Part shown: positions 1 through 64,000 of the stretch, one piece after another
Numbering within the stretch: position 1 is the stretch's first letter
Layout: every line of letters starts with the position of its first letter
Assembly (NCBI GenBank): GCA_028819345.1
Contig: JAPPLW010000059.1
Coordinates: 3,890 to 67,889 of the forward strand
Length of the DNA stretch: 64,000 nucleotides
Reading direction: 5' to 3'
Source: a bacterium
GTDB lineage: Bacteria; Actinomycetota; Acidimicrobiia; Spongiisociales; ZC4RG35
Made by a program: the position numbers and the translations under genes
The notes under the pieces: generated by a model
What the model saw: only the letters and a program-made list of their open reading frames with translations
Database searches by the model: none
What the model was told of the DNA's origin: nothing

Positions 1-310
1 CCTGAGGACCGGCAGGGGGGTCCGCTGAGGTGTCAGCCGGCCCAGAAACCCTTGCGATGGGAGATAGTCAGCGCATTGGGATCGGCGGGGCAACCGAGAT
101 GTATCGCTCGCCGGAGCGGAACTCGGAACTGCTCCACACAGCGGCACAGAATCGAAGGACTCTCTGACGACCGTCTTGGCAGGCTCTTTCCGTGGATGGT
201 GTCAGTGTTGCCCAATTATCCCGTCCGCGACCTTATTTAATTCCCCTCCTCCCCAGTAAGACCGGCAAATGGAGGGTTAGCCTTTTTGGGAAGCGACGGA
301 AGGAGTTGTA

Positions 311-2026
311 GTGAGTTTGTTCAAGAAGAAGGCAGCGATTGGTGTTTCATTGCTCTTGGTTCTGTCGCTGTTGGCGGCGGCCTGCGGAGACGACGCCGAG
401 GAGGCGCCAGCCACCACGGCGGCCGCTGCGGTAACGACCACCGCCGCCCCCGCCACTACGGCGGCGCCCGCCGAAGAAGATCCTGCGCCGGCCGATGACG
501 ATATGGCCGATGAGGAAATGCCGGCCGAAGAAGACGACATGGCCGATGACGACATGATGGAAGAGGACCCGGACGCTCCCAAACGCGGCGGCGACCTTGT
601 CTTCGCCCGCCACAGGGACAACACGACCCTCGACCCCGGTGCGGCGGTGGAGACCGACACCATCTACGTGCTCGATCACATCTTCGAGACCCTGTTCGCC
701 ACCAGCGCCGACGGGGCCTCGGTGGATCCCTGGCTGGCCAGCGGCTCCGAGGTCTCAGAGGACGGGAAGTCGTGGACCGTCACCCTGCGTGAAGGGGTGG
801 AGTTCTCCAACGGTCAACCCATGACATCAGCCGACGTGAAATGGTCAATACAGAGGGCCATCGACGAGGCCGCATTCGGTTTCCTGCTGTCGGCCATCGA
901 GTCGATCGAAACCCCCGACGACATGACGGTGGTGTTCAACACCAGCTTCCCGTGGGCGCCGTTCCTTGCCGACCTCTCGGTGTGGGCGGCGGCCATCATG
1001 CCTGCCGACTACGCAGGCATGAGCGCCGAGGAGTTCTTCGAGAACCCGATCGGCACCGGACCCTTCCTCTTCGATGAGTGGGTCCCCGGCGAGTACATCC
1101 GGCTGGTGAGGAACGACAACTACTGGCAGGAGGGAAAGCCCTACGTGGACAGCGTCACCTGGACCCAGGTCCCGGACGACAACACCCGCGTGCTCCAGTT
1201 GGAGGGCGGCCAGGCGCACATCGTCCAGAATGTGCCGCTCAACGTGTTGGACTCCCTCAACGAGAAGGACGGCATTAACGCCACCACCTTCCCGGCCACC
1301 ACGGTCTACTGGGTAAGCTTCAACACCACCATCGAGCCGTTCAACGACCGCCACGTGCGGCGGGCGATCGCCCACGCCATCGACCAGGACGCCATAGCCA
1401 ACGCCGCCCTGTTCGGACACGGCGGACCGGCCTGCTCGGTGATATCCCCGGCGGTGCCGTTCCACGATCCCGACACGCCCTGCCTGGAGTCCAACATGGA
1501 CCTGGCGCGGGCCGAACTGGCCCAGTCGAGCGTACCGGACGGCTTCGCTGCCGAGTACCTGGTGGGCGACCAGTCGCCGAACCTGCCGATCGTCGAGATC
1601 ATCCAGGGCCAGCTTGCGCCGCTGGGTATCGACATCACGATCCGGACCATCGACCCGGGGCAGTTCTACTCCACCATCTTCGTGTTCGACTACGAGATAG
1701 CGTTCACCGGGTGGACGATGGACATCCCCGACCCGGACCAGAAGATCTCCTTCATGTTCGACCCGGAACTGGGTGGAGGCGACTCATACAGCACCGGTTA
1801 CGACAACCCGGACATGATCGAGTTGGTGAGAGCCGGCCAGACGACGTTTGCTGACGCCGATCGAGCAAAGATCTATGCCGACATCCAGGCGCTCAACGCC
1901 GAAGAGGTGCCGTTCATCCCCCTGGTGGTGCTGGACGCGCCGTTCGCCTGGAGCGACAGTGTCAAGGGCCTGTGGGTGAACCCGGTCGGCAAGCGCCACC
2001 TGGAAGACGTTTGGCTGGACGAGTAA
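311..2026 (+). CDS. ABC transporter substrate-binding lipoprotein, peptide/nickel (family 5, DppA/OppA-like)
   Basis: GTG start preceded by GGAAGGAG. Signal peptide with lipobox LLAAC. 571 aa with family-5 SBP-like sequence. First gene of a five-gene ABC operon. Confidence 0.85.
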   Translation: MSLFKKKAAIGVSLLLVLSLLAAACGDDAEEAPATTAAAAVTTTAAPATTAAPAEEDPAPADDDMADEEMPAEEDDMADDDMMEEDPDAPKRGGDLVFARHRDNTTLDPGAAVETDTIYVLDHIFETLFATSADGASVDPWLASGSEVSEDGKSWTVTLREGVEFSNGQPMTSADVKWSIQRAIDEAAFGFLLSAIESIETPDDMTVVFNTSFPWAPFLADLSVWAAAIMPADYAGMSAEEFFENPIGTGPFLFDEWVPGEYIRLVRNDNYWQEGKPYVDSVTWTQVPDDNTRVLQLEGGQAHIVQNVPLNVLDSLNEKDGINATTFPATTVYWVSFNTTIEPFNDRHVRRAIAHAIDQDAIANAALFGHGGPACSVISPAVPFHDPDTPCLESNMDLARAELAQSSVPDGFAAEYLVGDQSPNLPIVEIIQGQLAPLGIDITIRTIDPGQFYSTIFVFDYEIAFTGWTMDIPDPDQKISFMFDPELGGGDSYSTGYDNPDMIELVRAGQTTFADADRAKIYADIQALNAEEVPFIPLVVLDAPFAWSDSVKGLWVNPVGKRHLEDVWLDE

Positions 2027-2055
2027 AGACAGTCTTGTAGCAGGCGGCTCGGGAG

Positions 2056-2994
2056 ATGGCCCTCAGGTACTTCCTCCGCCGCCTGCTCCGGATGATCCCG
2101 GTGATCCTGGGGATGACGATCATCGTCTTCTTCATGATCCACTTGGTGCCCGGGGACCCGGCGCGCACGCTCCTGGGACCCCGGGCGCCCGCCGAGGCGA
2201 TCGAGGCGTTCAATCTGAGGTGGGGGTTCGATCGTCCCCTGCATGAACAGTTCCTCTCGTTCCTGGGAGGCCTCTTCCAGGGGGACCTGGGGACCTCCAT
2301 GAGCTACAACGTCCCCACAACCGAACTGGTATCGGGCCGGTTCACGCCCACCCTGTTGCTGCTGGGGATCTCGGCGCTTTTCGCCATGATCATCTCCCTG
2401 CCGCTGGCGGTGGTGGCCGCCCTCCGGGAGGAGCGGACGCCCGACCATGTGGTGCGGGTGATCCCGATGGTGGGCCTCGGCCTGCCGGCCTTCTGGGTGG
2501 GGATCCTCCTTCTGACGTTCGTGGCACTGCGGGTTGACTGGCTCCCGGTCGGCGGGTACGGCGCCACCTGGCCCGATCGCCTGATCGCCATGATCCTCCC
2601 GGGGTTGACAGTGGCGATCGGGATCGCTCCTTTCACCATCCGCAGCCTCCGGTCGTCTCTGATCGAGGTGATGGAGGCCGACTACATCGCCACCGCCCGC
2701 GCCAAGGGCCTGGGCGGAGTCCGGGTGCTGTGGGCGCATGGCCTTCGCAACGCGGTGATTCCCACCGTCACCGTGCTGGGGGTGAACCTGGGGTGGCTAG
2801 TGGGGAACACACTGATAGTGGAGAAGGTGTTCGCCCTCCCCGGCTTGGGGGCGCTGATGATCGACGCGGTCCTGGAACGCGACTTCGCGGTCGTCCAGGG
2901 AATGGCGTTGATATTCGGGCTGCTGGTGGTGCTGGTGAACCTCCTGGCCGACGTGGTGCGGGCGTCGCTCGATCCCCGGGTCCAGTTGTCATGA
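2056..2994 (+). CDS. ABC transporter permease (DppB/OppB-like)
   Basis: N-terminus MALRYFLRRLLRMIPVILGMTIIVFFMIHLVPGDP is the canonical DppB/OppB start. Multiple TM segments. Confidence 0.9.
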   Translation: MALRYFLRRLLRMIPVILGMTIIVFFMIHLVPGDPARTLLGPRAPAEAIEAFNLRWGFDRPLHEQFLSFLGGLFQGDLGTSMSYNVPTTELVSGRFTPTLLLLGISALFAMIISLPLAVVAALREERTPDHVVRVIPMVGLGLPAFWVGILLLTFVALRVDWLPVGGYGATWPDRLIAMILPGLTVAIGIAPFTIRSLRSSLIEVMEADYIATARAKGLGGVRVLWAHGLRNAVIPTVTVLGVNLGWLVGNTLIVEKVFALPGLGALMIDAVLERDFAVVQGMALIFGLLVVLVNLLADVVRASLDPRVQLS

Positions 2995-3833
2995 CCGCGG
3001 TCTCGCGCTCCGCGTCCCCGAAGGCGGCCCGGGGTCGCCGGTCGTTTTCGCTGATGATCGGCGCGGGCCTCTTGGGGGTGATAGTTGTGCTCGCAATCCT
3101 GGCGCCGTGGATCACCCCACACGATCCCCTCGCTCACAACCTGGACTCGATCCTGGCGCCGCCTTCGTCCGACTACCTGCTGGGCACCGATCACCTGGGC
3201 CGGGACGTGTGGACTCGCCTTCTGTATGCGGCGCGGCTCGATCTCCTGATCGGGGTGGGGGCGGTGATCACCCCGTTCGTGACCGGGACGCTGCTGGGCG
3301 CGGTGGCCGGCTATTACGGCGGGCGGATCGACCTGGCGGTCTCCGCCGCCACCGACATGCTGTTCGCCTTCCCCTATTACGTTCTGATCATCGCCCTGGT
3401 GTTCTCCCTGGGACCCGGCATCCCCTCGATCTTCATCGCCATGGCGATCGTGGCCTGGGTGTCCTATGCCCGGATAGTGCGGGGGGAGGTGCTGTCGGCC
3501 AGAGGCCAGCAATATGTTATGGCGGCCAAGACACTGGGGTACTCGGACCTGCGCATCATCGTGCGTCACATCCTTCCCAACGTGATCACCCAGCCGGTGA
3601 CATACGCCATGTCGGACATAGTGGTGATCATCGTGGGCGTGGTCACCCTCAGCTACCTGGGCCTGGGCGTCCCGCCCCCGACGCCTGACTGGGGGTCGAT
3701 GATCGCCTCGGGACAGAGCTACCTCACCACCCAGTGGCAGTTGTCGACCATCCCCGGGATCGCGGTGGTGATCGTCGGATTGTCCTTCTCCCTGATCGGA
3801 GACGGGCTGACTCACAGGCTGCGTCCCGAATGA
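2991..3833 (+). CDS. ABC transporter permease (DppC/OppC-like)
   Basis: ATGA start/stop overlap with upstream permease at 2991-2994. Carries the ILAPWITPHDP...LLGTDHLGRDV motif of DppC-type permeases. Confidence 0.85.
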   Translation: MTAVSRSASPKAARGRRSFSLMIGAGLLGVIVVLAILAPWITPHDPLAHNLDSILAPPSSDYLLGTDHLGRDVWTRLLYAARLDLLIGVGAVITPFVTGTLLGAVAGYYGGRIDLAVSAATDMLFAFPYYVLIIALVFSLGPGIPSIFIAMAIVAWVSYARIVRGEVLSARGQQYVMAAKTLGYSDLRIIVRHILPNVITQPVTYAMSDIVVIIVGVVTLSYLGLGVPPPTPDWGSMIASGQSYLTTQWQLSTIPGIAVVIVGLSFSLIGDGLTHRLRPE

Positions 3834-4825
3834 GCGCGCCGGTACTCCAAGTCCGCGATCTGCGGGTGCGGCTCTCTTCACCCCGGGGTGTCGTGCAAGC
3901 AGTGCGGGGGGTGTCCTTCGACGTCCAAGCCGGGCACACCCATGGCATTGTCGGCGAGTCGGGCAGCGGGAAGACCACCCTGCTGCGGTCCATCCTGGGG
4001 CTTCTGCCCGGGAACGCCACCGCCGCCGGGGCCATCTCGGTCTCCGGTCGCCAGGTCCCCCTGGCCGGGGGGCGGACCAAGGCGGTGGACGGGGTCAGCA
4101 TCGTGTTCCAGGAGCCGATGACCGCCCTCAACCCGGTGGTGAGGGTGGGTCATCAGATTTCGGAGGCGCCCAGGCACAAACTGGGCCTGGGGCGAAGGGC
4201 CGCCCGGGACCGGGCCCTGGAACTCATGCGCCAGGTGGGGATCCCCGACCCGGTGCGGCGCTTCGACGCCTACCCGCACGAGCTTTCGGGAGGGCTGAGC
4301 CAACGGGTGCTGATCGCCATCGCCCTGTCGGCCGAACCCAAGATCATCCTCTGTGACGAGCCCACCACCGCCCTGGATGTCACCGTGCAGGACCAGATCC
4401 TCAAGCTGTTCAGCCGGATCTCGGAGGAGACCGGGGTGGCGATCGTGTATGTCACCCACGACCTGGCGGTGGTGGCCCAGACCTGTCGGACGGTGTCGGT
4501 GATGTACGCCGGGCAGTTCCTCGAGTCGGGGACCATCGACGCGGTGTTCGGACGGTCTCGCCACCCCTACACCCTGGGGCTCCTGGGGGCGGTGCCCGAC
4601 GTCAGCCGCGGGCGGACCCCGTTGGTGGCCATACCGGGATCGCCGCCCGATCTGGTCAGTCCCGGCAAGGGCTGTCCGTTCCTGCCGAGATGCTCCTACG
4701 CACGGGAGGAGTGCTCCCGCGGAGAATTCTCCCTCCAGAGCCTCAATCACCATCAGGCGACGGCCTGCATACGCTCCGATGCGCTGGTGGGGGCGGTGGG
4801 CGCTGCGGAGGCGGACGCATCGTGA
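3830..4825 (+). CDS. ABC transporter ATP-binding protein (DppD/OppD-like)
   Basis: ATGA overlap at 3830-3833. Walker A GESGSGKTT, signature LSGGLSQR, and the C-terminal oligopeptide-transporter extension. Confidence 0.9.
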   Translation: MSAPVLQVRDLRVRLSSPRGVVQAVRGVSFDVQAGHTHGIVGESGSGKTTLLRSILGLLPGNATAAGAISVSGRQVPLAGGRTKAVDGVSIVFQEPMTALNPVVRVGHQISEAPRHKLGLGRRAARDRALELMRQVGIPDPVRRFDAYPHELSGGLSQRVLIAIALSAEPKIILCDEPTTALDVTVQDQILKLFSRISEETGVAIVYVTHDLAVVAQTCRTVSVMYAGQFLESGTIDAVFGRSRHPYTLGLLGAVPDVSRGRTPLVAIPGSPPDLVSPGKGCPFLPRCSYAREECSRGEFSLQSLNHHQATACIRSDALVGAVGAAEADAS

Positions 4826-5856
4826 CCGCCCGACCGATCCTCGAGGCCCGCGGCCTGGCCAAGACGTTCTCTTCGAGACGCTCGGTGGCGGACGTGGTCT
4901 TCCGGCGGCCCACCGAGGAACTCCAGGCGCTGGAGGACGTCAGCTTTCAGGTGGTGCGGGGGGAGAGCCTGGGGATCGTCGGCGAGTCGGGGTGCGGCAA
5001 GTCCACCCTGGCCCGGTGCCTGGTTGGACTGTACCCGCCCACGTCGGGACAGACGGTCTATGAGGGAGTGGAATTCGAGGGGAAGCGGTCCTTCTCGGAC
5101 CGGAAGAAGATCCAGATCGTATTCCAGGACCCCTACTCGTCATTGAACGCCCGGATGACCATCGGCCAGGCCCTCCGGGAGGTGCTCCGGGTGCACAAGG
5201 TGGTGGCCTCCGACCGGGTGGCCAGCCGGGCGGTGGAACTGTTGGCGCTGGTGGGCCTCGACGCCGACATCGCCAACGTCTATCCCCGCCAGTTGTCGGG
5301 AGGCCAGCGTCAGCGGGTGAACATAGCCCGCGCCCTGGCGGTGGAGCCCGAGGTCCTGATCGCCGATGAGCCGGTCTCCGCACTGGACGTCTCCATCCAG
5401 GCGACGGTCCTGAACCTGCTGGCCTCGCTTCGGGAGCGGCTCGGCCTGACGCTGATCCTCATCGCTCACGACCTGAGCGTGGTGAGGTACCTGTGCGACC
5501 GGGTGGCGGTGATGTACATGGGCCGGATCGTGGAGATCGCCGCCACCGAGGAACTCTTCGAAAACCCCCGCCACCCCTACACCCAGGCGCTTCTTGCGGC
5601 CGCTCCCAGCCTGGAGCGAAAGAGCCGGGACGACGCCCGCTCGATCAGCGGAGACCCTCCCAGCCCCTTCGCCCTGCCGGAGGGATGCCCCTTCCATCCC
5701 CGCTGCCCGATGGCCACCGACCACTGCGCCATGGTTCGGCCTCCCCTTGACGAGGGACCGGGCGAATCAATCCATCGGGCCGCCTGCCACTACGCCTGGG
5801 CGCCGCCCGCCCCCCACCACATCCCGTTGATCCGAGGAGAGGAGAACTTCCGATGA
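4822..5856 (+). CDS. ABC transporter ATP-binding protein (DppF/OppF-like)
   Basis: GTGA overlap at 4822-4825. Walker A GESGCGKST, signature LSGGQRQR, C-terminal Cys-rich extension. Confidence 0.9.
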   Translation: MTARPILEARGLAKTFSSRRSVADVVFRRPTEELQALEDVSFQVVRGESLGIVGESGCGKSTLARCLVGLYPPTSGQTVYEGVEFEGKRSFSDRKKIQIVFQDPYSSLNARMTIGQALREVLRVHKVVASDRVASRAVELLALVGLDADIANVYPRQLSGGQRQRVNIARALAVEPEVLIADEPVSALDVSIQATVLNLLASLRERLGLTLILIAHDLSVVRYLCDRVAVMYMGRIVEIAATEELFENPRHPYTQALLAAAPSLERKSRDDARSISGDPPSPFALPEGCPFHPRCPMATDHCAMVRPPLDEGPGESIHRAACHYAWAPPAPHHIPLIRGEENFR

Positions 5857-7055
5857 GCGTGACCATTCTGCAAGCAAGGCAGGTCCTGACCGGCGGGGAC
5901 GATCCGCCCATTCACCGCGGCGGGGTCCGGGTGAGGGGGTCGAAGATCGTGGCCGTGGGCCGGGCCGATGACATCCGAGAGCCCGAGGACGAGGTTGTGG
6001 ATTTCGGCGAGGCAACGCTGCTTCCGGGGCTGATCGACTGCCACGAGCACCTCTCGGGGCACGACCGTTACGCGATCGGCGACCCGAGCGTGGTGGAGCC
6101 GCCCATGATGTACGCGCTGGTGGGCGTCTACCACACTCGCCGGCTGGTGCGCATCGGGGTGACGACCGCCCGGATCCCCGGAGCGCCGGGACACATCGAC
6201 CTGATGATCCGACGGGCCATCCGGGAGGGCTACCTGCTAGGTCCCAAGATGGTGTGCGCGGGTGAGTTGATCGTCATGACCGGCGGGCACGGCTCGATGT
6301 GGGGGGCGGAGGTGGACGGACCCTGGGAAGCCAAGAAGGCCGCCCGCGCCCAGCTCAAAGCCGGCGCCGACTTTGTGAAGATCGTCGCCTCGGGAGGGGT
6401 GGGGATCACTCGAGAGGGAGAGCTTCCCTCCCAGCCGGAGTTGTCAGTGGTGGAGATGGCCGCCGCGGCGGATGCGGTGCATTCGGCCGACCGAAGGATC
6501 ACCGCCCATGCCGACGGGGTTCCCGGAATCTCAAATGCCCTGGAGGCTGGGGTGGACTGCATCGAGCACGGGATCTACCTGAACGCCGACCATGCCAAGT
6601 TCATGGCCGACAACGGCGTTGCGTTGGTGCCCACCCTCTCCACCATGCAGGGCATCTATCACCACGGGATCGAGTACGGGATGCCCGAGACCTGGATCCC
6701 GATCGCCGAGGCGATCCTCGAACCTCACCTCGAGTCATTCCGCCACGCCCTCGAGGCGGGGGTCCACTTCGCGGCCGGCACCGACGGGTTCGGCGACATC
6801 GTGGACGAGATGATCATCTTCACCACCTTCGGGATCGACAACTACCGGGCCATCCAGTCGGCCACCCGGGACGCCGCGTTGGTCATTTCACCGCGTCCCG
6901 ACTTCGGGGTGCTGGAGGAGGGCAAGGCCGCCGACATTATCGCGGTGGACGGCGACCCGCTGGACGATCTGAATGCTCTCAGGTCGGTGGAGTTCGTAAT
7001 GATCGACGGAGAGGTGCTGGTCTCCAACGGTTCCGTAAGAGAGGAAGTGAGCTAA
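5853..7055 (+). CDS. Metal-dependent amidohydrolase family protein
   Basis: ATGA overlap with upstream ATPase. Sequence LPGLIDCHEHL and the overall fold point to the amidohydrolase superfamily (imidazolonepropionase/Xaa-Pro dipeptidase-like). Confidence 0.75.
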   Translation: MSVTILQARQVLTGGDDPPIHRGGVRVRGSKIVAVGRADDIREPEDEVVDFGEATLLPGLIDCHEHLSGHDRYAIGDPSVVEPPMMYALVGVYHTRRLVRIGVTTARIPGAPGHIDLMIRRAIREGYLLGPKMVCAGELIVMTGGHGSMWGAEVDGPWEAKKAARAQLKAGADFVKIVASGGVGITREGELPSQPELSVVEMAAAADAVHSADRRITAHADGVPGISNALEAGVDCIEHGIYLNADHAKFMADNGVALVPTLSTMQGIYHHGIEYGMPETWIPIAEAILEPHLESFRHALEAGVHFAAGTDGFGDIVDEMIIFTTFGIDNYRAIQSATRDAALVISPRPDFGVLEEGKAADIIAVDGDPLDDLNALRSVEFVMIDGEVLVSNGSVREEVS

Positions 7056-8059
7056 TGGATGTGGGATTTCCCGAGTTGTTCCAGGCCGCATTGGAATCGG
7101 TGCGGCGCTGTCAGGTCACCGCGGATGAGCGGGTGGTCGTTTACACCGATTCGGAGAAGAACCCGGCGATGGTCGAAGCTTGGTACGCCGCCGCCCTGGC
7201 CACCGGCGCCGACGTCACCCTGATCCGGGCCACCGCCCGGTTCCCCGAGACCGATCCCCCCGAGGTGGCTCTCACCGCCATGAGATCGGCCGACATCATC
7301 TTCGACCTCGCCTCCAACACCTGGCTGTACGCGCCCGGACTGCCTCCCATCATCGAAGCGGGCGCCCGGATCCTGCAGGTCCTGGTGCCGGAGCGTTCCA
7401 TCATCGACCGGCCCCCCACCGACGACATCCTGTGGAGAGCCGACGTCTCAGAGGCGTTGACCGCCGACACGCAGGAGATCCACATCACCAGTCCCCTGGG
7501 GACCGACCTGCGGGGCAGGCGGGGCGACAGCCCGTGGCATGCCCAGCGGGGATACGTGTGGGAGTCGCGCCAGTGGGACAGCTACGGGGTGTGCATGATC
7601 AACTGCGCGCCGGAGGTCGAGACGGTGGAGGGAGTGGTCTACTTCAACGGTCCGATGATCCTCTTCCCCCAGTACTGCTACACCACCAAGACCCCGATCC
7701 GAGTCGAGGTGGAAGCGGGACGGCTCGTCCACATCGACACCGACCACGAGGAGGCGAGGACATTCGACCGCTGGATCCGCCAGTTCGACGACCCCAACCT
7801 GTACCTGGTGGCCCATCTCGGCTTCGGATTCGACCCGAGAGCCGACCTGGAGTCGTTCGACCTGGCCGCCTGGGAGAGCTACTACGGGGGCGTGGTGGTG
7901 GCCTTCGGAGCAAACACGGCCCCCCAACTAGACGGAACCATAAGCGCCACGGGCCACATGGACGGCATCCTCCTGGAAGCCAACCTCACCCTCGACGGCG
8001 TCCCCATCATCGAGAACGGCGAATTCGTGGAATCAACCGGCCTGCGCTCACCCGGCTGA
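7055..8059 (+). CDS. Conserved protein, possibly M29 aminopeptidase / NicX-like family
   Basis: TAATG overlap with upstream stop. The 334 aa ORF continues cleanly past the frame that overlaps the amidohydrolase. Family assignment is a tentative recognition only. Confidence 0.35.
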   Translation: MDVGFPELFQAALESVRRCQVTADERVVVYTDSEKNPAMVEAWYAAALATGADVTLIRATARFPETDPPEVALTAMRSADIIFDLASNTWLYAPGLPPIIEAGARILQVLVPERSIIDRPPTDDILWRADVSEALTADTQEIHITSPLGTDLRGRRGDSPWHAQRGYVWESRQWDSYGVCMINCAPEVETVEGVVYFNGPMILFPQYCYTTKTPIRVEVEAGRLVHIDTDHEEARTFDRWIRQFDDPNLYLVAHLGFGFDPRADLESFDLAAWESYYGGVVVAFGANTAPQLDGTISATGHMDGILLEANLTLDGVPIIENGEFVESTGLRSPG

Positions 8060-8129
8060 CACCATTGGCGAACAGGAATACACTCGGCGCCTTGAGGACC
8101 AGTTTGTCGGTGATCAATTTGGCTGATTC

Positions 8130-8570
8130 GTGTCAAGACTGAAGGCAGCCACGGACGGATCTGCGGACAAACCCGGACCGGGGGCGGGCGGCTGGGCGTG
8201 GGTCACCAGCGAAGGTACCTGGGCGTGGGGAAACCGTCCACGAACAGACAACATCCGCATGGAATTGACCGCGGTGCTGAAGCTGCTCAAATCGCATCCC
8301 GACCGGCCGCTCCTGATCCACGCGGAAGCACCGGTGTTCAACACCTTCACTGATTGGATCCACCGGTGGCGAGTGAACGGCATGCGAAGAGCCAACGGCC
8401 GCAAACCCAAGAACATCGACCTGATAAACCAGATCGATGCGCTCCTGGTCGGGGAAGACCACATCAGGTGGAAACTGGTAAGGGCCAGCGGCGGTGATCG
8501 CCTCAACGAGAGCGCAGACCGGCTGGCCGGGTTCGCGCGATCTCAAGCCAGACTCGGGCACTGGCGCTGA
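8130..8570 (+). CDS. rnhA: Ribonuclease HI
   Basis: TDGSADKPGPGAGGWAWV...ELTAVLKLL...NESADRLA pattern places the conserved RNase H1 acidic residues correctly. About 146 aa. GTG start likely. Confidence 0.7.
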   Translation: MSRLKAATDGSADKPGPGAGGWAWVTSEGTWAWGNRPRTDNIRMELTAVLKLLKSHPDRPLLIHAEAPVFNTFTDWIHRWRVNGMRRANGRKPKNIDLINQIDALLVGEDHIRWKLVRASGGDRLNESADRLAGFARSQARLGHWR

Positions 8571-8735
8571 CTTGCCTCTTCCCCCGGGGGGCGAAATGAC
8601 GAAGAGGGTCGAGAAGCTGGCCGAGTCGTAGAAGCAAACTCAACTCATAGAACTGGAGAAGGCGGTTTGCCGGTCCGAACCCTTCGCGTCACTTGGCCAG
8701 CACACCCACCTGACCTGTCGGTTGGTTGAAGGTCC

Positions 8736-9266
8736 TTAGCCAGGAAGAAAGTCCGGAGGACGCCGCCGCGCCGGCGCCTCGATTAGTTCGATGATCACGC
8801 CCAGTTCCGGCTCGGTGTCGATATAGGCGAATCCGCCGTCTCCGTCCAACCCGTGCCCGAAGCCTGCCATCAGTATCTCGTACCCAGCCTCTTGCATTGC
8901 CTCTACCTCGGTCTCGATCGAGTCGACCAGGATCCCCAGGTGGTGGAGACCCTCCCCCCGCCGCTCCAGCCAATCCTCGTAGATGTTGGGACCGGCCAGC
9001 GACTGGACCAACTCGATCTGCGGATTGGCGCCGGTCCAGGCGACCTTCATCCGATAATCAGCCGGCTTGCCCAGGTAGCTGAGGGAACGGACGTTGTCGG
9101 ATGAGTAGACGTATCCCCTCCAACCCTCGAGACCCCACATCGACCCGTACGTGTCCAGGGCGCGATCGATGTCCCTGACGACTATGCCGATCTGCCCCAC
9201 CGGCTTCCCACCGAGGATGGGGACCTCCCGGCGAACTGTCTCACCGAGCCCACTTCCGGATTTCAC
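8736..9266 (-). CDS. VOC family protein (glyoxalase / methylmalonyl-CoA epimerase-like)
   Basis: 176 aa with a paired beta-alpha-beta-beta-beta module pattern, HHLGILVDS motif. Confidence 0.6.
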   Translation of the reverse strand: MKSGSGLGETVRREVPILGGKPVGQIGIVVRDIDRALDTYGSMWGLEGWRGYVYSSDNVRSLSYLGKPADYRMKVAWTGANPQIELVQSLAGPNIYEDWLERRGEGLHHLGILVDSIETEVEAMQEAGYEILMAGFGHGLDGDGGFAYIDTEPELGVIIELIEAPARRRPPDFLPG

Positions 9267-9522
9267 CGACGCCTGCCCTTCCGACCAGTGCCGAGCCCAA
9301 GGCCACCGGTAGCGGATACCGTCCGGTCACACTCCCGGCATGCGGACCACGAGGACCGAAACCAGGGTATTCGATATGAGGTCATGGGAAAATCGTGTGC
9401 CTGCGTCGACGGGGGTGCTTGTGTTCGGAACTTTACAAGACCGTGCTGGAGAGGCGGCGGAGAAGTGGCGTCAGTAGAGTCTCGAGTGGGCACAGTTATC
9501 CATGCCGACCTGGGGGAATGCA

Positions 9523-10824
9523 ATGCGGCTCGATGTCGTGAACGGGCATGTCGTCACAGGTGACGGGCGTTCGTACCTGGAGGACGCCTCCGTCACGACC
9601 GAAGACGGATTGATCACCGGCCTTCACAGGATCCGGCACCTCCCCTACCGGGTGTACTCGCATCGGGTCCTCGATGCCCGGGGCGGTCTCATACTGCCCG
9701 GGCTCATGAATATCCACTCCCACGTGGTGAGCTTCGGTCCGCTCTGTCCGGGGCTTCCGAGAGAGGCCGCTCCCAAAGAGAGGATTCTCGCCAATCTCGA
9801 CACCCACCTGCTCCAGGGGACGACCACCGTGCTCAGCCTGGACGGCTTTGCCCTGCCCTTCGAGAACGACGCCATCAACAAACTGCATCCGGTCAACGTC
9901 AAGATGGCGACTCTCCATACGCCGAAAAACGTCGCCTCCGGAGAGATGGGCGGCAACCGGCTCCCCCCTCATCACCGCGGTTTCACCGCCGAGGAGGCTG
10001 TGTCAGCGGGTGCGGTGGCCATGGGAGAAGTGGGCTCCTGGGCGACCACCGGGGCAACCTACGAGAAGAACCTGCGGCTGGAGCGGCCGGTCTCGGTGAG
10101 CGACGCACTTGCTCTGGATGCCGCTTACCTGTCGGGAGACGACCTCGCAATGGTTCGCATCATCGAGAGAGCAGGTCTCGGACCCATGTCGCTGGATGAG
10201 GCCAAGACGCTGGTGAGGGAAACCAGCGTCGAGCCGATGGCGGTGGCCAAGGAAGCGATACTGGAAACCATCGACTTCGCGCCAAGGCTGGGGATACCCG
10301 CCCTGTGCCACACCGAACCGGACACGTACGACGTTGTCCGGGAGGTCGCCCGGGAGATCGGCGATAAGTTGGTGGCGCTGCACGTCAACTACCACGCCGC
10401 GGCCGAGGAGGCGGTCGGGATGGCGAGGGAAGTCAGGGGTCACGGGGGTTTCGTGGAGGTGATCACCGCCGACCACTTCGGCGCAGGCCAGCTGGAGCCG
10501 AGTCCGGATACGGCCTTCGCCCTGCTTTCGGAAGGGCTGGTGGATGTGCTGTCCACCGACTATTCGGGGGGCTATCACGACGCCATCCTGTTGTTCATCC
10601 AGAAGGCCGTGGAACACGGGGCGGTCTCTCTCCCCCAGGCCGTGAGACTGGCCACCAGTTCCCCCGCCAGCATCATTCCCGGCCTGGCTCCCCGGAAGGG
10701 CCTCATCGAGCCGGGATACGTCGCCGACCTGGTGGTGGTGGACAGAGACGACATCACCCGCGTGAGAACCGTCATCGTCGGCGGTCGGATCGTGGTTGAG
10801 GACGGACGCCGGGTAGACCGCTAA
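9523..10824 (+). CDS. Amidohydrolase family protein (cytosine/creatinine deaminase-like)
   Basis: LPGLMNIHSHV motif. ORF opens at 9502; the ATG at 9523 has the better upstream G-rich SD. Sits divergent from mmsA and upstream of hyuAB. Confidence 0.7.
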   Translation: MRLDVVNGHVVTGDGRSYLEDASVTTEDGLITGLHRIRHLPYRVYSHRVLDARGGLILPGLMNIHSHVVSFGPLCPGLPREAAPKERILANLDTHLLQGTTTVLSLDGFALPFENDAINKLHPVNVKMATLHTPKNVASGEMGGNRLPPHHRGFTAEEAVSAGAVAMGEVGSWATTGATYEKNLRLERPVSVSDALALDAAYLSGDDLAMVRIIERAGLGPMSLDEAKTLVRETSVEPMAVAKEAILETIDFAPRLGIPALCHTEPDTYDVVREVAREIGDKLVALHVNYHAAAEEAVGMAREVRGHGGFVEVITADHFGAGQLEPSPDTAFALLSEGLVDVLSTDYSGGYHDAILLFIQKAVEHGAVSLPQAVRLATSSPASIIPGLAPRKGLIEPGYVADLVVVDRDDITRVRTVIVGGRIVVEDGRRVDR

Positions 10825-10854
10825 AGCACCCCGAGCTCGTTGCCGGCCTCCGGC

Positions 10855-12348
10855 CTAGTCGCTCCTGGGGAAACCGAGGTCGACTCCCCGGTGCATCGGG
10901 TCCGCCCACCGGCTGGTTATGACCTTCTGTCGGGTGTAGAAGTGCACGCCCTCGGGCCCGTAGATGGCGTGGGTCCCGAAGATCGAGTTCTTCCAGCCGC
11001 CGAAGGAGTAGAACGACAGCGGGACCGGTATCGGCACGTTGATGCCGACCATGCCCACCTGTACCTCGTTCTGGAACTTGCGGGCGGCGCCGCCGTCGCT
11101 GGTGAACACGGCCGTCCCGTTCCCGAACGGGTTGTCGTTGATCAACTCGATGGCCTCGCCGTAGGAGTCGAGCCGCACCGTGGAGAGGACCGGCCCGAAG
11201 ATCTCGTCGGTGTACACCGACATCTCGGGGGTGACCTGGTCGAACAGCGTGGGGCCGAGGAAGAAGCCGTCCTCGTGGCCGTCGACTTGGAAGTCCCGGC
11301 CGTCGACCACCAGCTTGGCGCCTGCCTCCTCCCCGGCGTCGACGTATCCGGCGACCCGGTCCTTGGCTTCCCTGGTGATGAGGGGTCCCATCTCGGATCC
11401 CTCGTCGAAACCGGGCGCCACCTTGAGGTCGGCGATCCGCTCCTCTATCTTCGGAATCAGGGCGTCGGCGGCGTCGCCGACGGTGACGACCACCGATATC
11501 GCCATGCACCGTTCCCCGGCGGCTCCGTACCCGGCGGAGACCGCCGAGTCGGCGGCGAGGTCCATGTCGGCGTCGGGCAGGACAACCATGTGGTTCTTGG
11601 CCCCGCCCAGGGCCTGCACCCGCTTGCCGTGCCTGGTCCCCGTCTCGTACACGTAGCGAGCGATCGGCGTGGAACCGACGAAGGAGACGGCGGCGACATC
11701 CGGGTGGGTCAAAAGCGCGTCAACCGCCACCTTGTCGCCGTGAACCACGTTGAACACCCCGTCCGGAAGCCCGGCCTCGGCGAACAACTCCGCCGCCAGA
11801 TTCGACGCTGAAGGGTCTTTCTCAGACGGCTTCAAGATGAAAGTGTTGCCGCAGGCGATGGCTATCGGATACATCCACATGGGTACCATGGTCGGGAAGT
11901 TGAACGGTGTTATGCCCGCCACGACACCCAGTGGCTGTCGTATGGTGAACGTGTCGACACCGGTGGAGACCTGCTCGGAGTACTCCCCTTTGAGGAGATG
12001 GGCGATGTTGCAGGCGAACTCGACGACTTCGAGGCCTCGCTGAACCTCGCCGAGGGCATCGTCGAGCGTCTTCCCGTGCTCCGCGGTGAGCAGCCTCGCC
12101 ATGTCGAGGCGGCGGGAGGCCACCAACTCCCGGAACGCAAACATGATGTTCTGGCGTCTGGTTACCGGAGACCGGCCCCACTCGGCGAACGCCTCTCTGG
12201 CAGTCGACACTGCGGCGTCGACCTCTGCCTCGTCAGCGAACGCCACAGCAGCCGTCTGCTGCCCGGTGGCCGGGTTGTAGACCGGTCCCGTCCTGTCCCA
12301 GGTCCCCGTCCAGGGACTGCCCCCGATCCAATGGGTGATCGTGTCCAT
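10855..12348 (-). CDS. mmsA: CoA-acylating methylmalonate/malonate-semialdehyde dehydrogenase
   Basis: ALDH superfamily. N-terminus MDTITHWIGG and motifs GITPFNFP, FILKPSEKDP are MmsA-like. Real start taken at the ATG at 12348 (GGAGGAGA SD upstream) rather than the ORF-track start at 12495. Confidence 0.85.
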   Translation of the reverse strand: MDTITHWIGGSPWTGTWDRTGPVYNPATGQQTAAVAFADEAEVDAAVSTAREAFAEWGRSPVTRRQNIMFAFRELVASRRLDMARLLTAEHGKTLDDALGEVQRGLEVVEFACNIAHLLKGEYSEQVSTGVDTFTIRQPLGVVAGITPFNFPTMVPMWMYPIAIACGNTFILKPSEKDPSASNLAAELFAEAGLPDGVFNVVHGDKVAVDALLTHPDVAAVSFVGSTPIARYVYETGTRHGKRVQALGGAKNHMVVLPDADMDLAADSAVSAGYGAAGERCMAISVVVTVGDAADALIPKIEERIADLKVAPGFDEGSEMGPLITREAKDRVAGYVDAGEEAGAKLVVDGRDFQVDGHEDGFFLGPTLFDQVTPEMSVYTDEIFGPVLSTVRLDSYGEAIELINDNPFGNGTAVFTSDGGAARKFQNEVQVGMVGINVPIPVPLSFYSFGGWKNSIFGTHAIYGPEGVHFYTRQKVITSRWADPMHRGVDLGFPRSD

Positions 12349-12644
12349 CACTCGTCTCCTCCGTTCAAGAGCTCGGGCGCCCGACGAAGCGACCATGTGC
12401 AACCATGCCGTGCCGCGTTCCCGCTCGACGGCGTCGGGCCCAGGAATTATATCAATGCTGCCGGGTGGCCGGCCCCGGCATCTCCCCGACGACACCCGTC
12501 ACGGACCCTGTTGTGATATTTTGTCACATTCCTAAGATACGGCCCTATGTCAATTCGATCCCCCGGACCCGACCGGCGCCCTGGAGTGGCCGTCGACGGA
12601 GTAATGGCTACCGGCTGTGAGGCGAATCCGAGGCTGACTTACGC

Positions 12645-14756
12645 ATGAGCGCTTCCGGCCTTCGGCCGCCCGGCGAGGCACGAATCGGCGTTGACGTGGG
12701 AGGGACGTTCACCGATGTGGTGGTCACCAGCACGGGCGGGGAAATCTATACCTACAAACTGCTGTCGACCCCCAGGGACTTCAGCGAAGGCGTGGTCGAT
12801 GGGATCCGCGAGATCATCGAGTCACACGGCGTCGAGCCGGCCGACACCCGAGATGTGGTGCATGGAAGCACCGTGGCGACCAATGCCATCCTGGAACGAA
12901 AGGGCGCTTTCACGGGTCTTCTGACCACGGCAGGGTTCGCCGACGTGCTGGAATTGCGAAGACTGCGGGTCCCGAAGTTGTACGACGTGACCTGGCAGAA
13001 GCCCGAGCCGCTGGTGGAACGCTCGCGGCGCCTGGAGGTGATCGAACGAGTGGGCGTTGACGGCAAGGTGGTCACAGCCCTGGATCTCGACGACGCCCGG
13101 CAGAAGGTGGAGGCGCTCGTCGACCTCGGGGTGGAGTCGATCGCGGTGAGCCTCATCCACTCCTACGCCAATCCCTCGCACGAGACTGCCATCGGGGAGA
13201 TGCTCGCCAGTGAGCACCCCGAAGTGTGGGCCTCGCTCTCCCACCGGGTACTGCCCGTGATCCGGGAGTACGAGAGGACCAGCACGACCGTGCTGAACGC
13301 CTACGTCAGGCCGGTGGTGGCCTCCTATCTCGAAGCGCTCCGGGGAAAGCTCGACGGCCTGGACGTGACGGCGCCCTTGCTGATCATGCAGTCCAACGGC
13401 GGGGTCATGACCAGCGAGGCGGCAGCCGAGCGGCCGGCATACGTCGTCGAGTCAGGTCCGGCGGCGGGGGTGATCGCCTCGAGCGGGCTGGCCCGGTCGT
13501 TGGGGGTGGACAACGCCATCACCTTCGACATGGGCGGCACCACCGCCAAGACCGCATTGGTGGAAGATGGCGAACCGCATTTCACCGCCGAGTTCGAGGT
13601 GGCATCGGCGATGTCGGCCGGCAGTCGCTTGCGGAGCGGAGGAGGCTATGCACTGAGCGTGCCCTTCATCGACCTCGCCGAGGTGGGAGCGGGAGGCGGC
13701 AGCATCGTTTGGATCGACTCCGCCGGCGCTCCCAAGGTCGGTCCCTCCTCGGCCGGCGCCGACCCCGGTCCGGTGTGTTACGGGAAGGGAGGCGCCGAGC
13801 CCACGGTCACCGACGCCAACCTGTTGCTGGGGTATCTGAACCCCGCGGGGCTCTTGGACGGAGCGGTCAAGCTGGATGTGGAAGGAGCCCGGGCAGCGTT
13901 CGAGGAGAAGGTCGCCGGTCCGCTGGGCCTGGACATCCCGTTCGCCGCCTACGGGGCTCACCTGATCGCCAACGCCAGCATGATCCGGGCGATCAAGTCG
14001 GTCTCGGTCCAGCGGGGCCGGGATCCCCGCGACTTCACGCTGATCGCCTTTGGGGGGAGCGGTCCGGTCCATGCGATGGGGATCGCCAGGGAGTTGGGGA
14101 TCCGCCGGGTGATAGTGCCTCCCCAGCCCGGGGTGTTCTCCGCAGTCGGATTGCTGGAGGCCCGGCTGGAATTCCATGCCAAGAAGACCTTCCTCCGGCG
14201 CACCGCCGAACTGTCCCGGCGGGAACTCCAATCGGAGATCCGGGAACTGGAGGCCCAGGCGCGGGAAGGAGTGGGACATGGGAGCCTTCATACCGTCTCC
14301 TTCGAATTCGAGCCCTGGGTGGAGATGCGATACGTCGGCCAGGGCTTCGAGCTACCCGTGAGACTTCCGGGGTTCACCGACGACTGGACGTCATGGGTGG
14401 AGGAACTGGACCGGGCGTTCGGCGAGCAGCACCTCAACACTTACGGCCATGTGACCAACAACGCAACGGAGATCGTGCAACTGCTGGTGGTGATACGCGA
14501 ACAGAATCCGGTGGGCGTCCCGGTCGGCAGGCGCCCCGACTCGCAACCGGATGAGTCGAACAGGAGGGAAGTCTTCTTCGGCGGTGAGATCGGACTCCTG
14601 TCCACGCCGGTGCTCCGCCGCGGCGACCTCACGGCTACCCCCCGCCAGGCGCCGATGATCATTGAGGACTACGACGCCACCACGGTGGTGCCGCCCGGCT
14701 ACCGGGTCTTCCGGGACCGGTCCCAGAGTGTGATCATCGAGGAGGACTCGACATGA
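12645..14756 (+). CDS. hyuA: Hydantoinase/oxoprolinase family protein, subunit A (ATP-dependent)
   Basis: 703 aa. N-terminal ARIGVDVGGTFTDVV is the HyuA/oxoprolinase-A motif. Confidence 0.85.
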   Translation: MSASGLRPPGEARIGVDVGGTFTDVVVTSTGGEIYTYKLLSTPRDFSEGVVDGIREIIESHGVEPADTRDVVHGSTVATNAILERKGAFTGLLTTAGFADVLELRRLRVPKLYDVTWQKPEPLVERSRRLEVIERVGVDGKVVTALDLDDARQKVEALVDLGVESIAVSLIHSYANPSHETAIGEMLASEHPEVWASLSHRVLPVIREYERTSTTVLNAYVRPVVASYLEALRGKLDGLDVTAPLLIMQSNGGVMTSEAAAERPAYVVESGPAAGVIASSGLARSLGVDNAITFDMGGTTAKTALVEDGEPHFTAEFEVASAMSAGSRLRSGGGYALSVPFIDLAEVGAGGGSIVWIDSAGAPKVGPSSAGADPGPVCYGKGGAEPTVTDANLLLGYLNPAGLLDGAVKLDVEGARAAFEEKVAGPLGLDIPFAAYGAHLIANASMIRAIKSVSVQRGRDPRDFTLIAFGGSGPVHAMGIARELGIRRVIVPPQPGVFSAVGLLEARLEFHAKKTFLRRTAELSRRELQSEIRELEAQAREGVGHGSLHTVSFEFEPWVEMRYVGQGFELPVRLPGFTDDWTSWVEELDRAFGEQHLNTYGHVTNNATEIVQLLVVIREQNPVGVPVGRRPDSQPDESNRREVFFGGEIGLLSTPVLRRGDLTATPRQAPMIIEDYDATTVVPPGYRVFRDRSQSVIIEEDST

Positions 14757-16576
14757 CCGCATCGGGTGGAGCAGCCGCCATAGAGCGGGAACTGATCCGC
14801 GAGGGTCTGGCGGCGATATGCGAGGAGATGGCGGTGAGCGTCCTGCGGACTTCCCATTCGGAGACGGTGAAGAGCGCCATGGACTTCTCCACCGCCCTGT
14901 GTGACGAGACCGGGCAGATAATCGCCCAGGGAGTCACGCTTCCCAACCAACTCGGCGCCCTCCCGGAGGCGGTGGCGGCGATTCTGAGGCGTTTTGAGGG
15001 AGATCTCCATCCGGGCGACGTGGCCATGGTCAACGATCCGTTCGACGGCGGCATGCACCTTCCCGACATCTTCGTCGTGCGCCCTGTTTTCTTCGCCTCC
15101 GAGTTCGTGGGACTGGTGGCGACGGTGGCCCACCACGCCGACCTGGGCGGGATGGTGGCCGGGAGCATGTCCCCCTATGCGGAGGAGTGCTTCCAGGAGG
15201 GCCTACGGATCCCGCCGGTGAAGCTGTATTCGCGGGGAAGGCGGGAGGAGGGAGTGTTCGCCCTGCTGGGCGCCAACACCCGGGTGCCGGACATCGTCCT
15301 GGGAGACTTCGACGCGCAACTGGTGGCTTGTGCGACCGGCGTCCAAGCCTTCCACCGGATGATCCGCCGGTACGGATTGGCGGAGTTCAGGGCCCACGTG
15401 GCGGCTCTGTTGGACTACACGGAGATGCTCACCCGCCAGGAGATCAGGACCTTCCCCGAGGGGACCTACTCGTACGTCGACTATCTGGACGACGACGGTG
15501 TCCGCGACGATCCGGTGCCCATCGTCGTCTCCATCGAGATACGCGACGGTGGAGTCACCCTCGACTTCACGGGGAGCTCACCCCAGGTCCGGTCCTCTCT
15601 GAACAACACCCTGTCGTTCACCCATTCGAACACCTACGCGGCGATGCGCGCCCTGCTGCGGTCCGACATTCCCAACAACGCCGGGTTCTTCCGGCCGATA
15701 ACGGTCAAGGCGCCGCGGGGATGCATCCTCAACTGCGTCCTTCCGGCCGCCACCGGGACCCGCGGATTGACCGGTTTCAGGGTGATGGACGCCATCTTCG
15801 GCGCCCTGGCGCCCGCTCTCCCCGACCGGGTGATGGGCGCTTCCGACGGCGGGCTGTCGCTGGTGACGGTGGGAGGGGTGAGACCGGAGGGCGAGCGGTT
15901 CTCGGTGGTGGAACTGATCTCCGGGGCGTGGGGTGGCCAGGCTCTCCAGGACGGGGAGGACGGCGTGCCGAACGTGGGCGCCAATGTGAGCAACATCCCC
16001 GTCGAGATGCTCGAGTCGTCCCTTCCCGTGCGCGTCGATCGCTACGGCTACGTTCCCGACACGGGCGGCGCCGGCCTCCACCGGGGCGGCCTCTCACTCC
16101 AGCGCGAGTACACGTTCCTCCAGGAGTGCGACCTGAGCGTACGCTCCGACCGGGCAACCATCTATCCCTACGGGATCGGCGCCGGAAGGCCCGGAACCCC
16201 ATCATTGAACCTTCTGGGTCCGGATGGCGAGGAGACGCGGATGCCGTCGAAGTTCTCCCAGCGGGTCACGGAAGGGATGCGCCTGATTCATCGCACCGCC
16301 GGCGCCGGCGGTTGGGGAGACCCGCTCTACCGGGACCCGGAGCAAGTCGCAACCGATGTTCACAACGGGATACTGTCAACCGAGCGGGCATTCGCCGAAT
16401 ACGGGGTGGTCCTGATGCCGGATACGGACGAAGTCGACCGGGAAGCCACCGAAACGGAACGGACGGCACGCCGCGCCACGTCTGAAGACGCCACGTCCAC
16501 CCCGATCTCTCCATCGGCCCCGACACCGCTGGAGGACCGCATCAGCGACAAACTAAGAGCGTCTGGGAAGTTCTAG
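14753..16576 (+). CDS. hyuB: Hydantoinase/oxoprolinase family protein, subunit B
   Basis: ATGA overlap with hyuA. 607 aa with HyuB-type sequence (DPFDGGMHLPD...). Confidence 0.85.
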   Translation: MTASGGAAAIERELIREGLAAICEEMAVSVLRTSHSETVKSAMDFSTALCDETGQIIAQGVTLPNQLGALPEAVAAILRRFEGDLHPGDVAMVNDPFDGGMHLPDIFVVRPVFFASEFVGLVATVAHHADLGGMVAGSMSPYAEECFQEGLRIPPVKLYSRGRREEGVFALLGANTRVPDIVLGDFDAQLVACATGVQAFHRMIRRYGLAEFRAHVAALLDYTEMLTRQEIRTFPEGTYSYVDYLDDDGVRDDPVPIVVSIEIRDGGVTLDFTGSSPQVRSSLNNTLSFTHSNTYAAMRALLRSDIPNNAGFFRPITVKAPRGCILNCVLPAATGTRGLTGFRVMDAIFGALAPALPDRVMGASDGGLSLVTVGGVRPEGERFSVVELISGAWGGQALQDGEDGVPNVGANVSNIPVEMLESSLPVRVDRYGYVPDTGGAGLHRGGLSLQREYTFLQECDLSVRSDRATIYPYGIGAGRPGTPSLNLLGPDGEETRMPSKFSQRVTEGMRLIHRTAGAGGWGDPLYRDPEQVATDVHNGILSTERAFAEYGVVLMPDTDEVDREATETERTARRATSEDATSTPISPSAPTPLEDRISDKLRASGKF

Positions 16577-16774
16577 CCCCATCGTCGGGAAGGCGCAGGG
16601 ACGACTTGTCCGCTCGCGAAATCATCAAACGGCGGGAACCCTTGCAGCGTCTGATAGGACACCTATAGTGTCGTACGGACGTCGGAGGGAGGACCGCTGA
16701 TGCCTACGACCATTTCCCGGGAGGAAACGCGACGGGAGACAGCTTCTCCATGAGAATCGCGTACCAAGAGGCCA

Positions 16775-16826
16775 TGATGAGTCGCAATATGAGTTAGTAT
16801 GAGTCATTATTGAGTCATCACAGGAG
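16775..16826 (+). promoter_or_regulatory. Putative vapBC promoter/operator: four (A)TGAGT(C/T)A repeats including the 9-bp palindrome ATGAGTCAT, followed by an AGGAG SD
   Basis: Direct repeats at about 10-11 bp phasing immediately upstream of vapB in a lower-GC stretch. This is the typical layout of RHH-antitoxin autoregulatory operators. Confidence 0.45.
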
Positions 16827-16833
16827 TATGATT

Positions 16834-17097
16834 ATGAACCAACTGACCGTGAGGGGATTCGGCGACGAACTGGGCTCAGCGGTGCGTCGTCTGGCAGCTC
16901 GGGAGAGAATCTCTCTGAACCAAGCTGCACTGAGACTGCTGCGGCGGGGCGCCGGACTGGCCGAAGGCGCCGACACGGCAGAAAGGGTGGGGTCTTCCCT
17001 GGATCACCTAATAGGCAACTGGACTCTGGAAGAGGCCGATGAGTTGGATGCCGCGCTGGAAGATTTCGAGACCATCGACGCGGATGCCTGGAAGTGA
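16834..17097 (+). CDS. vapB: Type II antitoxin, RHH/CopG-like (VapB)
   Basis: Small protein MNQLTVRGFGDEL...ISLNQAALRLL. AGGAG lies 7 nt upstream of the ATG at 16834 (the track ORF opens at a TTG at 16810). GTGA overlap with the downstream PIN gene. Confidence 0.7.
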   Translation: MNQLTVRGFGDELGSAVRRLAARERISLNQAALRLLRRGAGLAEGADTAERVGSSLDHLIGNWTLEEADELDAALEDFETIDADAWK

Positions 17098-17492
17098 GGG
17101 TCCTGCTGGACTCCAACGCCTACTCCATGCTCATGCGGGGGCACGGGCAGGTCACCGAACTGGTTAGAAGGGCTGAGGAACTGTTGTTCTCCGCCGTTGT
17201 GGTCGGTGAGCTCCTTTACGGATTCCGGCGCGGATCCCGTTTCCAGCAAAACCTGGCCGACCTTCGCTCCGTCCTCGCCAGCCCGTATTCGTCGTTCGTG
17301 GAGGTGGGATCTGTAACAGCGGACCGCTACTCGCGGATCGCTGCATCCCTGCGGGCCAAGGGGCGTCCTATCCCTACCAACGATGTCTGGATAGCCGCCC
17401 ACACGATGGAGACCGGCGCCGATCTCGTTTCGGCCGATCAACACTTCGGACACATCGACGGCATAGTCTGGATACCGATCCCCGCCACCTAA
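17094..17492 (+). CDS. vapC: Type II toxin, PIN-domain ribonuclease (VapC)
   Basis: MRVLLDSNAY...D...NDVWIAAHT. PIN-domain acidic residues are in place. Overlaps the antitoxin stop. Confidence 0.8.
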   Translation: MRVLLDSNAYSMLMRGHGQVTELVRRAEELLFSAVVVGELLYGFRRGSRFQQNLADLRSVLASPYSSFVEVGSVTADRYSRIAASLRAKGRPIPTNDVWIAAHTMETGADLVSADQHFGHIDGIVWIPIPAT

Positions 17493-17503
17493 CGCCTGCC
17501 CGA

Positions 17504-18616
17504 CTAGCGCATGGGCAGAAGCTGTGCGGGGTTGTTGATGATGATCTGTCTGATCACCTCGTTCGAGATTCCCTTCTTGCGCATGAACGGAACGATGCTC
17601 TCGAGGATGTAGTAGTAGCCGTGGCCGCCGTAGCGGGTCAGCCGGTGTTTGGTGCAGATGTCCTGTGAGATGAGGAGACGAGAGGCCGTGTCGCCCTCCA
17701 GCAGTTTCACCATCCGGTCGAGGCGCTGGCCGTCGCTCGGCATGTCGAAGGGCGTCGCTCCGTAGAACGAGGACTCGTGACCGAAGAGGTCGAACTGGAG
17801 ATAGCTTTCCAGGTCCAGCAACTCCCAGAGGATGCCGATGTCCTGCACCCGGAGATCGAGGTGTCCAAGCACCACCCGGCTCATGTCGGCGCCGGCTCCG
17901 ATCAGGACTTCGGCCACCTCCATCGGGGACCTCTGATCCCGGCCGGTGTGGGTGGTGATCGCCACACCGGTCTCCTTCTGTACCTGGGCTGCGGCAGCCA
18001 GGACTCGTCTTTCTCGCTCATGCAACGGCCAGGTACAGGCGATCTTGATGACCCCTGCCTTGACCGACGTATCTTCCTGGCGACCCTGCCAGTCGTCATG
18101 ACCCTCGGTGGTGATCTTGACGCCGTCCAGGACCTCCGAGCGCATCAGGTCCGCCAACTGTTCTTCGGTCATGTTGTGCATATAAGAAGGGTGGGTATGA
18201 GCGACGTAGAACCCGGTGGACATGATGATGTGGACACCGCTTGCGCGAGAGATCCGCGCCAGGCCGACCGGATCCCGACCTATGCCGGGAGGCGTGACCT
18301 CGACCACGGCGCCACCTCCCCACTCTCGATAGAGCCGCATCTCATCGATGGCCGTGGAGATGTCTCCCAGCAGGAGGTTGTCATGGTGGCGGAAGTAGTT
18401 CCGGCGGATCCAGGCCAGATTGTCAAGGCGGATCGGTTCGAATGCGCGGACCCTCTCGCTGGCGGTTCGGGGTGCCTCGAAGATGCCGGTGACGTCGCAC
18501 AGGATGTGCTCGTGCATCATGGTCGCACCCAGCAGATGGGCGTCCACCTTCCCCAGTACGGTCTGGACCTGCCCGGATGGCGCCTGGCCTGGCGTTTCGC
18601 TCATCGTTTCTCTCAA
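17504..18616 (-). CDS. Phosphotriesterase-related (PTE family) metal-dependent hydrolase
   Basis: HEH motif (MMHEHILCD), TIM-barrel amidohydrolase PTE/Php family, 370 aa. Confidence 0.75.
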   Translation of the reverse strand: MRETMSETPGQAPSGQVQTVLGKVDAHLLGATMMHEHILCDVTGIFEAPRTASERVRAFEPIRLDNLAWIRRNYFRHHDNLLLGDISTAIDEMRLYREWGGGAVVEVTPPGIGRDPVGLARISRASGVHIIMSTGFYVAHTHPSYMHNMTEEQLADLMRSEVLDGVKITTEGHDDWQGRQEDTSVKAGVIKIACTWPLHERERRVLAAAAQVQKETGVAITTHTGRDQRSPMEVAEVLIGAGADMSRVVLGHLDLRVQDIGILWELLDLESYLQFDLFGHESSFYGATPFDMPSDGQRLDRMVKLLEGDTASRLLISQDICTKHRLTRYGGHGYYYILESIVPFMRKKGISNEVIRQIIINNPAQLLPMR

Positions 18617-19767
18617 CCGGACGGAGCGAGGTGGCGCGCCACGTCCTCGAAGGCGGTCTGTATGCGTTCCATCTGCTGGTCATTGTGCACCGCCGAGGCG
18701 ATGAGACGGATTCGCGAAGTCCCCGGAGGGACGTAGGGCGGGAGGACGGCCCGTACGAAGATGCCGTGGTGGATGAGTAGGTCCTCGGCCATCTGGGCCT
18801 TGGAGGCGTCGCCGAACATCACGGGGATTATCGGGTGGACCTTATCAGGCACGGAGAACCCGAGCCGGGTCAATGAAGAGTTGATCGTGACCGCGTTCTC
18901 CCAGAGCCGGTCCAAACGCTCCGGCTCGGACCGCATAACCCGTAGCGCCTCGAGCGCCGCCGCCGCGGCCACCGGAGAGGGGGCGGTCGTGAAAAGGAAC
19001 GTGCGGCACACCTTGCTCAAGTAGCCGATCACGTCCGACGACCCGGTGGCGAAGGCGCCGACGCTGCCCAACGCCTTCCCGAGTGTTCCCACTATCACAT
19101 CGGCTCGGTCAGCCCGTTGGTAATGGCCTGTCGAGCCCTTCCCGCCGGAGCCCAGGACGCCGGTGGCATGAGCGTCGTCCAAAACGAGCATGGCGTCATG
19201 CTTGTCGGCCAGGTCGGCTATCTCGTCCACCGGAGCGAGCGTGCCGTTCATCGAGAAGACACTGTCGGTTACCACCAGGCTCTTTCCGGAAGCCCCATCG
19301 AGTTGGTGACCCAGGTCCTCCGCGTCACAGTGCCGGTAGACCCTTATCTCGGCGCCGCTCAACCTGGCGCCGTCAATGATGCTGGCGTGATTGAGTTCGT
19401 CGCTGCACACGGTATCTCCCCTTCCGGGAAAAGCGGAGACAACCCCCAGGTTGGCCGCGTACCCGGATGCGAACAGGAGCGCTGATTCGGCTGCCTTCAG
19501 ATCCGCCAGTTCCTCCTCGAGTTCTCGATGTATCGCGGTGTCCCCTCCAACGTGGCGGGACGCCCGGGCTCCCGCTCCGAAGGTCGTCAGGGCGGCCTGT
19601 GCGGCAGCGATGACCCTGGGATCGGAAGCCAGGCCGAGGTAATCGTTCAGCCCAAGGGCGATGTGGGTGCGTCCCGCATGGTGGATCTCGCCGGGCCGGA
19701 CTACGTCGGAGGCGGGATCGGACGGCGGCCAGACGGCGGCCTGATCGGTAATGCGGTCCCGAATCAT
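18613..19767 (-). CDS. PLP-dependent alpha-oxoamine synthase (2-amino-3-ketobutyrate CoA ligase / 8-amino-7-oxononanoate synthase family)
   Basis: Class-II aminotransferase fold. SDELNHASIIDG and SMNGT motifs are typical of Kbl/BioF. 4-nt overlap with the PTE-family gene. Confidence 0.8.
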   Translation of the reverse strand: MIRDRITDQAAVWPPSDPASDVVRPGEIHHAGRTHIALGLNDYLGLASDPRVIAAAQAALTTFGAGARASRHVGGDTAIHRELEEELADLKAAESALLFASGYAANLGVVSAFPGRGDTVCSDELNHASIIDGARLSGAEIRVYRHCDAEDLGHQLDGASGKSLVVTDSVFSMNGTLAPVDEIADLADKHDAMLVLDDAHATGVLGSGGKGSTGHYQRADRADVIVGTLGKALGSVGAFATGSSDVIGYLSKVCRTFLFTTAPSPVAAAAALEALRVMRSEPERLDRLWENAVTINSSLTRLGFSVPDKVHPIIPVMFGDASKAQMAEDLLIHHGIFVRAVLPPYVPPGTSRIRLIASAVHNDQQMERIQTAFEDVARHLAPSG

Positions 19768-19852
19768 CTCACACCTTCCTTCGGCACAAATGGCATTTCC
19801 TCACCGCCTTCCTCCAGCAAGGGGGATCCTGATTGCTCATAGCGGCTCAACA

Positions 19853-21418
19853 TCACCTTCGCAGCACCCGCCCGGGCCGGGTCCCCGAGAGCCTACCGGC
19901 CAGCATCACGGGCTTCCCGTTGACCAGCACGTGCTCCATTCCCTCAGCCAACACATTCGGCTCGTACCTGGTTGCCTTTTCGCGGAAAACCGCCGGGTCG
20001 AATACTGCGACGTCGGCGAAGGCCTTCGGTCTCAGCACGCCGCGGTCGGAGAGGCCGAGGCGGTCGGCCGGAAGGCCGGACAGTCGGCGTACCGCTTCGC
20101 TCGGTGAGAGGAATCCCTCCGGGCCGGCAGAGAAGTTGTAGAAGTAGGAGGCCCAGGTGTATGCACCGTGGAACGTACCTCCCGCAAGGGGACCGTCGGG
20201 CGCCATGGTGGTGGCGTCGGAGGCCGGCATAGCCAGCGGGTGGGCGAAAGCCCTCCGCTGCTGGTCGGCGCTGTGACAGTCGATCAGGACCATCAGGGAG
20301 CCCATGGTCTCGATCGCTCCCAGCAACAGGTCGTAGATGCAGTCCAGTGCCTCCTGTCCCCGCTCGGCGGCGATCGATCCGATCGACCGGCGGCCGTAGT
20401 CGGGATAGGCGTCATGGTCCAGCAATTCGATACGCTCCCAGTCGCCGCCTGCGCTGAGGATGCTTCGGAAGTCCTTCATCTCCCGGCGTGCGTCGCTGCT
20501 TCGGAGCACGGAAGCGAGTCCGTCGACACCGCCGGCCATCGCCCATGGGGGAAGCACCGAGTAGAGATAGGTGAACCCGAACAGGCGGGTGTGCACGTCG
20601 AATGCGATGTCCAGGCCCTCATGGCGGGCCTCGTCGACCATTTCCAGGCATTGTTCCATCTCGGCGTCGCCGCTTCGGGGAACCAGGTGGGAGACCTGGA
20701 GCCTCACCCCGGCGGCCCTGGCGGTCCTGATCGCCTCGGCCACCCCCTCGGGCGCGCCGGCGTCACGGTAGCGGGCATGGCAGACGTACAGGTCGTCCCG
20801 CTCGGCGAGCGGAGCGCACAGCTTGGTGACCTCCGACTCGGAAGCGCCGGCCTCGGTTGCGTACTCGAGGCCGGTCGAGAGGCCCCAAGCGCCCTCTTCC
20901 AGCGCGGTGGCGAGAAGTCGGGCCATGCGGTCCAGCTCCCCTTCCGTTGACAGCCGGTCGGTCAGGCCCACTTCGGCCAGGCGGAGTTGACCATGGGGGA
21001 CCATGCTCATGACGTTCAGGGCCGGCTCCGCCTGCTCGAGCCGGGAGAAGTAGCCCGAGGCGGAGTCCCAATCGAGGGGGACCGACTCCGAGTAGCCGTA
21101 TATCGCCTTCAGGGCGAGTTCGCGGTCCCGGATGGGAAAGCATCCATGGCCGCAGTTGCCGACCACCTCCGTGGTGACTCCCTGGTGGATGGCGCTGACT
21201 GCCCGGGGGTCGGCCAGGAGGGTGTAGTCGGAATGGCTGTGGATGTCGATGAATCCCGGCGTCACGAACAGTCCCGTGGCGTCCAGTTCCTCACCCTGGC
21301 GTGAATCCAGGTCCCCTATCGCGGCGATACGTTCGCCAACGATGCCTACATCGGCCCGCCGGGGATCACCGCCGGTTCCGTCCAGTACGGTGCCGCCCCG
21401 AATGATGTAGTCAAACAT
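19853..21418 (-). CDS. D-aminoacylase-type amidohydrolase (N-acyl-D-amino-acid deacylase family)
   Basis: MFDYIIRGGTVLDG...TPGFIDIHSHSD. 521 aa, D-aminoacylase-like architecture. Confidence 0.75.
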   Translation of the reverse strand: MFDYIIRGGTVLDGTGGDPRRADVGIVGERIAAIGDLDSRQGEELDATGLFVTPGFIDIHSHSDYTLLADPRAVSAIHQGVTTEVVGNCGHGCFPIRDRELALKAIYGYSESVPLDWDSASGYFSRLEQAEPALNVMSMVPHGQLRLAEVGLTDRLSTEGELDRMARLLATALEEGAWGLSTGLEYATEAGASESEVTKLCAPLAERDDLYVCHARYRDAGAPEGVAEAIRTARAAGVRLQVSHLVPRSGDAEMEQCLEMVDEARHEGLDIAFDVHTRLFGFTYLYSVLPPWAMAGGVDGLASVLRSSDARREMKDFRSILSAGGDWERIELLDHDAYPDYGRRSIGSIAAERGQEALDCIYDLLLGAIETMGSLMVLIDCHSADQQRRAFAHPLAMPASDATTMAPDGPLAGGTFHGAYTWASYFYNFSAGPEGFLSPSEAVRRLSGLPADRLGLSDRGVLRPKAFADVAVFDPAVFREKATRYEPNVLAEGMEHVLVNGKPVMLAGRLSGTRPGRVLRR

Positions 21419-21584
21419 GTCCCGGTGAATGCCTTCGAGTCAAGTCTTCAAGTGGCCGGTCTTGCAACTGATAACGGCGCTGTCATGTAGGTGGGAGGCG
21501 CCGAATCGTCGTCGGGTAAGGGGCAAAAATATCGCTCCACCCCCTGACCGCGGCAGGGGTGCGTGGCTACCATGGCTGATATAT

Positions 21585-21608
21585 GTTACACAATGCATAT
21601 TGTGCAAC
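21585..21608. promoter_or_regulatory. 24-bp near-perfect palindrome GTTACACAATGCATATTGTGCAAC in the divergent intergenic region
   Basis: 9 of 10 positions match between the two arms. Lies between the divergent D-aminoacylase operon and the ABC/amidase/GntR operon. GT-N-AC cores fit a GntR-family operator. Confidence 0.5.
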
Positions 21609-21711
21609 AGGCAGGAGCGCCGGCTTCCGCTGACCATCGCTGCTGCTCTCCATAAAGACCATTGGAGTGACATATCGAGCAGTGTCACGTCCGATAGGAA
21701 GGATTGAACAG

Positions 21712-22782
21712 ATGCCTAAGAAATACTTACGAAGTCTCGTAGCTGTCATCATCGCTCTCGCCATGGTGGCGGCAGCCTGCGGTGAGGATGAGCCCGCAGA
21801 GACCACGGCGGCGCCAACCACAACCGCCGCTCCGACTACCACCGCGGCTCCCGAGGAAGAGCCGATTCGTATCGGGCTGGTCATTCCCGACTTCACCCAG
21901 AACGAGCTGATCCTTGCCCTGAAGACCGGCGCGGACGACGCCGCTGCCGACTACGGCGTGGAACTGTTGGTGACAGGTAGCGGTAGCGCCCAGGATCTGG
22001 TGGCAGCCGTCGAGAACTACGCGGCTGCAGGTGTTGACGTGATCGTCTATGACACGATCGACGCCCAGGCCCTGGCGCCTGCGATTCTCGCCTTGAACGA
22101 CGCCGGCATTCCGGTGGTCTGCACGGTTGCCTGTGCTTCCGAGGGCGTCAGCGCCATCGAGATCGGCTACGACTACCGGACCGACATGGGACGGCCGCTC
22201 GGTGATTGGCTGGCCGCTTACGAGCCGGCGCCGAAGAAACTCGCCTTCATCGACTCCAACCAGGCCGATGAATCGATCGCTGCCATCTACGCCGGAATCG
22301 AAGACGGCCTGGAAGCCGGTGGACTGACTGACGTCGAGAGGGTTGTATCCCCACCCACCAACTGGGACCGGGCGGCAGGCCTCGACGCGGCAAGGTCACT
22401 GCTGACCGCCCACCCGGATGTGGACATCATCGTGGGCTTGCATGACCTCCTGGCCGGGGCGACCCTGACCGCCATGGAGGAGCTGGGTTACAAGGAGACC
22501 ACTTTGACCGGTCTCGGCGGCACCTGCGAAGGCCTCATGAACATTCTTGAGGGCCGCCAGGCGCTCACCGTGATCCAACCGCTCTATCCGGCCGGCTACC
22601 TGGCCGTTGAAGCGGCCGTCAAGATCGCCCAGGGAGAAACCATGACAGAGGACTTCATCCCGATCGGCATGGTGGTGGTCGACAAGGCGTTCGCCGAAGG
22701 CGTGCTGGACGGTTCGGAAGAGCCCGTGCAGAGCGGTGTTGACCTCAAGACAGCACTGGACGCCGCAGCGGCTGGTTGCTAA
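21712..22782 (+). CDS. ABC transporter substrate-binding lipoprotein, periplasmic-binding-protein type 1 (ribose/sugar-binding-like fold)
   Basis: MPKKYLRSLVAVIIALAMVAAAC lipobox, then a Thr/Ala/Pro-rich linker and a PBP1 fold (IGLVIPD...). Start chosen at the ATG at 21712 rather than the upstream ORF start. Confidence 0.75.
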   Translation: MPKKYLRSLVAVIIALAMVAAACGEDEPAETTAAPTTTAAPTTTAAPEEEPIRIGLVIPDFTQNELILALKTGADDAAADYGVELLVTGSGSAQDLVAAVENYAAAGVDVIVYDTIDAQALAPAILALNDAGIPVVCTVACASEGVSAIEIGYDYRTDMGRPLGDWLAAYEPAPKKLAFIDSNQADESIAAIYAGIEDGLEAGGLTDVERVVSPPTNWDRAAGLDAARSLLTAHPDVDIIVGLHDLLAGATLTAMEELGYKETTLTGLGGTCEGLMNILEGRQALTVIQPLYPAGYLAVEAAVKIAQGETMTEDFIPIGMVVVDKAFAEGVLDGSEEPVQSGVDLKTALDAAAAGC

Positions 22783-22811
22783 ACACCGACAACTTCTAAC
22801 CCATTAGGTGA

Positions 22812-22859
22812 CGATGGCTCCCTCCTGCCAATCCAAGAGATGCGGCGGGAGGGAGCCAT
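22812..22859 (+). other. Intra-operon stem-loop (13-bp stem GATGGCTCCCTCC / GGGAGGGAGCCATC)
   Basis: Inverted repeat between the binding-protein gene and the permease gene. This is a typical partial terminator that sets a high binding-protein-to-permease ratio. Confidence 0.45.
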
Positions 22860-22918
22860 CGGCCTGATCCTGGGCTCGTTAGAGTCCGCATAGGGACAAA
22901 GAGCGGCTTGAAAGAAGT

Positions 22919-23950
22919 GTGAGTTTCGTGGTTGACTCGAATCAGGCGCAAGCGAGCGAGGGGCCCGCAAGGGTGCGACGTGGCTTGATCAGATACCGGC
23001 AACTGTGGGCGTTGTTGATTGCGGTTCTGCTCCTTTGGACTTACCTGAGCTTTGCCAGCCCCTACTTCATGACCGTGCAGAACCTGACCAACATCGCTTT
23101 GCAGAGTTCGGTGGTGGGGATCATGGCGGTCGGGTTCACCATCCTGCTGATCGGCGGAGAGATCGACCTGGCGATCGGCTCCACCCAGGCCCTGGCCGGA
23201 ACCATGGCCGCACTGCTCATCATCCAACGCGAACTGCCGATCTGGGCCGGGGTACTGATAGTGCTGGGCATGGGCCTGATCGTCGGGAACGTGAACGGGT
23301 ACTTCTCCCTGTTCACAAAGGTCCCGTCGTTCATCGTCACGCTGGCCATGCTGGGGGTCCTCCAGGGCCTTGCCTTCGTGATGACCAGCGGACAGACGAT
23401 CGGTGGGTTCCCGGAAGCCTTCAAAGTCCTGGGTCACGGCAAGGTGGGGGTGATCCCGCTACCGGTGATCATCTTCTTTTCGGTCACCGTGGTCGTGCAA
23501 CTGGTGCTGAGCCACACACGATACGGCGTGGAACTGTACGCCACCGGTGGCAATCGGGAGGCGGCGGAACTGGTGGGCATAAGCGTCAGGAGGGTCTTGA
23601 TGCTGGCCTTCATCGCCAGTTCGATGCTGTGCACCCTGGCGGGGCTGGTGCTGAGCGCCCGGCTGAACGCCGGCCACGGCTCCTTCGGATCGGAGTCGCT
23701 GCTCGATGCGGTGGCGGCGGTGATCATCGGGGGGACATCGCTGAACGGCGGCGCCGGCAATACGTTCGGGACGCTTCTGGGGATCATCCTGATAAGCACC
23801 ATCAAGAACGGCCTGATCCTGCTGGGGGTGGATCCGTTCTGGCAGCAGGTGGCGGTCGGCGCCCTGATCCTGGCAGCAGTCCTGGTGGACAAGACCATCA
23901 AGGGCGAACTGGCGCCGGGAGACCTCCTGCCCAGGTTGGTGAGACGATGA
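22919..23950 (+). CDS. ABC transporter permease (RbsC/branched sugar-type, CUT2 family)
   Basis: About 10 TM segments with CUT2-permease-like sequence (GGEIDLAIGS...). Confidence 0.8.
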   Translation: MSFVVDSNQAQASEGPARVRRGLIRYRQLWALLIAVLLLWTYLSFASPYFMTVQNLTNIALQSSVVGIMAVGFTILLIGGEIDLAIGSTQALAGTMAALLIIQRELPIWAGVLIVLGMGLIVGNVNGYFSLFTKVPSFIVTLAMLGVLQGLAFVMTSGQTIGGFPEAFKVLGHGKVGVIPLPVIIFFSVTVVVQLVLSHTRYGVELYATGGNREAAELVGISVRRVLMLAFIASSMLCTLAGLVLSARLNAGHGSFGSESLLDAVAAVIIGGTSLNGGAGNTFGTLLGIILISTIKNGLILLGVDPFWQQVAVGALILAAVLVDKTIKGELAPGDLLPRLVRR

Positions 23951-24738
23951 CTGTGTCCGCTCCCCCGGGCATGAGCGGGCCCAACGGGAACGGCGCCCTC
24001 GACCGGATTCCCGGGCCGGTGATGATGGCCAGGGGCGTCCACAAGTCCTTCGGCCAGGTACGCGCCCTGATCGACGCCACGTTTCAGGTCGACGAGGGAG
24101 AGACCGTGGCGATAGTGGGTGACAACGGCGCCGGCAAGTCGACGCTGGTCAAGATCCTGACCGGCGCCATACAACCGGATACCGGCTCCCTCGAACTGGA
24201 CGGTACGGAGGTGAGTTTCCGAACCACCCGGGACTCTTTGCAACTGGGGGTGACGGCGGTCTATCAGAACCTGGCGCTGGCCGACAACATGACCGTGGCC
24301 GAAAACGTGTTCCTGGGCCGGGTGCCTACCCGATGGCTCAGGGTGGACCGCCGGAGGATGGAAAAGGAGTCGGCGGAACTCCTCGACTCCCTGGCGATCA
24401 ACGTGCCCGACGTCAGAGCACGGACGGCATTGCTGTCGGGTGGACAGCGTCAGGCGGTGGCGATCGCCCGGGCCTTCCGGTCCGGCCGGAGGCTGATGAT
24501 CCTGGACGAGCCGACCGCAGCCCTGGGAGTCCAGGAGGGCCAGAAGGTCTTGGACATCATCGAAGGGCTCAAGGGACAGAGGGTCTCGATCATCGTGGTC
24601 AGTCACAACCTCGACCACGTGTTCCGGGTGGCTGATCGAATCGTGGTGATGAGGGGAGGCCGGATTGTGGGTTCACGCCGAAAGGAAGAAACGACCACCG
24701 CCGACATCGTCCATCTGATAGTGGGAACCCGGGAGTGA
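23947..24738 (+). CDS. ABC transporter ATP-binding protein (single nucleotide-binding domain)
   Basis: ATGA overlap with the permease. Walker A GDNGAGKST, signature LSGGQRQAV. Only 263 aa, so a single NBD. Confidence 0.85.
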   Translation: MTVSAPPGMSGPNGNGALDRIPGPVMMARGVHKSFGQVRALIDATFQVDEGETVAIVGDNGAGKSTLVKILTGAIQPDTGSLELDGTEVSFRTTRDSLQLGVTAVYQNLALADNMTVAENVFLGRVPTRWLRVDRRRMEKESAELLDSLAINVPDVRARTALLSGGQRQAVAIARAFRSGRRLMILDEPTAALGVQEGQKVLDIIEGLKGQRVSIIVVSHNLDHVFRVADRIVVMRGGRIVGSRRKEETTTADIVHLIVGTRE

Positions 24739-24778
24739 GGCGGTCGATGTCGGTGGTAAGGAACGGTTGGGAGAGAAA

Positions 24779-26338
24779 ATGACTCGAATGGAACGCAACC
24801 GCCGGACCGTCCGGCCTCCCTCGGCTGGAGACATAGAGGAGACGGCGGCTCACGACGGGATCGAGCTCGCCGGAGGGGAAGCCGAGGAACTCTCCGGCAT
24901 AGTCACCGCCCTGGTGATGGCCGCCGGAGACGCCGACCGCTTCAACCCGCCGGAAGTCCCCACCTTCCAGACTTCGCGTGATCCCGGTCGACGGCCTTCG
25001 GTGACCGACGACCCCCTGAACGCCTTCATCCGGATGTGCGACGTGCAGGGCGCCGACCAGGGTCCCCTTTCGGGTTGGCGGCTGGGCGTGAAGGACAACA
25101 TCGCAGTGGCCGGGGTGCCGATGACCAACGGGTCCGTCTTCCCTCCGTTCGTCCCCACGCTGGACTCGGTCGTCGTCGAGAGGATGCTCAAAGCCGGGGG
25201 ATCGATCGTGGGCACACTCAACATGGACGACCACGGCGGCGGAGCCACCGGGGTGATGAGCGCTTTCGGCCCGGCCCGCAACCCGCTCGACCCGTCGCGG
25301 ACCGCGGGGGGTTCGTCGGGGGGTGCGGGGTCAGCGGTGGCGTCAGGAGCCGTCGACGGCGCTCTGGGAGTGGACCAGGGCGGAAGCGGCCGGATACCCG
25401 CGGCATGCTGTGGAGTGGCGACGGTCAAGGCCACCCACGGCCTCATTCCCACCTTCGGTGTGACCCCGATCGACCACAGCATCGACTACGTGACACCACT
25501 TGCCCGCTCGGTTAGGGAAGTCGCCATCCTGCTGGAGGTGATCGCCGGCGAGGACTGGCGCGATCCCCAGGGGATCCACATTCCCATCGAGATCCCCGAG
25601 TACCGGCGCGCCGAAGGAGAAGGCGTCGCCGGTCTTCGGATCGGGTTGATCGACGAAAGCGTCACGGGCGTCGACTGCGAGCCGGTGGTGGTCGAAACGA
25701 TCAATGACGCGGTGGGGGCACTGGAGCAGGCCGGCGCCGAGGTTGAGAGGATCTCCTTCCGGGAGTGGAGCGAGGCCTCCAGCATATTCGGGCCCTACGT
25801 GGCCCACCTGGTTGGCAACATGCTGAGGACCGAGGGGGGCAGCCACGGTCACATGGGATACATCGACGTCGACCGGATGCATGCCTTCGCCACCAGCCGG
25901 CGCGCCCAGTCCCGCGAGCTGAACCCCTACGTCAAGTGCTGGACCATCGCCAGCCGGTACCTGATGGAGCGGTACATGAACGTCCCGTTCGGCCGCTTGC
26001 ACAATGCGCGGCTCGAGTCGCGGCGGCGCATAAGCGAACTGCTGGGCACATGGGACCTGCTGATCACGCCCACCATCCCGTTCACTGCGCCGAAACTGCC
26101 CGAGGCCCCCACACCGATCGCCGACCTCCTGGCGGACTCCAAAGCCAGTGTGGCGTTCAACACATCGCCGCTCAACATGTCGGGGCATCCGGCCATGGCG
26201 GTGCCCGGTTTGTATGACTCCGACGGTCTGCCCGCCTCGGTACAGATCGTCGCCGCTCACTTCGACGAATTCACCGCCTTCCGGGCGGCCTTCGTACTCG
26301 AGGAGTACTTTGCCGGGCGGAAGCCCGAGTCGGCCTGA
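24779..26338 (+). CDS. Amidase (amidase-signature family)
   Basis: GGSSGGAGSAVA amidase-signature motif and the Ser-cisSer-Lys region. The track ORF starts at a TTG at 24767; the ATG at 24779 follows GGAGAG. Confidence 0.85.
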   Translation: MTRMERNRRTVRPPSAGDIEETAAHDGIELAGGEAEELSGIVTALVMAAGDADRFNPPEVPTFQTSRDPGRRPSVTDDPLNAFIRMCDVQGADQGPLSGWRLGVKDNIAVAGVPMTNGSVFPPFVPTLDSVVVERMLKAGGSIVGTLNMDDHGGGATGVMSAFGPARNPLDPSRTAGGSSGGAGSAVASGAVDGALGVDQGGSGRIPAACCGVATVKATHGLIPTFGVTPIDHSIDYVTPLARSVREVAILLEVIAGEDWRDPQGIHIPIEIPEYRRAEGEGVAGLRIGLIDESVTGVDCEPVVVETINDAVGALEQAGAEVERISFREWSEASSIFGPYVAHLVGNMLRTEGGSHGHMGYIDVDRMHAFATSRRAQSRELNPYVKCWTIASRYLMERYMNVPFGRLHNARLESRRRISELLGTWDLLITPTIPFTAPKLPEAPTPIADLLADSKASVAFNTSPLNMSGHPAMAVPGLYDSDGLPASVQIVAAHFDEFTAFRAAFVLEEYFAGRKPESA

Positions 26339-26341
26339 GAC

Positions 26342-27682
26342 ATGACCTTCCGGGGGCCTTTGGAGAGGCGGGCCCTCGAGTATCTGTGGATTCACGAGAG
26401 TCCGCGCTCCGAACTGGTGGACCACGACATGCTGAGGGTGTTCGACCGGGGTGAGGGAGCATGGCTCTGGGACACCCGGGGCGATCGCTACTTCGACCTC
26501 TGCTCGTCGATGTGGCAGACGCCTCTCGGGCATGGTCGATCCGACATCACCGCGGCAATGGCCGAACAGGCCCGCAACGTAGCCACCGCCGGGCCGATCT
26601 TCTTCACCACCCGGGGAGCGGTGGAACTGGCCGAGCGGCTGGCGGCGTCGGCGCCGGGGGATCTTCAACACTCGTTTCTCACCAGTTCCGGCTCGGAGGC
26701 CACCGAGACCGCCATCAAACTGGCCCGCCAGTATCACCGCATACGGGGCGATCACCATCGCTACAAGGTCATATCCCGCTATGGCTCGTATCACGGGGCC
26801 GGAGCGGGAGGCCTGGCCATGTCGGGCCGTCGACACCGCGACTCCATGTACTACCCGTTGATGCCGGGAGGAGTGCACGTCATGCCCCCGACGGGGACCT
26901 CCGACCTCCAATATGCCGAACAGATCCGGGAAGTGATCGAACTGGAGGGACCCGAGACGGTGGCGGCGGTTATCGGAGAACCGGTGGCGATCACCGAGTT
27001 CCGGATCCCGGATGAGACCTACTGGCCCCGGGTGAGAGAGATATGTGACTCCTACGGCGTCTTGCTGATAGCCGACGAGACGCTGGTGGGGTGCTGTCGG
27101 AGCGGGCGGATGTGGGCGATCGAACACTGGAACGTGGTGCCGGATGTGATGGTGGTGGCCAAGGCCTTGAGCGGCGGATACGCTCCGGTGGCCGCCATGA
27201 TCGTCCGAGAGCACATCTTCTCGGCGTTCGGCCGTGACACGGGCTCTCCCTCGGTCCAGAGCTACGGGGGCCACGGCGCAAGCGCCGCGGCGGCCGCCAA
27301 GGCGATGGAGATCTATGTGACAGAGCGCATGGACCTGGTCGCCGAGAGCCTGGGCGCGGACCTGTATGGAATGTTGAGCGAAGCCGGAGTCAGGGAGTTT
27401 CCGGTCGTGGGAGATGTACGGCGGTTCGGCCTGTGGATCGGGATCGAACTTGTCAACCCGGTGACCGGCGAGTCCTACGCCACCGGGATTAAGGGCAGGT
27501 ACGAGGTGGCCAAAGAACTCAGCCGGCGGTTGTTGAGACTCGGCTGCGCGGCGGCTCGGATGTCGGAGGGGATCCTGCACGTGGCCCCTCCGTATGTGTC
27601 AACCTCAGAGGACCTCGACTTCGTCGCCGAATCGGTGTTTTCCGTCTTAGGCGAGATGTCCGATATGCTATCTCAAGGCTGA
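26342..27682 (+). CDS. Class-III (omega) aminotransferase, PLP-dependent
   Basis: SGSEATETAIKLAR and the overall aminotransferase class-III sequence, similar to beta-alanine/omega-amino-acid:pyruvate transaminases. Confidence 0.85.
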   Translation: MTFRGPLERRALEYLWIHESPRSELVDHDMLRVFDRGEGAWLWDTRGDRYFDLCSSMWQTPLGHGRSDITAAMAEQARNVATAGPIFFTTRGAVELAERLAASAPGDLQHSFLTSSGSEATETAIKLARQYHRIRGDHHRYKVISRYGSYHGAGAGGLAMSGRRHRDSMYYPLMPGGVHVMPPTGTSDLQYAEQIREVIELEGPETVAAVIGEPVAITEFRIPDETYWPRVREICDSYGVLLIADETLVGCCRSGRMWAIEHWNVVPDVMVVAKALSGGYAPVAAMIVREHIFSAFGRDTGSPSVQSYGGHGASAAAAAKAMEIYVTERMDLVAESLGADLYGMLSEAGVREFPVVGDVRRFGLWIGIELVNPVTGESYATGIKGRYEVAKELSRRLLRLGCAAARMSEGILHVAPPYVSTSEDLDFVAESVFSVLGEMSDMLSQG

Positions 27683-27711
27683 GAGACGACTCGACGAAAG
27701 GGGCGACGAGG

Positions 27712-28380
27712 TTGCAGCACAACTGGACCATAGAACAGCGGATTACCAAGGAGCTTCGAGACCTCATAGTGGCAGGGGAACTCGAACCGGGCGTCCGGGT
27801 CCGCTATCGGGATCTTGCCGAGCAGTTCGGGGTCAGTGTTACGCCGGTTCGCGCCGCGGTGCGGGAACTGGCGCACGAGGGGTTGATCGACGCCCGCCCC
27901 AACTCCGCCAACTACGTGTCTCCGCTGTCACTCGATGAGATCGAACAGCTGTACCTGGCCAGGATGGGGTTTGAATCGTGGCTGGCCCGCCTGGGGGCTC
28001 CCCGCCTGTCGAGCCAGGGCTTGAGCGTGATGGAGGAGAGGCTCCAGAGGTTCCAGGCGGCCGCCGAGCAAAGCAAAACCGAATGCCTGATGGACATCGC
28101 CTGGGAGATGCGGTCGGTCTGTTACGAGGCCGCCGATCGTCCCAGCCTGCTGCAAAAGGCGGCGGACCTTTACGATCGCTCCCGCCGTTACACCCATCGG
28201 ACACTGATGGTTGCTTCCCGACGCCAAAGGTCGGCAGTCGTGGCGAAGGCCTTTTACGGCGCCTGCCTGGAGCGCGACGGCAGTCTGGCTGCGGAGACCA
28301 TCCGGGGGGCACTTGAGGTGACCTTCCAAGATCTCCTCAGCATGATCGACCCGGCGGAAAACGGGCAACTGGCCTCCTAG
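27712..28380 (+). CDS. GntR family transcriptional regulator (FadR/FCD subfamily)
   Basis: N-terminal wHTH (LAEQFGVSVTPVRAAVRELAHEGLI) plus an FCD-type C-terminal domain. Last gene of the operon. Confidence 0.85.
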   Translation: MQHNWTIEQRITKELRDLIVAGELEPGVRVRYRDLAEQFGVSVTPVRAAVRELAHEGLIDARPNSANYVSPLSLDEIEQLYLARMGFESWLARLGAPRLSSQGLSVMEERLQRFQAAAEQSKTECLMDIAWEMRSVCYEAADRPSLLQKAADLYDRSRRYTHRTLMVASRRQRSAVVAKAFYGACLERDGSLAAETIRGALEVTFQDLLSMIDPAENGQLAS

Positions 28381-28430
28381 ACGGTCGGCTGCGATACCGG
28401 CCTCCGGGCCGGGGCCCCGTGGCGGGGAAC

Positions 28431-29330
28431 CTACTCGGGAGCCCTGCCCACTTCGGCGCCCATCATGTGCTCCAAGGCCTTGACCAGGGCGTGCTGACCC
28501 TCCGATCCCAGACCCCGGTGCTGCAGCGACCGGTAGAGCTGGAACACCAGACCAGTGGTCGGCAGGGGAACGCCCAACTCGTCCCCCGCCTCCAGGACCA
28601 GGCGGATGTCCTTCTGCTGAAGGTCGATGGTGAATCCCGGGCGCCAGTCCCGAACGATCATCTGCGGTCCCCGGTTGGCCAGCATCCACGAGTTGGCCGC
28701 ACCACCGGTCAGAGCCGACAGGGCTGTCTCCAGGTCCAGCCCGCCCGCGTCGGCCAGCAGCAACGCCTCACACGCCGCTTGCATGTTCACCACCACCAGC
28801 ACCTGGTTCACCAGCTTCACCATCTGTCCCGACCCCACCGGACCGACATGGGTGATGGTTTTTCCCATCGCATCCAGATAGGGGCGCACCCTATCCAGAT
28901 CGGAGGCGTCGCCTCCCACCATGATCGACAGGGTCCCAAGCTCCGCTCCTTCGCTTCCGCCGCTCACCGGACCGTCCAGCCAGGAGCCTCCCGCCTCGGA
29001 GGCCAGACCTGCCAGACGCCGGGTCTCTGACGGGCTGATGGTGGAGTGGTCGACAACCAACGAACCCGGGGACAGCCCGGCCAGGATCCCGTCGGGCCCT
29101 TCGGTGACAGCTACCACGTCGGGAGTGTCGGCAACGCAGATCAACACCACGGTGGATTGTTCCGCCACTTCCCGGGGCGACCCCGCCGGCGAGGCGCCCA
29201 GGTCGGTCACCGGCGCCATCTTGGAAGCGGTGCGGTTCCACACCGTCACCTCGAAGCCGGCGCGCACCAGGTTGGCGGCCATCCCTCCCCCCATGATCCC
29301 CAGCCCGATGAATCCAAGCTTCTCACTCAC
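28431..29330 (-). CDS. NAD-dependent 3-hydroxyisobutyrate dehydrogenase family reductase
   Basis: Start SEKLGFIGLGIMGG (Rossmann fold) and HIBADH-family catalytic region. Start chosen at the GTG at 29330, which has AAGGAG 5 nt upstream; the ORF track extends to 29354. Confidence 0.8.
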   Translation of the reverse strand: MSEKLGFIGLGIMGGGMAANLVRAGFEVTVWNRTASKMAPVTDLGASPAGSPREVAEQSTVVLICVADTPDVVAVTEGPDGILAGLSPGSLVVDHSTISPSETRRLAGLASEAGGSWLDGPVSGGSEGAELGTLSIMVGGDASDLDRVRPYLDAMGKTITHVGPVGSGQMVKLVNQVLVVVNMQAACEALLLADAGGLDLETALSALTGGAANSWMLANRGPQMIVRDWRPGFTIDLQQKDIRLVLEAGDELGVPLPTTGLVFQLYRSLQHRGLGSEGQHALVKALEHMMGAEVGRAPE

Positions 29331-29495
29331 TCGATCTCCTTTCTCTCCCATCACAACCGGCGCCTGTCCACCCTCCAGGTTCGGGCAGGCGCCGAAGCAA
29401 CTCTTCTATCAGGCTTTCCCTTTCGAGGGTACCAACCCGGGGCCGCCCCCTGCACGGAAGGAGGACCCCCTCTTCCACCCGGCAGGGAGGTCCGG

Positions 29496-30629
29496 TCAGT
29501 AGATGCCGGGAAAGATCCGGTACTTGACCCGTTCCTGGTACTCGGCCCACTTCTCGGGGCCGTACTTCTCGGCGCAGAACCGTTCATCGTAGATTTGACG
29601 CGTCGTGAAGAACGAGACTATGAAGATGAAGTAGGTCCAGGCCCAGAGATTGCCGATGTAGCCGAACACCAGGGAGATCGAGAGGGCCAGGAACCCCTCG
29701 CCCAGGTAATTGAAGTGCCGGGCGACGCCCCAGAAACCGCTGCACAGGATCTTGCGGTCGCCCGCCTTGATGTGCACCGGGTCGATGAGCCCCAGGAACT
29801 TGCGGTCGGGCCACCGCTTGAACGTGTACTTCTGCAGATTGGCGCCCCGGCCGATCGCCCATCCCCCCAGGAACAGCACGGGCGTTCCGATCAACCAGAC
29901 ATACCTGAACGGCCCCGAGAACCCGGGGTCCGGGTGGACGGCCATGCCCCATAGGGGAAGGATGTACAGCCACCCGTAGACGATGAGCCCACCCCACATC
30001 AGCTTGAAACCGAGATTCTCGTGGATGAGGTCGTAGGTGTAAAGCTGGACTCGCTCGAAGACGAAGTAGTCCATGATGTAGAAGGTGAAGAACGCCGCAT
30101 ACAGGAAGACGCCGGGATTGGAGTCCTCACCGAATAGCTCGTAGTGATAAGCGGCTCCCGACAGGGCGTTCAATGCGAACATCGCCCCGCCGACCACGTA
30201 CAGGTACATCTTGACGTCGACCCCGAGGAACGACACCTCCCGGGCACGGCCCTCCCACAGCGCCAGCCACGTGTTCTCGTTCTCGCCCTTCGGCTGGCTG
30301 AACACCACCGCCAGGGTGAGGATCACGGCCAGGACGGTCCCGCCGGCCACGGCGTAGACCGAGGACCGGTAGAACCAGGCTCGCTCCATCCCGGTGAGTT
30401 CGAAGGCCCAAACGACCAGCACCACCACGTAGACCAAGAGACCGTTCAGCCGGTAGCGGCGAGGTTCGCCGGTCGCCGGATCGGTGACGTAGCCGGGCAC
30501 CCTTCGGGCCGGCAGTATCAGCTGCAACAGGAAGAACACTGCGAAAACCACCAGCGGGGTGAGGAACCCCGCGATCGCCTCCGAGCCGGAGAGTTCGAAA
30601 AGGTGGTCGATGCCGAGCCATTCAATCAC
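29496..30629 (-). CDS. Sterol reductase family membrane protein (ERG4/ERG24, 7-dehydrocholesterol reductase-like)
   Basis: Polytopic membrane protein. C-terminal signature GFWGVARHFNYLGEGF...YDERFCAEKYGPEKWAEYQERVKYRIFPGIY matches the eukaryotic sterol-reductase signature almost residue for residue. Confidence 0.8.
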   Translation of the reverse strand: MIEWLGIDHLFELSGSEAIAGFLTPLVVFAVFFLLQLILPARRVPGYVTDPATGEPRRYRLNGLLVYVVVLVVWAFELTGMERAWFYRSSVYAVAGGTVLAVILTLAVVFSQPKGENENTWLALWEGRAREVSFLGVDVKMYLYVVGGAMFALNALSGAAYHYELFGEDSNPGVFLYAAFFTFYIMDYFVFERVQLYTYDLIHENLGFKLMWGGLIVYGWLYILPLWGMAVHPDPGFSGPFRYVWLIGTPVLFLGGWAIGRGANLQKYTFKRWPDRKFLGLIDPVHIKAGDRKILCSGFWGVARHFNYLGEGFLALSISLVFGYIGNLWAWTYFIFIVSFFTTRQIYDERFCAEKYGPEKWAEYQERVKYRIFPGIY

Positions 30630-30906
30630 GACGGGTTACTCCTTCCTGGGGTGGAGCGATCTCCCCGATGATCGCATCCGTCGGCTTGCCGGTGGAGGGT
30701 GGCGCCTGCAGAATCGACGATGGCGGTCACCTATCCCCTTGGCTACCACCATACCGCCGGCCCATAGCCTCACCAAGGAATTGCCTCGACTTCACCGGCG
30801 CCGTGGGTCCAAGATAAAGGGAGTGTCCTGGCGGGCGCCTCACACCCGCCCGTGGCGGCCGCAAAGGCGCCGACAGGTTAGGGGGCCGAACGCCGGAGCC
30901 TGTCCT

Positions 30907-31290
30907 CTAGGCCTGGTAGAGCAGTATCAGGTTTCCACAAGTGTCGTCAAGGACGGCTTGGATAACCTGCCCTGCGCGTGTTGGTTCCCCTTTGAATGAC
31001 ACTCCTAGGGCTGTCAATCGGTCGTACTCTGCCTGGATGTCATCTACAGCAAACGCCGCTCCGGGTATGCCCTGTTGGAAGATTCCCTCCTGGTAGGTCT
31101 TGGCAACCGGGTTGTCGTTTGGTTCGAGAAGCAACTCGACGTCATCGGGTCCTTCGGGGGAGACGACAGTCAGCCACTTGAACTCCCCCACCGGGAAGTC
31201 ATGTTTCTTGACAAAACCGAGGATCTCGGTGTAGAACCTGAGGGCTTTGTCCTGATCCTCCACGAACACGCTTGTGAGGTTGATCTTCAA
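30907..31290 (-). CDS. VOC family protein (glyoxalase/bleomycin-resistance fold)
   Basis: 127 aa with VOC-type sequence (KINLTSVFVEDQDKALRFYTEILGF). Confidence 0.65.
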   Translation of the reverse strand: MKINLTSVFVEDQDKALRFYTEILGFVKKHDFPVGEFKWLTVVSPEGPDDVELLLEPNDNPVAKTYQEGIFQQGIPGAAFAVDDIQAEYDRLTALGVSFKGEPTRAGQVIQAVLDDTCGNLILLYQA

Positions 31291-31444
31291 TTGAATCCCC
31301 TGCTTTCTTCGTCTCGCCGGAACTGTCGAGGATGGCGTTTCGGCAATGATAATCCACCCCCGGGATGACCGGCCTGCCGGTCTGTTTGCCGCCGAAACCT
31401 TGATCGTTAGTGTGGCTGCTGTGCAAGCTGGAGAATTGACTTAG

Positions 31445-32962
31445 ATGAGCGAGAGACGAACGATCGGGGCCATCGACCAGGGCACCACCAGCACCCGGTT
31501 CATGATCTTCGATCACTCGGGGGCGGTGGTCGCCTCTGCGCAGCGGGAATTCCGCCAGATCCTGCCCAAGCCGGGATGGGTCGAGCACGACCCGATGGAG
31601 ATCCTCGATACCACGGAGGGAGTGGTCGACGAGGCACTCCGATCCGCGGGGTTAGGGGTCGAGGACCTGGTTGCGGTCGGGATCGCCAACCAGCGGGAGA
31701 CCACTGTCGTCTGGGACCCCACTTCCGGCAGGCCGGTGGCCAACGCCATCGTCTGGCAGGACACGAGGACCGACCGGATCTGTAAGAGACTGGCCCGGGA
31801 AGGCGGTATCGACCGGTTCCGGGACCGGACCGGCCTTCCCCTGGCCACGTACTTCAGCGGCCCGAAGGCTGCCTGGATCCTGGAAGGGGTGGATCGCGCG
31901 GCCGAGAAGGCGGCTTCGGGCCAAGCTGTCATGGGCACGGTCGACTCGTGGCTGGTCTGGAACCTCACAGGTGGAGTCGACGGGGGGAGGCACATCACCG
32001 ACGTCACCAACGCCTCGCGGACCCTGCTGATGGATCTCGACGACCTCGACTGGAGTGATGACCTGCTCGGGGCCATGGGAATTCCCCGCTCGATGATGGC
32101 CGAGGTCCTCCCCTCCATCGGTCGCGTGGGTACCGGGTCCGGCGTTCTCGAGGGCGTTCCGATCTCGGCCATCCTGGGAGACCAGCAGGCAGCGCTGTTC
32201 GGCCAGACATGCTTCCAACCCGGCGAGGCCAAGAACACCTACGGCACAGGGTGCTTTCTGCTCATGAACACGGGCCCTCGAAAGGTGCCTTCGACCCATG
32301 GCTTACTGACCACGGTCGGATACCAGATCTGCGGATCCGATCCGGTCTATGCGCTGGAAGGGTCGGTGGCGGTCACCGGGTCCCTGATCCAGTGGCTCCG
32401 TGACAACCTGGGGATGATCTCCACCGCGCCGGAGGTGGAAGCACTGGCCGCCTCGGTCCCCGACAACGGCGATGTCTACTTCGTTCCGGCCTTCTCGGGC
32501 CTCTTCGCTCCGCATTGGAGGACGGATGCCCGGGGCGTCATCACTGGCCTGACCCGGTACTCCAACAAGGGTCACATAGCCCGGGCCGCCTTGGAGGCCA
32601 CCGCCTACCAGACCCGGGAGGTCCTCGAGGCCATGCGGGCCGACTCCGGCGTGGCGCTGACCGAGTTGCGAGTGGACGGGGGCATGGTGGGCAATGATCT
32701 TCTAATGCAGTTCCAGTCGGACATCCTCGACGTCGAGGTGGTGTGCCCGCGGGTGAGCGAGACCACCGCGCTGGGCGCCGCTTACGGCGCCGGGCTTGCA
32801 GAGGGATTCTGGGCCGGCCTGGATGATCTGCGCCGCAACTGGCAGGAAGACCGGCGCTGGTCACCGCAGGTGCCGGAAGAGGCCCGGGAGGCCCGGTACG
32901 CCCGGTGGCAGAAAGCCGTGACCCGGTCTCTGGACTGGGTGGGCGACGTCTCATCGGGGTAG
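31445..32962 (+). CDS. glpK: Glycerol kinase
   Basis: [16 protein letters not shown]-terminus. 505 aa with FGGY-kinase motifs throughout. Confidence 0.9.
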
Positions 32963-33054
32963 GCGCGTAGGCTCGCCGCCAGCACCTCGCGGGCGGGTTG
33001 CGTTGGAGCTGAATTGCCGCCGTCCAACACGACCTCGGGTACTCTTCGGTCGAT

Positions 33055-33636
33055 ATGTGCCACCCGGAGCCGAACAGGAGGCGGTCGCGCCGCATACTCA
33101 GAAGTAGAAGGGCGCTGGCCGCCATCCTGGCGTTGTCCATCGTCCTGGCCGGCTGCGGCGGGTCAACCGAGGAGCCAACCAGCGCCGAGGTCCCTGAAAC
33201 GACCGCGCCGACCACGACATCGGCGCCCACGACAACCACCACCGAACCACCCCCGGTGGACACCGCCCCCGCCGAAGAAGCCGCCGAAGAAGCCGCCTCC
33301 ACCTCCGACGAGCCGGTGGACATGGTGGTGCACCTCCGCGAGAAGACCATGCACCTGTGGGACGTCTACAACACCCACGACCCCGACGCACTCAAGATCT
33401 TCTACTCGGACAGCTATTGGGAAGAGGAAAAGGAAAGCCTCAGGGCAAACATGCAGCCCTTCATAAACCAGAACTTGACCTTTACCGCGGAAGAGACCTC
33501 TCCGCCCACCGAGATCGCCCCGGGCAAGTGGGAGACCAAGCACACCGCCCGCTTCCCGGGAGGGCTTGTGAACATGGTGTTCATCTACGAAGAGTTCGAC
33601 GGAACCTGGCTCCTCACCTTCGCAAAACCCCAGTAG
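33055..33636 (+). CDS. Secreted lipoprotein of unknown function (Tat-like signal, Thr/Pro-rich linker)
   Basis: RRSRRILRSRRALAAILALSIVLAGC is an RR motif plus lipobox. Then a TTAPTTTSAPTTTTTEPPP linker and a small globular domain of roughly 100 aa. Confidence 0.55.
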   Translation: MCHPEPNRRRSRRILRSRRALAAILALSIVLAGCGGSTEEPTSAEVPETTAPTTTSAPTTTTTEPPPVDTAPAEEAAEEAASTSDEPVDMVVHLREKTMHLWDVYNTHDPDALKIFYSDSYWEEEKESLRANMQPFINQNLTFTAEETSPPTEIAPGKWETKHTARFPGGLVNMVFIYEEFDGTWLLTFAKPQ

Positions 33637-33779
33637 ACCTCACAACGGCTCAACCGTGCGTTCGGGGCTCATATGCCTTTGCGATTGGCGTTTCGGATCT
33701 GACCGGCGCAACTTGGGCAAAACGGCCCGGGAGGGCAGGTTCGGTATGATCTCCTAGCCGAGCCGATCGTAGGAGTACC

Positions 33780-34574
33780 GTGCCTCTGGACTTTCCCGAC
33801 ATCTCGAAGAACCTGTTCGACCTGAGGGGCTATTGCAGCGTGGTGACCGGAGCCGGGCAGGGGATCGGCCTGGCACTCTCGAAGGGCTTGGCGAATGCCG
33901 GGAGCGACCTGGTGCTGGTGGACATGAACCCAGAGACCCTGGAGAACGCCGCCGGTGAGATAGCCGATGTCGGCCGCAACGTGTCAACCGTCCATGCCGA
34001 CGTGACCGCCGAGGACACACCCGAGCGGATCGTTCAGGCTGCTTTGGGGCTGAACGAACGGATCGACGTGCTGGTAAACAACGCCGGTGTCATGGGGTAC
34101 TCGGACATGCTGGACGTCACCGACGAGGGGTGGGACCGCATGTACGGGATAAACCTGCGCGCTCCCATGCGGATCATGCGGACGGTACTCCAGGAGATGA
34201 GCCGGGCGGGCCGGGGAAGCGTGATCAACATCGGCAGTTCCTGGTCGTCACGGGCCTCGATCTTCAACCAGGACGGAGGCGGGGTCGACTACTGCTCGGC
34301 CAAGGCCGCACTTCAGGCTCTCAGCCGGGCGGCCGCCCAGGACGTGGCGCCCTACGGGGTCCGGGTGAACGCCATCGCCCCCGGAGCGGTGGACACGCCC
34401 ATGCACGCACACCATCGCGAGTACCTGTTCTCGTATGAGAAGTACATCCCGATCGGGCGCATGCAGGTGGCAGAAGACCTGGTGGGGCCGGTGATCTTCC
34501 TGGCCTCGGACGCCGGCGCCTACGTGACGGGCCAGACCATCCACGTCAACGGCGGCATCCTGATGGTCGACTGA
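33780..34574 (+). CDS. SDR family oxidoreductase
   Basis: TGAGQGIG Rossmann motif, catalytic YxxxK region (YCSAKAAL). Confidence 0.85.
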   Translation: MPLDFPDISKNLFDLRGYCSVVTGAGQGIGLALSKGLANAGSDLVLVDMNPETLENAAGEIADVGRNVSTVHADVTAEDTPERIVQAALGLNERIDVLVNNAGVMGYSDMLDVTDEGWDRMYGINLRAPMRIMRTVLQEMSRAGRGSVINIGSSWSSRASIFNQDGGGVDYCSAKAALQALSRAAAQDVAPYGVRVNAIAPGAVDTPMHAHHREYLFSYEKYIPIGRMQVAEDLVGPVIFLASDAGAYVTGQTIHVNGGILMVD

Positions 34575-34616
34575 TATTCTCTGCGGTTGGTACCCATAAC
34601 CGACCAGGAGGATTGA

Positions 34617-35447
34617 ATGTTCACCCGCGATCAGGTGTGGCAGAGGCTGCAAGCCACCCTCGCCGAGGGCAGACCGGTCATCGGAGCGGGCGCCGGGACC
34701 GGCATTTCGGCAAAATTCGCCGAGCGGGGCGGGGCGGACCTGATCCTCATCTACAACTCGGGCCGGTACCGGATGGGAGGTCACGGATCGAATGCGGGGT
34801 TGATGCCCATCGGTGACGCCAACGCCATCGTGATGGAGATGGGCGAGAGGGAAGTCCTGCCGGTGGTGGAGAACACGCCGGTGATAGCGGGGGTGAACGG
34901 GACCGACCCCACCCGGGTGATGGACCGCTTCCTGGGACAGGTGGAGGCGATGGGCTTCTCGGGCGTCATCAACTTCCCTTCCGTGGGCTACATCGACGGG
35001 CGGTGGCGCCAGAGCCTGGAAGCCACCGGGTTCGGCTACTACCGGGAGGTGGAGATGATCCGCAAGGCCTCGGAGCGGGGACTGTTCAGCCTGGCCTACT
35101 GCTACGACCCGAAGGAGGCGCCGATGATGGCCGAGGCGGGAGTGGACGTGATGGTCGCCCACCTGGGCTTGACCACCGGCGGAAGCATCGGCGCCGACGA
35201 TTCCTTCACCACTTCTCTGGATGCCTGCGTGGAGCAGGCGATCGAGACCCGGGAGTTGTCGGAGGCGGTGAACCCCGACATCCTGGTGGTGCTGCACGGC
35301 GGTCCCCTGGAGAACCCCGGACAGGTAGACATGGTGATGCGCGCCTCCGGTTGCCCCGGCTTCATCGGCGCCAGCACCATGGAGCGCCTGCCCACCGAGG
35401 TTGCCATCGAGAACACGGTGCGAGGCTTCAAGGACATCGTCCTCTGA
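34617..35447 (+). CDS. Phosphoenolpyruvate hydrolase-like TIM-barrel protein (Tm-1 C-terminal domain-like)
   Basis: 276 aa with GAGAGTGISAKF...LILIYNSGRYRMGG, which resembles the PEP-hydrolase-like family that pairs with UPF0261. Confidence 0.6.
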   Translation: MFTRDQVWQRLQATLAEGRPVIGAGAGTGISAKFAERGGADLILIYNSGRYRMGGHGSNAGLMPIGDANAIVMEMGEREVLPVVENTPVIAGVNGTDPTRVMDRFLGQVEAMGFSGVINFPSVGYIDGRWRQSLEATGFGYYREVEMIRKASERGLFSLAYCYDPKEAPMMAEAGVDVMVAHLGLTTGGSIGADDSFTTSLDACVEQAIETRELSEAVNPDILVVLHGGPLENPGQVDMVMRASGCPGFIGASTMERLPTEVAIENTVRGFKDIVL

Positions 35448-35496
35448 GAGAGGTGTCTATCCACCGGCTCGCCTTCACCTCCCAAACCGGTCCGCA

Positions 35497-36708
35497 ATGA
35501 GTCGGGTGGTGGTGGCCGGCGCCTTCGACACGAAGGCGGAGCCACTCGGGTTGCTGGTGGAGACGCTCACCGGTATGGGGTCTCCTCCCATCACCATCGA
35601 CACGGGAGTATTCGGCGGCGACCACGGCTGTCACCATCCGGCCGGGGCCGTGGCCGAGGCGGCCGGGTACTCGCTGGGACAGGTGCCTTCTCTCGGTCAA
35701 GCCGAGGCGGTCTCGGCGATGGCCAGGGGAGCCTCGGTGATCCTCGGAGAACTGGTTGCAGACGGGAAGGTGGGCGCTCTGGTCTGTCTGGGCGGGTCCA
35801 ACGCCTCGGTGCTCTTCACCCACCTGGCGCCGGTCGTGCCGCTCGGGGTCCCCAAGGTCCTGATGGCCACCTCGGTGGCCGGGGAGACCCGGCCGCTGGT
35901 CGACGGCCGCGACGTGACGATGATCTACCCGATCGTGGACATCGAGGGCGACAACAGCATCCTCCGGGCCATGATCGCAAGGCTGGCGCGGGTGACGGTG
36001 GCCCTGTTGGGATCGGGGCCTTTGAGCGATCCGGAAGGTCCGGCCGAGTCGGTGGGGATGACGATGTACGGCCTTACCAACCCCTGCGTGACCCACTGCC
36101 GGTCGTTGCTCTCTTCGGCCGGCCTCGAATCGGTGGTGTTTCACGCCAACGGGACGGGCGGGCGGACTTTCGAGTCGTTCATCTCCCAGGGGCTCGTCTC
36201 CTCGGTGATCGACATCACCATCTCCGAGATCACCGACGAACTGTTCGGCGGCCTCTGGCCTGCGGGTCCGGAGCGGCTCCGGACCGCCGCACGGATGGGA
36301 GTCCCCCAGGTGGTGGCGCCCGGGGCGATCGACATGATCTGTGTCGGCCCCCTCTCCACTGTGCCGGAGACATTCCGCAGCCGAGCCGTCCAGTCTCACA
36401 ACGAACTGGTGACCCTGGTGCGGACCACCCCGGAGGAGAACTACCGGATGGGTCGGACGGTGGCCGAACGCCTGGGAACGCCGCAGGCCAGGACGGTGGT
36501 GCTGGTGCCCTTGAGAGGGTTCTCCGGGCTGGACGTCGAAGGGGGTCCGTTCCACGACCCCGCGGCGGTGGACGCCTTTCTGGAGGGGGTGAATTCCGGT
36601 GTGGCGCCGTCGGTGTCGGTGGTGGGAGTGGACCACCATATCAACGACCGCGAGTTCGCCGAGGCGCTGGTGGGCGAATCCGTCTCGCCGTTCGCCACCT
36701 TGAGGTAG
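35497..36708 (+). CDS. UPF0261 family protein (Tm-1 N-terminal domain-like)
   Basis: N-terminus VVVAGAFDTKAEPL, about 400 aa, immediately downstream of the PEP-hydrolase-like gene. ATG at 35497. Confidence 0.6.
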   Translation: MSRVVVAGAFDTKAEPLGLLVETLTGMGSPPITIDTGVFGGDHGCHHPAGAVAEAAGYSLGQVPSLGQAEAVSAMARGASVILGELVADGKVGALVCLGGSNASVLFTHLAPVVPLGVPKVLMATSVAGETRPLVDGRDVTMIYPIVDIEGDNSILRAMIARLARVTVALLGSGPLSDPEGPAESVGMTMYGLTNPCVTHCRSLLSSAGLESVVFHANGTGGRTFESFISQGLVSSVIDITISEITDELFGGLWPAGPERLRTAARMGVPQVVAPGAIDMICVGPLSTVPETFRSRAVQSHNELVTLVRTTPEENYRMGRTVAERLGTPQARTVVLVPLRGFSGLDVEGGPFHDPAAVDAFLEGVNSGVAPSVSVVGVDHHINDREFAEALVGESVSPFATLR

Positions 36709-36718
36709 GAAACGGGTC

Positions 36719-38716
36719 ATGGCGTTCGAGAACCTGCTGCGGCCGGCATACATCAACCGGATGTACATGCGCAACCGTCTGATCGTCGGACCGATGGAGA
36801 AGTCCCTGGCCAACCTGGACGGCAGTCTCAACCAGCGCTACATCGCCTATGCGCGTCGGCGGGCCATGGGCGGGGCGGCGCTGATCCAGCTCGAGTCGAC
36901 CTACGTCTCACCCGAGGGCCGGGGGAATCCCTACCAGGTGGGATGCCACGGGGACCATGTCATACCGGCCCTGGCGGAGATGGCCGACGAACTCCACCGC
37001 CACGGCGCCAAGCTGGCGATGGAACTGCACCACGGGGGACGCCAGGCATCGGTCACCGCCCATCATCGCCGTACGATCGCACCGTCTGCGATCGGCTCGA
37101 CATTCATGGACCCCGGGTCGGTCCCCCGGGAGATGACCCTGGCGGATATCCGGAGGGTGGTCGACGACTTCGGGCGGGCGGCCGAGCGTTGCCTCCTCGC
37201 CGGAGTCGACATGATCCACCTGCACGGCGCCCACGGGTATCTACTGGGGCAGTTCCTGTCTCCGCTGTCCAACCGCCGGACCGACCGCTACGGGGGGTCG
37301 CTGGAGAACCGGGCGCGCTTTGCGTTGGAGGTGCTCGAGGAGGTGCGCAGGGTGGTCGGCGACGATTACCCGATCGGGTACCGGATCTCGGCGGCCGAGT
37401 ACGTCGAAGGCGGGCTGCAGGCCGAGGAGTCGGCTCGGTTCTGTGTCATGCTGGCCGACGCCGGGATCGACCTGGTCGACGTGGCGGGCGGCACCTACGA
37501 GTCGATGTCGAAGATCTTCCAGGGCCCGGAAACGCCCAAAGGGGGTTTCGTGGCGGAGGCCGCCCTGATCCGTCAAGCGCTCGGTGACCGGGTCCCGGTG
37601 AGCGTGGCGCAGCGGATGAACGACCCGGTGTTCGCCGACCAGGTCATGGAGAGGGAGAGATTCGAGTACGTGACCCTGGCCCGCGCCTTTCACGCCGATC
37701 CCGACTATGTGCTGAAGCTCATGGAAGACCGCGCCAGGGACATAGTGCCGTGCATCAGCTGCAACACCTGTGTCAACCTGACGGTGGCCCGCACACCGGC
37801 GGGGTGCGCGGCCAATCCGGTGAGCGCTCACGAGCACTTGCGCACCACCCCCATGCGGAAGGCAGCGGCGCCCCTGCGGGTGATGGTGGTCGGAGGTGGG
37901 CCGGCAGGGATGCACGCCGCCCGCTTTCTGGGACAGGGGGGCCACGATGTGACCCTGTGCGAGGCGACCGGCAGGCTGGGCGGCCAGCTCCACTACCTCC
38001 GCCAAGCCCTGTCCGAGTACGGGACGCTGGTCGACTGGCTGGCGCTGGAGCTGGCCGGGGTGGGCGTGAGGGTGGAGTTGGGGCGCCCGGTCGGTGTCGA
38101 GGATGTGCGGGAGGCGGACCCTGATGCGGTGATTGTGGCCACCGGGGCGAGGGGCGGCTACCTGTGGGCCGAGGAGTCGGATCGGACAATTCCGCTGTTC
38201 GATGTCTTCTCGGCATTGGAACGCCCGCCCGAGGAGTGGGAGGGAGCGGTGGCGATACTCGGTGGGGACCATGCGGGGTGTGCCGTGGCCCTCCACCTTC
38301 GACGGTTGGGCGTGGAGGTCCACATCATCGAAAGCGGCGCATCCGTGGCGTCCGACGGAGGGTTCAACGGACTGCTGGTGGAGATGGAACTCGACGCCGA
38401 CCCGGGAGTGCATATCCACCGGGAGACCATCGCCGAACTAATCGCCGGCGACCGAGTGGCCCTCCAAGGGCTCGGGAACCATAGTTGGCTGAAGTTGGGT
38501 GCGGTCGTCGTGGGAGGGAGGGCGCCCAACAACCGGCTGGCAGATGAACTGTCACGCGCCGATCTCCAGGCCGCCATCCTCCCGATCGGCGACGCCGTGG
38601 GCGTCCGGGACCTGTACGCGGCCGGCCAGGAGGCCGCCGAGGCGGCAGAGAAGGTGAGTCTGATGTCCCTTTCGAACTTCAGTCGGTTCTCAAACGGAAC
38701 GGGCTTGAGCAGCTAG
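36719..38716 (+). CDS. NADH:flavin oxidoreductase (Old Yellow Enzyme family) fused to an FAD/NAD(P)-binding domain (2,4-dienoyl-CoA reductase-like)
   Basis: OYE TIM-barrel N-terminal half (HGAHGYLLGQFLSPLSNRRTDRYGGS). C-terminal half has a GGGPAG dinucleotide-binding motif and Cys cluster CISCNTC. Confidence 0.8.
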   Translation: MAFENLLRPAYINRMYMRNRLIVGPMEKSLANLDGSLNQRYIAYARRRAMGGAALIQLESTYVSPEGRGNPYQVGCHGDHVIPALAEMADELHRHGAKLAMELHHGGRQASVTAHHRRTIAPSAIGSTFMDPGSVPREMTLADIRRVVDDFGRAAERCLLAGVDMIHLHGAHGYLLGQFLSPLSNRRTDRYGGSLENRARFALEVLEEVRRVVGDDYPIGYRISAAEYVEGGLQAEESARFCVMLADAGIDLVDVAGGTYESMSKIFQGPETPKGGFVAEAALIRQALGDRVPVSVAQRMNDPVFADQVMERERFEYVTLARAFHADPDYVLKLMEDRARDIVPCISCNTCVNLTVARTPAGCAANPVSAHEHLRTTPMRKAAAPLRVMVVGGGPAGMHAARFLGQGGHDVTLCEATGRLGGQLHYLRQALSEYGTLVDWLALELAGVGVRVELGRPVGVEDVREADPDAVIVATGARGGYLWAEESDRTIPLFDVFSALERPPEEWEGAVAILGGDHAGCAVALHLRRLGVEVHIIESGASVASDGGFNGLLVEMELDADPGVHIHRETIAELIAGDRVALQGLGNHSWLKLGAVVVGGRAPNNRLADELSRADLQAAILPIGDAVGVRDLYAAGQEAAEAAEKVSLMSLSNFSRFSNGTGLSS

Positions 38717-40324
38717 GAGCTTGCGGTTGAGCTTGCCGGTTGAGGTCTTGGGGAGGCGGTCGACGTATTCGACAATCCTGGGGTATTTGTAGGCGGCCAA
38801 CTGAGTCTTGACCTGCGCCTGCAGTTCTGCCGTCAACTCGTCGCCCTCCCGGTAGCCCTCGGCCAGCACCACCATGGCCTTGACCACATTGCCCCTGATC
38901 TCATCGGGAGCGGGGATGACGGCCACTTCCGCCACGGCCGGATGGCGGACCAGGGACTCCTCGACCTCGGCGGGACCGATCCGGTAACCTGCGCTGGCGA
39001 TCATGTCGTCGTCGCGGCCGAGGAAGCGGATATTGCCGTCGGCGTCAAGGGTGGCCTGGTCGCCGGTCATGATCCAGCCGTTACGGCGCATACCGGCGGT
39101 CGCCACAGGGTTGCCCCAGTACTCGAGCATCTGGGTGGGATCGCCGGGGCGCACCGCGATCTCGCCGATCTCGCCGGGGCGAATCTCCTCTCCCCTGTCG
39201 TCGAGCAGGGCGACTTCCCGGCCCGGGTAGGGCAGTCCCATCCACCCGGGCCGGCCGGGCCACAGCGCCTCGCATCCACCCACCAGGTGGTTGACCTCGG
39301 TGAGACCGTAGAACTCGTTGATGACCGCTCCCAGGTCCCGCTCGCTCCAGCGGTGCAACTCGTCTGCCACCGACTCTCCGCCGCTGGCTATGACCCGGAG
39401 GTCGAGATCGAATCGGGGGCCGGGGTCGGTCACCTGGGCCATCACCTTCAGGGCCGTGGGCGTCAGGAAGGCGTGGGTGACGCCGTTCCGACCGATCACC
39501 TCGAAGGCGCGTTCGGCCGAGAAGCGCTCCTCGTCGGCCACCACCGGGCGGCCGAAGACCAGGGCGGGAAGCAGTATGTCGAGGAGACCCCCCACCCATG
39601 CCCAGTCGGACGGCGTGTAGAACACGGTGGAGTGGTCGAACTCCACGTTGAAGAAGAGTTTGAAGGTGAGAAGGTACCCCTCGAGGATGCGGTGGGCATG
39701 GAGGGCGCCCTTGGGGTGGCCGGTGCTGCCTGATGTGTACAACAACAGTGCCGGATCCTCAGATGCCGTGTCAACCGGGTCGAAGTCGGCCGGGTAACCA
39801 TCCGCCTCCGCCAACGACCTCTCCCCTTCCCCGGGCTGTCCCGAGATGACCACCGTGCCCAGATCGGGCAGGTCGTTGCGGACCGACCGGATGGGGTCGG
39901 CGTAGGCCTCGCCTACCACGATGACGCTGGTCGCCGAGTCGGACAGGATGTGGCGGTAGGAATCGGGACCGTACAGGATCGACATGGGGAGGGCGACCGC
40001 GCCGACGGAGTAAACCGCCAGGTGGAGGGCCGCCAACTCGGCGCCCTGCTGCATCACCAGCGAGACACGGTCCCCGGGCTGGACTCCCAACGCCACCAGG
40101 AAGTTGGCATAACGCTTGGCCAGCCTGATCAGGCGCCAATAGGACCAAGTGTCCCGGCGCCCATCGGCATGCTCAACAAAGACGGCCACCCGGCCCCGAT
40201 CATCGCTCCAGCGGTCGAAGACCTCCGAGGCCATGTTCATCCGTTCGGGGATGTCCCACTCGAACTCTTCCACCAGTCTCCGGTAGCTGCCATAGCCCAA
40301 TAGATCTTGATCCGCTAATCGCAT
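38690..40324 (-). CDS. AMP-dependent synthetase/ligase (acyl-CoA synthetase family)
   Basis: LLYTSGSTGHPKG AMP-binding motif. 544 aa. Its 3' end overlaps the convergent OYE gene by 27 nt. Confidence 0.85.
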   Translation of the reverse strand: MRLADQDLLGYGSYRRLVEEFEWDIPERMNMASEVFDRWSDDRGRVAVFVEHADGRRDTWSYWRLIRLAKRYANFLVALGVQPGDRVSLVMQQGAELAALHLAVYSVGAVALPMSILYGPDSYRHILSDSATSVIVVGEAYADPIRSVRNDLPDLGTVVISGQPGEGERSLAEADGYPADFDPVDTASEDPALLLYTSGSTGHPKGALHAHRILEGYLLTFKLFFNVEFDHSTVFYTPSDWAWVGGLLDILLPALVFGRPVVADEERFSAERAFEVIGRNGVTHAFLTPTALKVMAQVTDPGPRFDLDLRVIASGGESVADELHRWSERDLGAVINEFYGLTEVNHLVGGCEALWPGRPGWMGLPYPGREVALLDDRGEEIRPGEIGEIAVRPGDPTQMLEYWGNPVATAGMRRNGWIMTGDQATLDADGNIRFLGRDDDMIASAGYRIGPAEVEESLVRHPAVAEVAVIPAPDEIRGNVVKAMVVLAEGYREGDELTAELQAQVKTQLAAYKYPRIVEYVDRLPKTSTGKLNRKLLAAQARSV

Positions 40325-40739
40325 GGGAGCGATTTTAGAGAGTTGGCAGACCGCATTCGCCAGGTCAGAAATCGCGAAATCCGACCTCTATATCGCGAAA
40401 ATCGCCCATCAACTCCTACCCGATGGGCCCATCCCCCGCCTCCACCACCAGCCCGTTGGGACGCGCCTGGGCTGTGTTGCCCGATGGCGCGATCCCGAAG
40501 GAATATGACCTCCAAATGCACAGACTTCGATGCACGGCCCGAGCGACGTCGGATCGGACCGGGAGGTGTTCGACTCCTCCAATGTGCAGGGGCCCTGTGA
40601 CATGTCCAGCTGCGCGGCGAGTGGATTGACCGCCGGAGTTGCGAAAAAAGCCATCAGGTCGCACCCGCAAACCGGCAAGGTTCCTCTTCCGGCTGAGTTA
40701 CCATCGACTGCAAGGGAACCAACAGAGGGGAGACTCGGC

Positions 40740-40988
40740 ATGCCAACCAACCAACTTGCCTATGAACTGTGGGACCTCCTGCGGCACACTCCTTCGCATG
40801 TAGAGGTTTCATGTGAGTGGGTTACAGAGGAGCTTCGGTGTTCGAGAGAAGAACTGAGGGAAGCCGCCAGAGTGGTACTGGAAGCCATGGATTACGCACA
40901 GAAAGAAGCCGCCAACCGTCAACAGCCACCCGTCTCACGTCTTCCTGAGCCGTCCAAAGAGATGAGGGACCTGTTTGCCTTCGCCTGA
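40740..40988 (+). CDS. Hypothetical small protein (82 aa)
   Basis: ATG preceded by GAGGGGA, in a lower-GC intergenic island. No recognisable family. Confidence 0.3.
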   Translation: MPTNQLAYELWDLLRHTPSHVEVSCEWVTEELRCSREELREAARVVLEAMDYAQKEAANRQQPPVSRLPEPSKEMRDLFAFA

Positions 40989-41272
40989 GGTCATCTGGAT
41001 AGGTTTGATAACCGGCGCCACCGCCTCTGTAATTGCCTTGGTAGGGATCGGGATCAGGCTGTGGGTTGGGAGGAGACTCAGGCAGGCCACAACTCTTGCT
41101 GCCATAGCCGAGGGGCACAGAGATCACCGAAGATGCTCTGGCGGCACATGAACGTACTCGGCAACACAACAAACATCTGGAGGAGGAGAATCGGTTAATG
41201 CGCCGACGCATTCGGCAGATCAGAGGGGACCAGTTCCCCTTTTAGCCGCCAACTCACTTAGAAAGAGCGGAC

Positions 41273-42193
41273 TCAGCGCGTCGCTCTAGGTGTCGACTCA
41301 CCGCCCGGTGGCGGGGAGACGCAACGGAACCCGATGTGGCTGGTGGAGGTGTCGATGGCCTGGGACTGGCGGGCGGCGGGCCGGTAGCGGAAGCAGTACT
41401 GGATGGCGCAGAGGTGCGATCCTCCCTTGATCACCTTGGTCGGGACCGAAGCGTCACCGGAGGCCTGCGGAGCGCAGCAGGGCGCCTGGGGCGAGTGGAC
41501 ACGATATGGATCCGCAGTCCACTCCCACACGTTGCCGGCCATGTCGTAGAGGCCGTACCCGTTGGGCGGGTAGGCGCCGACCGGACTGGTGTGGACCCAT
41601 CCATCCACCCTGGTGTTCTCGTAGGGGAACCGGCCCTGCCATGTGTTGGCGAGGGGCGCGGTCTCCTGCGGATCGTCATCACCCCAGGTGAACTCGGCGC
41701 CGTCCAGTCCTCCCCGGGCGGCGAACTCCCACTCGGCTTCGGTGGGCAACCCCATCCCGGCCCACGCCGCGTAGGCCGCCGCGTCCTGGTAGGCGACATG
41801 GACTACCGGATGGTCCCAGAGACCGTCCAGGGATGATCCCGGTCCGCGGGGATGGCGCCAATCGGCGCCGGGGGTCCAGGCCCACCAGCGCCAGAACTCC
41901 CCCAGGTTCACCGGACCGGGGGTCATCCGGAAGACGAGAGACCCCGGGACCAGGTCCTCAGGTCGGGCCTCCGGGTAGACCGCCGGGTCGGGAGACCGCT
42001 CGGCCAGGGTGACGTGACCGGTGGCCTCCACGAACCGGCGGAACTGACGGTTGGTGACCGGGTGAATGTCGATTCCGAACGGATCGACCCTGGCGGACCG
42101 AACCGGGCCCTCCTCGGGGTAGTGGTGATCCGACCCCATCGAGAACTCACCGCCAGGGAGCCACACCTGCCGATGATCGAGCGTAGTTATCAT
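41273..42193 (-). CDS. Formylglycine-generating enzyme (SUMF1/FGE family)
   Basis: The C-terminal KGGSHLCAIQYCFRYRPAARQ...GFRC segment matches the FGE catalytic region, including both Cys residues. WEWT motif present. Confidence 0.85.
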   Translation of the reverse strand: MITTLDHRQVWLPGGEFSMGSDHHYPEEGPVRSARVDPFGIDIHPVTNRQFRRFVEATGHVTLAERSPDPAVYPEARPEDLVPGSLVFRMTPGPVNLGEFWRWWAWTPGADWRHPRGPGSSLDGLWDHPVVHVAYQDAAAYAAWAGMGLPTEAEWEFAARGGLDGAEFTWGDDDPQETAPLANTWQGRFPYENTRVDGWVHTSPVGAYPPNGYGLYDMAGNVWEWTADPYRVHSPQAPCCAPQASGDASVPTKVIKGGSHLCAIQYCFRYRPAARQSQAIDTSTSHIGFRCVSPPPGGESTPRATR

Positions 42194-42261
42194 CCAACAG
42201 GCAAATTACAGGCGGCTGCCAGAGCCACCGCGCCGTCCCAGTCGCGAGAGGTAGGATCGAG

Positions 42262-43134
42262 ATGAGCAAGATCGGTTTCATCGGCGTGGGGGTGATGGGC
42301 ATGCCCATGGCCCTCAACCTGATCGAGGGGGGCCACCGGGTCAAGGCATTCGACATCGCGCCCGGCGCCCTGAAAGCCATCGGCCGCACAGACGCAGAGA
42401 CGGCAACCTCACCGAGGGACGCCGCCGAAGGCGCCGACTTCGTGATCACCATGCTCCCCACCGGCAGAGTCGTGGCGTACGCGGTGTTCGGCCCGGATGG
42501 CGCGGCGGAGTCCCTGGGGGACGACTCCCTCCTGATCGACATGAGCACCGGCCTGCCCAGCCACTTCGATGCACTGGCGGGCCGGTTGAGGTCCCGGGGG
42601 AAGAGGGCGATCGACGCGCCGGTGGGACGGACCTCCAAGGAGGCCGAGGCGGGCACCCTCCTGATCATGGTGGGAGGAGAGACCGAAGACGTGGAGCGGG
42701 CCCGCCCGGTACTGGAATGCATGGGCGACACGATCATCCACTGCGGCCGGACGGGATCGGGAATACGCACCAAGCTGGTGAACAACTACCTCTCGATCGT
42801 CTCCAACGTGGTGGTTGCGGAGGCGTTGGCCCTGGCGGAAGGGGCCGGTCTCGACCGTGACACGGCCATCGAAGTGCTGATGGGCACCACCGCCGGCCGG
42901 GGGCATTTGGGCACCACCTACCCGGTGCAGGTACTTTCCGGCAACCTCGATCCCGGCTTCATGGTGGACCTGGCCCGAAAGGACCTGGGCCTTGCCCTGG
43001 AGATGGGCGCCGACAACGACTCGCCCACCGTGATGGGCGCCGCCGCGCTACCGGTCTACGATGCCGCCCAACTCCACGGTCTGGGCCGCCGGGACTGGAC
43101 CGCCATCTACAACCTGGTGACCGGTAGAGGCTGA
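42262..43134 (+). CDS. NAD-dependent 3-hydroxyisobutyrate dehydrogenase family reductase (second paralogue)
   Basis: MSKIGFIGVGVMG N-terminus and HIBADH-family sequence throughout. Confidence 0.8.
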   Translation: MSKIGFIGVGVMGMPMALNLIEGGHRVKAFDIAPGALKAIGRTDAETATSPRDAAEGADFVITMLPTGRVVAYAVFGPDGAAESLGDDSLLIDMSTGLPSHFDALAGRLRSRGKRAIDAPVGRTSKEAEAGTLLIMVGGETEDVERARPVLECMGDTIIHCGRTGSGIRTKLVNNYLSIVSNVVVAEALALAEGAGLDRDTAIEVLMGTTAGRGHLGTTYPVQVLSGNLDPGFMVDLARKDLGLALEMGADNDSPTVMGAAALPVYDAAQLHGLGRRDWTAIYNLVTGRG

Positions 43135-43143
43135 ACCGGTCCT

Positions 43144-45561
43144 CTAGGCGCTGACCCTCACCCCGGGGACCGAGCCCAGGGAAGCCGTGTCGGGCTGGTT
43201 GAAGGGAACGTAAACCACGCCCGGTTCCAGGGTGGGATCGATCACCACGCCGGCTTGCAGGGATCCCGATGAGGATGTCACATCGACCGAGTCTCCCTCT
43301 CCCACGCCGAGGCGAGCGGCGTCGGTGGGGTGCAGGTGAGCGCCGGAACCCGGCGCCAGGGGCCTCAGGGAGGGGCTCTCTCTCATCATCACCCCGTCGT
43401 CGTACATGGTGCGGGCATAGTGGAGGGCCATCTCGCCGGGTCGGGGTGAGACCGAGGCCACGTGCGAGAACACCGGCACATAGCCGAGGTCGCCGCTTAC
43501 GACTATTCCGTCGCGGTCCTCCCAGTCCAGCCGCTCCCAGTTCACACCCCGGTAGATGTCGGCCAGTTCCTCCACTTCCTCGCTGATCTGCTGGGCGGAG
43601 ACCAAGCCCAGGTCCGCGCCCAGGCGGGCAGCCAGGTCCGAGAGGATCGCCCAGTCGGGCCGGCTCTGACCCGGTCCCGGAGTCAGGCGATTCACCTTGA
43701 GCACCCGGCCCTCGATGTTCGTGACCGTTCCCTCCACCTCCGAAAACCCCATGGCGGGGAACACCACGTCCGCCATGCGCGAGCTGTCGGTGAGGAACTG
43801 GTCGATCGCCACCACCAGGCCGGCGTTGGCGAGGGCGCGCCGGGCCAACTCCCCGTCGGGGACGTCGCGCACCGGGTCGGCGCCCACCAGCACCAGCGCT
43901 TCGATGTCTCCGGACTCGAGCCCCTCCAGGATCCCCCGGCAGTCGCGGCCGGAGGCAGCGGGCAGCTCACCCCACCGGTCGGCCAGCATCTGGGCGGCCA
44001 GGGTGCCCCGTTGAGCCCTCCCGGGCAGGAGGGCCGGGCTCAGGCCCATGTCCAGGGCGCCGAAGACGTTGCCCCGCCGCGCCAGGGGCAGGATGGTGGC
44101 GTCGGGAAGGGAGCGGACGAATGCTGCGGTGGCCTCGGCCAGATCGGGGCTCTCCCCATACCCGGGCCTGCCCAGGAGCGCCACCACCGGTCCCTTGGAC
44201 AGGACCTCTCTCGCTTCGGCCATCCTTCCGTTGCCGTCCATCAACTCCGAGAGCACTTCCCCGCCGCTGCCCGGCTGGTAGGTGACCTTCACCGAGGCCC
44301 GGTCGTCCAACCCCGTGCCCCGGGGATGGACCACCACCAGGCCCGCTCCCAGTTCCTGCGCCGCCCGACGCACCCGGAGGTACAGGGTGGGGTGCTCCTC
44401 CTTCAGATCGGGCCCCCAGACCAGGATCGAACCGGCGTTTTCCAGATCGGCGATGCGGGCCCGGTCCACCACGCCCGACAGCAATCGGGGATCGAGGCCG
44501 TCGTCCATCTGGCAGTCCACGCTGTTGGTGCCCACCGCCGACCGGAGGAACTTGGAGAAGGCGTAGGCGTCCTCGTTGGTCCCCCGCGCACCCCCCAGTC
44601 CCGCCACGGCTCGCCCGCCCGAACGAGAAATGACCTCCCCCAGGGCCTTACCGGCGTAATCGAGGGCCTCACCCCAGGAGACCTCCCGTAACTCGCCTTC
44701 CTCGTCGCGCACCAAGGGGGAGGTGAGGCGGGCCGGAGAGGCCACGTACTCGAACCCGAAGCGGCACTTGTCGGAGAGCCATCCCTGGTTGGTGGGCTCC
44801 GAGTCCACCCCCAGGATGCGCAGGAGCCGGTTCTGGCTCGACTGCAGGTTGATCCGGTCTCCGCTGGAACAGTGCTGGCAGGTTGACTCGACGAAGGTGA
44901 GGTCCCACGGCCGGGCGCGGAACCGGTAGGGAGTGGCGGTTAGCGCTCCCACCGGACAGATCTGGACCGTGTTGCCCGAGAAGTAGGAACGGAAGGGTTC
45001 GTCGGGGAAAGTGTTGACCTCGGTGTAGTTGCCCCTCTCCTGGAACTCGATGAGCGGATCGCCGGAGATCTCCTCGGAGAACCGGGTGCAGCGGGCGCAG
45101 AGAATGCAACGTTCCCGGTCCAGCATCACCAACTCGGAGATGGGGATGGGCTTTTCGAAGTGGCGCTTTTCCTCAACGAACCGGCTCTCCCCGGGGCCGT
45201 AGGCCATGGTCTGGTCCTGGAGGGGGCACTCGCCGGCGCGATCGCACACCGGACAGTCCAGGGGGTGGTTGATCAGCAGGAACTCCAACACCCCCTCCTG
45301 GGCCTTCTTCACCGTGGGGTTGGCGGTGTCCACCGTCATGCCGTCCGACACCGGGGTGGTGCAGGACGTGACCATCAGCGGGCCGCGGGGAGTCTCGATC
45401 TCCACCAGGCACATACGGCACATCCCCACCGGGTTCATACGGGGATGCCAGCAGAAGCGCGGGATGTACACCCCGTTGTCCTGGGCGGTCTTGATGAGGA
45501 GTTCCCCTGCTGGGGCGTTCACCTGGCGGCGGTTGATGGTTACTGTGACCGGCTCAGTCAA
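43144..45561 (-). CDS. nuoG: NADH-quinone oxidoreductase subunit G (75 kDa Fe-S subunit)
   Basis: N-terminal 2Fe-2S and 4Fe-4S Cys motifs (CRMC, HPLDCPVCDRAGECPLQ, CILCARCTRF, QICPVGALT) and the molybdopterin-like domain. About 805 aa, actinobacterial NuoG-like. Confidence 0.85.
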   Translation of the reverse strand: MTEPVTVTINRRQVNAPAGELLIKTAQDNGVYIPRFCWHPRMNPVGMCRMCLVEIETPRGPLMVTSCTTPVSDGMTVDTANPTVKKAQEGVLEFLLINHPLDCPVCDRAGECPLQDQTMAYGPGESRFVEEKRHFEKPIPISELVMLDRERCILCARCTRFSEEISGDPLIEFQERGNYTEVNTFPDEPFRSYFSGNTVQICPVGALTATPYRFRARPWDLTFVESTCQHCSSGDRINLQSSQNRLLRILGVDSEPTNQGWLSDKCRFGFEYVASPARLTSPLVRDEEGELREVSWGEALDYAGKALGEVISRSGGRAVAGLGGARGTNEDAYAFSKFLRSAVGTNSVDCQMDDGLDPRLLSGVVDRARIADLENAGSILVWGPDLKEEHPTLYLRVRRAAQELGAGLVVVHPRGTGLDDRASVKVTYQPGSGGEVLSELMDGNGRMAEAREVLSKGPVVALLGRPGYGESPDLAEATAAFVRSLPDATILPLARRGNVFGALDMGLSPALLPGRAQRGTLAAQMLADRWGELPAASGRDCRGILEGLESGDIEALVLVGADPVRDVPDGELARRALANAGLVVAIDQFLTDSSRMADVVFPAMGFSEVEGTVTNIEGRVLKVNRLTPGPGQSRPDWAILSDLAARLGADLGLVSAQQISEEVEELADIYRGVNWERLDWEDRDGIVVSGDLGYVPVFSHVASVSPRPGEMALHYARTMYDDGVMMRESPSLRPLAPGSGAHLHPTDAARLGVGEGDSVDVTSSSGSLQAGVVIDPTLEPGVVYVPFNQPDTASLGSVPGVRVSA

Positions 45562-46849
45562 AGGGACAGCCCCCCTGGTGGATGTGGGCCATCAGTTCAT
45601 CCTTGAAGTAGGAGGTGATGGCGAGAATCGGAGAGACGGCCGAGGGTCCCAGCGGGCAGATGGTGGTCATCCGGGGAGGCCAGGCCAGGCCGGGTGAGAT
45701 GTTGTCGGAGATGTCGAGCAGCATGTCCACGTCCACCTCCCGTCCCGCTCCCTCCTCTATGCGGCGCAGTATCCGCTCCAGCCAGGAACAGCCCTCGCGG
45801 CAGGGAGTGCACTGACCGCAGGACTCGTGGGCGAAGAAGCGCACCAGGCGCTCGGTGGCCCGCACGGTGCAGGTGGTCTCGTCCATGATCACCACCGCTC
45901 CCGAGCCCAGCATCGAACCCGCCTTGGCGGTGTCGTCGAGGGTCACCGGCAGGTCGAGATGATCGTCGGGGACGAACCACGGCGCCGAGGCGCCTCCGGG
46001 AATCCAGCACTTGAGCGCCCGGTCCCCGGGTATCCCTCCCGCCACCTCGTAGATCAACTCCCTCCAAGTGAGCCCCATGACCAACTCGTAGTTGCCGGGT
46101 CGGCGCACATGGCCGGAGATGGAGAACAGCCTGGTGCCCCGCGACCCGTCGGGCCCGATGGCGGCGAAGGCCTCCCCGCCGTTCTCGATGATCCAGGGGA
46201 CGTTGGCCAGGGTCTCCACGTTGTTGACGATGGTGGGCTGCATGTACAGGCCCTTGGCGGCCGGGTAGTAGGGGGGCTTCAGCCGGGGCTCGCCGCGCCG
46301 TCCCTCGAGGCTGTTCAAGAGGCCCGTCTCCTCCCCGCATATGTAGGCGCCCGCTCCCAGGTGAACGGTGACTTCCAGGTCGAACCCGCTACCCAGTATG
46401 TCGGAGCCCAGGTAACCGGCCGCGTAGGCGTCCTCGACCGCCTGCTGCACCCGCCGGGCCGAGCGGGGATACTCACCACGGATGTAGATGAAGGCATGGT
46501 TGGCGCCGTTGGCATACGAGGTGATGATCGTCCCCTCCAGCATCTGGTGGGGATCGCGTTCCATCAACTGGCGGTCCTTGAAAGTGCCCGGCTCGGACTC
46601 GTCCCCGTTCACCACCACGTACGCAGGTTTGCTGGGCGCCAGGAAACTCCACTTCAACCCGCAGGGGAAGCCCGCTCCTCCCCTGCCCCGCAGGTTGGCG
46701 GCCTTCACCTCCCCGGTCACCTCGTCGGGCGCCATCTCCAGGGCCTTGGCGAGCGCCTGATAGCCACCGGTCTCCAGGTATCGCTCCAGGGTGTGGCTGT
46801 CCGAGGGATGCCGGGTCATCCGGTCGGTGACGATGCTCGGAGCGCTCAC
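45554..46849 (-). CDS. nuoF: NADH-quinone oxidoreductase subunit F (51 kDa, FMN/NADH-binding)
   Basis: GRGGAGFPCGLKW FMN motif, C-terminal 4Fe-4S ESCGQCTPCREG. 8-nt overlap with nuoG. Start uncertain: GTG at 46849 or ATG at 46819. Confidence 0.85.
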   Translation of the reverse strand: MSAPSIVTDRMTRHPSDSHTLERYLETGGYQALAKALEMAPDEVTGEVKAANLRGRGGAGFPCGLKWSFLAPSKPAYVVVNGDESEPGTFKDRQLMERDPHQMLEGTIITSYANGANHAFIYIRGEYPRSARRVQQAVEDAYAAGYLGSDILGSGFDLEVTVHLGAGAYICGEETGLLNSLEGRRGEPRLKPPYYPAAKGLYMQPTIVNNVETLANVPWIIENGGEAFAAIGPDGSRGTRLFSISGHVRRPGNYELVMGLTWRELIYEVAGGIPGDRALKCWIPGGASAPWFVPDDHLDLPVTLDDTAKAGSMLGSGAVVIMDETTCTVRATERLVRFFAHESCGQCTPCREGCSWLERILRRIEEGAGREVDVDMLLDISDNISPGLAWPPRMTTICPLGPSAVSPILAITSYFKDELMAHIHQGGCPFD

Positions 46850-46853
46850 AAAC

Positions 46854-47513
46854 CTATCCGTCCTGGTCCTCCGCAGGACCCGAGACAGTGCCCAACGGGC
46901 CGAATGCCGGGTACGGGCCGAGTGCGGAGTCCCGGTCGAACGGACCCCAGTCAAAACTCCTCCTGCCACCGAACAGTTCCTGGCACTCGGCGCCGACGAT
47001 CGCCTCGGGCCGTGCGGTGCGAAGCCATCTGACCAGTTCCCGGGCGCTTTCGGCGGTCATCCCCTCTATCAACTCATAGTTCACGGTGACGGCCGGCGCT
47101 CCCCCGCATGCTCCTATGCACTCCACATGCTCCACCGAGATCAGTTCCTCGGGATCGGTCTCCCCCGCCGTCACGTCCGACTCGTCCTCTATGGCCCTCA
47201 GCACCTCGTCGGACCCCAGGAGCATGCAACTGATGGAGGTGCAGCAGGAGATCAGGTAGCGGCCGGGATCGTCCCGCTTGTACATGGTGTAGAAGGAAGC
47301 CACCGCCCTGACCTGGGCGGGGGTCAGGCCGACCAAAGAGGCCACCTCCCTCATGCCGTTGTCGGTGAGGTACCCTTCCTCGGCCATGGCCAGATAGAGG
47401 AGCGGCATGACCGCCGAGCGGGGCTCCGGGTACTGCCCGACGATCTCGGAAGCCCGGGCGCGAGCGGACTCGGACCATCCTCTCCTGACGCTCGGGGAGC
47501 GAATCTCCACCAT
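46854..47513 (-). CDS. nuoE: NADH-quinone oxidoreductase subunit E (24 kDa, 2Fe-2S)
   Basis: Thioredoxin-like 2Fe-2S motifs CTSISC...CIGACGGAP. 219 aa. Confidence 0.85.
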   Translation of the reverse strand: MVEIRSPSVRRGWSESARARASEIVGQYPEPRSAVMPLLYLAMAEEGYLTDNGMREVASLVGLTPAQVRAVASFYTMYKRDDPGRYLISCCTSISCMLLGSDEVLRAIEDESDVTAGETDPEELISVEHVECIGACGGAPAVTVNYELIEGMTAESARELVRWLRTARPEAIVGAECQELFGGRRSFDWGPFDRDSALGPYPAFGPLGTVSGPAEDQDG

Positions 47514-47611
47514 CGAAGCGGAGATTAGTTAGCGAGACACCCTTCTCAAACCTAGCCCCTCGAGGCGCTGCCGTCCGATCCGGGCCGGACCGCCTGACCC
47601 CCAAGAGCTTC

Positions 47612-48703
47612 TCAGCGGATCACCAACTCGGGATGGGAGCGGATGCGGGGTCGAGCCTTCTCCACCGCTGCGGCCAGCCGGGAGAAAGCCTCGGCAGCCT
47701 CGCTCCGGGGAGCGGCCAGGGTGACCGGCTCTCCCCGGTCGGCGCCCTCTCGCATCAGGGGCAGCAAAGGTATCTGGGTCATCAGCGGGACCCCCACCTC
47801 GGTGGCGAGGGTTTCCCCGCCGCCTGATCCGAACAGTTCGTAGCGGGTCCCGTCGTCACCGGTGAACCACGACATGTTCTCCACCACGCCGATCACTTCC
47901 TGGTTGACCTGTGCCGCCATCAGCGCTGCCCGGCGCGCCACCCGCTGGGCGGTGGGTTGGGGCGTGGTTACCAACAAGACCTGGGAGCGGGGCAGGAAAT
48001 TCTGGATGGAGATGGCGATGTCGCCGGTCCCGGGAGGCATGTCGATCAGGAGGTAGTCGGGAGAGTCCCAGAAGACATCCTTCAGAAACTGCTCCAGCGC
48101 CTTGTGGAGCATCGGACCGCGCCAGATCACCGCCCGGTCCTCGGGCACGAAGTAGTCCATGGACATCACACTCACCTCATGGGCCCGGGGCGGGACGATT
48201 GATTGCTCGATCACCACCGGCGCCCGGTCTATTCCCAGCATCTGCGGGATGGAGAAACCCCAGATGTCGGCGTCGATCACACCCACCTTCCTCCCCAGTT
48301 CCCCTAGTGCGAGGGCCAGGTTGGTGGTGACCGAGGACTTCCCAACCCCGCCCTTTCCCGATGCCACCGCCACCACCCTGGTGCGCGACCCTGTCTCTCC
48401 GGGGCCGGGACCGGCCTCCCGCCGAACCCGGTCCATCATCTCCGCCCGCTCGGCGTCGCTCATCTCCTCGGTCCGCAACTCCAGGTCCGAGACCAGGTTG
48501 GCCGCCGCCTCCCGCAATCTGGCCGCCAACTCGGACAGCACCGGATAGTTCGGGACCGGAAGGGCAACGGTGACAGTCGGGGACCCGAACCTGCGAGCCT
48601 TTACCGAGCGGATCATGCCCAGCGAATGGAGAGAACGCTGCAGAAGCGGGTCTTGGACCGCCGAGAGAGCGGACCCCAACGCACCCTGGGAGACCATTAC
48701 CAA
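47612..48703 (-). CDS. apbC: Fe-S cluster carrier ATPase (Mrp/ApbC/NBP35 family)
   Basis: N-terminal DUF59-like region, deviant Walker A SGKGGVGKSS, and the CxxC-type conserved region of ParA/MinD-like ApbC. Confidence 0.85.
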   Translation of the reverse strand: MVMVSQGALGSALSAVQDPLLQRSLHSLGMIRSVKARRFGSPTVTVALPVPNYPVLSELAARLREAAANLVSDLELRTEEMSDAERAEMMDRVRREAGPGPGETGSRTRVVAVASGKGGVGKSSVTTNLALALGELGRKVGVIDADIWGFSIPQMLGIDRAPVVIEQSIVPPRAHEVSVMSMDYFVPEDRAVIWRGPMLHKALEQFLKDVFWDSPDYLLIDMPPGTGDIAISIQNFLPRSQVLLVTTPQPTAQRVARRAALMAAQVNQEVIGVVENMSWFTGDDGTRYELFGSGGGETLATEVGVPLMTQIPLLPLMREGADRGEPVTLAAPRSEAAEAFSRLAAAVEKARPRIRSHPELVIR

Positions 48704-48746
48704 TAACTATACTCCTGGGCATCGTCCAGTCAGCCAAGGTGTTGTG

Positions 48747-49457
48747 ATGTCCCAGGTAGTCGAGCAGCAGATCGCCGACTTGACCTCGGTGCTCGGAGAC
48801 CCCACCCGCCGCGCCATTTACATCGCCGCCCGGGAATCGTCGGAGCCGCTCACGGTGGGCAAGGTGGCCGAGTTGTTCGGCATTCACCGCAACCTGGCCC
48901 GCCACCACCTGGAGAAACTGACCGAAGAGGGTTACCTGAAAGTAGGGGATCAGCCCGCTCCCGCGGCAAGAAGAGCGGGAAGGCCCCCCAAGCACTATGA
49001 GTCCACCTCCCGCCACATCGAGATCACCTACCCGACCCTGAGATACGACCTGCTGGTGGAACTCCTGACCAGAATCGTGAATCGTATCTCTCCCCAGCAA
49101 CTCTCCGAGGTGGCCGAGGAAGTTGGACGCGAGTACGGCCAGGAGTTGGCCGACGAGATCGGCACGCCCGAGGACGCCGGATACAAGGAGGCGGTGCGGG
49201 GAGTCATGGGAGCGATGAGCGGGATGGGATTCGCCATGAACCCCGACTGGGACGGCGGCCGGCTGCTTACCTATCACTGTCCCTTTGGCGAAGCGGCCCT
49301 CAGCAATCCCGAAGTGGTCTGCTCGCTGGACCGGGGAATCATTTCCGGGCTCTTCGAGGCGATAGAGCGATGTTCGGAGACGGTCCTGCATCCCCACCGC
49401 GTCCGCCATGAGGACTGCGTGACGGAAATACCGGTCGAGATCACCGCGCGTTTTTGA
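48747..49457 (+). CDS. Winged-helix (ArsR-like) transcriptional regulator with Cys-rich C-terminal domain
   Basis: [47 protein letters not shown] is an ArsR-type wHTH. The C-terminal roughly 120 aa carry four Cys (YHCPF, VVCSLD, ERCSE, HEDC). ATG at 48747. Confidence 0.6.
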
Positions 49458-49467
49458 TCCGGCAAGC

Positions 49468-52134
<2,667 letters not shown>

Positions 52135-52165
52135 GACCACCTGCTCGAATAGCGAGCAAGCTCTT

Positions 52166-52201
52166 GGAGGGACAGCACATCAACTCGTGTCCTGTCCCTC
52201 C
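52166..52201. terminator. GC-rich hairpin (GGAGGGACAG ... CTGTCCCTCC) between convergent acnA and the membrane-protein gene; putative bidirectional terminator
   Basis: Perfect 10-bp outer stem with an extendable inner stem, lying in the 116-bp gap between convergent gene ends. No strong U-tract, which is common in high-GC actinobacteria. Confidence 0.45.
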
Positions 52202-52250
52202 GAAAGCTGAGACTTTGGTTGGGATCCCTTCCCAACCGCCATCCGGATCG

Positions 52251-52976
52251 TCAGGAAGCGCCGGCCAGGGAACCGCTCTTCCTGATCAATACTGCTCCGA
52301 ACACGATGATCCAGACCACTTGGACCAACGCTACAAGGTTGCCTATTAGGAAGACAACGAAGACGCTGTCGCCCAACAACGGCGCCAGGAGCAGGAGGAA
52401 CGACCCCACCGCCGCCGTGGCTATCACCAGGATGCCGGTCAGGAGATTGTTGGAACCCATCAGATTGGCATTCATCACCGAAGTGGCGAAGAGCGCCACC
52501 CCGGCCAGGTTGAGAATGGTGGCAAAGACCGAGAAGGATCCTTCCATCACCAGGAACATCACTGCGGTATCCAGGCCAGGGCCAGCGTCCAAGGCGCCGG
52601 CCGGGGCATAATTGATAGTGGTTGCCAGCAGGAGACCCATGGCAAACGAAGCCGTACGGAGCGCCAGGGCGACCCCGAGGATCATCAACCCGGCTTTCCG
52701 TAGGTGTGCCCGACCATCGTCTGACGACATGAATCGATCGACGCACCAAAACCCGAACAGCAGGCCGAAGGAGGCGATGAACCCCACGTCGACCAACAGT
52801 TGGACGAACGTGCCGTTGGACGCAGCTGACTGGACTCCTGCCTGCATCGCAGCCTGAGCGCCGTCGGCGTGGTCACTCGGGAAGCTTCCCGGCCGGCTTA
52901 CGCTCACCAGCAGATCCACCAGCGGGCCGATCAGCAGGAGCAACCCGGCGATTTTGGCTGTTTTTGCGGTAGTCAC
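52251..52976 (-). CDS. Integral membrane protein (DUF4386-like)
   Basis: Six predicted TM helices. GTG start at 52976 with AAGGAAAGAGG SD upstream; the ORF track extends to 53054. Confidence 0.55.
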   Translation of the reverse strand: MTTAKTAKIAGLLLLIGPLVDLLVSVSRPGSFPSDHADGAQAAMQAGVQSAASNGTFVQLLVDVGFIASFGLLFGFWCVDRFMSSDDGRAHLRKAGLMILGVALALRTASFAMGLLLATTINYAPAGALDAGPGLDTAVMFLVMEGSFSVFATILNLAGVALFATSVMNANLMGSNNLLTGILVIATAAVGSFLLLLAPLLGDSVFVVFLIGNLVALVQVVWIIVFGAVLIRKSGSLAGAS

Positions 52977-53237
52977 TTTATAAACCTCTTTCCTTGTCCG
53001 CTTTCCGTGGCCTGACGGCGCATTCGGCGGTCGAAACCAGGCGCAGCCTTTCAATGAATGTTACACCGGGGACCTCATTCCCCGCGGGCGCAACCACCGC
53101 CATTGAAAGGGAATTTGGTCCAGGAAGGCGTGGCGGCGCCATGGGCCCTTGTGAGCCGGCCGGACCAAGCCTATTGTGGGGAGTTGAATCTCAGCTGAGG
53201 AAACCCGCCCATGCTGAGTCGCAAAGGAGTGAAGGTA

Positions 53238-54047
53238 ATGACGGAAATGGATTTGAGAGCTATCACGGGGAGTACGGTCGTCGATCTGGCCCACTCGTGG
53301 TTCCGAGGCATGCCGGTGTCCCCCAACCAGCCCCCCTTCCAGTTGGCCATGGTCAAACGCCACGGCGACGACGTAAAACCCGACGGTCAGTCGTCGGCCA
53401 GTGAGATATACACCCTGAGCGGGCATGTGGGCACCCATATCGACGGCATTTGCCACGTCTCCCAGGACGGTCTGATGCATGGAGGGGTGGAGCCCGTGGT
53501 GGCGTCAACCGGGCAGGGATACACGGAGTTGGGAATGGAGACGGTGAAGCCCTTCTTCTGCCGCGGCGTGCTCTTGGACGTAGCCCGCGTCCACTCCGTG
53601 GGGCATCTGCCTCCCGCCTACGAGATCACCGCCTCGGACCTCGCCGCGGCGGAAGAGGCTTCCGGGACGACCGTCCAAGCAGGCGATGTGGCGCTCCTCC
53701 ACAGTGGTTGGAACGCCCTATGGGACGACCCGGCGGCTTTCGGAGGCCACGAGGACGGCACGCCCGGACCCGGGATGGAGGCGGCCGATTGGCTGGCCCA
53801 CAGGGGTGTGCGAGCAGTTGGCGCAGAGACGATCGGCTTCGAGGTCATCACCCCGGAGGTCGGCCTGAGTTCTCTGCCCATTCACCGCCGGCTGCTGGTG
53901 GAGGCGGGCATCTACCTCTTCGAGGTGATGAACCTGGGGCCACTGGCGGCGCTCGGGGTGGGAGAGTTCCTGTTTGTGGCAAGCCCTCTCAAGCTGGTGG
54001 GAGCAACCGGGTCGCCCGTCAGACCGTTGGCGGTTGTCTTTGACTGA
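53238..54047 (+). CDS. Cyclase family protein (kynurenine formamidase-like, putative metal-dependent hydrolase)
   Basis: HxGTHxDxPxH-type motif (SGHVGTHIDGICHV). 270 aa. ATG at 53238 after AAGGAGTGAAGG. Confidence 0.7.
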   Translation: MTEMDLRAITGSTVVDLAHSWFRGMPVSPNQPPFQLAMVKRHGDDVKPDGQSSASEIYTLSGHVGTHIDGICHVSQDGLMHGGVEPVVASTGQGYTELGMETVKPFFCRGVLLDVARVHSVGHLPPAYEITASDLAAAEEASGTTVQAGDVALLHSGWNALWDDPAAFGGHEDGTPGPGMEAADWLAHRGVRAVGAETIGFEVITPEVGLSSLPIHRRLLVEAGIYLFEVMNLGPLAALGVGEFLFVASPLKLVGATGSPVRPLAVVFD

Positions 54048-54101
54048 CCGCAGCTTCGCCATGGCCATCCACGGAAGCGTTTTGATCGAAGGCCCCCTGC
54101 A

Positions 54102-55295
54102 ATGAGTGGCCCGTTGCAGGGAGTCCGGGTGATCGACATCGCCACCCTGTTCGCCGGGCCCACGGCCGCCACCATCCTGGGCGACTACGGGGCCTCGGTG
54201 ATCAAAGTTGAGCATCCCCGCGGAGACCCGGTACGCGACCACGGACATTCCAAGGATGGGGTTGCCTTGTGGTGGAAGACACTCAATCGCAACAAGCAGG
54301 CCATCACCTTGAACCTCTCCACAACGCAGGGGCAGGAACTATTGCTGCGTTTGATCTCGGATGCAGACGCGCTCATCGAGAACTTCCGGCCGGGAACACT
54401 CGAGCGTTGGAATCTGGCCCCCGACCTTCTGATGGAGAAGAACCCGGGTCTGGTCATAGCCCGGGTGAGCGGGTTCGGGCAGTTCGGCCCCTATTCCAGC
54501 CGCCCCGGTTTCGGCACCTTGGCCGAAGCGATGAGCGGGTTCGCCTCCCTTACCGGCCACCCGGACGGGCCCCCGACCCTCCCACCCTTCGGACTGGCCG
54601 ACAGCGTGGCCGGCCTGAGCGTTGCATCGGCGGTGGTGATGGCCATCCTTCACAGGGACCGCAGCGACGAAGGTCGAGGACAGGTGATCGACTGCGCCAT
54701 CATCGAACCGATCATGGCCATGCTGGGGCCTCATGCCCTGGTCTACGACCAACTGGGGCTCATCCAGCCGCGCACCGGCAACCGGTCGACCGAGAACGCC
54801 CCCCGCAACACCTATCTGACCCGCGACAACCGATGGGTGGCGGTCTCCACCAGCGCCCAGAGCATCGCCGAGCGGGTGATGCGCCTGGTTGGCTTTCCCG
54901 AACTGATCGAGGAGCCGTGGTTTTCCTCTGGGCATGAACGCGCCAAGCGAGCGGACCTGCTTGACAGATGCGTGGGCGACTGGATCGCCCAGCGGGACCT
55001 GGAGGAGGTGATGGAGGCATTCACCCAGGCCCAGGCGGCTGTGGCTCCCATATATGACATATCCCAGATCATGGAGGATCCCCAGTACCAGGCGCTCGAC
55101 TCCATCACCGAGGTGGAGGATCCCGAGTTGGGGAGGATCAAGATGCAGAACGTGCTGGTCCGTATGTCGGAGACCCCCGGCCGGGTCCGTTGGAGCGGCC
55201 GTCCCCGGGGAGCAGACAACCGGCGGATCTACTGTGAGGAGTTGGGCCTAAGCGAGGAAGAGTTGGCTGAGTTAGCTGAGAAAGGAGTGGTGTGA
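54102..55295 (+). CDS. CoA-transferase family III protein (CaiB/BaiF-like)
   Basis: N-terminus GVRVIDIATLFAGPTAATILGDYGASVIKVE is the class-III CoA-transferase start. 397 aa. Confidence 0.85.
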   Translation: MSGPLQGVRVIDIATLFAGPTAATILGDYGASVIKVEHPRGDPVRDHGHSKDGVALWWKTLNRNKQAITLNLSTTQGQELLLRLISDADALIENFRPGTLERWNLAPDLLMEKNPGLVIARVSGFGQFGPYSSRPGFGTLAEAMSGFASLTGHPDGPPTLPPFGLADSVAGLSVASAVVMAILHRDRSDEGRGQVIDCAIIEPIMAMLGPHALVYDQLGLIQPRTGNRSTENAPRNTYLTRDNRWVAVSTSAQSIAERVMRLVGFPELIEEPWFSSGHERAKRADLLDRCVGDWIAQRDLEEVMEAFTQAQAAVAPIYDISQIMEDPQYQALDSITEVEDPELGRIKMQNVLVRMSETPGRVRWSGRPRGADNRRIYCEELGLSEEELAELAEKGVV

Positions 55296-55319
55296 CTCAC
55301 CCCCGGCCAGTGCTGGTGA

Positions 55320-56573
55320 TCAGCCGCCGGGCATGGGATCGAAGTCCATTCCCAACTCGGCCTTGCCGAGATGTTCTTCCATCTCGGGGGCCTTGAAGAT
55401 GATGGCGGTCTGAGCCAGCAGGTCCCGGTACAACCTCTCGTAGGGAGCTACTGACACGATCCCGTGGGCTCCGGCCAGCCGGAAGGACTCCCGGGCGACT
55501 TCCTCGGTCATCCTGCGGACGTGATAGAGGGCCAGCAGGCTGATCCAGGCCCGCTTGTTCTGCGGGAATAGGGGATCCGACAGTTTGGCGGCGGTGTCGT
55601 ACAGCACGGTGGACGCCGTCCGAACCCAAAAGCTCATCCGCCCGTAGGTGGACTGCGCCCATCCCACGTCGGCGCGGGTCAGGGCCTTCTGGCCCTTGAT
55701 GGCGACCGCGATCCCACCCTTGCGCTTTCGCAGGTAACCGGCCATGTAGTCGAGGATCCGACGGCAATGGCCCACCTGCATCCCGCCGCCGGACAGATTG
55801 AGAAGACCGAACGCCATATGCTGGACTTCCCCTTCGTCGTCCGTGAACGTGGCCTGGGGCTGATCGAGGTCCCGCACCATCGCATACTTGTCGGGCACGA
55901 AGGCGTTCTCGATGGTCACCGAGTTGGTGGCCGTCCCCCGCAGGCCCATGGCGTTCCAGTCGTCATGGATGATCATGCCGGGCGTCCCCACCGGAACGAA
56001 CATCACCAGCAACTTCCGACCCACCAACTCTCCCTGGTCGTCCACCACCGAGGCAATGGTCCCCACATAGGTGGCGCCGTCGGAGTTGGTGGCGAACCCC
56101 ACCCGGCCGCCGCCCAGCCATCCCCCGTCCACCCGGCGGAACCGGGCTCCCACCTTGGTCACGTCCAACTCGTCGGGAGGCGCCGAGGCGGCCCCGCAGA
56201 ACATGGACTGGTTCTCGGCGCAGTCCCTGAGCAGAGCGGCCATGTTCGGGTCCCCGAAGGCGTACGGGCCGATCAGGTCGAGAGCCGACCAGTGCATGTT
56301 GGTGCAGGCCGCCGACACCGGATCGCCGTAGGCGATGGCCTCCGCCACCTTGGTGCGGGTGGCGATATTGTGGCCGGGTCCCCCGAACTGCGGATGGATG
56401 GCCATGGAAGGCACCCCCACCGACTTGAGGGCCGCCATGTTCTCGAAGGGATAGCGGGATTCCCGGTCGTTTCGGGCGGCTCTGCCGAAGAAATCCTCCT
56501 CGCTCACCACCTTCTCTACAAGTTTTACGTAATCGTGATCGATCACGTCTGCGGATACATTGTTCTCATTCAC
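55320..56573 (-). CDS. Acyl-CoA dehydrogenase family protein
   Basis: 417 aa. ACAD middle and C-terminal domain sequence similarity. Confidence 0.7.
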   Translation of the reverse strand: MNENNVSADVIDHDYVKLVEKVVSEEDFFGRAARNDRESRYPFENMAALKSVGVPSMAIHPQFGGPGHNIATRTKVAEAIAYGDPVSAACTNMHWSALDLIGPYAFGDPNMAALLRDCAENQSMFCGAASAPPDELDVTKVGARFRRVDGGWLGGGRVGFATNSDGATYVGTIASVVDDQGELVGRKLLVMFVPVGTPGMIIHDDWNAMGLRGTATNSVTIENAFVPDKYAMVRDLDQPQATFTDDEGEVQHMAFGLLNLSGGGMQVGHCRRILDYMAGYLRKRKGGIAVAIKGQKALTRADVGWAQSTYGRMSFWVRTASTVLYDTAAKLSDPLFPQNKRAWISLLALYHVRRMTEEVARESFRLAGAHGIVSVAPYERLYRDLLAQTAIIFKAPEMEEHLGKAELGMDFDPMPGG

Positions 56574-56704
56574 GCAGACAAGAATAACCTCGCGCTTTTA
56601 GGGTTCGTCCAACGCCCTGGCGGGATCCGTCTAGGCATCACCGGGAACCTCCGCCGGTCCCGAGGGAATCAGGACCGGCTGTCTCCACTCCGCTTCGGGG
56701 TCGG

Positions 56705-58027
56705 TTACGCGACCCCGCGCAGTCCTCCGGGGCGGTTGAACTGCATCTCCTCGGTTGACCCGGCCAGCGCCAGCGTCGAGGCGCGGCCGCCGGTCACAAC
56801 CTGCGTCACCTGGTCGAAATAGCCGGCGCCGACCTCAGCCTGGTGTCGGATGGCGGTATAGCCATGGACCTCGGAGGAGAACTCCTGGCTCTGAAGCCTG
56901 CTGTAGGCGGCCATGCCCTCTGCGTTGTAAGCCCGGGCGAGTTCGAAGGTCTGGTGGTTCACCAGATGCCAGCCGGCCAGGGTGATGAACTGGAACCTGT
57001 ATCCCAACTCGGCGAGTTCGTCCTGGAACCGCGTGATCTGGCTCTGGCTGAGGCGCCGCTCCCAGTTGAACGAAGGCGAGCAGTTGTAGGCCAAGAGCTT
57101 CCCGGGGTACCTGGCATGGATGGCTTCGGCGAAACGCGCCGCTTCCTCGAGGTCGGGTTCGGAGGTCTCGCACCACAGGATGTCGGCGTACGGCGCGTAG
57201 GCCAGGGCGCGGGCAGTGGCGGCCTCCATCCCACCTCGCACCACGTGGTATCCCTCGGCGGTCCGCTCCCCGGTGAGGAAGCTGTGATCGCGATCGTCAA
57301 TGTCGCTCATCAGCAGCGTCGCGTCCCTGGCGTCGGTCCTGGCTATCAGGACGGTTGGGACATCCAGCACGTCCGCCGCCAACCGGGCAGCGGTCAGGGT
57401 GCGGATGAACTGGGAGATCGGCACCAAGACCTTGCCTCCCATGTGCCCGCACTTCTTCTCCGACGCCAACTGGTCCTCGAAGTGGACCCCTGCCGCGCCG
57501 GCCTCGATCATGGATTTCATCAACTCGAAGCTGTGAATCGGACCGCCGAACCCGGCCTCGGCATCGGCCACGATCGGCGCCAACCAATGGACACCGCGGT
57601 CACCGTTCATGTGAGCGATCTGATCGGCGCGGATCAAGGCGTTGTTGATCCGCTTGACCAGCTTCGGCGCACTGTCCGACGGGTAGAGACTCTGGTCCGG
57701 GTAGGTCTGTCCGGCAGCGTTGGCGTCGGCGGCCACCTGCCAGCCACTCAGGTAGATAGCTTTTAGCCCTGCCTTCACCATCTGCACCGCCTGGGAGCCG
57801 GTCAAGGCTCCGAAAGTGCGGACGAGCGGTTCGTCGTTGAGCAGACCCCACAGCCGCTCCGCCCCGGTCTGGGCGAGGGTGTGTTCGATCTTGAGTGAGC
57901 CGCGTAGCGCCAGCATGTCGGCACCGGAGTAGGGGCGCTCAATGCCCCTCCACCGTTCCTCCATGTCCCAGCGGATCTGGGGGTCTCCTACTACAGCCGA
58001 ATACCCGTTGTGGCCATTGATCGACAT
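56705..58027 (-). CDS. aceA: Isocitrate lyase
   Basis: KKCGHMGGK catalytic signature and full-length ICL sequence. ATG at 58027 lies 9 nt after AAAGGAGG (the alternative ATG at 58033 is only 3 nt after it). Confidence 0.9.
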
Positions 58028-58157
58028 AGTCATCGTCCTCCTTTGGCGTTGCGGGATTAGCTGTTTTGGAGTGCGCGCCGCCCATAGCCTGCGTCGCCCG
58101 GAGAGCCTTTACAGGTACAAGTGGTCAACACAAAGACAGTATTTGACAAACCGAGCG

Positions 58158-58175
58158 ATAAGACTAGACCCTTAT
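58158..58175. promoter_or_regulatory. LysR-type T-N11-A box ATAAGACTAGACCCTTAT in the aceA / LysR divergent intergenic region
   Basis: Inverted repeat ATAAG-N8-CTTAT, 50 bp upstream of the LysR gene and 130 bp upstream of aceA. Confidence 0.5.
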
Positions 58176-58227
58176 TTCGTATTGCAGCGATAGTCTGCAC
58201 CTATCATTACTACGACAGGATTTGGTA

Positions 58228-59142
58228 ATGGAACTGACACAACTCCAATCTTTTCTCGAAGCGGCCAGATCGGGCAGCTTTCGCAGCGCCGCCCGAGCGC
58301 TGTATGTGAGCCAGCCATCGCTGAGCGGGAGGATCAGGGCCCTTGAGCGGGAGTTGCGGGCTCCGTTATTCCATCGCCTGGGGAGGGGCGTGCGGCTGAC
58401 CGAGGCCGGTGAGGCCTTCCGGCCGTTTGTCGAGCAGGCGCTGGAAACGCTCGACCTGGGGACCGAAGCTGTCCGCAACAGGCAGGAAACCCAAAGAAAG
58501 ACCATCACCATCGGCTCGGCCCGGATCATTGGGACCTACATACTCCCGCCAACCCTGGAGCGATTCCAGCAACGCTTTCCACAGGTCTCGGCTCGCATAC
58601 GCACCGGGAGGTCTTCCGATGTGATCGAGATGGTGGCGAACGGGGTGGTTGACATCGGCCTGTCAAGGGGTATCTACCATCCCGATGTCCTCTCCATACA
58701 CCTCTACGACGAGCCGATCGTGCTCGCCACCTACCCCGATCATCCTTTCGCAAGGAGGGGACATGCCTACATATCGGAGGTTGCCAGACAACCTCTCATC
58801 CTTTACGACCCGAGTTCGACGTACTTCCTGCTGATCAACCAAGCCTGCCGCGAGGCGGGGATCGTGCCCCAGATCGAGACGATGCTCGACAACATCGAGG
58901 CCACCAAGCGCATGGTGGCTCTGGGACTGGGCATCTCCTTCCTGCCACACAGCGCCATCCTCACCGAAATCGAGCAGGAAACGCTTCGACATATCGAGTT
59001 GAAGGGCGACCAGCAGGTCCATCTGCCCACCCATGTGCTGGTGCGCAGGGCCCAGCACTACAGCCCTCCCCTGCTCGACTTCCTGACATTGCTGAGGGAG
59101 ATCTACGGATGCGACATCTCCGAGATCGTCGAGAGTTCATAG
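58228..59142 (+). CDS. LysR family transcriptional regulator
   Basis: N-terminal HTH LTQLQSFLEAARSGSFRSAARALYVSQPSLSGRIRALE plus a LysR substrate-binding domain. Divergent from aceA. Confidence 0.85.
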   Translation: MELTQLQSFLEAARSGSFRSAARALYVSQPSLSGRIRALERELRAPLFHRLGRGVRLTEAGEAFRPFVEQALETLDLGTEAVRNRQETQRKTITIGSARIIGTYILPPTLERFQQRFPQVSARIRTGRSSDVIEMVANGVVDIGLSRGIYHPDVLSIHLYDEPIVLATYPDHPFARRGHAYISEVARQPLILYDPSSTYFLLINQACREAGIVPQIETMLDNIEATKRMVALGLGISFLPHSAILTEIEQETLRHIELKGDQQVHLPTHVLVRRAQHYSPPLLDFLTLLREIYGCDISEIVESS

Positions 59143-59188
59143 GGAGCGGAAGGGCCTCAAGCCGCCTCCGGCATTACCCTCGGCCTTG

Positions 59189-59920
59189 ATGTCGACGTCT
59201 CATGCGGTGGTGACCGGCGCCTCGGGCGCCATCGGGTCGGCGTGCGTGCGCCTCCTCCACGAACGAGGGTGGGAGATAACCGGACTTGATGTGGTCGATC
59301 CGCCCCCCGGGCTCGAATACGTCTCCTGGCACATGGCCGACGTGCGGGACCGGGAAGCGCTGGGCAGGCTGGCGGAGCAGACCGGACAGGTGCAGCTTCT
59401 GATCAACGGCGCCGGTTTCGGAGACCGAGCGCCTGCGGCGGAGATGACCGTACAGCAGTGGCAGAGCGTGCTGGACGTCTGCCTGACGGGGACGTTCATG
59501 ACATCCCAGGCCTTCTATCCCAACCTCTGTCAAGCCGAAGGAGCGGTGATCATGAACATCGCCTCCCTGGCCGCGCAGCGGTCCTGCGCCCTGCACGCCA
59601 ACTACTGCGCCGCCAAGGCCGGCGTGGAGTCGCTCACCCAGGTGCTGGCTCTCGAGTGGGCGGCCGACCAGATCAGGGTGATAGCGGTGAGCCCGGGGGT
59701 GGTGAACACCCCCATCGTCCGAAAGAACATGGCCCCGGGATCGGACCGAGAGAAGGCCATTATCGGGATGACTCCCCTGGGACGTCTGTTCGGACCCGAC
59801 GAGTTGGCCCGGCTGATCCTCGCCTACTGCTCCGACGACTTCTCGCACGTCACCGGGTCCACCCTGGTGGCCGACGGAGGATTCGCCACCGCCGGCGGGC
59901 TCCCCCAGTTCTACAACTGA
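59189..59920 (+). CDS. SDR family oxidoreductase
   Basis: VTGASGAIGSA Rossmann motif, YCAAKAG catalytic region. Confidence 0.8.
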   Translation: MSTSHAVVTGASGAIGSACVRLLHERGWEITGLDVVDPPPGLEYVSWHMADVRDREALGRLAEQTGQVQLLINGAGFGDRAPAAEMTVQQWQSVLDVCLTGTFMTSQAFYPNLCQAEGAVIMNIASLAAQRSCALHANYCAAKAGVESLTQVLALEWAADQIRVIAVSPGVVNTPIVRKNMAPGSDREKAIIGMTPLGRLFGPDELARLILAYCSDDFSHVTGSTLVADGGFATAGGLPQFYN

Positions 59921-59960
59921 CGGGCGGCAGCCCTCTTTCCCAGGCCCACTTCCGGGACGG

Positions 59961-61496
59961 CTAGTTGACGGCCTTCTCCATGCCTTCCCAGTAGGGGGCG
60001 CGCAACTTGAACTTCTGGAGTTTGCCGGTGGCGGTTCGGGCCAGTTCAGTGCGGATCTCCACCGAGGTGGGGCACTTGTAGTGGGCAATCCGCTCCCGAC
60101 AGTGGTCGATGAGATCCTGTGGCGTCACCTCGGCATCCGGGGCCAGCACCACTAGTGCCTTGACCGTCTCGCCCCACTTGGGGTCGGGGACACCGATGAC
60201 GGCAACTTCGGCCACCGCCGGATGAGAGAACAGGGTGTCCTCCACTTCGATGGAAGACACGTTCTCCCCGCCGGAGATGATCACGTCCTTCTTGCGGTCG
60301 GTGATGGTGTAGTAGCCCTCGTCGTCGGTGTAGCCGCCGTCCCCGGTGTGGAACCAGCCGTCCACGATGGCCTCCGCGGTGGCGTCGGGCTGTTCCCAGT
60401 ACCCCTCCAGCACATGGTTGGTGCGGGCCAGGAACTCTCCGTCGGGGCGCACGGTCATGCGGACGCCCAGACCGGGCGCACCCTGGCGGGCCAGTTTGCG
60501 AGCCCTCTCCTCAGGCGACAGGTGGTCCCACTCCGCCCTGGTGCGGTTCATGGTGAGGAGCGGCGCGGTCTCGGTGAGGCCGTAGATCTGGATGAACTCC
60601 CAGCCCAGTTCGGTCTCCACCCGCTCGATGGTGCGGGTGGGCGGTGGAGCGCCGGCCACCACGATGCGGGTACGGCCCGCGCCGGGGATGGGTCCTTTCC
60701 ATTCGGCGGCGGCGTCCAGGATTGCCGCCACCACCGCGGGCGCCCCGCACATGATCGTTATGTCGTATTCGTCCACTCGACGCAAGATCTCGGCGCCTTC
60801 CACCTGGCGGAGCACCACCTGTCGGGCGCCCATGCCGACCAGGGCATAGGGCATCCCCCAGCCGTTGCAGTGGAACATGGGCAGGGTGTGCAGGTAGTTG
60901 TCGCGGTCGTTCACCGTCGCTTGCCAGCCGAACACCGCCGCGTTGAGCCAGAGACTGCGGTGGGTCTGCTGCACGCCCTTGGGCCTGGCGGTGGTGCCCG
61001 ACGTGTAGTTGATCACCGCCGTCCGGTCCTCGTCCGGCGTCCATGGCACCGGGGCCGTTCCCAACCGGAACAACGCATCGTCGGACTCGGCGCCGAGCAC
61101 GAACTTGTGACGGCACTCGACGGAGGCCAGCAGGCCGGCCAACTCGACGTCGACCAAAAGCACCTCGGCGCCGCTGTGCTCGATGATGTAGGCCACCTCG
61201 TCGGTGCTGAGCCGGAAGTTGACCGGAACGAAGATCCGCCCGTTGCCGCTCACTCCCCAGAACGAGGTCAGCAGGCGCCCGGCGTTGTGCGAAACCATGA
61301 CAACCCGTCCACCCATGGGCACACCCAAGGCGTCCAGGCCGGCCCCCATCGCGTCGGCCAACTCTCCCAGCCGGGAGAACGTCACCTCCCCCATCGACGG
61401 AGCAGGCTGGTCGGGTTCATCAACGACGGCCACCCGGTCGGGATACACAGCCAAGGCCCGGTTAAGATGATCACGGATTGTGAGAGGGACCTTCAT
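59961..61496 (-). CDS. AMP-dependent synthetase/ligase (acyl-CoA synthetase)
   Basis: YTSGTTARPKG AMP-binding motif. 511 aa. Confidence 0.85.
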   Translation of the reverse strand: MKVPLTIRDHLNRALAVYPDRVAVVDEPDQPAPSMGEVTFSRLGELADAMGAGLDALGVPMGGRVVMVSHNAGRLLTSFWGVSGNGRIFVPVNFRLSTDEVAYIIEHSGAEVLLVDVELAGLLASVECRHKFVLGAESDDALFRLGTAPVPWTPDEDRTAVINYTSGTTARPKGVQQTHRSLWLNAAVFGWQATVNDRDNYLHTLPMFHCNGWGMPYALVGMGARQVVLRQVEGAEILRRVDEYDITIMCGAPAVVAAILDAAAEWKGPIPGAGRTRIVVAGAPPPTRTIERVETELGWEFIQIYGLTETAPLLTMNRTRAEWDHLSPEERARKLARQGAPGLGVRMTVRPDGEFLARTNHVLEGYWEQPDATAEAIVDGWFHTGDGGYTDDEGYYTITDRKKDVIISGGENVSSIEVEDTLFSHPAVAEVAVIGVPDPKWGETVKALVVLAPDAEVTPQDLIDHCRERIAHYKCPTSVEIRTELARTATGKLQKFKLRAPYWEGMEKAVN

Positions 61497-61588
61497 GTCG
61501 CCATTTTAAGGCACTTACAGCCCGAACCGCACCTGACGCCCCCAAACAACCCGGCAACCATCACCAATACGGCACCACCATCGGATGT

Positions 61589-61620
61589 ACAAGAAACGGC
61601 CCCGACCTAAGTCGGGGCCG
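61589..61620 (-). terminator. Rho-independent terminator hairpin (CGGCCCCGAC-CTAA-GTCGGGGCCG), U-tract on the minus strand
   Basis: Perfect 10-bp stem with a 4-nt loop. On the minus strand it is followed by TTTCTTGT. It sits between the NYN gene and the acyl-CoA synthetase start. Confidence 0.55.
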
Positions 61621-61694
61621 TCGGCCTTGGGCTACTCACCCAAGGGGGGTACATCGGTGACAATAACACGGTGCTGTGACAAATCCCAGGTATC

Positions 61695-62333
61695 GTGGTG
61701 GTTCTTGTGAAATACGGGGAGCGGGTTGTCGGATACGTTGATGGATACAACCTGTACTACGGGTTGCGTCATGGTGGACTTCGCACGTCGCGTTGGCTTG
61801 ATCTACATGCGTTGTGTGAGTCGTTGCTGAAGCCCAACCAGCAACTTGCCCTAGTTCGCTATTTTACCACCAGAGTTAAAAACGACCAAGCAGCGGCACA
61901 GCGCCAAGGAATTTTCATAGATGCACTAGAGGCCCGTGGTGGGATTGACATAGATTATGGCCACTTTTTGTCGAAGCCCATGCAGTGTTACCGCTGTGGG
62001 AATTCTTGGACCCAAAGCGAAGAAAAGAAGACAGACGTCAACATCGCCGTGCGGCTCCTGAACGACGCTTACGACAATCTCTTCGATACAGCGATCATCA
62101 TCTCGGGCGACAGTGACCTCGCACCGCCCGTTGAGTCAGTTCGAGTCCGCTTTCCCAATAAGCGTCTAATCGTTGCCTTCCCTCCTCGCCGCAATTCACA
62201 TGAACTCGGGAGGGTTGCGCATGCGGCCTTTAGGATTTCAAAGGGGATAATCCGTTCTAGCCGGCTGCCCGATCCCGTCATTACACCAACGGGAATAATG
62301 CTTAGCGCCCCCGCCGGGTGGCTTCCCACCTAA
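61695..62333 (+). CDS. NYN domain (LabA-like, PIN-related) protein
   Basis: VGYVDGYNLYYG...IIISGDSDLAP is the NYN/LabA motif pattern. The gene is markedly lower in GC than its flanks. Confidence 0.7.
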   Translation: MVVLVKYGERVVGYVDGYNLYYGLRHGGLRTSRWLDLHALCESLLKPNQQLALVRYFTTRVKNDQAAAQRQGIFIDALEARGGIDIDYGHFLSKPMQCYRCGNSWTQSEEKKTDVNIAVRLLNDAYDNLFDTAIIISGDSDLAPPVESVRVRFPNKRLIVAFPPRRNSHELGRVAHAAFRISKGIIRSSRLPDPVITPTGIMLSAPAGWLPT

Positions 62334-63091
62334 ACCACGCTCCAACCACCGTCTACGAACAGGGTCTGGCCGGTTATGTAGCTGGCGGTGGCTCCTGCCA
62401 GGAACGTGACCGCCTGCGCCACCTCCTCGGGGTAGCCATGCCTGCGCAGGGGGACGCCGGCTTCGATGGCCGCTACCTGCGCGGCGTTGGCGGGGTCCTC
62501 TCGGAACCAGGCGTTCATCGGCGTCTCGATGAACCCCGGCGCCACCGTGTTAACCCTCACTCCGAACTCGCACCACTCGGCGGCCATGGTCCTGGTGAGA
62601 CCAATAATCCCCGCCTTGGCGGCCGCATAGGCGCCGATGCGGGGAATGCCGAACGGGCCGGAGATGGATGCGATGTTCACCACCGATCCCGAGCGCTGTG
62701 CGATGAGATGGGGTGCGACTGCCCGCGTCACGACGAAGACCGAAGAGAGATTAACCTCCATCATCCGCCCCCACTCGGCGGTCTCCAACTCGTCCATCCG
62801 AGCACGGTCCTGCCGCTGGCCGGCGTTGTTAACGACAACGTCCAGTCTCCCCCACTCGGCCATGATGGTCTCCACCGCTCTGACCACGGCCGTCCGGTCG
62901 GTCACATCGCAGGGCGCCACCAGGCCATTCGGTGGCCCGATCATGTTGAGGGTCTCCTCCAGACCCCGACGGCCCCGGGCCAACAGCCCGACCCGGGCGC
63001 CTTCGGCGGCAAGGGCCACGGCCACCGCCCGGCCTATGCCCTGGCTGGCGCCCGTCACCAGGGCCACCTTGCCGTCCAGTTGGGCGTCCAC
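62330..63091 (-). CDS. SDR family oxidoreductase
   Basis: VTGASQGIGRAVA Rossmann motif, YAAAKAG catalytic region. 3' end overlaps the NYN gene by 4 nt. Confidence 0.85.
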   Translation of the reverse strand: MDAQLDGKVALVTGASQGIGRAVAVALAAEGARVGLLARGRRGLEETLNMIGPPNGLVAPCDVTDRTAVVRAVETIMAEWGRLDVVVNNAGQRQDRARMDELETAEWGRMMEVNLSSVFVVTRAVAPHLIAQRSGSVVNIASISGPFGIPRIGAYAAAKAGIIGLTRTMAAEWCEFGVRVNTVAPGFIETPMNAWFREDPANAAQVAAIEAGVPLRRHGYPEEVAQAVTFLAGATASYITGQTLFVDGGWSVV

Positions 63092-63156
63092 GGACGCTTA
63101 CTCGCTCATCAGAGGGTTTGAACAGACCGCTCGCAGGAGCGGGATCCTTATCGGAC

Positions 63157-64000
63157 TCAACCGGGAAGATCTTCGACGATGTCGGCGGTGGCCGAGATCA
63201 GCCCGTCCACCTCGGCGCTGGTCATGGGAGTGGAGATGCAGGCGGAACCCCGGGAAGAAAGGAAGAAGCCGCGGTTGAGGAGGCCGAAGTGGAACGCCCG
63301 CTTCAGGTCGGGATCGGTCCGGTTGACCGCATGGACGTCATGGAGCGGCTCGGAGGTTGGATGCAGGTTGAATAGGGACCCCATGCCGGTGACCTGGCCG
63401 GGAAACGCCGTCGCGGCGAACACCCGGTTGATCCCCTGCTGGGCGCGCTCTCCCAGTTGGTTGAGTTGGTTGATCGCCGCCTCGGTGAGCAACTCCAGGC
63501 AGGCGACTCCGGCGGCGGCCGTCACCGGGTTTCCGTTGAAGGTGCCTCCCCAGGAGATGTCTCCGGAGACCGGGTTCATAGTCTCCATGATCTCTCCCTT
63601 GCCACCGAACGCGCCAACCGGGAACCCGCCCCCGATGATCTTGGCGAAGGCGCTCAGGTCGGGGCTGACGCCGTAGATGGCCTGGGCGCCTCCCCGATGG
63701 AGGCGGAGGGTCTGGACCTCATCGAAGACCAGGACGGACCCCGTGGCAGTGGCGGCCTCCCGGAGGAAGCGCAGGAAGTCGGGGCGGGCCGGGATGTATC
63801 CCGCCGCGCCCAGCACCGGTTCGACGATTATCGCGGCCAACTCATCCCCCACCCTTTCCAGCACCTTCCGGCACCCCTCTTCATCGTTGAAGGGCAGGTC
63901 CACCATCAGGCCCGATACCTCGTCCGGAACGCCCGGCGCCGGGGCGTTCGCATAGTCGTGAGTCCCGTGGTAACTTCCCTCGAACCGTCCCACCTTGGAC
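63157..64000 (-). CDS. Class-III aminotransferase (glutamate-1-semialdehyde aminomutase-like), 5'-truncated by the window edge
   Basis: The C-terminal half of a class-III PLP enzyme is readable (FDEVQT...GGGFPVGAFGG). The ORF runs off the end of the window. Confidence 0.75.
   Translation of the reverse strand, partial: SKVGRFEGSYHGTHDYANAPAPGVPDEVSGLMVDLPFNDEEGCRKVLERVGDELAAIIVEPVLGAAGYIPARPDFLRFLREAATATGSVLVFDEVQTLRLHRGGAQAIYGVSPDLSAFAKIIGGGFPVGAFGGKGEIMETMNPVSGDISWGGTFNGNPVTAAAGVACLELLTEAAINQLNQLGERAQQGINRVFAATAFPGQVTGMGSLFNLHPTSEPLHDVHAVNRTDPDLKRAFHFGLLNRGFFLSSRGSACISTPMTSAEVDGLISATADIVEDLPG

Follow-up and report, generated by a model that had tools for sequence, protein, structure and literature searches.

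A gene cluster around HyuAB and a D-aminoacylase-like enzyme, probably for the catabolism of a small ring-shaped amide, in an uncultured actinobacterium

Genes and features of the locus

The region at positions 8736-29330 of the window (the whole 64 kb stretch of DNA that was analysed) was annotated by Pfam and NCBIfam profile searches, and its features are collected in Table 1. Only MmsA passes an NCBIfam cutoff, while every other enzyme of the region scores below its own. The initial annotation had listed four amidohydrolase-superfamily genes, two HIBADH-type reductases and a cyclase-fold neighbour in this block. Most of its inventory was found to be present, with errors on these three points: three of the amidohydrolase genes lie inside the block and the fourth (5853-7055) belongs to an upstream peptide-ABC operon; one HIBADH-type gene lies inside and the second is at 42262-43134; and the supposed cyclase is a Glyoxalase_4/VOC protein by Pfam, not one of cyclase fold. 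The VapB/VapC(PIN) pair had been overlooked. The G+C content is 62-69% across the whole window, indicating no compositional island.

Table 1. Features of the region, with positions in the window
Feature	Position	Strand	Length	Description and profile evidence
Glyoxalase_4/VOC-fold protein	8736..9266	-		Flanking gene; Pfam
Divergent amidohydrolase	9502..10824	+	440 aa	Weak Amidohydro_1/3 matches
MmsA	10855..12348	-		CoA-acylating methylmalonate/malonate-semialdehyde dehydrogenase; shares intergenic region with hyuA; TIGR01722 743 bits (cutoff 448)
Palindromic putative operator TGTGATATTTTGTCACA	12512..12528	.		GTGAT-N5-GTCAC; mmsA/hyuA intergenic region, ~115 bp upstream of hyuA
HyuA	12645..14756	+	703 aa	ATP-binding subunit, hydantoinase/oxoprolinase family; Pfam Hydant_A_N, Hydantoinase_A, Hydant_A_C
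HyuB	14753..16576	+	607 aa	Metal-containing subunit; Pfam Hydantoinase_B, 566 bits
VapB-like antitoxin and VapC (PIN) toxin	16834..17492	+		Insertion between hyuB and PTE gene, outside the pathway; PIN domain detected
PTER-like phosphotriesterase-family hydrolase	17504..18616	-	366-370 aa	Pfam PTE, 233 bits
Kbl/BioF-family (alpha-oxoamine synthase) PLP enzyme	18613..19767	-	384 aa	Pfam Aminotran_1_2
DAA	19853..21418	-	521 aa	Divergent D-aminoacylase-like amidohydrolase, first gene of DAA-Kbl-PTE operon; Pfam Amidohydro_3
Palindrome TGTTACACAATGCATATTGTGCAACA	21584..21609	.	26 bp	Between divergent DAA and binding-protein genes
CUT2-type ABC importer	21712..24738	+		Peripla_BP_4 binding protein 21712-22782, BPD_transp_2 permease 22928-23950, single-domain ATPase 23947-24738; Pfam
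Amidase-signature amidase	24779..26338	+	519 aa	Pfam Amidase, 269 bits
Class-III (omega-amine type) aminotransferase	26342..27682	+	446 aa	Pfam Aminotran_3
GntR/FCD transcriptional regulator	27712..28380	+		Last gene of importer operon; Pfam GntR and FCD
HIBADH-type NAD(P) dehydrogenase	28431..29354	-		Flanking gene; Pfam NAD_binding_2 and NAD_binding_11

The hyuA and hyuB genes overlap by 4 bp, and hyuB is translationally coupled to hyuA. HyuA carries the ATP motifs DVGGTFTD and DMGGT as defined previously (PMC8453981), GADPGP is seen in its translation, and it scores 513 bits against the CapA model (cutoff 1000). The solved relatives of HyuB are, best first, N-methylhydantoinase 7hk5 (308 bits), caprolactamase 6yra (241), acetophenone carboxylase (106) and acetone carboxylase (50).

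The nearest solved structures to DAA are the N-acyl-D-Glu deacylase 3gip and the D-aminoacylase 1m7j. DAA retains the full set of D-aminoacylase metal-binding and catalytic residues, and the ligands HxH, Cys, His, His and Asp are invariant in the alignment (A1). However, the Lys and Arg with which OngB and every characterised D-aminoacylase hold the alpha-carboxylate (PMC12017989) are missing from DAA, and its substrate may therefore differ from an ordinary N-acyl-alpha-amino acid.

The Kbl-like enzyme is below the cutoffs of both bioF (387 vs 426) and Kbl (368 vs 460); among solved structures the Thermus AOS/KBL enzyme 7poa is closest to it, and its PLP-lysine motif, GTLGKA, begins at residue 227. 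Its gene overlaps the PTER-like gene by 4 bp. The PTER-like hydrolase aligns over its full length, PTER-type insertion included, with the 'phosphotriesterase-related protein' 9efa (231 bits). The amidase has the GGSSGG motif and is closest to the Rhodococcus amidase 3a1k, and the solved structures nearest to the aminotransferase are amine transaminases. The importer binding protein is most similar to ribose-binding proteins (82 bits). Between the binding-protein gene and the permease gene there is a hairpin with a 13-bp stem (22813-22860).

Extent and conservation of the gene set

Comparative genomics indicated that the functional unit is genuine, yet smaller than the 20 kb block. A module of HyuA, HyuB, divergent DAA and an FCD-type GntR was found in Actinomycetota, Proteobacteria and Latescibacterota. 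HyuA/B lie within 10 kb of DAA orthologues (at least 47% identity) in eight of ten genome loci, from Alphaproteobacteria, Burkholderiales, Cellulomonas, Latescibacterota, Gaiellaceae and Thermoleophilia, compared with one of 70 loci for paralogues (Fisher p = 1.4e-8). The simplest form is locus L087, where a minimal operon of four genes (HyuA-HyuB-DAA-GntR) stands alone. A GntR/FCD orthologue of 41-77% identity occurs in every cluster variant, including this operon.

In Acidimicrobiia and Gaiellaceae-type Thermoleophilia, the module is accompanied, in varying gene order, by the Kbl/BioF-family enzyme, the PTER-like hydrolase, the ribose-type importer, the amidase and the class-III transaminase. 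In L084/L088, the genes for the binding protein, permease, ATPase, amidase, HyuA and HyuB share a strand and face those for PTE, GntR, Kbl and DAA on the opposite one. These loci have no class-III aminotransferase and are flanked on both sides by unrelated genes. The extended set is also found in L089 (Gaiellaceae) and L090, and portions of it occur in the soil contigs L093-L103, of which L100 has eight co-directional genes (HyuA, HyuB, DAA, Kbl, binding protein, permease, ATPase and PTE). Importer orthologues (40-96% identity) are present in all extended clusters, amidase orthologues (61-65%) in L084, L089, L090, L094, L102 and L103, and the aminotransferase orthologue of Gaiellaceae is 68% identical. 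The Kbl-like gene directly follows DAA in every extended cluster; HyuAB, DAA and this enzyme form the conserved heart of the system, which was missed previously.

On the other hand, MmsA, the 440-aa amidohydrolase, the VOC protein and the HIBADH-type protein are lineage-specific neighbours. The 87%-identical relatives L082/L083 have no MmsA gene between the amidohydrolase gene and hyuA, and every other cluster locus lacks it as well. The VOC protein, which matches the methylmalonyl-CoA epimerase model weakly (40 bits, cutoff 115), has no counterpart in cluster loci beyond close relatives, and the HIBADH-type gene is likewise limited to close relatives (present in L082, not in L084/88, L089 or L090). 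The 440-aa amidohydrolase, which has no close solved structure, belongs to a small family (137 matches) and adjoins hyuA in close relatives only (L082/83); elsewhere its neighbours are NicX-like and peptide-ABC genes (L143) or HpcH, D-Ser-dehydratase-like and racemase genes (L144), and its membership in the pathway is doubtful. In relatives, a Fic gene occupies the position held here by VapBC.

The proposal of a catabolic cluster that has a dedicated importer and a GntR regulator is supported, and the gene set recurs, rearranged, in other classes. The core linkage recurs across phyla, whereas the full 20 kb set does not, and the block cannot be taken as one unit. Because of the restricted distribution of the four neighbours, the enzymatic chain ending in MmsA, as first proposed, describes the neighbourhood in this genome and not a conserved system.

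Putative operator sites

The motif GTGAT-N5-RTCAC has a single match in the window, the site upstream of hyuA (0.29 expected). Six lineages carry it ahead of hyuA or another gene of the cluster: it precedes hyuA in L082/83, L084/85/88, L087 and L090 and the transaminase gene in L089, and it also occurs in L100. Only two unrelated loci among the 144 fetched have it (Poisson p ~2e-6). The synteny results and this shared operator indicate that the core grouping is beyond chance, and it is very probable that a real, co-regulated catabolic unit is built on HyuAB-DAA.

The palindrome between the DAA and binding-protein genes is kept in L082/L083, and TTGTGAT-N7-ATCACAA is found upstream of DAA in L084. 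The palindrome has a TTGTG half-site in common with the hyuA operator and differs from it in motif; the same regulator may bind here. GntR probably represses the hyuAB promoter at GTGAT-N5-GTCAC until a carboxylate intermediate binds the regulator, and the divergent DAA/importer promoters may be further targets.

Proposed route and relation to known pathways

From the gene content, gene linkage and operator, which are observed, we infer each chemical step of the following scheme. The importer would take up a cyclic amide. HyuAB would then use ATP for activation of the ring amide, phosphorylating its lactim form in HyuA, and the otherwise unfavourable hydrolysis of the ring C-N bond would follow at the HyuB metal site, giving an N-carbamoyl or N-acyl amino acid. 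Caprolactam hydrolysis was computed to be strongly endergonic (PMC8453981), which explains the ATP need of this enzyme family. DAA would strip the carbamoyl or acyl group, and the freed amino acid would be processed by the Kbl-like enzyme, most plausibly by CoA-dependent cleavage of a 2-amino-3-oxo acid to glycine and acyl-CoA. Canonical Kbl chemistry requires a 3-oxo group, and no dehydrogenase able to make it was found in the self-contained gene sets of L084 and L100. By analogy, the PTER-like hydrolase and the amidase may clear remaining N-acyl and carboxamide groups, and the transaminase would turn the resulting omega- or beta-amine into a semialdehyde, which the adjacent MmsA could oxidise to an acyl-CoA in this genome.

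We lean slightly towards ring opening followed by deacylation as the order. The scheme as a whole is supported by the closeness of HyuB to an N-methylhydantoinase structure, by the ATP motifs of HyuA, by the residues kept in DAA and by the genes adjoining the module elsewhere, namely DAO and sarcosine-oxidase alpha-like genes (L009), Aminotran_4 and DAO (L086) and DAO (L089, L090), whose products act on freed amino acids. A Rhodococcus plasmid carries GntR, HyuA, HyuB, an MFS transporter and a cysteine hydrolase, suggesting a different second-step hydrolase in the slot held here by DAA. The second HyuA or HyuB copy and second PTE paralogue of the Gaiellaceae variants are unexplained by a single-ring scheme.

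As for the substrate, a hydantoin-type or dihydropyrimidine-type cyclic ureide ranks as most likely, and an N-substituted lactam comes next. A ribose-type binding protein is unusual for a hydantoin and counts against the scheme, and the preference for a cyclic ureide over a lactam or cyclic dipeptide is tentative. Taken together, about 12 genes probably form a real co-regulated set for importing and dismantling a small ring-shaped amide. As the best overall explanation, held with about even confidence, we propose that the region holds a regulon under GntR/FCD control for the breakdown of a small, polar cyclic amide.

Full-text literature searches found no paper pairing these families and no described pathway with this gene set, and close homologues in the same order in a characterised pathway were found in none of the collections searched. 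Together with the sub-cutoff NCBIfam scores of all enzymes but MmsA, this agrees with the initial view that the cluster resembles the hydantoin/creatinine (N-methylhydantoin), caprolactam and reductive-pyrimidine routes and matches none of them exactly. HyuAB of Pseudomonas NS671 converts hydantoins by hydrolysis to N-carbamoyl amino acids, from which HyuC then releases the amino acid (PMC8453981). In the known hydantoin routes, HyuC or N-carbamoylsarcosine amidase fills the step that is proposed here for DAA.

Gene content and conservation of the cluster

The genes were called by third-position G+C and cross-checked against the gene calls of a 101-kb metagenome scaffold that is identical over the window (ENA ERZ23495468, scaffold_534). 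By source name, the closest protein relatives come from MAGs of Acidimicrobiia or unclassified Actinomycetia. The G+C content was 62-69% across the window without a local shift, and this flat profile, together with a flat skew, ruled out a compositional genomic island. The initial annotation described a catabolic island of about 20 kb at 8736-29330, and its gene inventory was mostly right, with four errors. Three of the four amidohydrolase-superfamily genes it counted lie inside the region, while the fourth closes an upstream peptide-type ABC operon; one of its two HIBADH genes lies inside; its cyclase-fold neighbour is a Glyoxalase_4 protein; and a VapB/VapC toxin-antitoxin pair in the middle of the region had been missed. 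MmsA alone passed its NCBIfam cutoff (743 vs 448 bits for TIGR01722), and all the other cluster enzymes are divergent, below-threshold members of their families.

Features of the cluster and its flanks, with window positions and strand
Feature	Position	Strand
Upstream co-directional ABC operon (SBP_bac_5 binding protein, permeases, two oligo_HPY ATPases and the next two genes)	311-8059	
Amidohydro_1 gene of this operon	5853-7055	
NicX-like gene of this operon	7055-8059	
VOC/glyoxalase	8736-9266	-
Divergent 440-aa amidohydrolase	9502-10824	+
MmsA	10855-12348	-
TGTGATATTTTGTCACA, upstream of hyuA	12512-12528	
HyuA	12645-14756	+
HyuB	14753-16576	+
VapB/VapC	16834-17492	+
PTE-family protein	17504-18616	-
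Kbl/BioF-family protein	18613-19767	-
DAA (D-aminoacylase-like amidohydrolase)	19853-21418	-
26-bp palindrome, divergent DAA/importer intergenic region	21584-21609	
Importer: binding protein, permease, ATPase	21712-24738	+
Hairpin with perfect 13-bp stem (GATGGCTCCCTCC … GGAGGGAGCCATC), between binding-protein and permease genes	22813-22860	
Amidase	24779-26338	+
Class-III transaminase	26342-27682	+
GntR/FCD regulator	27712-28380	+
HIBADH	28431-29354	-
ERG4/ERG24 (sterol-reductase-like, DUF1295-related) membrane protein	29496-30629	-
PEP_hydrolase-like and UPF0261 genes, together	34617-36708	
Fused Oxidored_FMN/Pyr_redox_2 protein, then opposite-strand AMP-binding ligase	36719-38716	
Second HIBADH	42262-43134	

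The divergent D-aminoacylase-like amidohydrolase, hereafter DAA, was aligned with its homologues, and 80 genome loci with 10-kb flanks were fetched from the matches listed. Among these, HyuA and/or HyuB was present in eight of the ten loci with a DAA identity of 47% or higher and in one of the 70 loci with more distant DAA paralogues (Fisher p = 1.4e-8). The linked loci belong to Alphaproteobacteria, Burkholderiales, Cellulomonas, Latescibacterota, Gaiellaceae, and Thermoleophilia. In three of them (L002-L004) the order HyuA-HyuB-DAA is contiguous, and in locus L087 a HyuA-HyuB-DAA-GntR(FCD) operon stands alone. These counts and the solitary operon therefore indicate that HyuAB, DAA, and an FCD-type GntR regulator form a widespread module. 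The plasmid collection yielded no DAA orthologue, every match being at most 36% identical, and supplied no model from a cultured strain.

The closest Acidimicrobiia relatives were reached by exact-protein look-ups. Close relatives (DAA 87%) keep the gene order of the window, with MmsA missing and a Fic gene at the position of VapBC. In a 69% relative, GCA_041744375.1, the binding protein, permease, ATPase, amidase, HyuA, and HyuB lie on one strand and PTE, GntR, Kbl, and DAA on the opposing one, and unrelated genes border the cluster on both sides. The Gaiellaceae locus L089 and locus L090 carry HyuB-DAA-Kbl, a PTE with the importer, and DAO-HpcH/HpaI-amidase-GntR-transaminase-PTE2. A metagenome scan with a PTE alignment gave soil contigs with PTE of at least 47% identity that also carry Kbl, DAA, the importer, amidase, DAO, and HpcH, and in locus L100 the genes HyuA-HyuB-DAA-Kbl-binding protein-permease-ATPase-PTE are all on one strand. 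Thus, the extended conserved set consists of HyuAB, DAA, the Kbl-like enzyme, the PTE-like hydrolase, the CUT2 importer, the amidase, and GntR. In most cases the transaminase accompanies this set (its Gaiellaceae orthologue is 68% identical), and clusters of the Gaiellaceae type add DAO and the HpcH aldolase. MmsA, the VOC protein, the 440-aa amidohydrolase, and HIBADH are not part of this conserved set.

The family of the 440-aa amidohydrolase is small (137 matches), and its more distant members occur in other gene contexts. The protein was set aside as a first pathway step since its support was limited to close relatives. In locus L143, a 64% homologue lies beside NicX-like and SBP_bac_5 genes; therefore, this amidohydrolase may belong functionally with the upstream ABC operon and not with hyuAB. 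On the other flank, the ERG4/ERG24 membrane protein gene is also beside HIBADH in L082, a locus of the close relatives, at 80% identity. A DAO-DAA fusion protein (P0044) was rejected as a Rosetta-stone link and its adjacency alone was used, as its contig is full of split genes, which makes a frameshift artefact the probable origin of the fusion.

An insertion hot spot lies between hyuB and the PTE gene, with VapB/VapC(PIN) in the window and a Fic-domain gene in the 87-88% relatives (L082 13942-15498). In L091 (11198-12567) a piece of the PTE 3' end (…GISNEVIRQIIVNNPAGLLPIR) is duplicated behind the Fic gene. Gaiellaceae-type clusters carry an extra Hyu-subunit copy, which is HyuA in L089 and HyuB in L090, and a second PTE paralogue (L089 20580-21542 and 13722-14774; L090 14336-15756 and 795-1793). 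The second PTE is 32% identical to the window PTE and directly follows the transaminase. These duplicates hint that rings are opened at two steps or that two related substrates are handled.

Putative operator and co-regulation

The sequence upstream of hyuA contains the pattern GTGAT-N5-RTCAC, which occurs once in the window against 0.29 expected. Among the 144 loci fetched, it was found in the cluster loci L082/83, L084/85/88, L087, L089, L090, and L100 and in two unrelated loci only (Poisson p about 2e-6). The inspected sites lie 5' of hyuA or, in L089, 5' of the transaminase gene. This pattern is a good candidate for the operator of the co-inherited FCD-GntR protein. The palindrome of the divergent DAA/importer region is kept in close relatives; it is not an instance of the pattern and has only TTGTG half-sites in common with the hyuA operator. 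In L084, TTGTGAT-N7-ATCACAA lies 5' of DAA. On these data, co-regulation of all three operons is a likely prediction. A promoter consensus scan found no promoter-like sites, and terminator-like sites in the consensus scan were fewer than in shuffles, so that both scans were uninformative. The importer hairpin might serve as an attenuator within the operon or help to stabilise the mRNA.

These data bear on whether the 20 kb is no more than several independent small operons brought together by chance in an amidohydrolase-rich genome. The four genes that do not travel with the rest, the toxin-antitoxin or Fic gene that breaks the block, the HyuAB-DAA-GntR operon that stands alone in other genomes, and flanking operons that are hydrolase-rich too would fit such a view. 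However, the gene set is kept through at least four gene orders in two actinobacterial classes, the eight genes of L100 are on one strand, and the operator motif is held in common, so that we consider a chance assembly very unlikely. The locus is a conserved and probably co-regulated catabolic cluster. The general idea of the initial annotation is retained in part, while its boundaries, several of its gene calls, and its chain terminated by MmsA are not.

Predicted route and rival readings

In the best-supported scheme, the importer would take up the substrate, HyuAB would open a ring amide in an ATP-driven reaction, DAA would strip the resulting N-carbamoyl or N-acyl group, and a final stage would consist of PLP-dependent and hydrolytic clean-up. 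Precedents for this scheme are HyuAB and HyuC of Pseudomonas sp. NS671 and two plasmids. A Rhodococcus plasmid carries GntR-HyuA-HyuB-MFS-cysteine hydrolase, with this other hydrolase in the slot of DAA, and on a Bosea plasmid a DSD1-family D-serine-dehydratase-like enzyme is encoded after HyuAB. The neighbours of the HyuAB-DAA module elsewhere include enzymes for freed D- or N-methyl amino acids. A DAA without substrate anchors, a Kbl-like enzyme without a dehydrogenase, a sugar-like binding protein, and the HyuAB/PTE duplicates of Gaiellaceae keep four rivals alive, namely a beta-amino-acid or pyrimidine-like route, a creatinine route, a sugar-derived lactam, lactone, or amide, and the carboxylation of an aminoketone.

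The hyuA and hyuB genes are side by side with a 4-bp overlap, and their products match Pfam Hydantoinase_A (324 bits) and Hydantoinase_B (566 bits). The family is marked by DxGGTxTD, DxGGT, and GxxPGP in the A subunit and by an Asp-His-Asp-His metal tetrad in the B subunit (PMC8453981). The translated HyuA has the ATP motifs DVGGTFTD from residue 17, DMGGT from residue 295, and GADPGP, and in HyuB the segments AMDFS, GMHLPD, and AHHAD, read by eye, are consistent with the metal tetrad. The best solved relative of HyuB is 7hk5, annotated as N-methylhydantoinase (308 bits), followed by caprolactamase (241 bits), with carboxylases far behind (acetone carboxylase 50 bits). Similarity to 7hk5 suggests that HyuAB may hydrolyse a hydantoin ring to an N-carbamoyl amino acid. 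To our knowledge, the known substrates of HyuAB-type enzymes are few: 5-oxoproline, N-methylhydantoin and other hydantoins, caprolactam, and valerolactam, in addition to the carboxylase reactions. The literature searched for N-methylhydantoinase structures gave no described pathway or co-mention.

The caprolactamase models CapA and CapB are the best NCBIfam models for the two subunits, which raises an omega-lactam route of the caprolactam or valerolactam type. HyuAB would then open an unsubstituted lactam to give an omega-amino acid, the transaminase would make a semialdehyde, and MmsA would oxidise it, the other hydrolases being unrelated neighbours; a lactamase, an omega-transaminase, and an aldehyde dehydrogenase do make up the Pseudomonas jessenii pathway (PMC6061476). 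However, the scores (513 and 286 bits) are far under the cutoff of 1000 for the equivalogs NF050156 and NF050157, and the conserved partner of HyuAB is DAA and not the transaminase, which is missing from the L084 cluster. MmsA is not conserved, and the other hydrolases are conserved with HyuAB. We regard this route as extremely unlikely.

The Kbl-like protein is a member of the alpha-oxoamine synthase superfamily (Aminotran_1_2 203 bits) with the PLP-lysine motif, equally far from Kbl, BioF, and serine palmitoyltransferase, and it scores below the equivalog cutoffs of bioF (387 vs 426), Kbl PRK06939 (368 vs 460), and TIGR01825 (376 vs 535). Its presence without a dehydrogenase for the 3-oxo group would be explained if HyuAB were an ATP-dependent carboxylase feeding DAA and then Kbl, and not a ring-opening hydrolase. 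HyuAB would carboxylate an N-acyl aminoketone such as N-acetylaminoacetone to N-acyl-2-amino-3-oxobutanoate, DAA would deacylate this product, and the Kbl-like enzyme would cleave it canonically to glycine and acetyl-CoA, a sequence that would mirror the conserved gene order HyuA-HyuB-DAA-Kbl. Acetone and acetophenone carboxylases are indeed distant relatives of HyuAB; however, HyuAB is far more similar to hydrolases, and the ApcC, ApcA, and ApcD models gave 271, 181, and 111 bits vs cutoffs of 1250-1500, which by score places it outside the carboxylases. The extra carboxylase subunit is missing, with no gamma-subunit gene beside hyuAB in the window gene map, and in many HyuAB-DAA operons the Kbl gene is not adjacent. 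Carboxylation therefore seems to us very improbable indeed.

Ring opening by HyuAB, as the preferred scheme has it, could also serve a creatinine or N-methylhydantoin route. A deaminase, possibly the 440-aa amidohydrolase, would make N-methylhydantoin, HyuAB would convert it to N-carbamoylsarcosine, DAA would substitute for N-carbamoylsarcosine amidase, and sarcosine would be oxidised to glycine. The relationship of HyuB to N-methylhydantoinase agrees with this, as do the DAO and sarcosine-oxidase-alpha-like genes 3' of DAA in L009, the single strand of amidohydrolase, hyuA, and hyuB in L082, and the co-occurrence of the terms N-methylhydantoinase, creatinine, and N-carbamoylsarcosine in two sponge-microbiome papers (PMC6742649, PMC7848895). 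Nevertheless, homologues of sarcosine oxidase and DAO are missing from the window, as are a creatininase and an isochorismatase-type amidase, and the 440-aa amidohydrolase is not kept together with the module. The route would also leave the importer of the sugar type and the Kbl-like, PTER-like, amidase, and transaminase genes unexplained. We strongly doubt this route.

DAA keeps the metal ligands HxH, Cys, His, and His and the catalytic Asp (H60, H62, C89, H214, H244, D401), which are invariant in the alignment of its homologues and aligned with their equivalents in 3gip and 1rjq. Tyr194, Lys254, Tyr285, Ser291, and Arg379 of PpOngB were reported to be "strictly conserved" (PMC12017989). By profile alignment alone, DAA keeps the equivalent of Tyr194 (Y186), has the lysine of "SHHK" deleted (SH-LVPR), and places Thr or Val of "TFHGAY" opposite the Arg of "HPRLWG"; the Tyr285/Ser291 region and the central insertion domain are not alignable. 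In this alignment it thus has no counterpart of the Lys and Arg by which AfDam, BbDam, and OngB bind the alpha-carboxylate of their substrates. At the sequence level, DAA is an uncharacterised branch of the D-aminoacylase fold.

OngB, which has this fold, deacetylates N-acetyl-D-glucosaminate (PMC12017989), and the binding protein is distantly like ribose-binding proteins within a CUT2 ribose-type importer. The substrate might then be an amino-sugar acid or an Amadori- or opine-type conjugate in amide, lactone, and lactam forms, each converted by one enzyme (amidase, PTE-like lactonase, and HyuAB lactamase), with DAA acting on an N-acyl-2-amino-aldonate as OngB does. Such a substrate would suit several neighbourhoods: DAO and the HpcH/HpaI aldolase in the Gaiellaceae and soil variants; an FAA hydrolase, an enolase-superfamily gene, LacI, and a lactonase-like gene beside the L004 module; ILVD_EDD and RraA-like genes beside that of L086; ABC-transporter, SDR, and dehydratase genes around the HyuAB homologues of an Agrobacterium hairy-root plasmid; and an SGL lactonase, a GFO/IDH/MocA gene, DAO, and HpcH beside a marine PTE group. 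On the other hand, DAA scores lower against OngB than against D-aminoacylases and is missing their common carboxylate anchors, the N-alkyl bond of an opine is not cleavable by an amidohydrolase, and the window cluster has no sugar kinase, sugar dehydrogenase, or aldolase. This makes a sugar-derived substrate clearly unlikely.

HyuAB homologues 43-45% identical were seen on Agrobacterium, Sinorhizobium, and Paracoccus plasmids (L145, L147, L141), followed by a "sugar phosphate isomerase/epimerase family" gene. Amino-acid ABC, SDR, and GntR genes surround them in L145, a cucumber hairy-root plasmid, and L147, while L141 has a different ABC transporter with a GntR gene; L141 and L147 also have a shikimate-dehydrogenase-like gene. 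These plasmid loci may serve opine-type lactam catabolism. The Ti-plasmid agropinic-acid genes may be HyuAB-like, and the literature searched for an agropinic-acid lactamase gave no described pathway or co-mention.

PTER was reported as an animal N-acetyltaurine and N-acetyl-beta-alanine hydrolase with a binuclear site of His27, His29, Glu174, His206, His235, and Asp303 and catalytic Tyr131 and His305 (PMC11374699, PMC13311154, PMC12873775). The window PTE aligns with 9efa over its full length from residue 14 (231 bits), including the helical insertion; we infer that 9efa is the sponge PTER structure of PMC12873775, in which the code is not given and the numbering fits with an offset of two. 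The equivalents of HxH, His206, His235, Asp303, Tyr131, Arg209 (THTGR), and Tyr268 (SSFY) are kept. Lys191 replaces the bridging Glu174, Cys (Val in L084) replaces His305, Leu replaces Arg238, and Ala replaces Phe270. The protein thus departs from the PTER active site at Glu174 and His305 and shares its insertion and anion-binding Arg209/Tyr268. Marine contigs with G+C of about 0.44 (L104-L128; e.g., L117 12-11032) hold a second PTER-like group, 43-46% identical to the window PTE, whose surroundings are conserved but different: two MFS transporter genes, DAO, a class I/II aminotransferase, an HpcH/HpaI aldolase, a GFO/IDH/MocA oxidoreductase, and an SMP-30/gluconolactonase. This looks like another uncharacterised pathway with the PTE, DAO, and HpcH trio in common.

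The retained Arg209 and Tyr268 of the full-length PTE would suit a beta-amino-acid route like that of the pyrimidines. There, the ring opened by HyuAB would be of the dihydrouracil or dihydrothymine type or would carry a ribose, as in dihydrouridine; the N-carbamoyl-beta-amino acid would be hydrolysed by the PTER-like enzyme or by DAA, the class-III transaminase would give malonate or methylmalonate semialdehyde, and MmsA would yield acetyl- or propionyl-CoA, with HIBADH and the epimerase-like VOC protein on the same branch. A beta-amino acid would also suit a DAA without alpha-carboxylate anchors, a PTE paralogue directly follows the transaminase in L089 and L090, the binding protein is of the ribose type, MmsA is above its cutoff, and HIBADH and a VOC protein weakly like methylmalonyl-CoA epimerase are adjacent. 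However, conservation of the cluster does not include MmsA, HIBADH, or the VOC protein; region 8736-29354 has no dihydropyrimidine dehydrogenase, Zn-dihydropyrimidinase, or beta-ureidopropionase, and dihydropyrimidinase models reached at most 39 bits vs cutoffs of 393-647, with 37 bits for the model whose cutoff is 393. The route gives no role to the amidase or to the Kbl-like enzyme, which is the tightest partner of DAA, and the PTE carries the Lys and Cys replacements. It is, in our opinion, unlikely. The amidase is closest to the Rhodococcus aliphatic/aryl amidase and the transaminase to amine:pyruvate transaminases.

Significance and comparison with known systems

The present results tie one HyuAB lineage to an uncharacterised D-aminoacylase-fold branch across several phyla. 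In soil and marine Actinomycetota, this pair has taken on fixed further enzymes and a sugar-type importer, and the cluster lineages have a candidate operator in common. The three- or four-gene core, the binding protein, and the ligand-sensing regulator are a defined and experimentally tractable target, which could reveal a new ring-amide substrate and new activities in the D-aminoacylase, PTER, and Kbl families. The cluster may bear on how nitrogen-rich heterocycles are turned over in soils and marine hosts. Gene clusters with an unassigned substrate are common.

The initial annotation noted that the gene set matches none of reductive pyrimidine, creatinine/N-methylhydantoin, and caprolactam catabolism exactly. 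The searchable literature gave no account of HyuAB paired with DAA, nor of the extended set. The literature searched for a hydantoinase with a D-aminoacylase or deacylase, and for ATP-dependent diketopiperazine hydrolysis, gave no pathway or co-mention, and a paper on an oxazolone synthetase proved irrelevant. By their scores and residues, the window proteins fell outside caprolactamase, canonical D-aminoacylase, PTER, and Kbl/BioF, and the cluster outside reductive pyrimidine catabolism.

Creatinine degradation uses an ATP-dependent N-methylhydantoin amidohydrolase, N-carbamoylsarcosine amidase, and sarcosine oxidase. The predicted ring opening followed by decarbamoylation, the nearness of HyuB to N-methylhydantoinase, and the sarcosine-oxidase-like genes of L009 resemble it, while the window is without a creatinine deaminase or creatininase, an isochorismatase-type amidase, and sarcosine oxidase. 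PMC8453981 describes how N-methylhydantoinase is built from subunits. The Pseudomonas jessenii caprolactam pathway (PMC6061476, PMC8453981) has the CapAB caprolactamase, an omega-transaminase, and an aldehyde dehydrogenase, and thus also joins an ATP-dependent lactamase of the same family to a class-III transaminase and an aldehyde dehydrogenase. CapAB and the window proteins have their ATP-binding motifs in common and, as read from the translation, apparently also the metal-binding residues. However, the window proteins reach roughly half the equivalog cutoff for CapA and less than a third of that for CapB, their conserved partner is an amidohydrolase and not a transaminase, and MmsA is not conserved.

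DAA shares with AfDam, BbDam, and OngB (PMC12017989) the fold family, the HxH/Cys/His/His metal site, and the catalytic Asp. It differs in that their carboxylate-anchoring Lys and Arg are not aligned with Lys or Arg, the central insertion is not alignable, and it is linked to HyuAB, a link not reported for the known enzymes. The window PTE resembles PTER in its full-length alignment and in the helical insertion that typical bacterial PTEs lack, and differs in its gene context and in having Lys for Glu174, as in classical PTEs.

In Pseudomonas sp. NS671, according to PMC8453981, HyuAB is followed by HyuC, which frees the amino acid from the N-carbamoyl product. The window cluster is similar in having unfused HyuA and HyuB and then a second hydrolase. 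It differs in having a D-aminoacylase-fold amidohydrolase in place of HyuC and in adding the Kbl-like and PTER-like enzymes, the amidase, the transaminase, the sugar-type importer, and GntR, and its hydantoin activity is a prediction. The cluster is not a new kind of system, as all its parts come from known enzyme families, and by analogy it would work like the hydantoin-utilisation and lactam pathways.

Follow-up and report, generated by a model that had tools for sequence, protein, structure and literature searches.

Gene content and organization of the hyuAB locus

Within the window (the whole 64-kb stretch of DNA that was analysed), positions 9523–16576 encode an amidohydrolase-superfamily protein of 433 aa, here called amh9523 (9523–10824, plus strand; Pfam Amidohydro_1 and Amidohydro_3), a CoA-acylating (methyl)malonate-semialdehyde dehydrogenase, mmsA (10855–12348, minus strand; TIGR01722), and two plus-strand genes, hyuA (12645–14756), for an ATP-binding subunit of 703 aa with Hydant_A_N, Hydantoinase_A and Hydant_A_C domains, and hyuB (14753–16576), for a metal-site subunit of 607 aa with a Hydantoinase_B domain. 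GC3 values of 0.80–0.86 across these ORFs are typical of real genes. amh9523 and mmsA converge with a gap of 30 bp, and mmsA and hyuA diverge from a spacer of 296 bp (12349–12644), in agreement with an earlier reading of this DNA (the sequence-only reading), which had put the divergent region at about 300 bp and had also reported the ATGA shared by the hyuA stop and the hyuB start, read directly here at 14753–14756. Because of this overlap, hyuA and hyuB are predicted to be translationally coupled. The same reading had placed the amidohydrolase directly upstream of hyuA in an amidohydrolase-hyuA-hyuB operon; that arrangement is impossible in the window because mmsA lies between the two genes on the minus strand, and amh9523 (+), mmsA (−) and hyuA-hyuB (+) are therefore three separate transcription units. 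The amidohydrolase gene and hyuA are neighbours on one strand only in three relatives (L006, L009 and L010), where the gaps of 164–254 bp still contain a separate hyuA promoter unit.

Downstream of hyuB lies a vapBC-like toxin-antitoxin pair (16810–17492, plus strand), consisting of an antitoxin (16810–17097) and a PIN toxin (17094–17492; PIN domain, 53 bits) whose ORFs overlap by 4 bp; the gap that holds it, between hyuB and the next gene, varies in length among relatives. Three minus-strand genes follow, encoding a phosphotriesterase-family (PTE) hydrolase (17504–18616; Pfam PTE, 233 bits), a BioF/Kbl-like alpha-oxoamine synthase (18613–19767; a PLP enzyme, Aminotran_1_2) that does not reach the cut-off of either the bioF or the glycine C-acetyltransferase model, and a D-aminoacylase-like amidohydrolase of 521 aa (19853–21418; Pfam Amidohydro_3), hereafter Dan-like, with N-acyl-D-glutamate deacylase 3gip (E = 6.5e-58) and D-aminoacylase 1m7j as its best PDB matches. 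The Dan-like gene is convergent with hyuAB and the toxin-antitoxin pair stands between them, so the two are not co-transcribed in the window. Beyond it, a six-gene plus-strand block (21667–28380) comprises a Peripla_BP_4 binding protein (21667–22782), a permease (22919–23950), an ABC ATPase (about 23950–24738), an amidase (24767–26338), a class-III aminotransferase (26342–27682) and a GntR/FCD regulator (27712–28380). The window also carries an Opp/Dpp-type ABC transporter (281–5856), an Xaa-Pro-dipeptidase-like amidohydrolase (5853–7055) and a NicX/M29-like ORF.

HyuAB as an ATP-dependent hydantoinase/oxoprolinase-type enzyme

The domain architecture, ATP motifs and metal site of HyuA and HyuB are all those of the hydantoinase/oxoprolinase family. 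HyuA matches PF05378, PF01968 and PF19278 (175, 324 and 23 bits, respectively) and HyuB matches PF02538 (566 bits). The motifs DxGGTxTD, DxGGT and GxxPGP that define ATP binding in the A subunit (PMC8453981) are kept in HyuA as D17-VGGTFTD, D295-MGGT and G371-ADPGP, while HyuB residues D44, H102 and H127 align with Zn-site residues of CapB (D41, H99, D101 and H124); HyuB D105 is the second Asp in the same HxxD motif, the CapB residue numbering there being off by one in the reconstruction. With these features intact, as the sequence-only reading had supposed for the two subunits, HyuAB is a complete enzyme of two subunits that belongs to the ATP-dependent hydantoinase/oxoprolinase type.

For both subunits, the best PDB match is a structure labelled N-methylhydantoinase (458 bits for HyuA, 308 bits for HyuB), a name that on 7hk5 and 9h03 is the depositor's label. 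Identity to 7hk5 is 39% over the A part and 33% over the B part; identity to caprolactamase is 34% for CapA and 33% for CapB. The closest NCBIfam models are those of CapA and CapB (NF050156 and NF050157), but scores of 513.2 and 286.3 bits fall so far under the cut-offs of 1000 that HyuAB was rejected as a caprolactamase equivalog. Acetone and acetophenone carboxylases (PDB 5svb, 5m45 and 5l9w) are homologous to HyuA and HyuB but have one or more additional small subunits; this identity was likewise rejected, since the B subunit matched only weakly (48–106 bits), the NCBIfam scores were far below cut-offs and no extra subunit gene adjoins hyuAB. Phylogenetic placement, a check proposed by the sequence-only reading, puts HyuA outside the clades of both 7hk5 and CapA in a neighbour-joining tree that has no support values and includes neither the Pseudomonas putida 77 N-methylhydantoinase nor OPLAH-type 5-oxoprolinases. 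In this tree, the HyuA proteins with a D-aminoacylase-like neighbour form one clade that excludes 7hk5 and CapA; a different clade unites 7hk5 with L020, L023, L024, L027 and L038, and CapA, with L027b as its sole companion, branches far from the clade of the window protein.

amh9523 and mmsA are separate, recently juxtaposed units

Relatives of the locus comprised a close set of 13 Acidimicrobiia loci, all with hyuAB, and wider sets of 8 loci at 51–71% and 148 loci at ≤50% HyuA identity. The Pfam domains of amh9523 cover its C-terminal part only, and no more than 138 homologues were found at E ≤ 1e-10 among 5.8 billion proteins; the protein belongs to a small uncharacterised family. Its conserved metal ligands (H67, E169, H263 and H287 invariant; H65 and D346 at least 90% conserved) are of the Glu-bridged binuclear type, and an AlphaFold2 model (pLDDT 93) gave dihydroorotase, isoaspartyl dipeptidase, D-hydantoinase and allantoinase as top Foldseek matches, the nearest ones at 14–19% identity. 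The sequence-only reading had described this protein as cytosine/creatinine-deaminase-like. However, sequence comparison with the PDB (E ≤ 0.01) returned no cytosine deaminase, and BLASTP against Escherichia coli CodA gave nothing significant, aligning 19 residues around the HxH motif at E = 0.07; given this lack of CodA similarity and the dihydroorotase/dipeptidase-like predicted fold, identity as a cytosine/creatinine deaminase is not supported. amh9523 lies upstream of hyuA within 8 kb in 7 of the 13 close relatives and within 260 bp in 3. Among three homologues examined at 58–64% identity, two adjoin Abhydrolase_1 (with NicX close by as well in one case), and none stands beside an orthologous HyuAB. 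amh9523 is its own transcription unit and no demonstrated partner of hyuAB.

mmsA is a clear member of its family (743.9 bits on TIGR01722; cut-off, 448.5), yet its position here recurs in just one of the 13 close relatives (L001), none of the 8 relatives at 51–71% HyuA identity has it, and tblastn detected no mmsA remnants in the loci that lack it. The functional link between mmsA and hyuAB drawn in the sequence-only reading is not supported by these patterns. mmsA is an insertion specific to this lineage that separates amh9523 from hyuA; it would be either a bystander or no more than a newly recruited gene. Linkage of either amh9523 or mmsA to the HyuAB clade was not found beyond genus-level relatives. 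The amh9523, mmsA and hyuAB units have been brought together recently, and because the amidohydrolase and mmsA genes that had suggested a creatinine operon are separate, newly juxtaposed units, what this sponge- or coral-associated actinobacterium carries here is an uncharacterised catabolic locus of an ordinary kind.

A conserved promoter/leader unit with a candidate operator travels with hyuAB

The mmsA-proximal part of the divergent spacer (12349–12506) is specific to the window and aligns only with L001; upstream of about 12507 all other relatives diverge completely, and this segment arrived with the mmsA insertion. The remainder (12507–12644, plus strand) is a conserved hyuAB promoter/leader unit, the sole non-coding stretch common to all 13 close loci, and its conservation, which starts about 140 bp before hyuA, holds whichever gene stands upstream. 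It contains TCCTAAGATAC, which resembles a −10 element; a strict promoter scan did not find a sigma-70 consensus, 12507–12644 had no match in Rfam and the leader showed no conserved RNA fold (consensus, −3.8 kcal/mol). It also contains a perfect 17-bp palindrome, TGTGATATTTTGTCACA (12512–12528), which occurs once in 64 kb even with 3 mismatches allowed (0.01 expected by chance) and lies 133–137 bp upstream of hyuA in 12 of the 13 close loci, L007 having a one-base variant. Since conservation from about 140 bp before hyuA takes in the palindrome, this conserved regulatory candidate, a putative operator, would belong to hyuAB. The candidate operator that the sequence-only reading had seen in the spacer is thereby retained, but a role shared between mmsA and hyuA was rejected because the palindrome sits in the roughly 140 bp that move with hyuA whatever stands upstream.

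Conserved partners of the HyuAB clade

The Dan-like gene lies downstream of hyuAB in 10 of the 13 close loci, and a homologue is present in 8/8 loci at 51–71% HyuA identity compared with 1/148 at ≤50%; on these counts, no partner of the HyuAB clade is more strictly conserved than the Dan-like amidohydrolase. Other neighbours recur in some of the 8 loci: PTE-like genes in L082, L083, L084, L085, L087 and L094; BioF/Kbl-like orthologues (43–54% identity) in L082, L084 and L094; class-III aminotransferase genes in L083, L084, L085, L086, L087 and L094; and amidase genes, as in L082 (HyuA 70%), where binding protein, permease, ATPase and amidase stand immediately upstream of hyuA. GntR/FCD genes adjoin hyuA in L082, L083 and L086, and the window GntR is 47% identical to that of L082 and 31–36% identical to those directly upstream of hyuA in L083 and L086.

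Two relatives at 59% HyuA identity (L084 and L094) have the order soxB-soxD-soxA(GCV_T)-soxG-hyuA-hyuB-Dan, with gaps of 38–62 bp. Elsewhere the hyuAB and Dan-like genes stand beside class-III aminotransferase, MR_MLE, MlrC or PepX genes rather than sox, and since the partner genes vary in this way, the substrate may differ between subclades. PepX/S15, MlrC, M20/M28 peptidase and SBP_bac_5 genes are also carried by relatives, and HyuAB in the sister loci L014 and L015 is paired with TTT and TRAP carboxylate transporters.

Proposed function of HyuAB

The explanation that we favour, and consider reasonably probable, is that the locus consists of three recently joined units, that hyuAB encodes an ATP-dependent cyclic-amide hydrolase and that its real partners are the downstream genes, not amh9523 or mmsA: the Dan-like gene above all, then the PTE-like and BioF/Kbl-like genes and the ABC transporter-amidase-aminotransferase-GntR block. 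hyuAB would be expressed from its own promoter/leader of about 140 bp with the 17-bp palindromic operator, and the GntR/FCD regulator at 27712–28380 would be its likely repressor, although the pairing of regulator and operator is a guess. HyuA would bind ATP and HyuB would carry the metal site at which the ring amide opens, giving an N-carbamoyl- or N-acyl-amino acid from which the D-aminoacylase-like enzyme may strip the acyl or carbamoyl moiety; the amino acid set free would then be oxidised or transaminated. Because hyuA, hyuB and Dan lie in the soxBDAG operon in the sister subclade, sarcosine or some other N-methyl amino acid is the probable product there, and the same operon makes an N-methylhydantoin-like substrate the leading, if unproven, single candidate for HyuAB.

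The creatinine/N-methylhydantoin route put forward in the sequence-only reading fares unevenly on this evidence. None of its canonical genes (for CodA-type deaminase, creatininase, sarcosine oxidase or isochorismatase-type N-carbamoylsarcosine amidase) occurs in the 64 kb: tblastn with CodA gave nothing below E = 2, the isochorismatase-type CshA domain was not found in any window ORF scanned, and sarcosine oxidase/dehydrogenase genes, which stand directly upstream of hyuAB in L084 and L094, do not occur in the window. In its favour, the soxBDAG operon with hyuAB and Dan-like genes in these two relatives (59% identity) lends the idea indirect support, through genes that the sequence-only reading had not named, and makes a non-canonical N-methylhydantoin route possible. 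We tentatively suggest that the HyuAB and Dan-like pair, found in Acidimicrobiia, Chloroflexota and others, is a previously undescribed, monophyletic two-enzyme module, serving either such a route or a new cyclic amide. The module may convert N-methylhydantoin through N-carbamoylsarcosine to sarcosine, with the Amidohydro_3 enzyme replacing the isochorismatase-type carbamoylsarcosine amidase, and may then be the route that sponge symbionts actually use for host creatinine; alternatively, it may open a cyclic amide on which no characterised family member acts.

An alternative interpretation is a lactamase route, also raised by the sequence-only reading and modelled here on caprolactam or valerolactam catabolism, in which HyuAB opens a simple omega-lactam to an omega-amino acid that the class-III aminotransferase turns into a semialdehyde for MmsA or another dehydrogenase. 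The aminotransferase at 26342–27682 fits this route and recurs near the clade (L083–L087 and L094), mmsA is adjacent in the window, the ATP- and Zn-binding residues of CapAB are conserved, and CapA and CapB are the closest NCBIfam models; but we consider the route unlikely because those models score 513 and 286 against 1000, identity is 33–34%, CapA branches far away in the tree, mmsA is not a conserved neighbour and the strictly conserved D-aminoacylase-like partner is left without a role. Given the substrates of MmsA, the route would, moreover, have to start from a four-membered beta-lactam, which would be unusual chemistry for this family. We regard as quite improbable a second alternative, that the island degrades cyclic dipeptides or peptide-derived cyclic amides, HyuAB opening a diketopiperazine-like ring and dipeptidase-like hydrolases finishing the breakdown. 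The Opp/Dpp-type transporter, Xaa-Pro-dipeptidase-like amidohydrolase and NicX/M29-like ORF of the window and the peptidase and SBP_bac_5 genes of relatives are consistent with it; however, identity between the window SBP_bac_5 protein and its counterparts in the relatives is only 26–28%, L002–L004, L008 and L011 do not keep the upstream peptide block beside hyuAB, and HyuAB enzymes are not known to open diketopiperazines.

Very improbable, in our judgement, is a single creatinine-degradation unit in which amh9523 is creatinine deaminase, HyuAB is N-methylhydantoinase and mmsA handles the carbon skeleton. Creatinine breakdown leads to sarcosine and glycine, not to (methyl)malonate semialdehyde for MmsA. 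The supposed operon is broken by mmsA on the opposite strand, amh9523 lacks CodA similarity and has Glu-bridged binuclear-type ligands in a dihydroorotase/dipeptidase-like fold, neither amh9523 nor mmsA is linked to the HyuAB clade outside genus-level relatives, and the window has no N-carbamoylsarcosine amidase of known type. Against these points stand the direct upstream position of amh9523 in L006, L009 and L010, the label on the best PDB match, KEGG-style annotation of HyuA homologues as 'N-methylhydantoinase A' and a report, from gene annotation, that sponge symbionts degrade creatinine (PMC6742649). Least probable is that HyuAB is an OplAH-type 5-oxoprolinase or acts on a carboxylated lactam such as 5-oxo-D-proline, feeding glutamate metabolism alongside an N-acyl-D-glutamate-deacylase-like enzyme: the family includes 5-oxoprolinases (PMC8453981), the best PDB match of the Dan-like protein is such a deacylase and L014 and L015 have carboxylate transporters, but the transporters that accompany this clade itself are ABC systems of peptide or sugar type and the sox linkage would be left unexplained.

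Comparison with known systems and implications

The proposed cyclic-amide hydrolase with a Dan-like partner has, by description, the two-step logic of HyuABC from Pseudomonas sp. NS671, where HyuAB uses ATP to open a hydantoin, leaving an N-carbamoyl amino acid from which a second hydrolase frees the amino acid (PMC8453981); that second enzyme is HyuC, whereas in the window it would be the Amidohydro_3 D-aminoacylase-like protein. N-methylhydantoinase (EC 3.5.2.14; P. putida 77, Corynebacterium glutamicum ATCC 14067, PDB 7hk5/9h03) shares its HyuA and HyuB domains, and presumably ATP-dependent ring opening too, with the window HyuAB, whose relatives at 59% identity sit in a sarcosine-oxidase operon. 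It differs in that HyuB of the C. glutamicum ATCC 14067 enzyme is fused, whereas the window subunits are separate, and in its partners, a CodA-type deaminase and the isochorismatase-type CshA (PMC8864220), in place of which the window has the D-aminoacylase-like amidohydrolase. CapAB of Pseudomonas jessenii (PDB 6yra) and the OplBA lactamase of P. putida KT2440 are also two-subunit enzymes with conserved ATP-binding aspartates and Zn-site residues, and the window neighbourhood likewise has a class-III aminotransferase and an aldehyde dehydrogenase, but the gene order is capBA (B-A), as opposed to A-B in the window (PMC8453981).

Genes for HyuA and HyuB routinely receive the annotation 'N-methylhydantoinase', which is taken as evidence of creatinine use in sponge and soil metagenomes. 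The present case illustrates that this label and the neighbouring genes can mislead, as the enzyme falls in a clade of its own, in which another partner is strictly conserved. If the module were proven on N-methylhydantoin, inferences about creatinine ecology would stand on firmer ground; if it acts on another substrate, it would add a new one to a family of interest in lactam and nylon-monomer biocatalysis.

Gene organization around hyuAB

Four genes, with real reading frames picked by third-codon-position GC (the window has ~65% GC), occupy the interval from 9.5 to 16.6 kb: amh9523, our name for an amidohydrolase-superfamily gene (9523–10824, + strand; Pfam and NCBIfam), mmsA (10855–12348, − strand; TIGR01722, 744 bits versus a cut-off of 448), hyuA (12645–14756, + strand; Hydant_A_N, Hydantoinase_A and Hydant_A_C) and hyuB (14753–16576, + strand; Hydantoinase_B, 566 bits). 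The sequence-only reading had described an amidohydrolase–hyuA–hyuB operon divergent from mmsA; its genes, its spacer (296 bp between mmsA and hyuA), its palindrome and the ATGA by which hyuA and hyuB overlap, which can be read from the sequence, all stand, but its operon structure and the deaminase identity of its first gene do not. Since mmsA lies on the minus strand between the amidohydrolase gene and hyuA, convergent with amh9523 across a 30-bp gap, the interval is three transcription units.

The HyuA of the window is identical to a protein of an uncultured 'bacterium' assembly, and a genome scan groups the window with metagenome-assembled genomes of Acidimicrobiia. Upstream synteny was compared across 13 loci of close Acidimicrobiia relatives (L001–L013; HyuA 87–97% identical to that of the window), whose isolate names (RHO1, Plut, OM1) we take to suggest a sponge or coral origin. 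All 13 carry hyuAB; amh9523 lies within 8 kb upstream of hyuA in seven and immediately adjoins it only in L006, L009 and L010, the closest relative, L001, is the only one with mmsA at the window position, and the upstream genes of L002–L004, L008 and L011 are wholly different from those of the window. By its sequence, mmsA encodes a genuine CoA-acylating (methyl)malonate-semialdehyde dehydrogenase, and its codon usage looks native (GC3 0.86). No mmsA remnants were found in the close loci lacking the gene, so ancestral presence with later loss was rejected, and we regard mmsA as a bystander that was inserted recently. The suggestion that it processes the carbon skeleton was not borne out, as apart from the window a single relative has it adjacent to hyuA. 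Creatinine breakdown by the established pathway gives no MmsA substrate; MmsA could in principle use the product of the class-III aminotransferase encoded in the window (26342–27682), if β-alanine or β-aminoisobutyrate is the substrate of that enzyme.

Further upstream, an Opp/Dpp-type ABC transporter (281–5856) was rejected as part of the module at only 26–28% identity to the SBP_bac_5 proteins encoded beside hyuAB in relatives. It is followed by a gene pair (5853–8059) comprising an Xaa-Pro-dipeptidase-like amidohydrolase (258 bits versus a cut-off of 500) and a 333-aa ORF that had no Pfam match in the scan and whose homologue in L081 is recorded as PF26233 NicX; an amh9523 homologue in L091 is linked to a NicX-like gene as well. 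An RNase H gene (8130–8570) is embedded among the catabolic hydrolase genes; between the window and relatives with ~95% identical flanking genes, its identity is only 61–68%.

The promoter region of hyuAB

Aligned upstream DNA of the 13 close loci agrees from window position ~12507, ~140 bp ahead of the start of hyuA; beyond that point the loci are unrelated in sequence, the mmsA-side spacer of the window being shared with L001 alone. The conserved block opens with the palindrome TGTGATATTTTGTCACA at 12512–12528, which has no second copy in the 64 kb even with three mismatches allowed and which in 12 of 13 loci precedes hyuA by 133–137 bp (L007 has a one-base variant), and runs on through TCCTAAGATAC, resembling a −10 element. 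That conservation starts just before the palindrome argues that TGTGATATTTTGTCACA is a real candidate operator and a property of hyuAB, while the remainder of the divergent spacer arrived with mmsA. The operator proposed for this spacer is thus retained as a candidate, but not as one shared with mmsA, because the conserved block accompanies hyuA irrespective of the genes upstream.

A riboswitch in the hyuA leader was rejected because the consensus fold of the 13 loci was weak (−3.8 kcal/mol) and showed almost no covariation; Rfam had no match at E ≤ 1 in 9000–17600. In 10700–12800, a scan for sigma-70 promoters gave no match, and a terminator scan gave a single terminator-like site, which lies within mmsA and is at chance level.

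The breakpoints of all rearrangements among L001–L013 coincide at window ~12507, immediately ahead of the hyuA palindrome, and the hyuAB genes of these 13 relatives have at least five unrelated upstream contexts; the edge of the hyuAB promoter behaves like a recombination boundary. A second palindrome, TGTTACACAAT-GCAT-ATTGTGCAACA (10 of 11 arm positions; 21584–21609), unlike the hyuA palindrome in sequence, lies in the divergent spacer between a D-aminoacylase-like gene and an ABC binding-protein gene, is identical in L001 and L002, and is a candidate operator of these two operons.

Family assignment of amh9523

The description of this amidohydrolase as cytosine/creatinine-deaminase-like did not survive comparison. 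Its NCBIfam matches are weak, partial and at superfamily level, the best being to the C-terminal part of PhnM, and a PDB sequence search (E ≤ 0.01) returned hydantoinases, NagA and isoaspartyl dipeptidase, with cytosine deaminase absent; BLASTP against the Escherichia coli cytosine deaminase CodA aligned 19 residues around the HxH motif (E = 0.07). Among PDB folds, its confident AlphaFold2 model (pLDDT 93) comes nearest to dihydroorotase, isoaspartyl dipeptidase, D-hydantoinase and allantoinase, with 14–19% identity. Across its small family (138 proteins at E ≤ 1e-10), H67, E169, H263 and H287 are invariant and H65 and D346 are kept at ≥90%, a ligand pattern that would fit a Glu-bridged binuclear centre and not the mononuclear deaminase type.

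Alpha/beta-hydrolase genes adjoin two of three examined amh9523 homologues (58% and 64% identity), one of which also has a NicX-like gene nearby; the third (50% identity) has no comparable neighbours. A link to HyuAB through L092, where a HyuAB lies 6 kb from an amh9523 homologue, was rejected because that HyuA, at only 41% identity, is a member of a different subfamily.

HyuAB and its characterized relatives

All three motifs that define ATP binding in caprolactamase (CapAB) are present in HyuA, and HyuB retains the Asp/His metal site shown by mutagenesis to be essential in CapB, which argues that HyuAB is very probably active; the sequence-only reading is upheld in that an intact ATP-dependent HyuAB enzyme is present. 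The fused protein of PDB 7hk5/9h03 is 39% identical to HyuA and 33% to HyuB, whereas the window has separate hyuA and hyuB genes; the name of the PDB protein, N-methylhydantoinase, is the label of the depositors, and a literature search on 7hk5 found nothing relevant. Caprolactamase (6yra) is 34% and 33% identical, respectively. HyuAB falls far under the NCBIfam equivalog cut-offs for caprolactamase and acetophenone carboxylase and matches acetone carboxylase weakly; identity as an acetone or acetophenone carboxylase was rejected for its low similarity and its missing subunits.

Phylogenetic placement, proposed to separate the known enzyme types, was run in part, as a neighbour-joining HyuA tree of 90 sequences, without support values and without the Pseudomonas putida 77 N-methylhydantoinase and OPLAH-type 5-oxoprolinases. 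The window HyuA clade contains neither 7hk5, which clusters with L020, L023, L024, L027 and L038, nor CapA, which clusters with the second HyuA copy of L027.

Downstream partners

Neighbours were surveyed in Pfam-annotated neighbourhoods of HyuA relatives (51–89% identity) and by BLAST-based detection over all fetched loci. The most consistent partner is a D-aminoacylase-like gene of the Amidohydro_3 family (Dan; 19853–21418, − strand), whose best PDB matches are N-acyl-D-glutamate deacylase and D-aminoacylase: it neighbours hyuAB in 10 of the 13 close relatives (HyuA 87–97%), in 8/8 loci at 51–71% and in 1/148 at ≤50%. A clade-alignment metagenome scan, whose patterns were too generic and recovered mostly ≤50% relatives, was used as a negative control for this linkage. 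HyuA proteins with a D-aminoacylase-like neighbour form one clade in the tree (neighbour-joining, no support values), and the genes are co-directional in the order hyuA-hyuB-Dan (L083, L084, L086 and L094) or hyuA-Dan-hyuB (L085 and L088).

Genes for several further proteins recur as well: a phosphotriesterase-family (PTE) hydrolase (17504–18616), a BioF/Kbl-like PLP enzyme (18613–19767), a Peripla_BP_4-type ABC transporter (21667–24738), an amidase (24767–26338), a class-III aminotransferase (26342–27682) and a GntR/FCD regulator (27712–28380), the last being 47% identical to the GntR of L082 and 31–36% identical to those that L083 and L086 encode directly upstream of hyuA. These recurrences, together with L082 (HyuA 70%), in which hyuA is immediately preceded by the transporter and amidase genes, argue that the functional island of the window most likely spans ~12.5–28.4 kb, without amh9523 and mmsA.

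Between hyuB and the PTE gene lies a vapBC-like toxin–antitoxin pair (16810–17492), whose antitoxin-like ORF (95 aa) and PIN-domain toxin (132 aa) overlap by 4 bp; the hyuB–PTE gap varies from ~0.1 to 2.9 kb among relatives and is thus another insertion hot spot. Outside the island, PEP_hydrolase-like and UPF0261 genes (34617–36708) adjoin an Oxidored_FMN/Pyr_redox_2 fusion gene (36704–38716); this trio is uncharacterized and unrelated to the hyuAB finding.

Candidate substrates

In two relatives with 59% identical HyuA, L094 (a Chloroflexota assembly; 5277–15415) and L084 (an unclassified metagenome contig; 5410–15439), the genes soxB-soxD-soxA-soxG-hyuA-hyuB-Dan are tightly packed and all point the same way. 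Their SoxA has GCV_T, the folate-binding domain characteristic of heterotetrameric sarcosine oxidase, and a divergent block holds BioF/Kbl-like, SBP_bac_5, PTE and PepX genes. These arrays fit a non-canonical version of a known route, in which HyuAB would open the N-methylhydantoin ring to give N-carbamoylsarcosine, from which the D-aminoacylase-like enzyme would release sarcosine; a glycine-using Kbl-like enzyme could plausibly act after sarcosine. The known route relies instead on an amidase of the isochorismatase type, encoded in Corynebacterium glutamicum divergently from a fused hyuB (PMC8864220). Literature on Acidimicrobiia or sponge hydantoinases and on alternative N-carbamoylsarcosine amidases yielded nothing beyond annotation-based papers. 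Also in line with this reading, a DAO-family oxidase gene lies near the HyuAB of L088 and a creatininase-family gene 8 kb from that of L086.

We caution that other relatives pair the HyuAB–Dan module with class-III aminotransferase, MR_MLE, MlrC or PepX genes, so that the substrate may differ between subclades, and that no sox, creatininase, CodA or isochorismatase gene lies within the 64-kb window, which counts against a creatinine/N-methylhydantoin route. The partners first proposed were the wrong genes, and indirect evidence from distant relatives is all that still favours the creatinine reading. A CodA-like deaminase gene adjoins hyuA in only one of ~170 fetched HyuAB loci (L059, Nocardioidaceae; 1446–2681); L059 and the related Nocardioides-type loci L052–L057 and L066, all with an amidase gene upstream, may resemble the textbook creatinine cluster more than the window does. 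Of the HyuAB relatives that lack a D-aminoacylase-like partner, the nearest (L014 and L015; 46–48% identity) are flanked by carboxylate transporters, TctC (TTT) or DctPQM (TRAP), with a LysR regulator in L015, a context suggesting that they act on a carboxylated cyclic amide.

For the window HyuAB, an N-substituted hydantoin is the leading substrate candidate from gene context; the alternatives are a lactam, a derivative of oxoproline and a cyclic peptide. The enzyme belongs to an uncharacterized subfamily of a known kind, and the D-aminoacylase-like partner is what defines that subfamily.

Follow-up and report, generated by a model that had tools for sequence, protein, structure and literature searches.

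The closest described systems to the locus analysed here are pathways built around an ATP-dependent hydantoinase or lactamase: the N-methylhydantoinase of creatinine degradation, 5-oxoprolinase, and CapAB. At the level of single enzymes, the relatives are animal PTER, an N-acetyltaurine / N-acetyl-β-alanine amidohydrolase (9efa/9efb); the α-oxoamine synthases (AOS) Kbl, BioF, and Thermus AONS/KBL (ThAOS); and the D-aminoacylase-type enzymes, of which the three characterised ones all use a Lys/Tyr/Arg triad to bind the α-carboxylate of the substrate (PMC12017989).

We studied three minus-strand genes, together with the HydA and HydB genes, in a window of 64,000 nt (the whole stretch of DNA analysed, to which all coordinates refer):

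19853..21418, minus strand: metallo-amidohydrolase, subtype-V, D-aminoacylase-like, 521 aa; opens the minus-strand operon (Pfam Amidohydro_3 1e-24)
18613..19767, minus strand: AOS-family PLP enzyme of a cluster-specific clade, 384 aa (Pfam Aminotran_1_2 9e-60)
17504..18604, minus strand: PTER-like PTE-family binuclear metallohydrolase, 366 aa from ATG 18604 (Pfam PTE 6e-69)
12645..14756, plus strand: HydA subunit of an ATP-dependent lactam/hydantoin-ring hydrolase (Pfam Hydant_A_N + Hydantoinase_A)
14753..16576, plus strand: HydB subunit (Pfam Hydantoinase_B 1e-169)

An earlier note on this DNA had described three minus-strand ORFs, with an 85-bp gap after the amidohydrolase gene and a 4-nt overlap between the AOS and PTE genes. 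The ORFs stand and the gap is exact (19768-19852); it contains a Shine-Dalgarno-like run, GAAGGAAGG, and no terminator-like site was found in it. The overlap fails, as it needs a PTE start at TTG 18616 (TTGA; an ORF of 370 aa at 17504-18616, minus strand). This TTG is absent in relatives (it is CTG in L002), where the start is at the +8 position (GTG in L001, ATG in L002). The junction reads ...GGT TGA gagaaacg ATG..., and the arrangement is likely an 8-nt spacer, with the conserved PTE start 8 nt past the stop. Such a spacer is still close enough for the coupled translation that the overlap had suggested. The junction itself is lineage-specific, with GntR or transporter genes intervening in L004/L024 and L025.

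We compared 79 genome loci, each anchored on a PTE homologue. All three genes were present in 16/16 with a PTE identity of at least 51% and enough flank (Acidimicrobiia, Solirubrobacteraceae, and Thermoleophilaceae), which strongly confirms their co-occurrence. The full set was absent in 58 loci with a PTE identity of at most 49% (Dehalococcoidia, other Chloroflexota, and one Thermoleophilia locus), and four of these presented only a distant homologue of the D-aminoacylase-like gene (36-47% identity), several kb away. The three-gene association exceeds chance by far. A K-type PTE homologue with 49% identity but no cluster (L091) counts against the explanation that we prefer below.

The partnership is larger than the three-gene operon initially proposed, and the genes are part of a set of five to ten. 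Its core consists of HydA-HydB, the amidohydrolase, the AOS-family enzyme, and the PTE-family hydrolase, and most loci additionally carry a sugar-type ABC importer, an amidase-signature amidase, and a GntR/FCD regulator. Genes for the amidohydrolase, AOS enzyme, substrate-binding protein (SBP), permease, amidase, and GntR regulator were found in 16/16 cluster-type PTE loci with enough flank, and HydAB in every one of these whose contig extends to it. Counting soil and metagenome contigs, there are at least eight gene orders, spread over Acidimicrobiia, Solirubrobacteraceae, Thermoleophilaceae, and unclassified soil contigs. HydA-HydB-amidohydrolase-AOS is the most constant chain, and the amidohydrolase-AOS adjacency is kept in all orders seen. 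In soil variants, the HydB, amidohydrolase, and AOS genes overlap by 4 nt, and HydB is translationally coupled to the amidohydrolase. Because the three genes co-occur in many Actinomycetota genomes despite rearrangement, the functional unit claimed in the earlier note is retained.

Minimal variants were HydA-HydB-Dacyl-AOS-PTE-(D-Ser-dehydratase/BhcC-like) with GntR (L178) and HydA-HydB-PTE-DadA-VOC (L093), and in the equivalent neighbourhood of a related variant (L006) there was a true Kbl (613 bits vs. a cut-off of 460). The accessory genes of the variants (DadA-like, HpcH aldolase, BhcC/D-Thr-aldolase-like) all have small α-amino or 2-oxo acids as substrates. No dehydrogenase is present in the conserved core. 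In the literature, we found no paper describing this gene set.

Upstream of the amidohydrolase gene, a divergent operon provides the importer, the amidase, and the regulator:

21584..21609, no strand: imperfect palindrome TGTTACACAAT-GCAT-ATTGTGCAACA, an inverted repeat in the divergent promoter region; candidate GntR/FCD operator
21667..22782, plus strand: SBP of a carbohydrate-type (CUT2-like) ABC importer, likely starting at ATG 21713 (Pfam Peripla_BP_4 4e-39)
22919..23950, plus strand: ABC permease, conserved with the cluster (Pfam BPD_transp_2)
23947..24738, plus strand: single-domain ABC ATPase (Pfam ABC_tran)
24767..26338, plus strand: amidase-signature amidase, in 16/16 cluster-bearing genome loci (Pfam Amidase 1e-79)
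26342..27682, plus strand: accessory class III aminotransferase (Pfam Aminotran_3)
27712..28380, plus strand: GntR/FCD transcriptional regulator, in all complete cluster variants (Pfam GntR + FCD)

The nearest solved proteins to the SBP are ribose-binding proteins (~80 bits), the ATPase matches NCBIfam sugar-transporter ATPases over the first half of the models only, and the best solved relative of the amidase is a Rhodococcus amidase (3a1k). The aminotransferase occurs only in closely related Acidimicrobiia loci (PTE identity of at least 78%) and is absent in L024, L025, and L027; its assignment as BioA was rejected (245 bits vs. a cut-off of 405). Twelve related Acidimicrobiia genome loci have the operator-like site as CACAA[T/C]-N4-ATTGTG (at most one mismatch) in the same place, ~180 bp upstream of the start of the amidohydrolase operon gene, and a 13th (L023) has a copy with two mismatches.

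Judged from the sequences, the most likely reading is an orphan pathway that catabolises an amide, either cyclic or N-acylated. We tentatively propose that the three genes close a conserved catabolic gene set, so far uncharacterised, that is found in Acidimicrobiia and Thermoleophilia. The gene content, its persistence through rearrangement, the distinct active-site signatures of the three enzymes, and the operator-like site are observed; the substrate class, the order of steps, and the direction of the PLP step with its co-substrates are inferred. The carbohydrate-type importer would bring in a polar compound rich in nitrogen, with a ring amide or ureide and one or more N-acyl or carbamoyl bonds. 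HydAB would open the ring at the expense of ATP, as in N-methylhydantoinase, 5-oxoprolinase, and caprolactamase. Then, the PTER-like hydrolase would take the acyl or carbamoyl group off the resulting anionic N-acyl amino acid, and the D-aminoacylase-derived amidohydrolase and the amidase would cut the remaining amide bonds. The released α-amino acid, or alternatively an α-amino-β-oxo acid coming directly from ring opening, would pass to the dedicated AOS-family enzyme for a Claisen or retro-Claisen reaction at Cα-Cβ with a CoA thioester, a link to acyl-CoA and glycine-type metabolism. The GntR/FCD protein may repress the locus from the palindrome. Since the core lacks a dehydrogenase, a 3-oxo amino acid would need to originate directly from ring opening. 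Moreover, hydantoin- or lactam-like substrates would not be expected to enter through a sugar-type importer, which speaks against this proposal.

The AOS-family enzyme shares with Kbl, BioF, and ThAOS the fold, the PLP lysine, the PLP-stacking His, the Asp/His pair, and the amino-acid-carboxylate-binding Arg, and its catalytic set is intact (H127, S172, D197, H200, T228, K231, R352/R354). ThAOS is its best solved relative (7poa, 275 bits). Its near-equal NCBIfam scores for bioF (387 bits), the BioF/Kbl subfamily (376), and Kbl (368) indicate membership of the AOS family, under every equivalog cut-off (426 for bioF). The Kbl label first given to it does not apply: it belongs to a separate clade, neither BioF nor Kbl, which was monophyletic in 98/100 bootstraps and apart from tdh-linked and bioB/bioA-linked sequences. 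The clade is marked by D76, T77, and Y345, whereas Kbl has Thr-Gln/Met and Val/Thr there; at the amino-acid-selectivity position, the clade has Asp and 12/13 Kbl-group sequences, including E. coli Kbl, have Thr. It is also confined to the cluster context: in an AOS-anchored scan only L098 came with the cluster, and relatives at 48% identity or less were bioB/bioA- or tdh-linked or had no informative neighbours. Unlike Kbl and BioF genes, the cluster AOS gene always follows the amidohydrolase gene and lacks tdh or bio genes beside it. Neither tdh nor bio genes turned up among the screened ORFs, which cover the window up to its last ~7 kb. On these scores, phylogeny, and gene content, the gene is not a housekeeping Kbl or BioF, in keeping with the earlier note's interpretation. 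An accidental adjacency of the organism's BioF or Kbl gene to unrelated hydrolases could appeal to a bioF score not far under the cut-off and to the nearest non-cluster AOS sequences by identity (47-48%), which are bioB-linked; against the constant amidohydrolase-AOS pair, the separate clade, and the missing bio and tdh genes, it is very improbable and close to refuted.

The reaction suggested at first, in which CoA would cleave an amino-keto acid thiolytically into glycine and an acyl-CoA, may still take place, but the case for it is weakened because the core has no dehydrogenase and the selectivity Thr is replaced by Asp. Glycine-specific members carry Thr at the position of this Asp, so glycine and acyl-CoA are not the products that one would first expect. 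Apart from Kbl, AOS enzymes normally act irreversibly and with decarboxylation (PMC11906848), and such chemistry would fit catabolism poorly.

The amidohydrolase has as best solved relatives the N-acyl-D-Glu deacylase Bb3285 (200 bits) and D-aminoacylase (1m7j, 192 bits). It shares with characterised D-aminoacylase-type enzymes the Amidohydro_3 fold family, the subtype-V metal site (HxH, Cys, His, His, and catalytic Asp; here H60, H62, C89, H214, H244, and D401), and the amide-polarising Tyr. Its D-aminoacylase label needs revision: the metal site is kept, but the α-carboxylate-binding triad is replaced by a deletion, a His, and a Thr or Leu in the cluster amidohydrolases. These have invariant motifs of their own (PRSG, HTRL, APDGPLA, and FHGAYTWA) and an insertion domain ~35 residues longer.

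For the PTE-family protein, the best solved relative is sponge PTER (9efa, 231 bits, E 1e-67); the two align over the full length (358 residues, 35% identity), with the helical insertion included. The PTE label needs revision, the closest protein being animal PTER and not a lactonase. Shared with PTER are the His/His/His/His/Asp metal ligands, the oxyanion Tyr131 (Y133), and the anion-binding Arg209 and Tyr268 (R222 and Y281). In contrast, the bridging ligand Glu174 is Lys187, Arg238 is Leu with an Arg one position later, His305 is Cys, and 12 residues are inserted; Val and Ala take the place of the gate residues Phe34 and Phe270, which suggests a wider channel. The Lys187/Leu251-Arg252 signature is invariant in the group with at least 72% identity and near-invariant in the 49-61% group, and 350-aa Dehalococcoidia homologues retain the PTER signature. 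Unlike PTER, the protein sits in a bacterial multi-hydrolase cluster. Its Lys bridging ligand is of the carboxy-lysine type found in lactonases and PTE, so amidase rather than lactonase chemistry is not proven.

That Lys, typical of PTE-like lactonases, favours a route near the earlier note's idea, in which a lactonase opens an N-acyl amino-(sugar-)acid lactone, such as an oxidised amino sugar (GlcNAc-1,5-lactone) or an N-acyl homoserine lactone. The amidohydrolase would deacylate the D-configured amino acid as OngB does, and the AOS enzyme with CoA would yield glycine and acyl-CoA. The carbohydrate-type importer, the homology of the amidohydrolase to OngB, a GlcNAc1A deacetylase (143 bits; PMC12017989), and the variants with DadA-like and D-Ser-dehydratase/BhcC-like enzymes and a 2-keto-3-deoxy-acid-type aldolase would agree with it. 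However, among characterised proteins PTER is much the closest (231 bits vs. ~105 for lactonases), the α-carboxylate clamp of OngB and D-aminoacylases (Lys254/Tyr285/Arg379) is missing, no 3-dehydrogenase would make the keto acid, and HydAB, the most tightly coupled partner, is left without a role. We consider this route unlikely.

HydA is closest among solved proteins to N-methylhydantoinase (7hk5, 458 bits) and caprolactamase (6yra, 380 bits), with carboxylases behind at 262 bits at most. Its affinity to N-methylhydantoinase raises a known hydantoin logic, from creatinine/N-methylhydantoin or a 5-substituted hydantoin to an amino acid. HydAB would be the (methyl)hydantoinase, the PTER-like enzyme or the amidase the carbamoylase, and the AOS enzyme would consume glycine or alanine with an acyl-CoA in the synthetic direction; other lineages would use DadA or a sarcosine-oxidase-like enzyme plus an aldolase instead. 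Small anionic N-acyl amino acids are PTER substrates, HydAB is fused in L025 like the 1288-aa N-methylhydantoinase chain, the minimal L093 cluster pairs HydA-HydB-PTE with a DadA-like gene, and N-methylhydantoinase, N-carbamoylsarcosine, and creatinine occur as terms in sponge-microbiome papers. Yet sarcosine is a secondary amine that forms no PLP aldimine, leaving unexplained for creatinine an AOS gene that is universal in the main cluster type. The importer is of sugar type, two extra hydrolases have no role, and no recognisable creatininase, creatinine deaminase, or N-carbamoylsarcosine amidase was found among the screened ORFs. We regard this logic as rather unlikely.

The missing dehydrogenase would be accounted for if the AOS enzyme were a CoA-independent decarboxylase of an α-amino-β-oxo (aminomalonate-type) acid, performing the second AOS half-reaction only. 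A 5-amino-/5-acylamino-pyrimidine or hydantoin with a polyol or sugar substituent, once opened by hydrolysis, would supply the substrate, and the amidase would split the leftover amide. This would also explain the sugar-type importer, the four C-N hydrolases, and the altered selectivity residue Asp76, and the established AOS mechanism itself includes the decarboxylation of a β-keto-acid aldimine. The idea is purely inferential, we know of no enzyme or pathway of this kind, and it appears quite improbable.

Returning to the proposed orphan amide pathway, its overall logic matches the ATP-dependent hydantoinase/lactamase pathways: a two-subunit HydA/HydB, with genes overlapping by 4 nt, is followed by enzymes that would deacylate and metabolise the released amino acid. 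The caprolactamase equivalog cut-offs lie far above the scores in the window (513 and 286 bits vs. 1000). The known pathways continue with N-carbamoylsarcosine amidase and sarcosine oxidase, or with an aminotransferase and a dehydrogenase, whereas the downstream families here are PTER-like, D-aminoacylase-like, and AOS.

The gene neighbourhoods show a conserved catabolic module. It combines an importer and an ATP-dependent ring hydrolase with up to three more C-N hydrolases and with a PLP enzyme of the α-oxoamine synthase (AOS) type that is dedicated to it. Three of its genes form a trio on one strand of the window:

19853-21418, minus strand: D-aminoacylase-like amidohydrolase (Dacyl), ORF of 521 aa, strong score with Pfam Amidohydro_3
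18613-19767, minus strand: AOS-family PLP enzyme (AOS), ORF of 384 aa, strong score with Pfam Aminotran_1_2
17504-18616, minus strand: PTE-family hydrolase (PTE-like), ORF of 370 aa, strong score with Pfam PTE

Divergent from the trio are a carbohydrate-type ABC importer (substrate-binding protein or SBP, permease, and single-domain ATPase), an amidase-signature amidase, a class III aminotransferase, and a GntR/FCD regulator. Convergent with it is hydA-hydB, encoding an ATP-dependent hydantoinase/oxoprolinase-type enzyme (HydAB). Compared with solved structures, the SBP and the amidase retrieved generic relatives only. Between hydB and the PTE-like gene (16810-17492) lies a toxin-antitoxin pair, VapB-like (ribbon-helix-helix) and VapC (PIN); it looks like a recent insertion, because the close relatives L001 and L002 have other small ORFs at that spot.

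At the level of gene junctions, the 85 bp between Dacyl and AOS given in the earlier note proved exact; this spacer contains a purine-rich ribosome-binding motif and no terminator-like site. The 4-nt overlap proposed for AOS and the PTE-like gene was not confirmed, since it needs a TTG start at 18616. The junction reads GGT TGA gagaaacg ATG; L002 has CTG in place of that TTG, and the relatives start at the +8 position (GTG in L001, ATG in L002). Most likely, then, the two genes are parted by 8 nt, a distance at which their translation could still be coupled. Consensus scans for promoters and terminators found nothing, and no riboswitch or other known RNA was found near the operons at E ≤ 1 in 9000-30000. 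One candidate regulatory site was found:

21584-21609, between the divergent operons: imperfect palindrome of 26 bp, TGTTACACAAT-GCAT-ATTGTGCAACA

Twelve related Acidimicrobiia genome loci have it at the same place with ≤ 1 mismatch, and a thirteenth (L023) has a weaker copy with two mismatches; it is a candidate GntR/FCD operator.

A genome scan anchored on the PTE homologue gave 79 loci. The trio co-occurs elsewhere, a check that the earlier note had asked for: all 16 loci with a PTE identity of at least 51% and enough flank carry Dacyl and AOS, together with the SBP, permease, amidase, and GntR genes, and HydAB wherever the contig extends far enough. These 16 genome loci come from Acidimicrobiia, one Solirubrobacteraceae MAG, and one Thermoleophilaceae MAG. 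The closest relatives are Acidimicrobiia metagenome-assembled genomes (protein identities of 94-99%), whose isolate names (RHO1_bin, Plut, OM1) we take to suggest sponge and coral sources. Complete chromosomes, such as OZ242375.1 and OZ253443.1, are among the sequences with the cluster. The gene set is missing from the 58 more distant loci with PTE identity ≤ 49%, which belong to Dehalococcoidia, other Chloroflexota and, in one case, Thermoleophilia; four of them have a distant Dacyl homologue alone, several kb off. On plasmids of cultured bacteria no copy of the cluster was found, and the best PTE homologue there (Roseovarius, 39% identity) sits in an unrelated neighbourhood. A literature search found no published description of such a cluster.

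Gene orders of the cluster in the window and in homologous loci (L numbers) from genomes or soil/metagenome contigs (AT3, class III aminotransferase; perm, permease)
Window type: GntR-AT3-amidase-ABC <> Dacyl-AOS-PTE ... HydB-HydA
L004/L024: Dacyl-AOS-GntR-PTE <- HydB-HydA-amidase-ABC
L025: HydAB (fused)-Dacyl-AOS-SBP-perm-ATPase-PTE-amidase-GntR
L027: HydA-HydB-ABC-Dacyl-AOS-PTE-amidase-GntR-(BhcC-like)
L179: (second PTE)-HydA-HydB-Dacyl-AOS-ABC-PTE-DadA-like-HpcH aldolase-VOC-amidase-GntR
L092: as L179, but AOS is followed by an inserted second PTE paralogue and GntR by a cupin gene
L178: HydA-HydB-Dacyl-AOS-PTE-(D-Ser-dehydratase/BhcC-like); GntR on the opposite strand
L098: Dacyl-AOS, then PTE-perm-SBP on the opposite strand

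Dacyl and AOS are adjacent in every arrangement compared, and in the soil lineages the HydB, Dacyl, and AOS genes overlap by 4 nt, whereas AOS-PTE adjacency is not universal. Therefore, the trio that had been read as an operon is a real unit, but only the tail of a five-gene core (HydA, HydB, Dacyl, AOS, PTE-like) with its usual periphery.

In the converse test, a metagenome scan anchored on the AOS protein, the cluster was found only for L098, the sole match at 51% identity. Among the sequences at ≤ 48% identity, ten adjoin bioB (six of these also bioA), eleven adjoin tdh, and the rest have uninformative neighbours. The window enzyme has the complete catalytic set of the α-oxoamine synthase superfamily (the PLP-Lys, the His, the Asp/His pair, the Ser/Thr phosphate binders, and the carboxylate-binding Arg), with H127, S172, D197, H200, T228, K231, and R352/R354 invariant. 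With NCBIfam models it scored 387 bits for bioF, 376 for the BioF/Kbl subfamily, and 368 for Kbl, all under the curated cut-offs: 368 vs. 460 and 316 vs. 493 bits for the Kbl equivalogs, and 387 vs. 426 for BioF (TIGR00858). A neighbour-joining tree of 54 sequences united the cluster AOS proteins in a single clade, recovered in 98 of 100 bootstraps and separate from the sequences linked to bio or tdh genes.

This clade has its own invariant residues, Asp76-Thr77 and Tyr345. Asp76 aligns with Thr85 of E. coli Kbl. Of the 13 Kbl-group sequences compared, which come from 11 tdh-linked loci, L006, and E. coli, 12 have Thr at this position. In ALAS, Thr83 governs amino-acid selectivity (PMC9356726); since the flanking motifs match, we take the Asp76/Thr85 position to be its probable counterpart.

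Taken as Kbl, possibly the housekeeping copy, the gene would be expected to look otherwise: it has Asp76 and not Thr, scores under the equivalog cut-offs, and is accompanied by neither tdh nor bio genes in the part of the window whose ORFs were screened, up to the last ~7 kb. The BioF assignment fares no better, with bioB/bioA neighbours found only for the non-cluster sequences. A chance adjacency of a housekeeping BioF or Kbl would agree with a bioF score not far under its cut-off, and we regard it as extremely unlikely given the separate clade and the constant company of Dacyl. A BioA-like role for the class III aminotransferase, in a biotin-type pairing with a BioF-like gene, was rejected (245 bits vs. 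a cut-off of 405); this gene is also missing beyond closely related Acidimicrobiia loci. That the AOS enzyme acts as a CoA-independent decarboxylase we consider very unlikely. In the related variant locus L006, a block at 954-5563 includes a true Kbl, whose 613 bits exceed the equivalog cut-off. Its gene is flanked by those of an HpcH-type aldolase and a second FAD oxidase and lies downstream of HydB and a DadA-like gene; insertion sequences part this block from PTE-ABC-amidase. Such company for a genuine Kbl, with a DadA-like oxidase and an HpcH aldolase close by, shows that a cluster-like neighbourhood can accommodate Kbl-type chemistry.

PTER was deorphanised only recently, in animals. The PTE-like protein belongs to the PTE family (Pfam PF02126, amidohydrolase superfamily, binuclear; 233 bits vs. 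a cut-off of 22.4), and 24 homologues all share its metal ligands H31, H33, K187, H219, H248, and D315. Among solved structures, sponge PTER comes closest (E 1e-67, 35% identity over the full length, 231 bits), ahead of Rsp3690 (161 bits) and of lactonases, OPH, and E. coli Php (81-106 bits). The closest likeness is to the amidohydrolase PTER, not to lactonases of the Dr0930 and SsoPox type. Sponge PTER is an N-acetyltaurine amidohydrolase with described active-site residues (PMC12873775). The window protein keeps its metal ligands, oxyanion Tyr131 (Y133), anion-binding Arg209 (R222) and Tyr268 (Y281), and the helical insertion between the first two α/β modules (ungapped alignment, residues 36-80). 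Across 120 homologues, Y133 and R222 never vary, and 113 have Y281 (Phe or Ser in the rest). Unlike PTER, it has Lys187 instead of Glu as bridging metal ligand, L251 for Arg238 with R252 one residue later, V38 and A283 for the Phe34/Phe270 gate, and C317 for His305, so that the strict PTER signature (bridging Glu, Arg238, Phe gate, and His305) is absent. Lys187 and the Leu251-Arg252 pair are invariant in the group with at least 72% identity and near-invariant in the 49-61% group.

Because PTER is nearest and the core residues are kept while the bridging and gate residues are changed, we assign the protein to a bacterial sister subfamily of PTER. As its substrate, an anionic N-acyl or N-carbamoyl amino acid would be the simplest guess; lactonase chemistry is possible. 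The Dehalococcoidia/SAR202 homologues (350 aa; P0076-P0120, L028-L089) have the animal PTER signature in 36 of 45 cases (bridging Glu, Phe gate, and Arg-Thr pair) and no conserved neighbours at L028-L089; they are candidate bacterial N-acetyltaurine-type hydrolases. Some soil variants have a second PTE-family paralogue, more PTE/OPH-like, in the same operon (L092 6019-7038; L179 1-291); the L092 copy has 339 aa and is about 26% identical to the window protein.

Dacyl has an unbroken subtype-V metal site (HxH, Cys, His, His, Asp): in an alignment with AfDam and BbDam, its 14 orthologues share H60/H62, C89, H214, H244, and D401. The α-carboxylate is bound by a Lys/Tyr/Arg clamp in the enzymes of A. 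faecalis and Bordetella and likewise in OngB, a GlcNAc1A deacetylase (Lys252/Tyr283/Arg377 in AfDam, Lys254/Tyr285/Arg379 in OngB; PMC12017989). [quoted passage not shown] Its family also shows invariant motifs not shared with these enzymes and an insertion domain extended by about 35 residues. The label "D-aminoacylase" thus fits the metal site but not the clamp, and on these residues the protein should not be filed as an N-acyl-D-amino-acid deacylase (EC 3.5.1.81/82). Metal-dependent bile-salt hydrolases (Amidohydro_3) were set apart by description, being Nsfd-type (N-substituted-formamide-deformylase), modelled on 3ICJ, and not D-aminoacylase-type.

HydA and HydB have the full-length Pfam domains of the ATP-dependent hydantoinase/oxoprolinase family. 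HydA scored 458 bits with N-methylhydantoinase and 380 with caprolactamase, its nearest solved relatives, vs. 262, 210, and 171 with acetone/acetophenone carboxylase subunits; HydAB is therefore more likely a ring-opening hydrolase than a carboxylase. The same distance led us to reject an aminoketone carboxylase feeding Kbl-type cleavage. The N-methylhydantoinase likeness also suits a classical route for hydantoin or creatinine, in which the AOS enzyme would use up the amino acid. Of the creatinine/N-methylhydantoin pathway, Pfam and NCBIfam recognised no creatinine deaminase, creatininase, N-carbamoylsarcosine amidase, or sarcosine oxidase in the window cluster, and DadA-like oxidases occur in soil variants only; we consider this route unlikely.

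Three further genes flank the cluster:

28431-29354: tartronate-semialdehyde-reductase-like gene (304 bits vs. a cut-off of 341)
10855-12495: CoA-acylating methylmalonate-semialdehyde dehydrogenase
9502-10824: very divergent amidohydrolase

About eight Acidimicrobiia loci keep an amidohydrolase like the last 1-3 kb from hydA; its sequence has diverged too far to be assigned. These may be lineage-specific lower-pathway genes, e.g. of a β-alanine or glyoxylate branch. Elsewhere in the window, at 311-7055, the genes of a Dpp/Opp-type ABC transporter (SBP_bac_5, two permeases, two ATPases) and then an Amidohydro_1 gene form a second, separate transport-plus-hydrolase unit. There are also a PEP_hydrolase-like and UPF0261 gene pair (34617-36708) and a formylglycine-generating-enzyme (FGE-sulfatase) gene (41273-42193), a type common in sponge symbionts.

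At the pathway level, the accessory genes of the variants have one thing in common, action on small α-amino or 2-oxo acids; they encode a DadA-like dehydrogenase, an HpcH aldolase, a VOC protein, a BhcC/D-Thr-aldolase-like protein, and a true Kbl. Together with the tartronate-semialdehyde-reductase-like gene next to the window cluster, they suggest a product pool that is glycine/glyoxylate-like, or a D- or β-oxygenated amino acid. The substrate of the pathway and the direction of the AOS step we only infer. We tentatively favour, at somewhat less than even confidence, an order in which HydAB would open the ring, the PTER-like enzyme and Dacyl would deacylate or decarbamoylate, the amidase would remove an amide, and the AOS enzyme would perform a CoA-linked Cα-Cβ step. 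The earlier note had imagined the hydrolytic release of an amino-keto acid, thiolytically cleaved to glycine (or another amino acid) and an acyl-CoA. Extended to a lactone or amino-sugar-acid route, this idea agrees with the possible lactonase chemistry and the carbohydrate-type importer, and sits badly with the nearness of PTER; we find it rather doubtful.

A bolder reading than our favoured order, and an improbable one, is that HydAB directly yields an α-amino-β-oxo (or other unusual α-amino) acid, which the new AOS clade cleaves or decarboxylates, alongside a PTER-family offshoot and a D-aminoacylase descendant with a rebuilt pocket. The substrate could then be an overlooked, abundant N-heterocycle of sponge tissue and soil, such as an oxidised nucleobase, a ureide, or a ribityl- or sugar-substituted aminopyrimidine. 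This would give the AOS family a degradative role; to our knowledge, Kbl apart, it is otherwise known for biosynthesis only.

If our model is true, it would provide the first physiological context for the bacterial sister group of PTER and new substrate specificities in D-aminoacylase-like amidohydrolases, α-oxoamine synthases, and HydAB lactamases. A nitrogen-rich compound would be harvested by sponge- and coral-associated Acidimicrobiia and soil Thermoleophilia alike, and mild lactam/hydantoin opening, deacylation, and C-C bond chemistry would be of biocatalytic interest. The gain stays modest until the substrate of the cluster is known: what we describe so far is an orphan gene cluster with clear limits and does not amount to the demonstration of a new pathway.

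Among known systems, the E. coli php (yhfV) operon, which we take to combine a PTE-family gene and a PLP-enzyme gene, was rejected as the same system, as YhfS vs. AOS is not significant (E 1.7) and Php is 27% identical. In the Solirubrobacteraceae locus L025 (740-4726), hydA and hydB are fused into one ORF of 1328 aa, resembling the 1288-aa N-methylhydantoinase chain in PDB (7hk5). We know of no characterised precedent for an AOS-family enzyme embedded in a hydrolase cluster. All components come from known superfamilies, and the overall logic of ring opening, deacylation, and amino-acid metabolism is already known; what is new, as judged from the sequences, is that three of the enzymes represent distinct subfamilies with altered substrate-binding residues.
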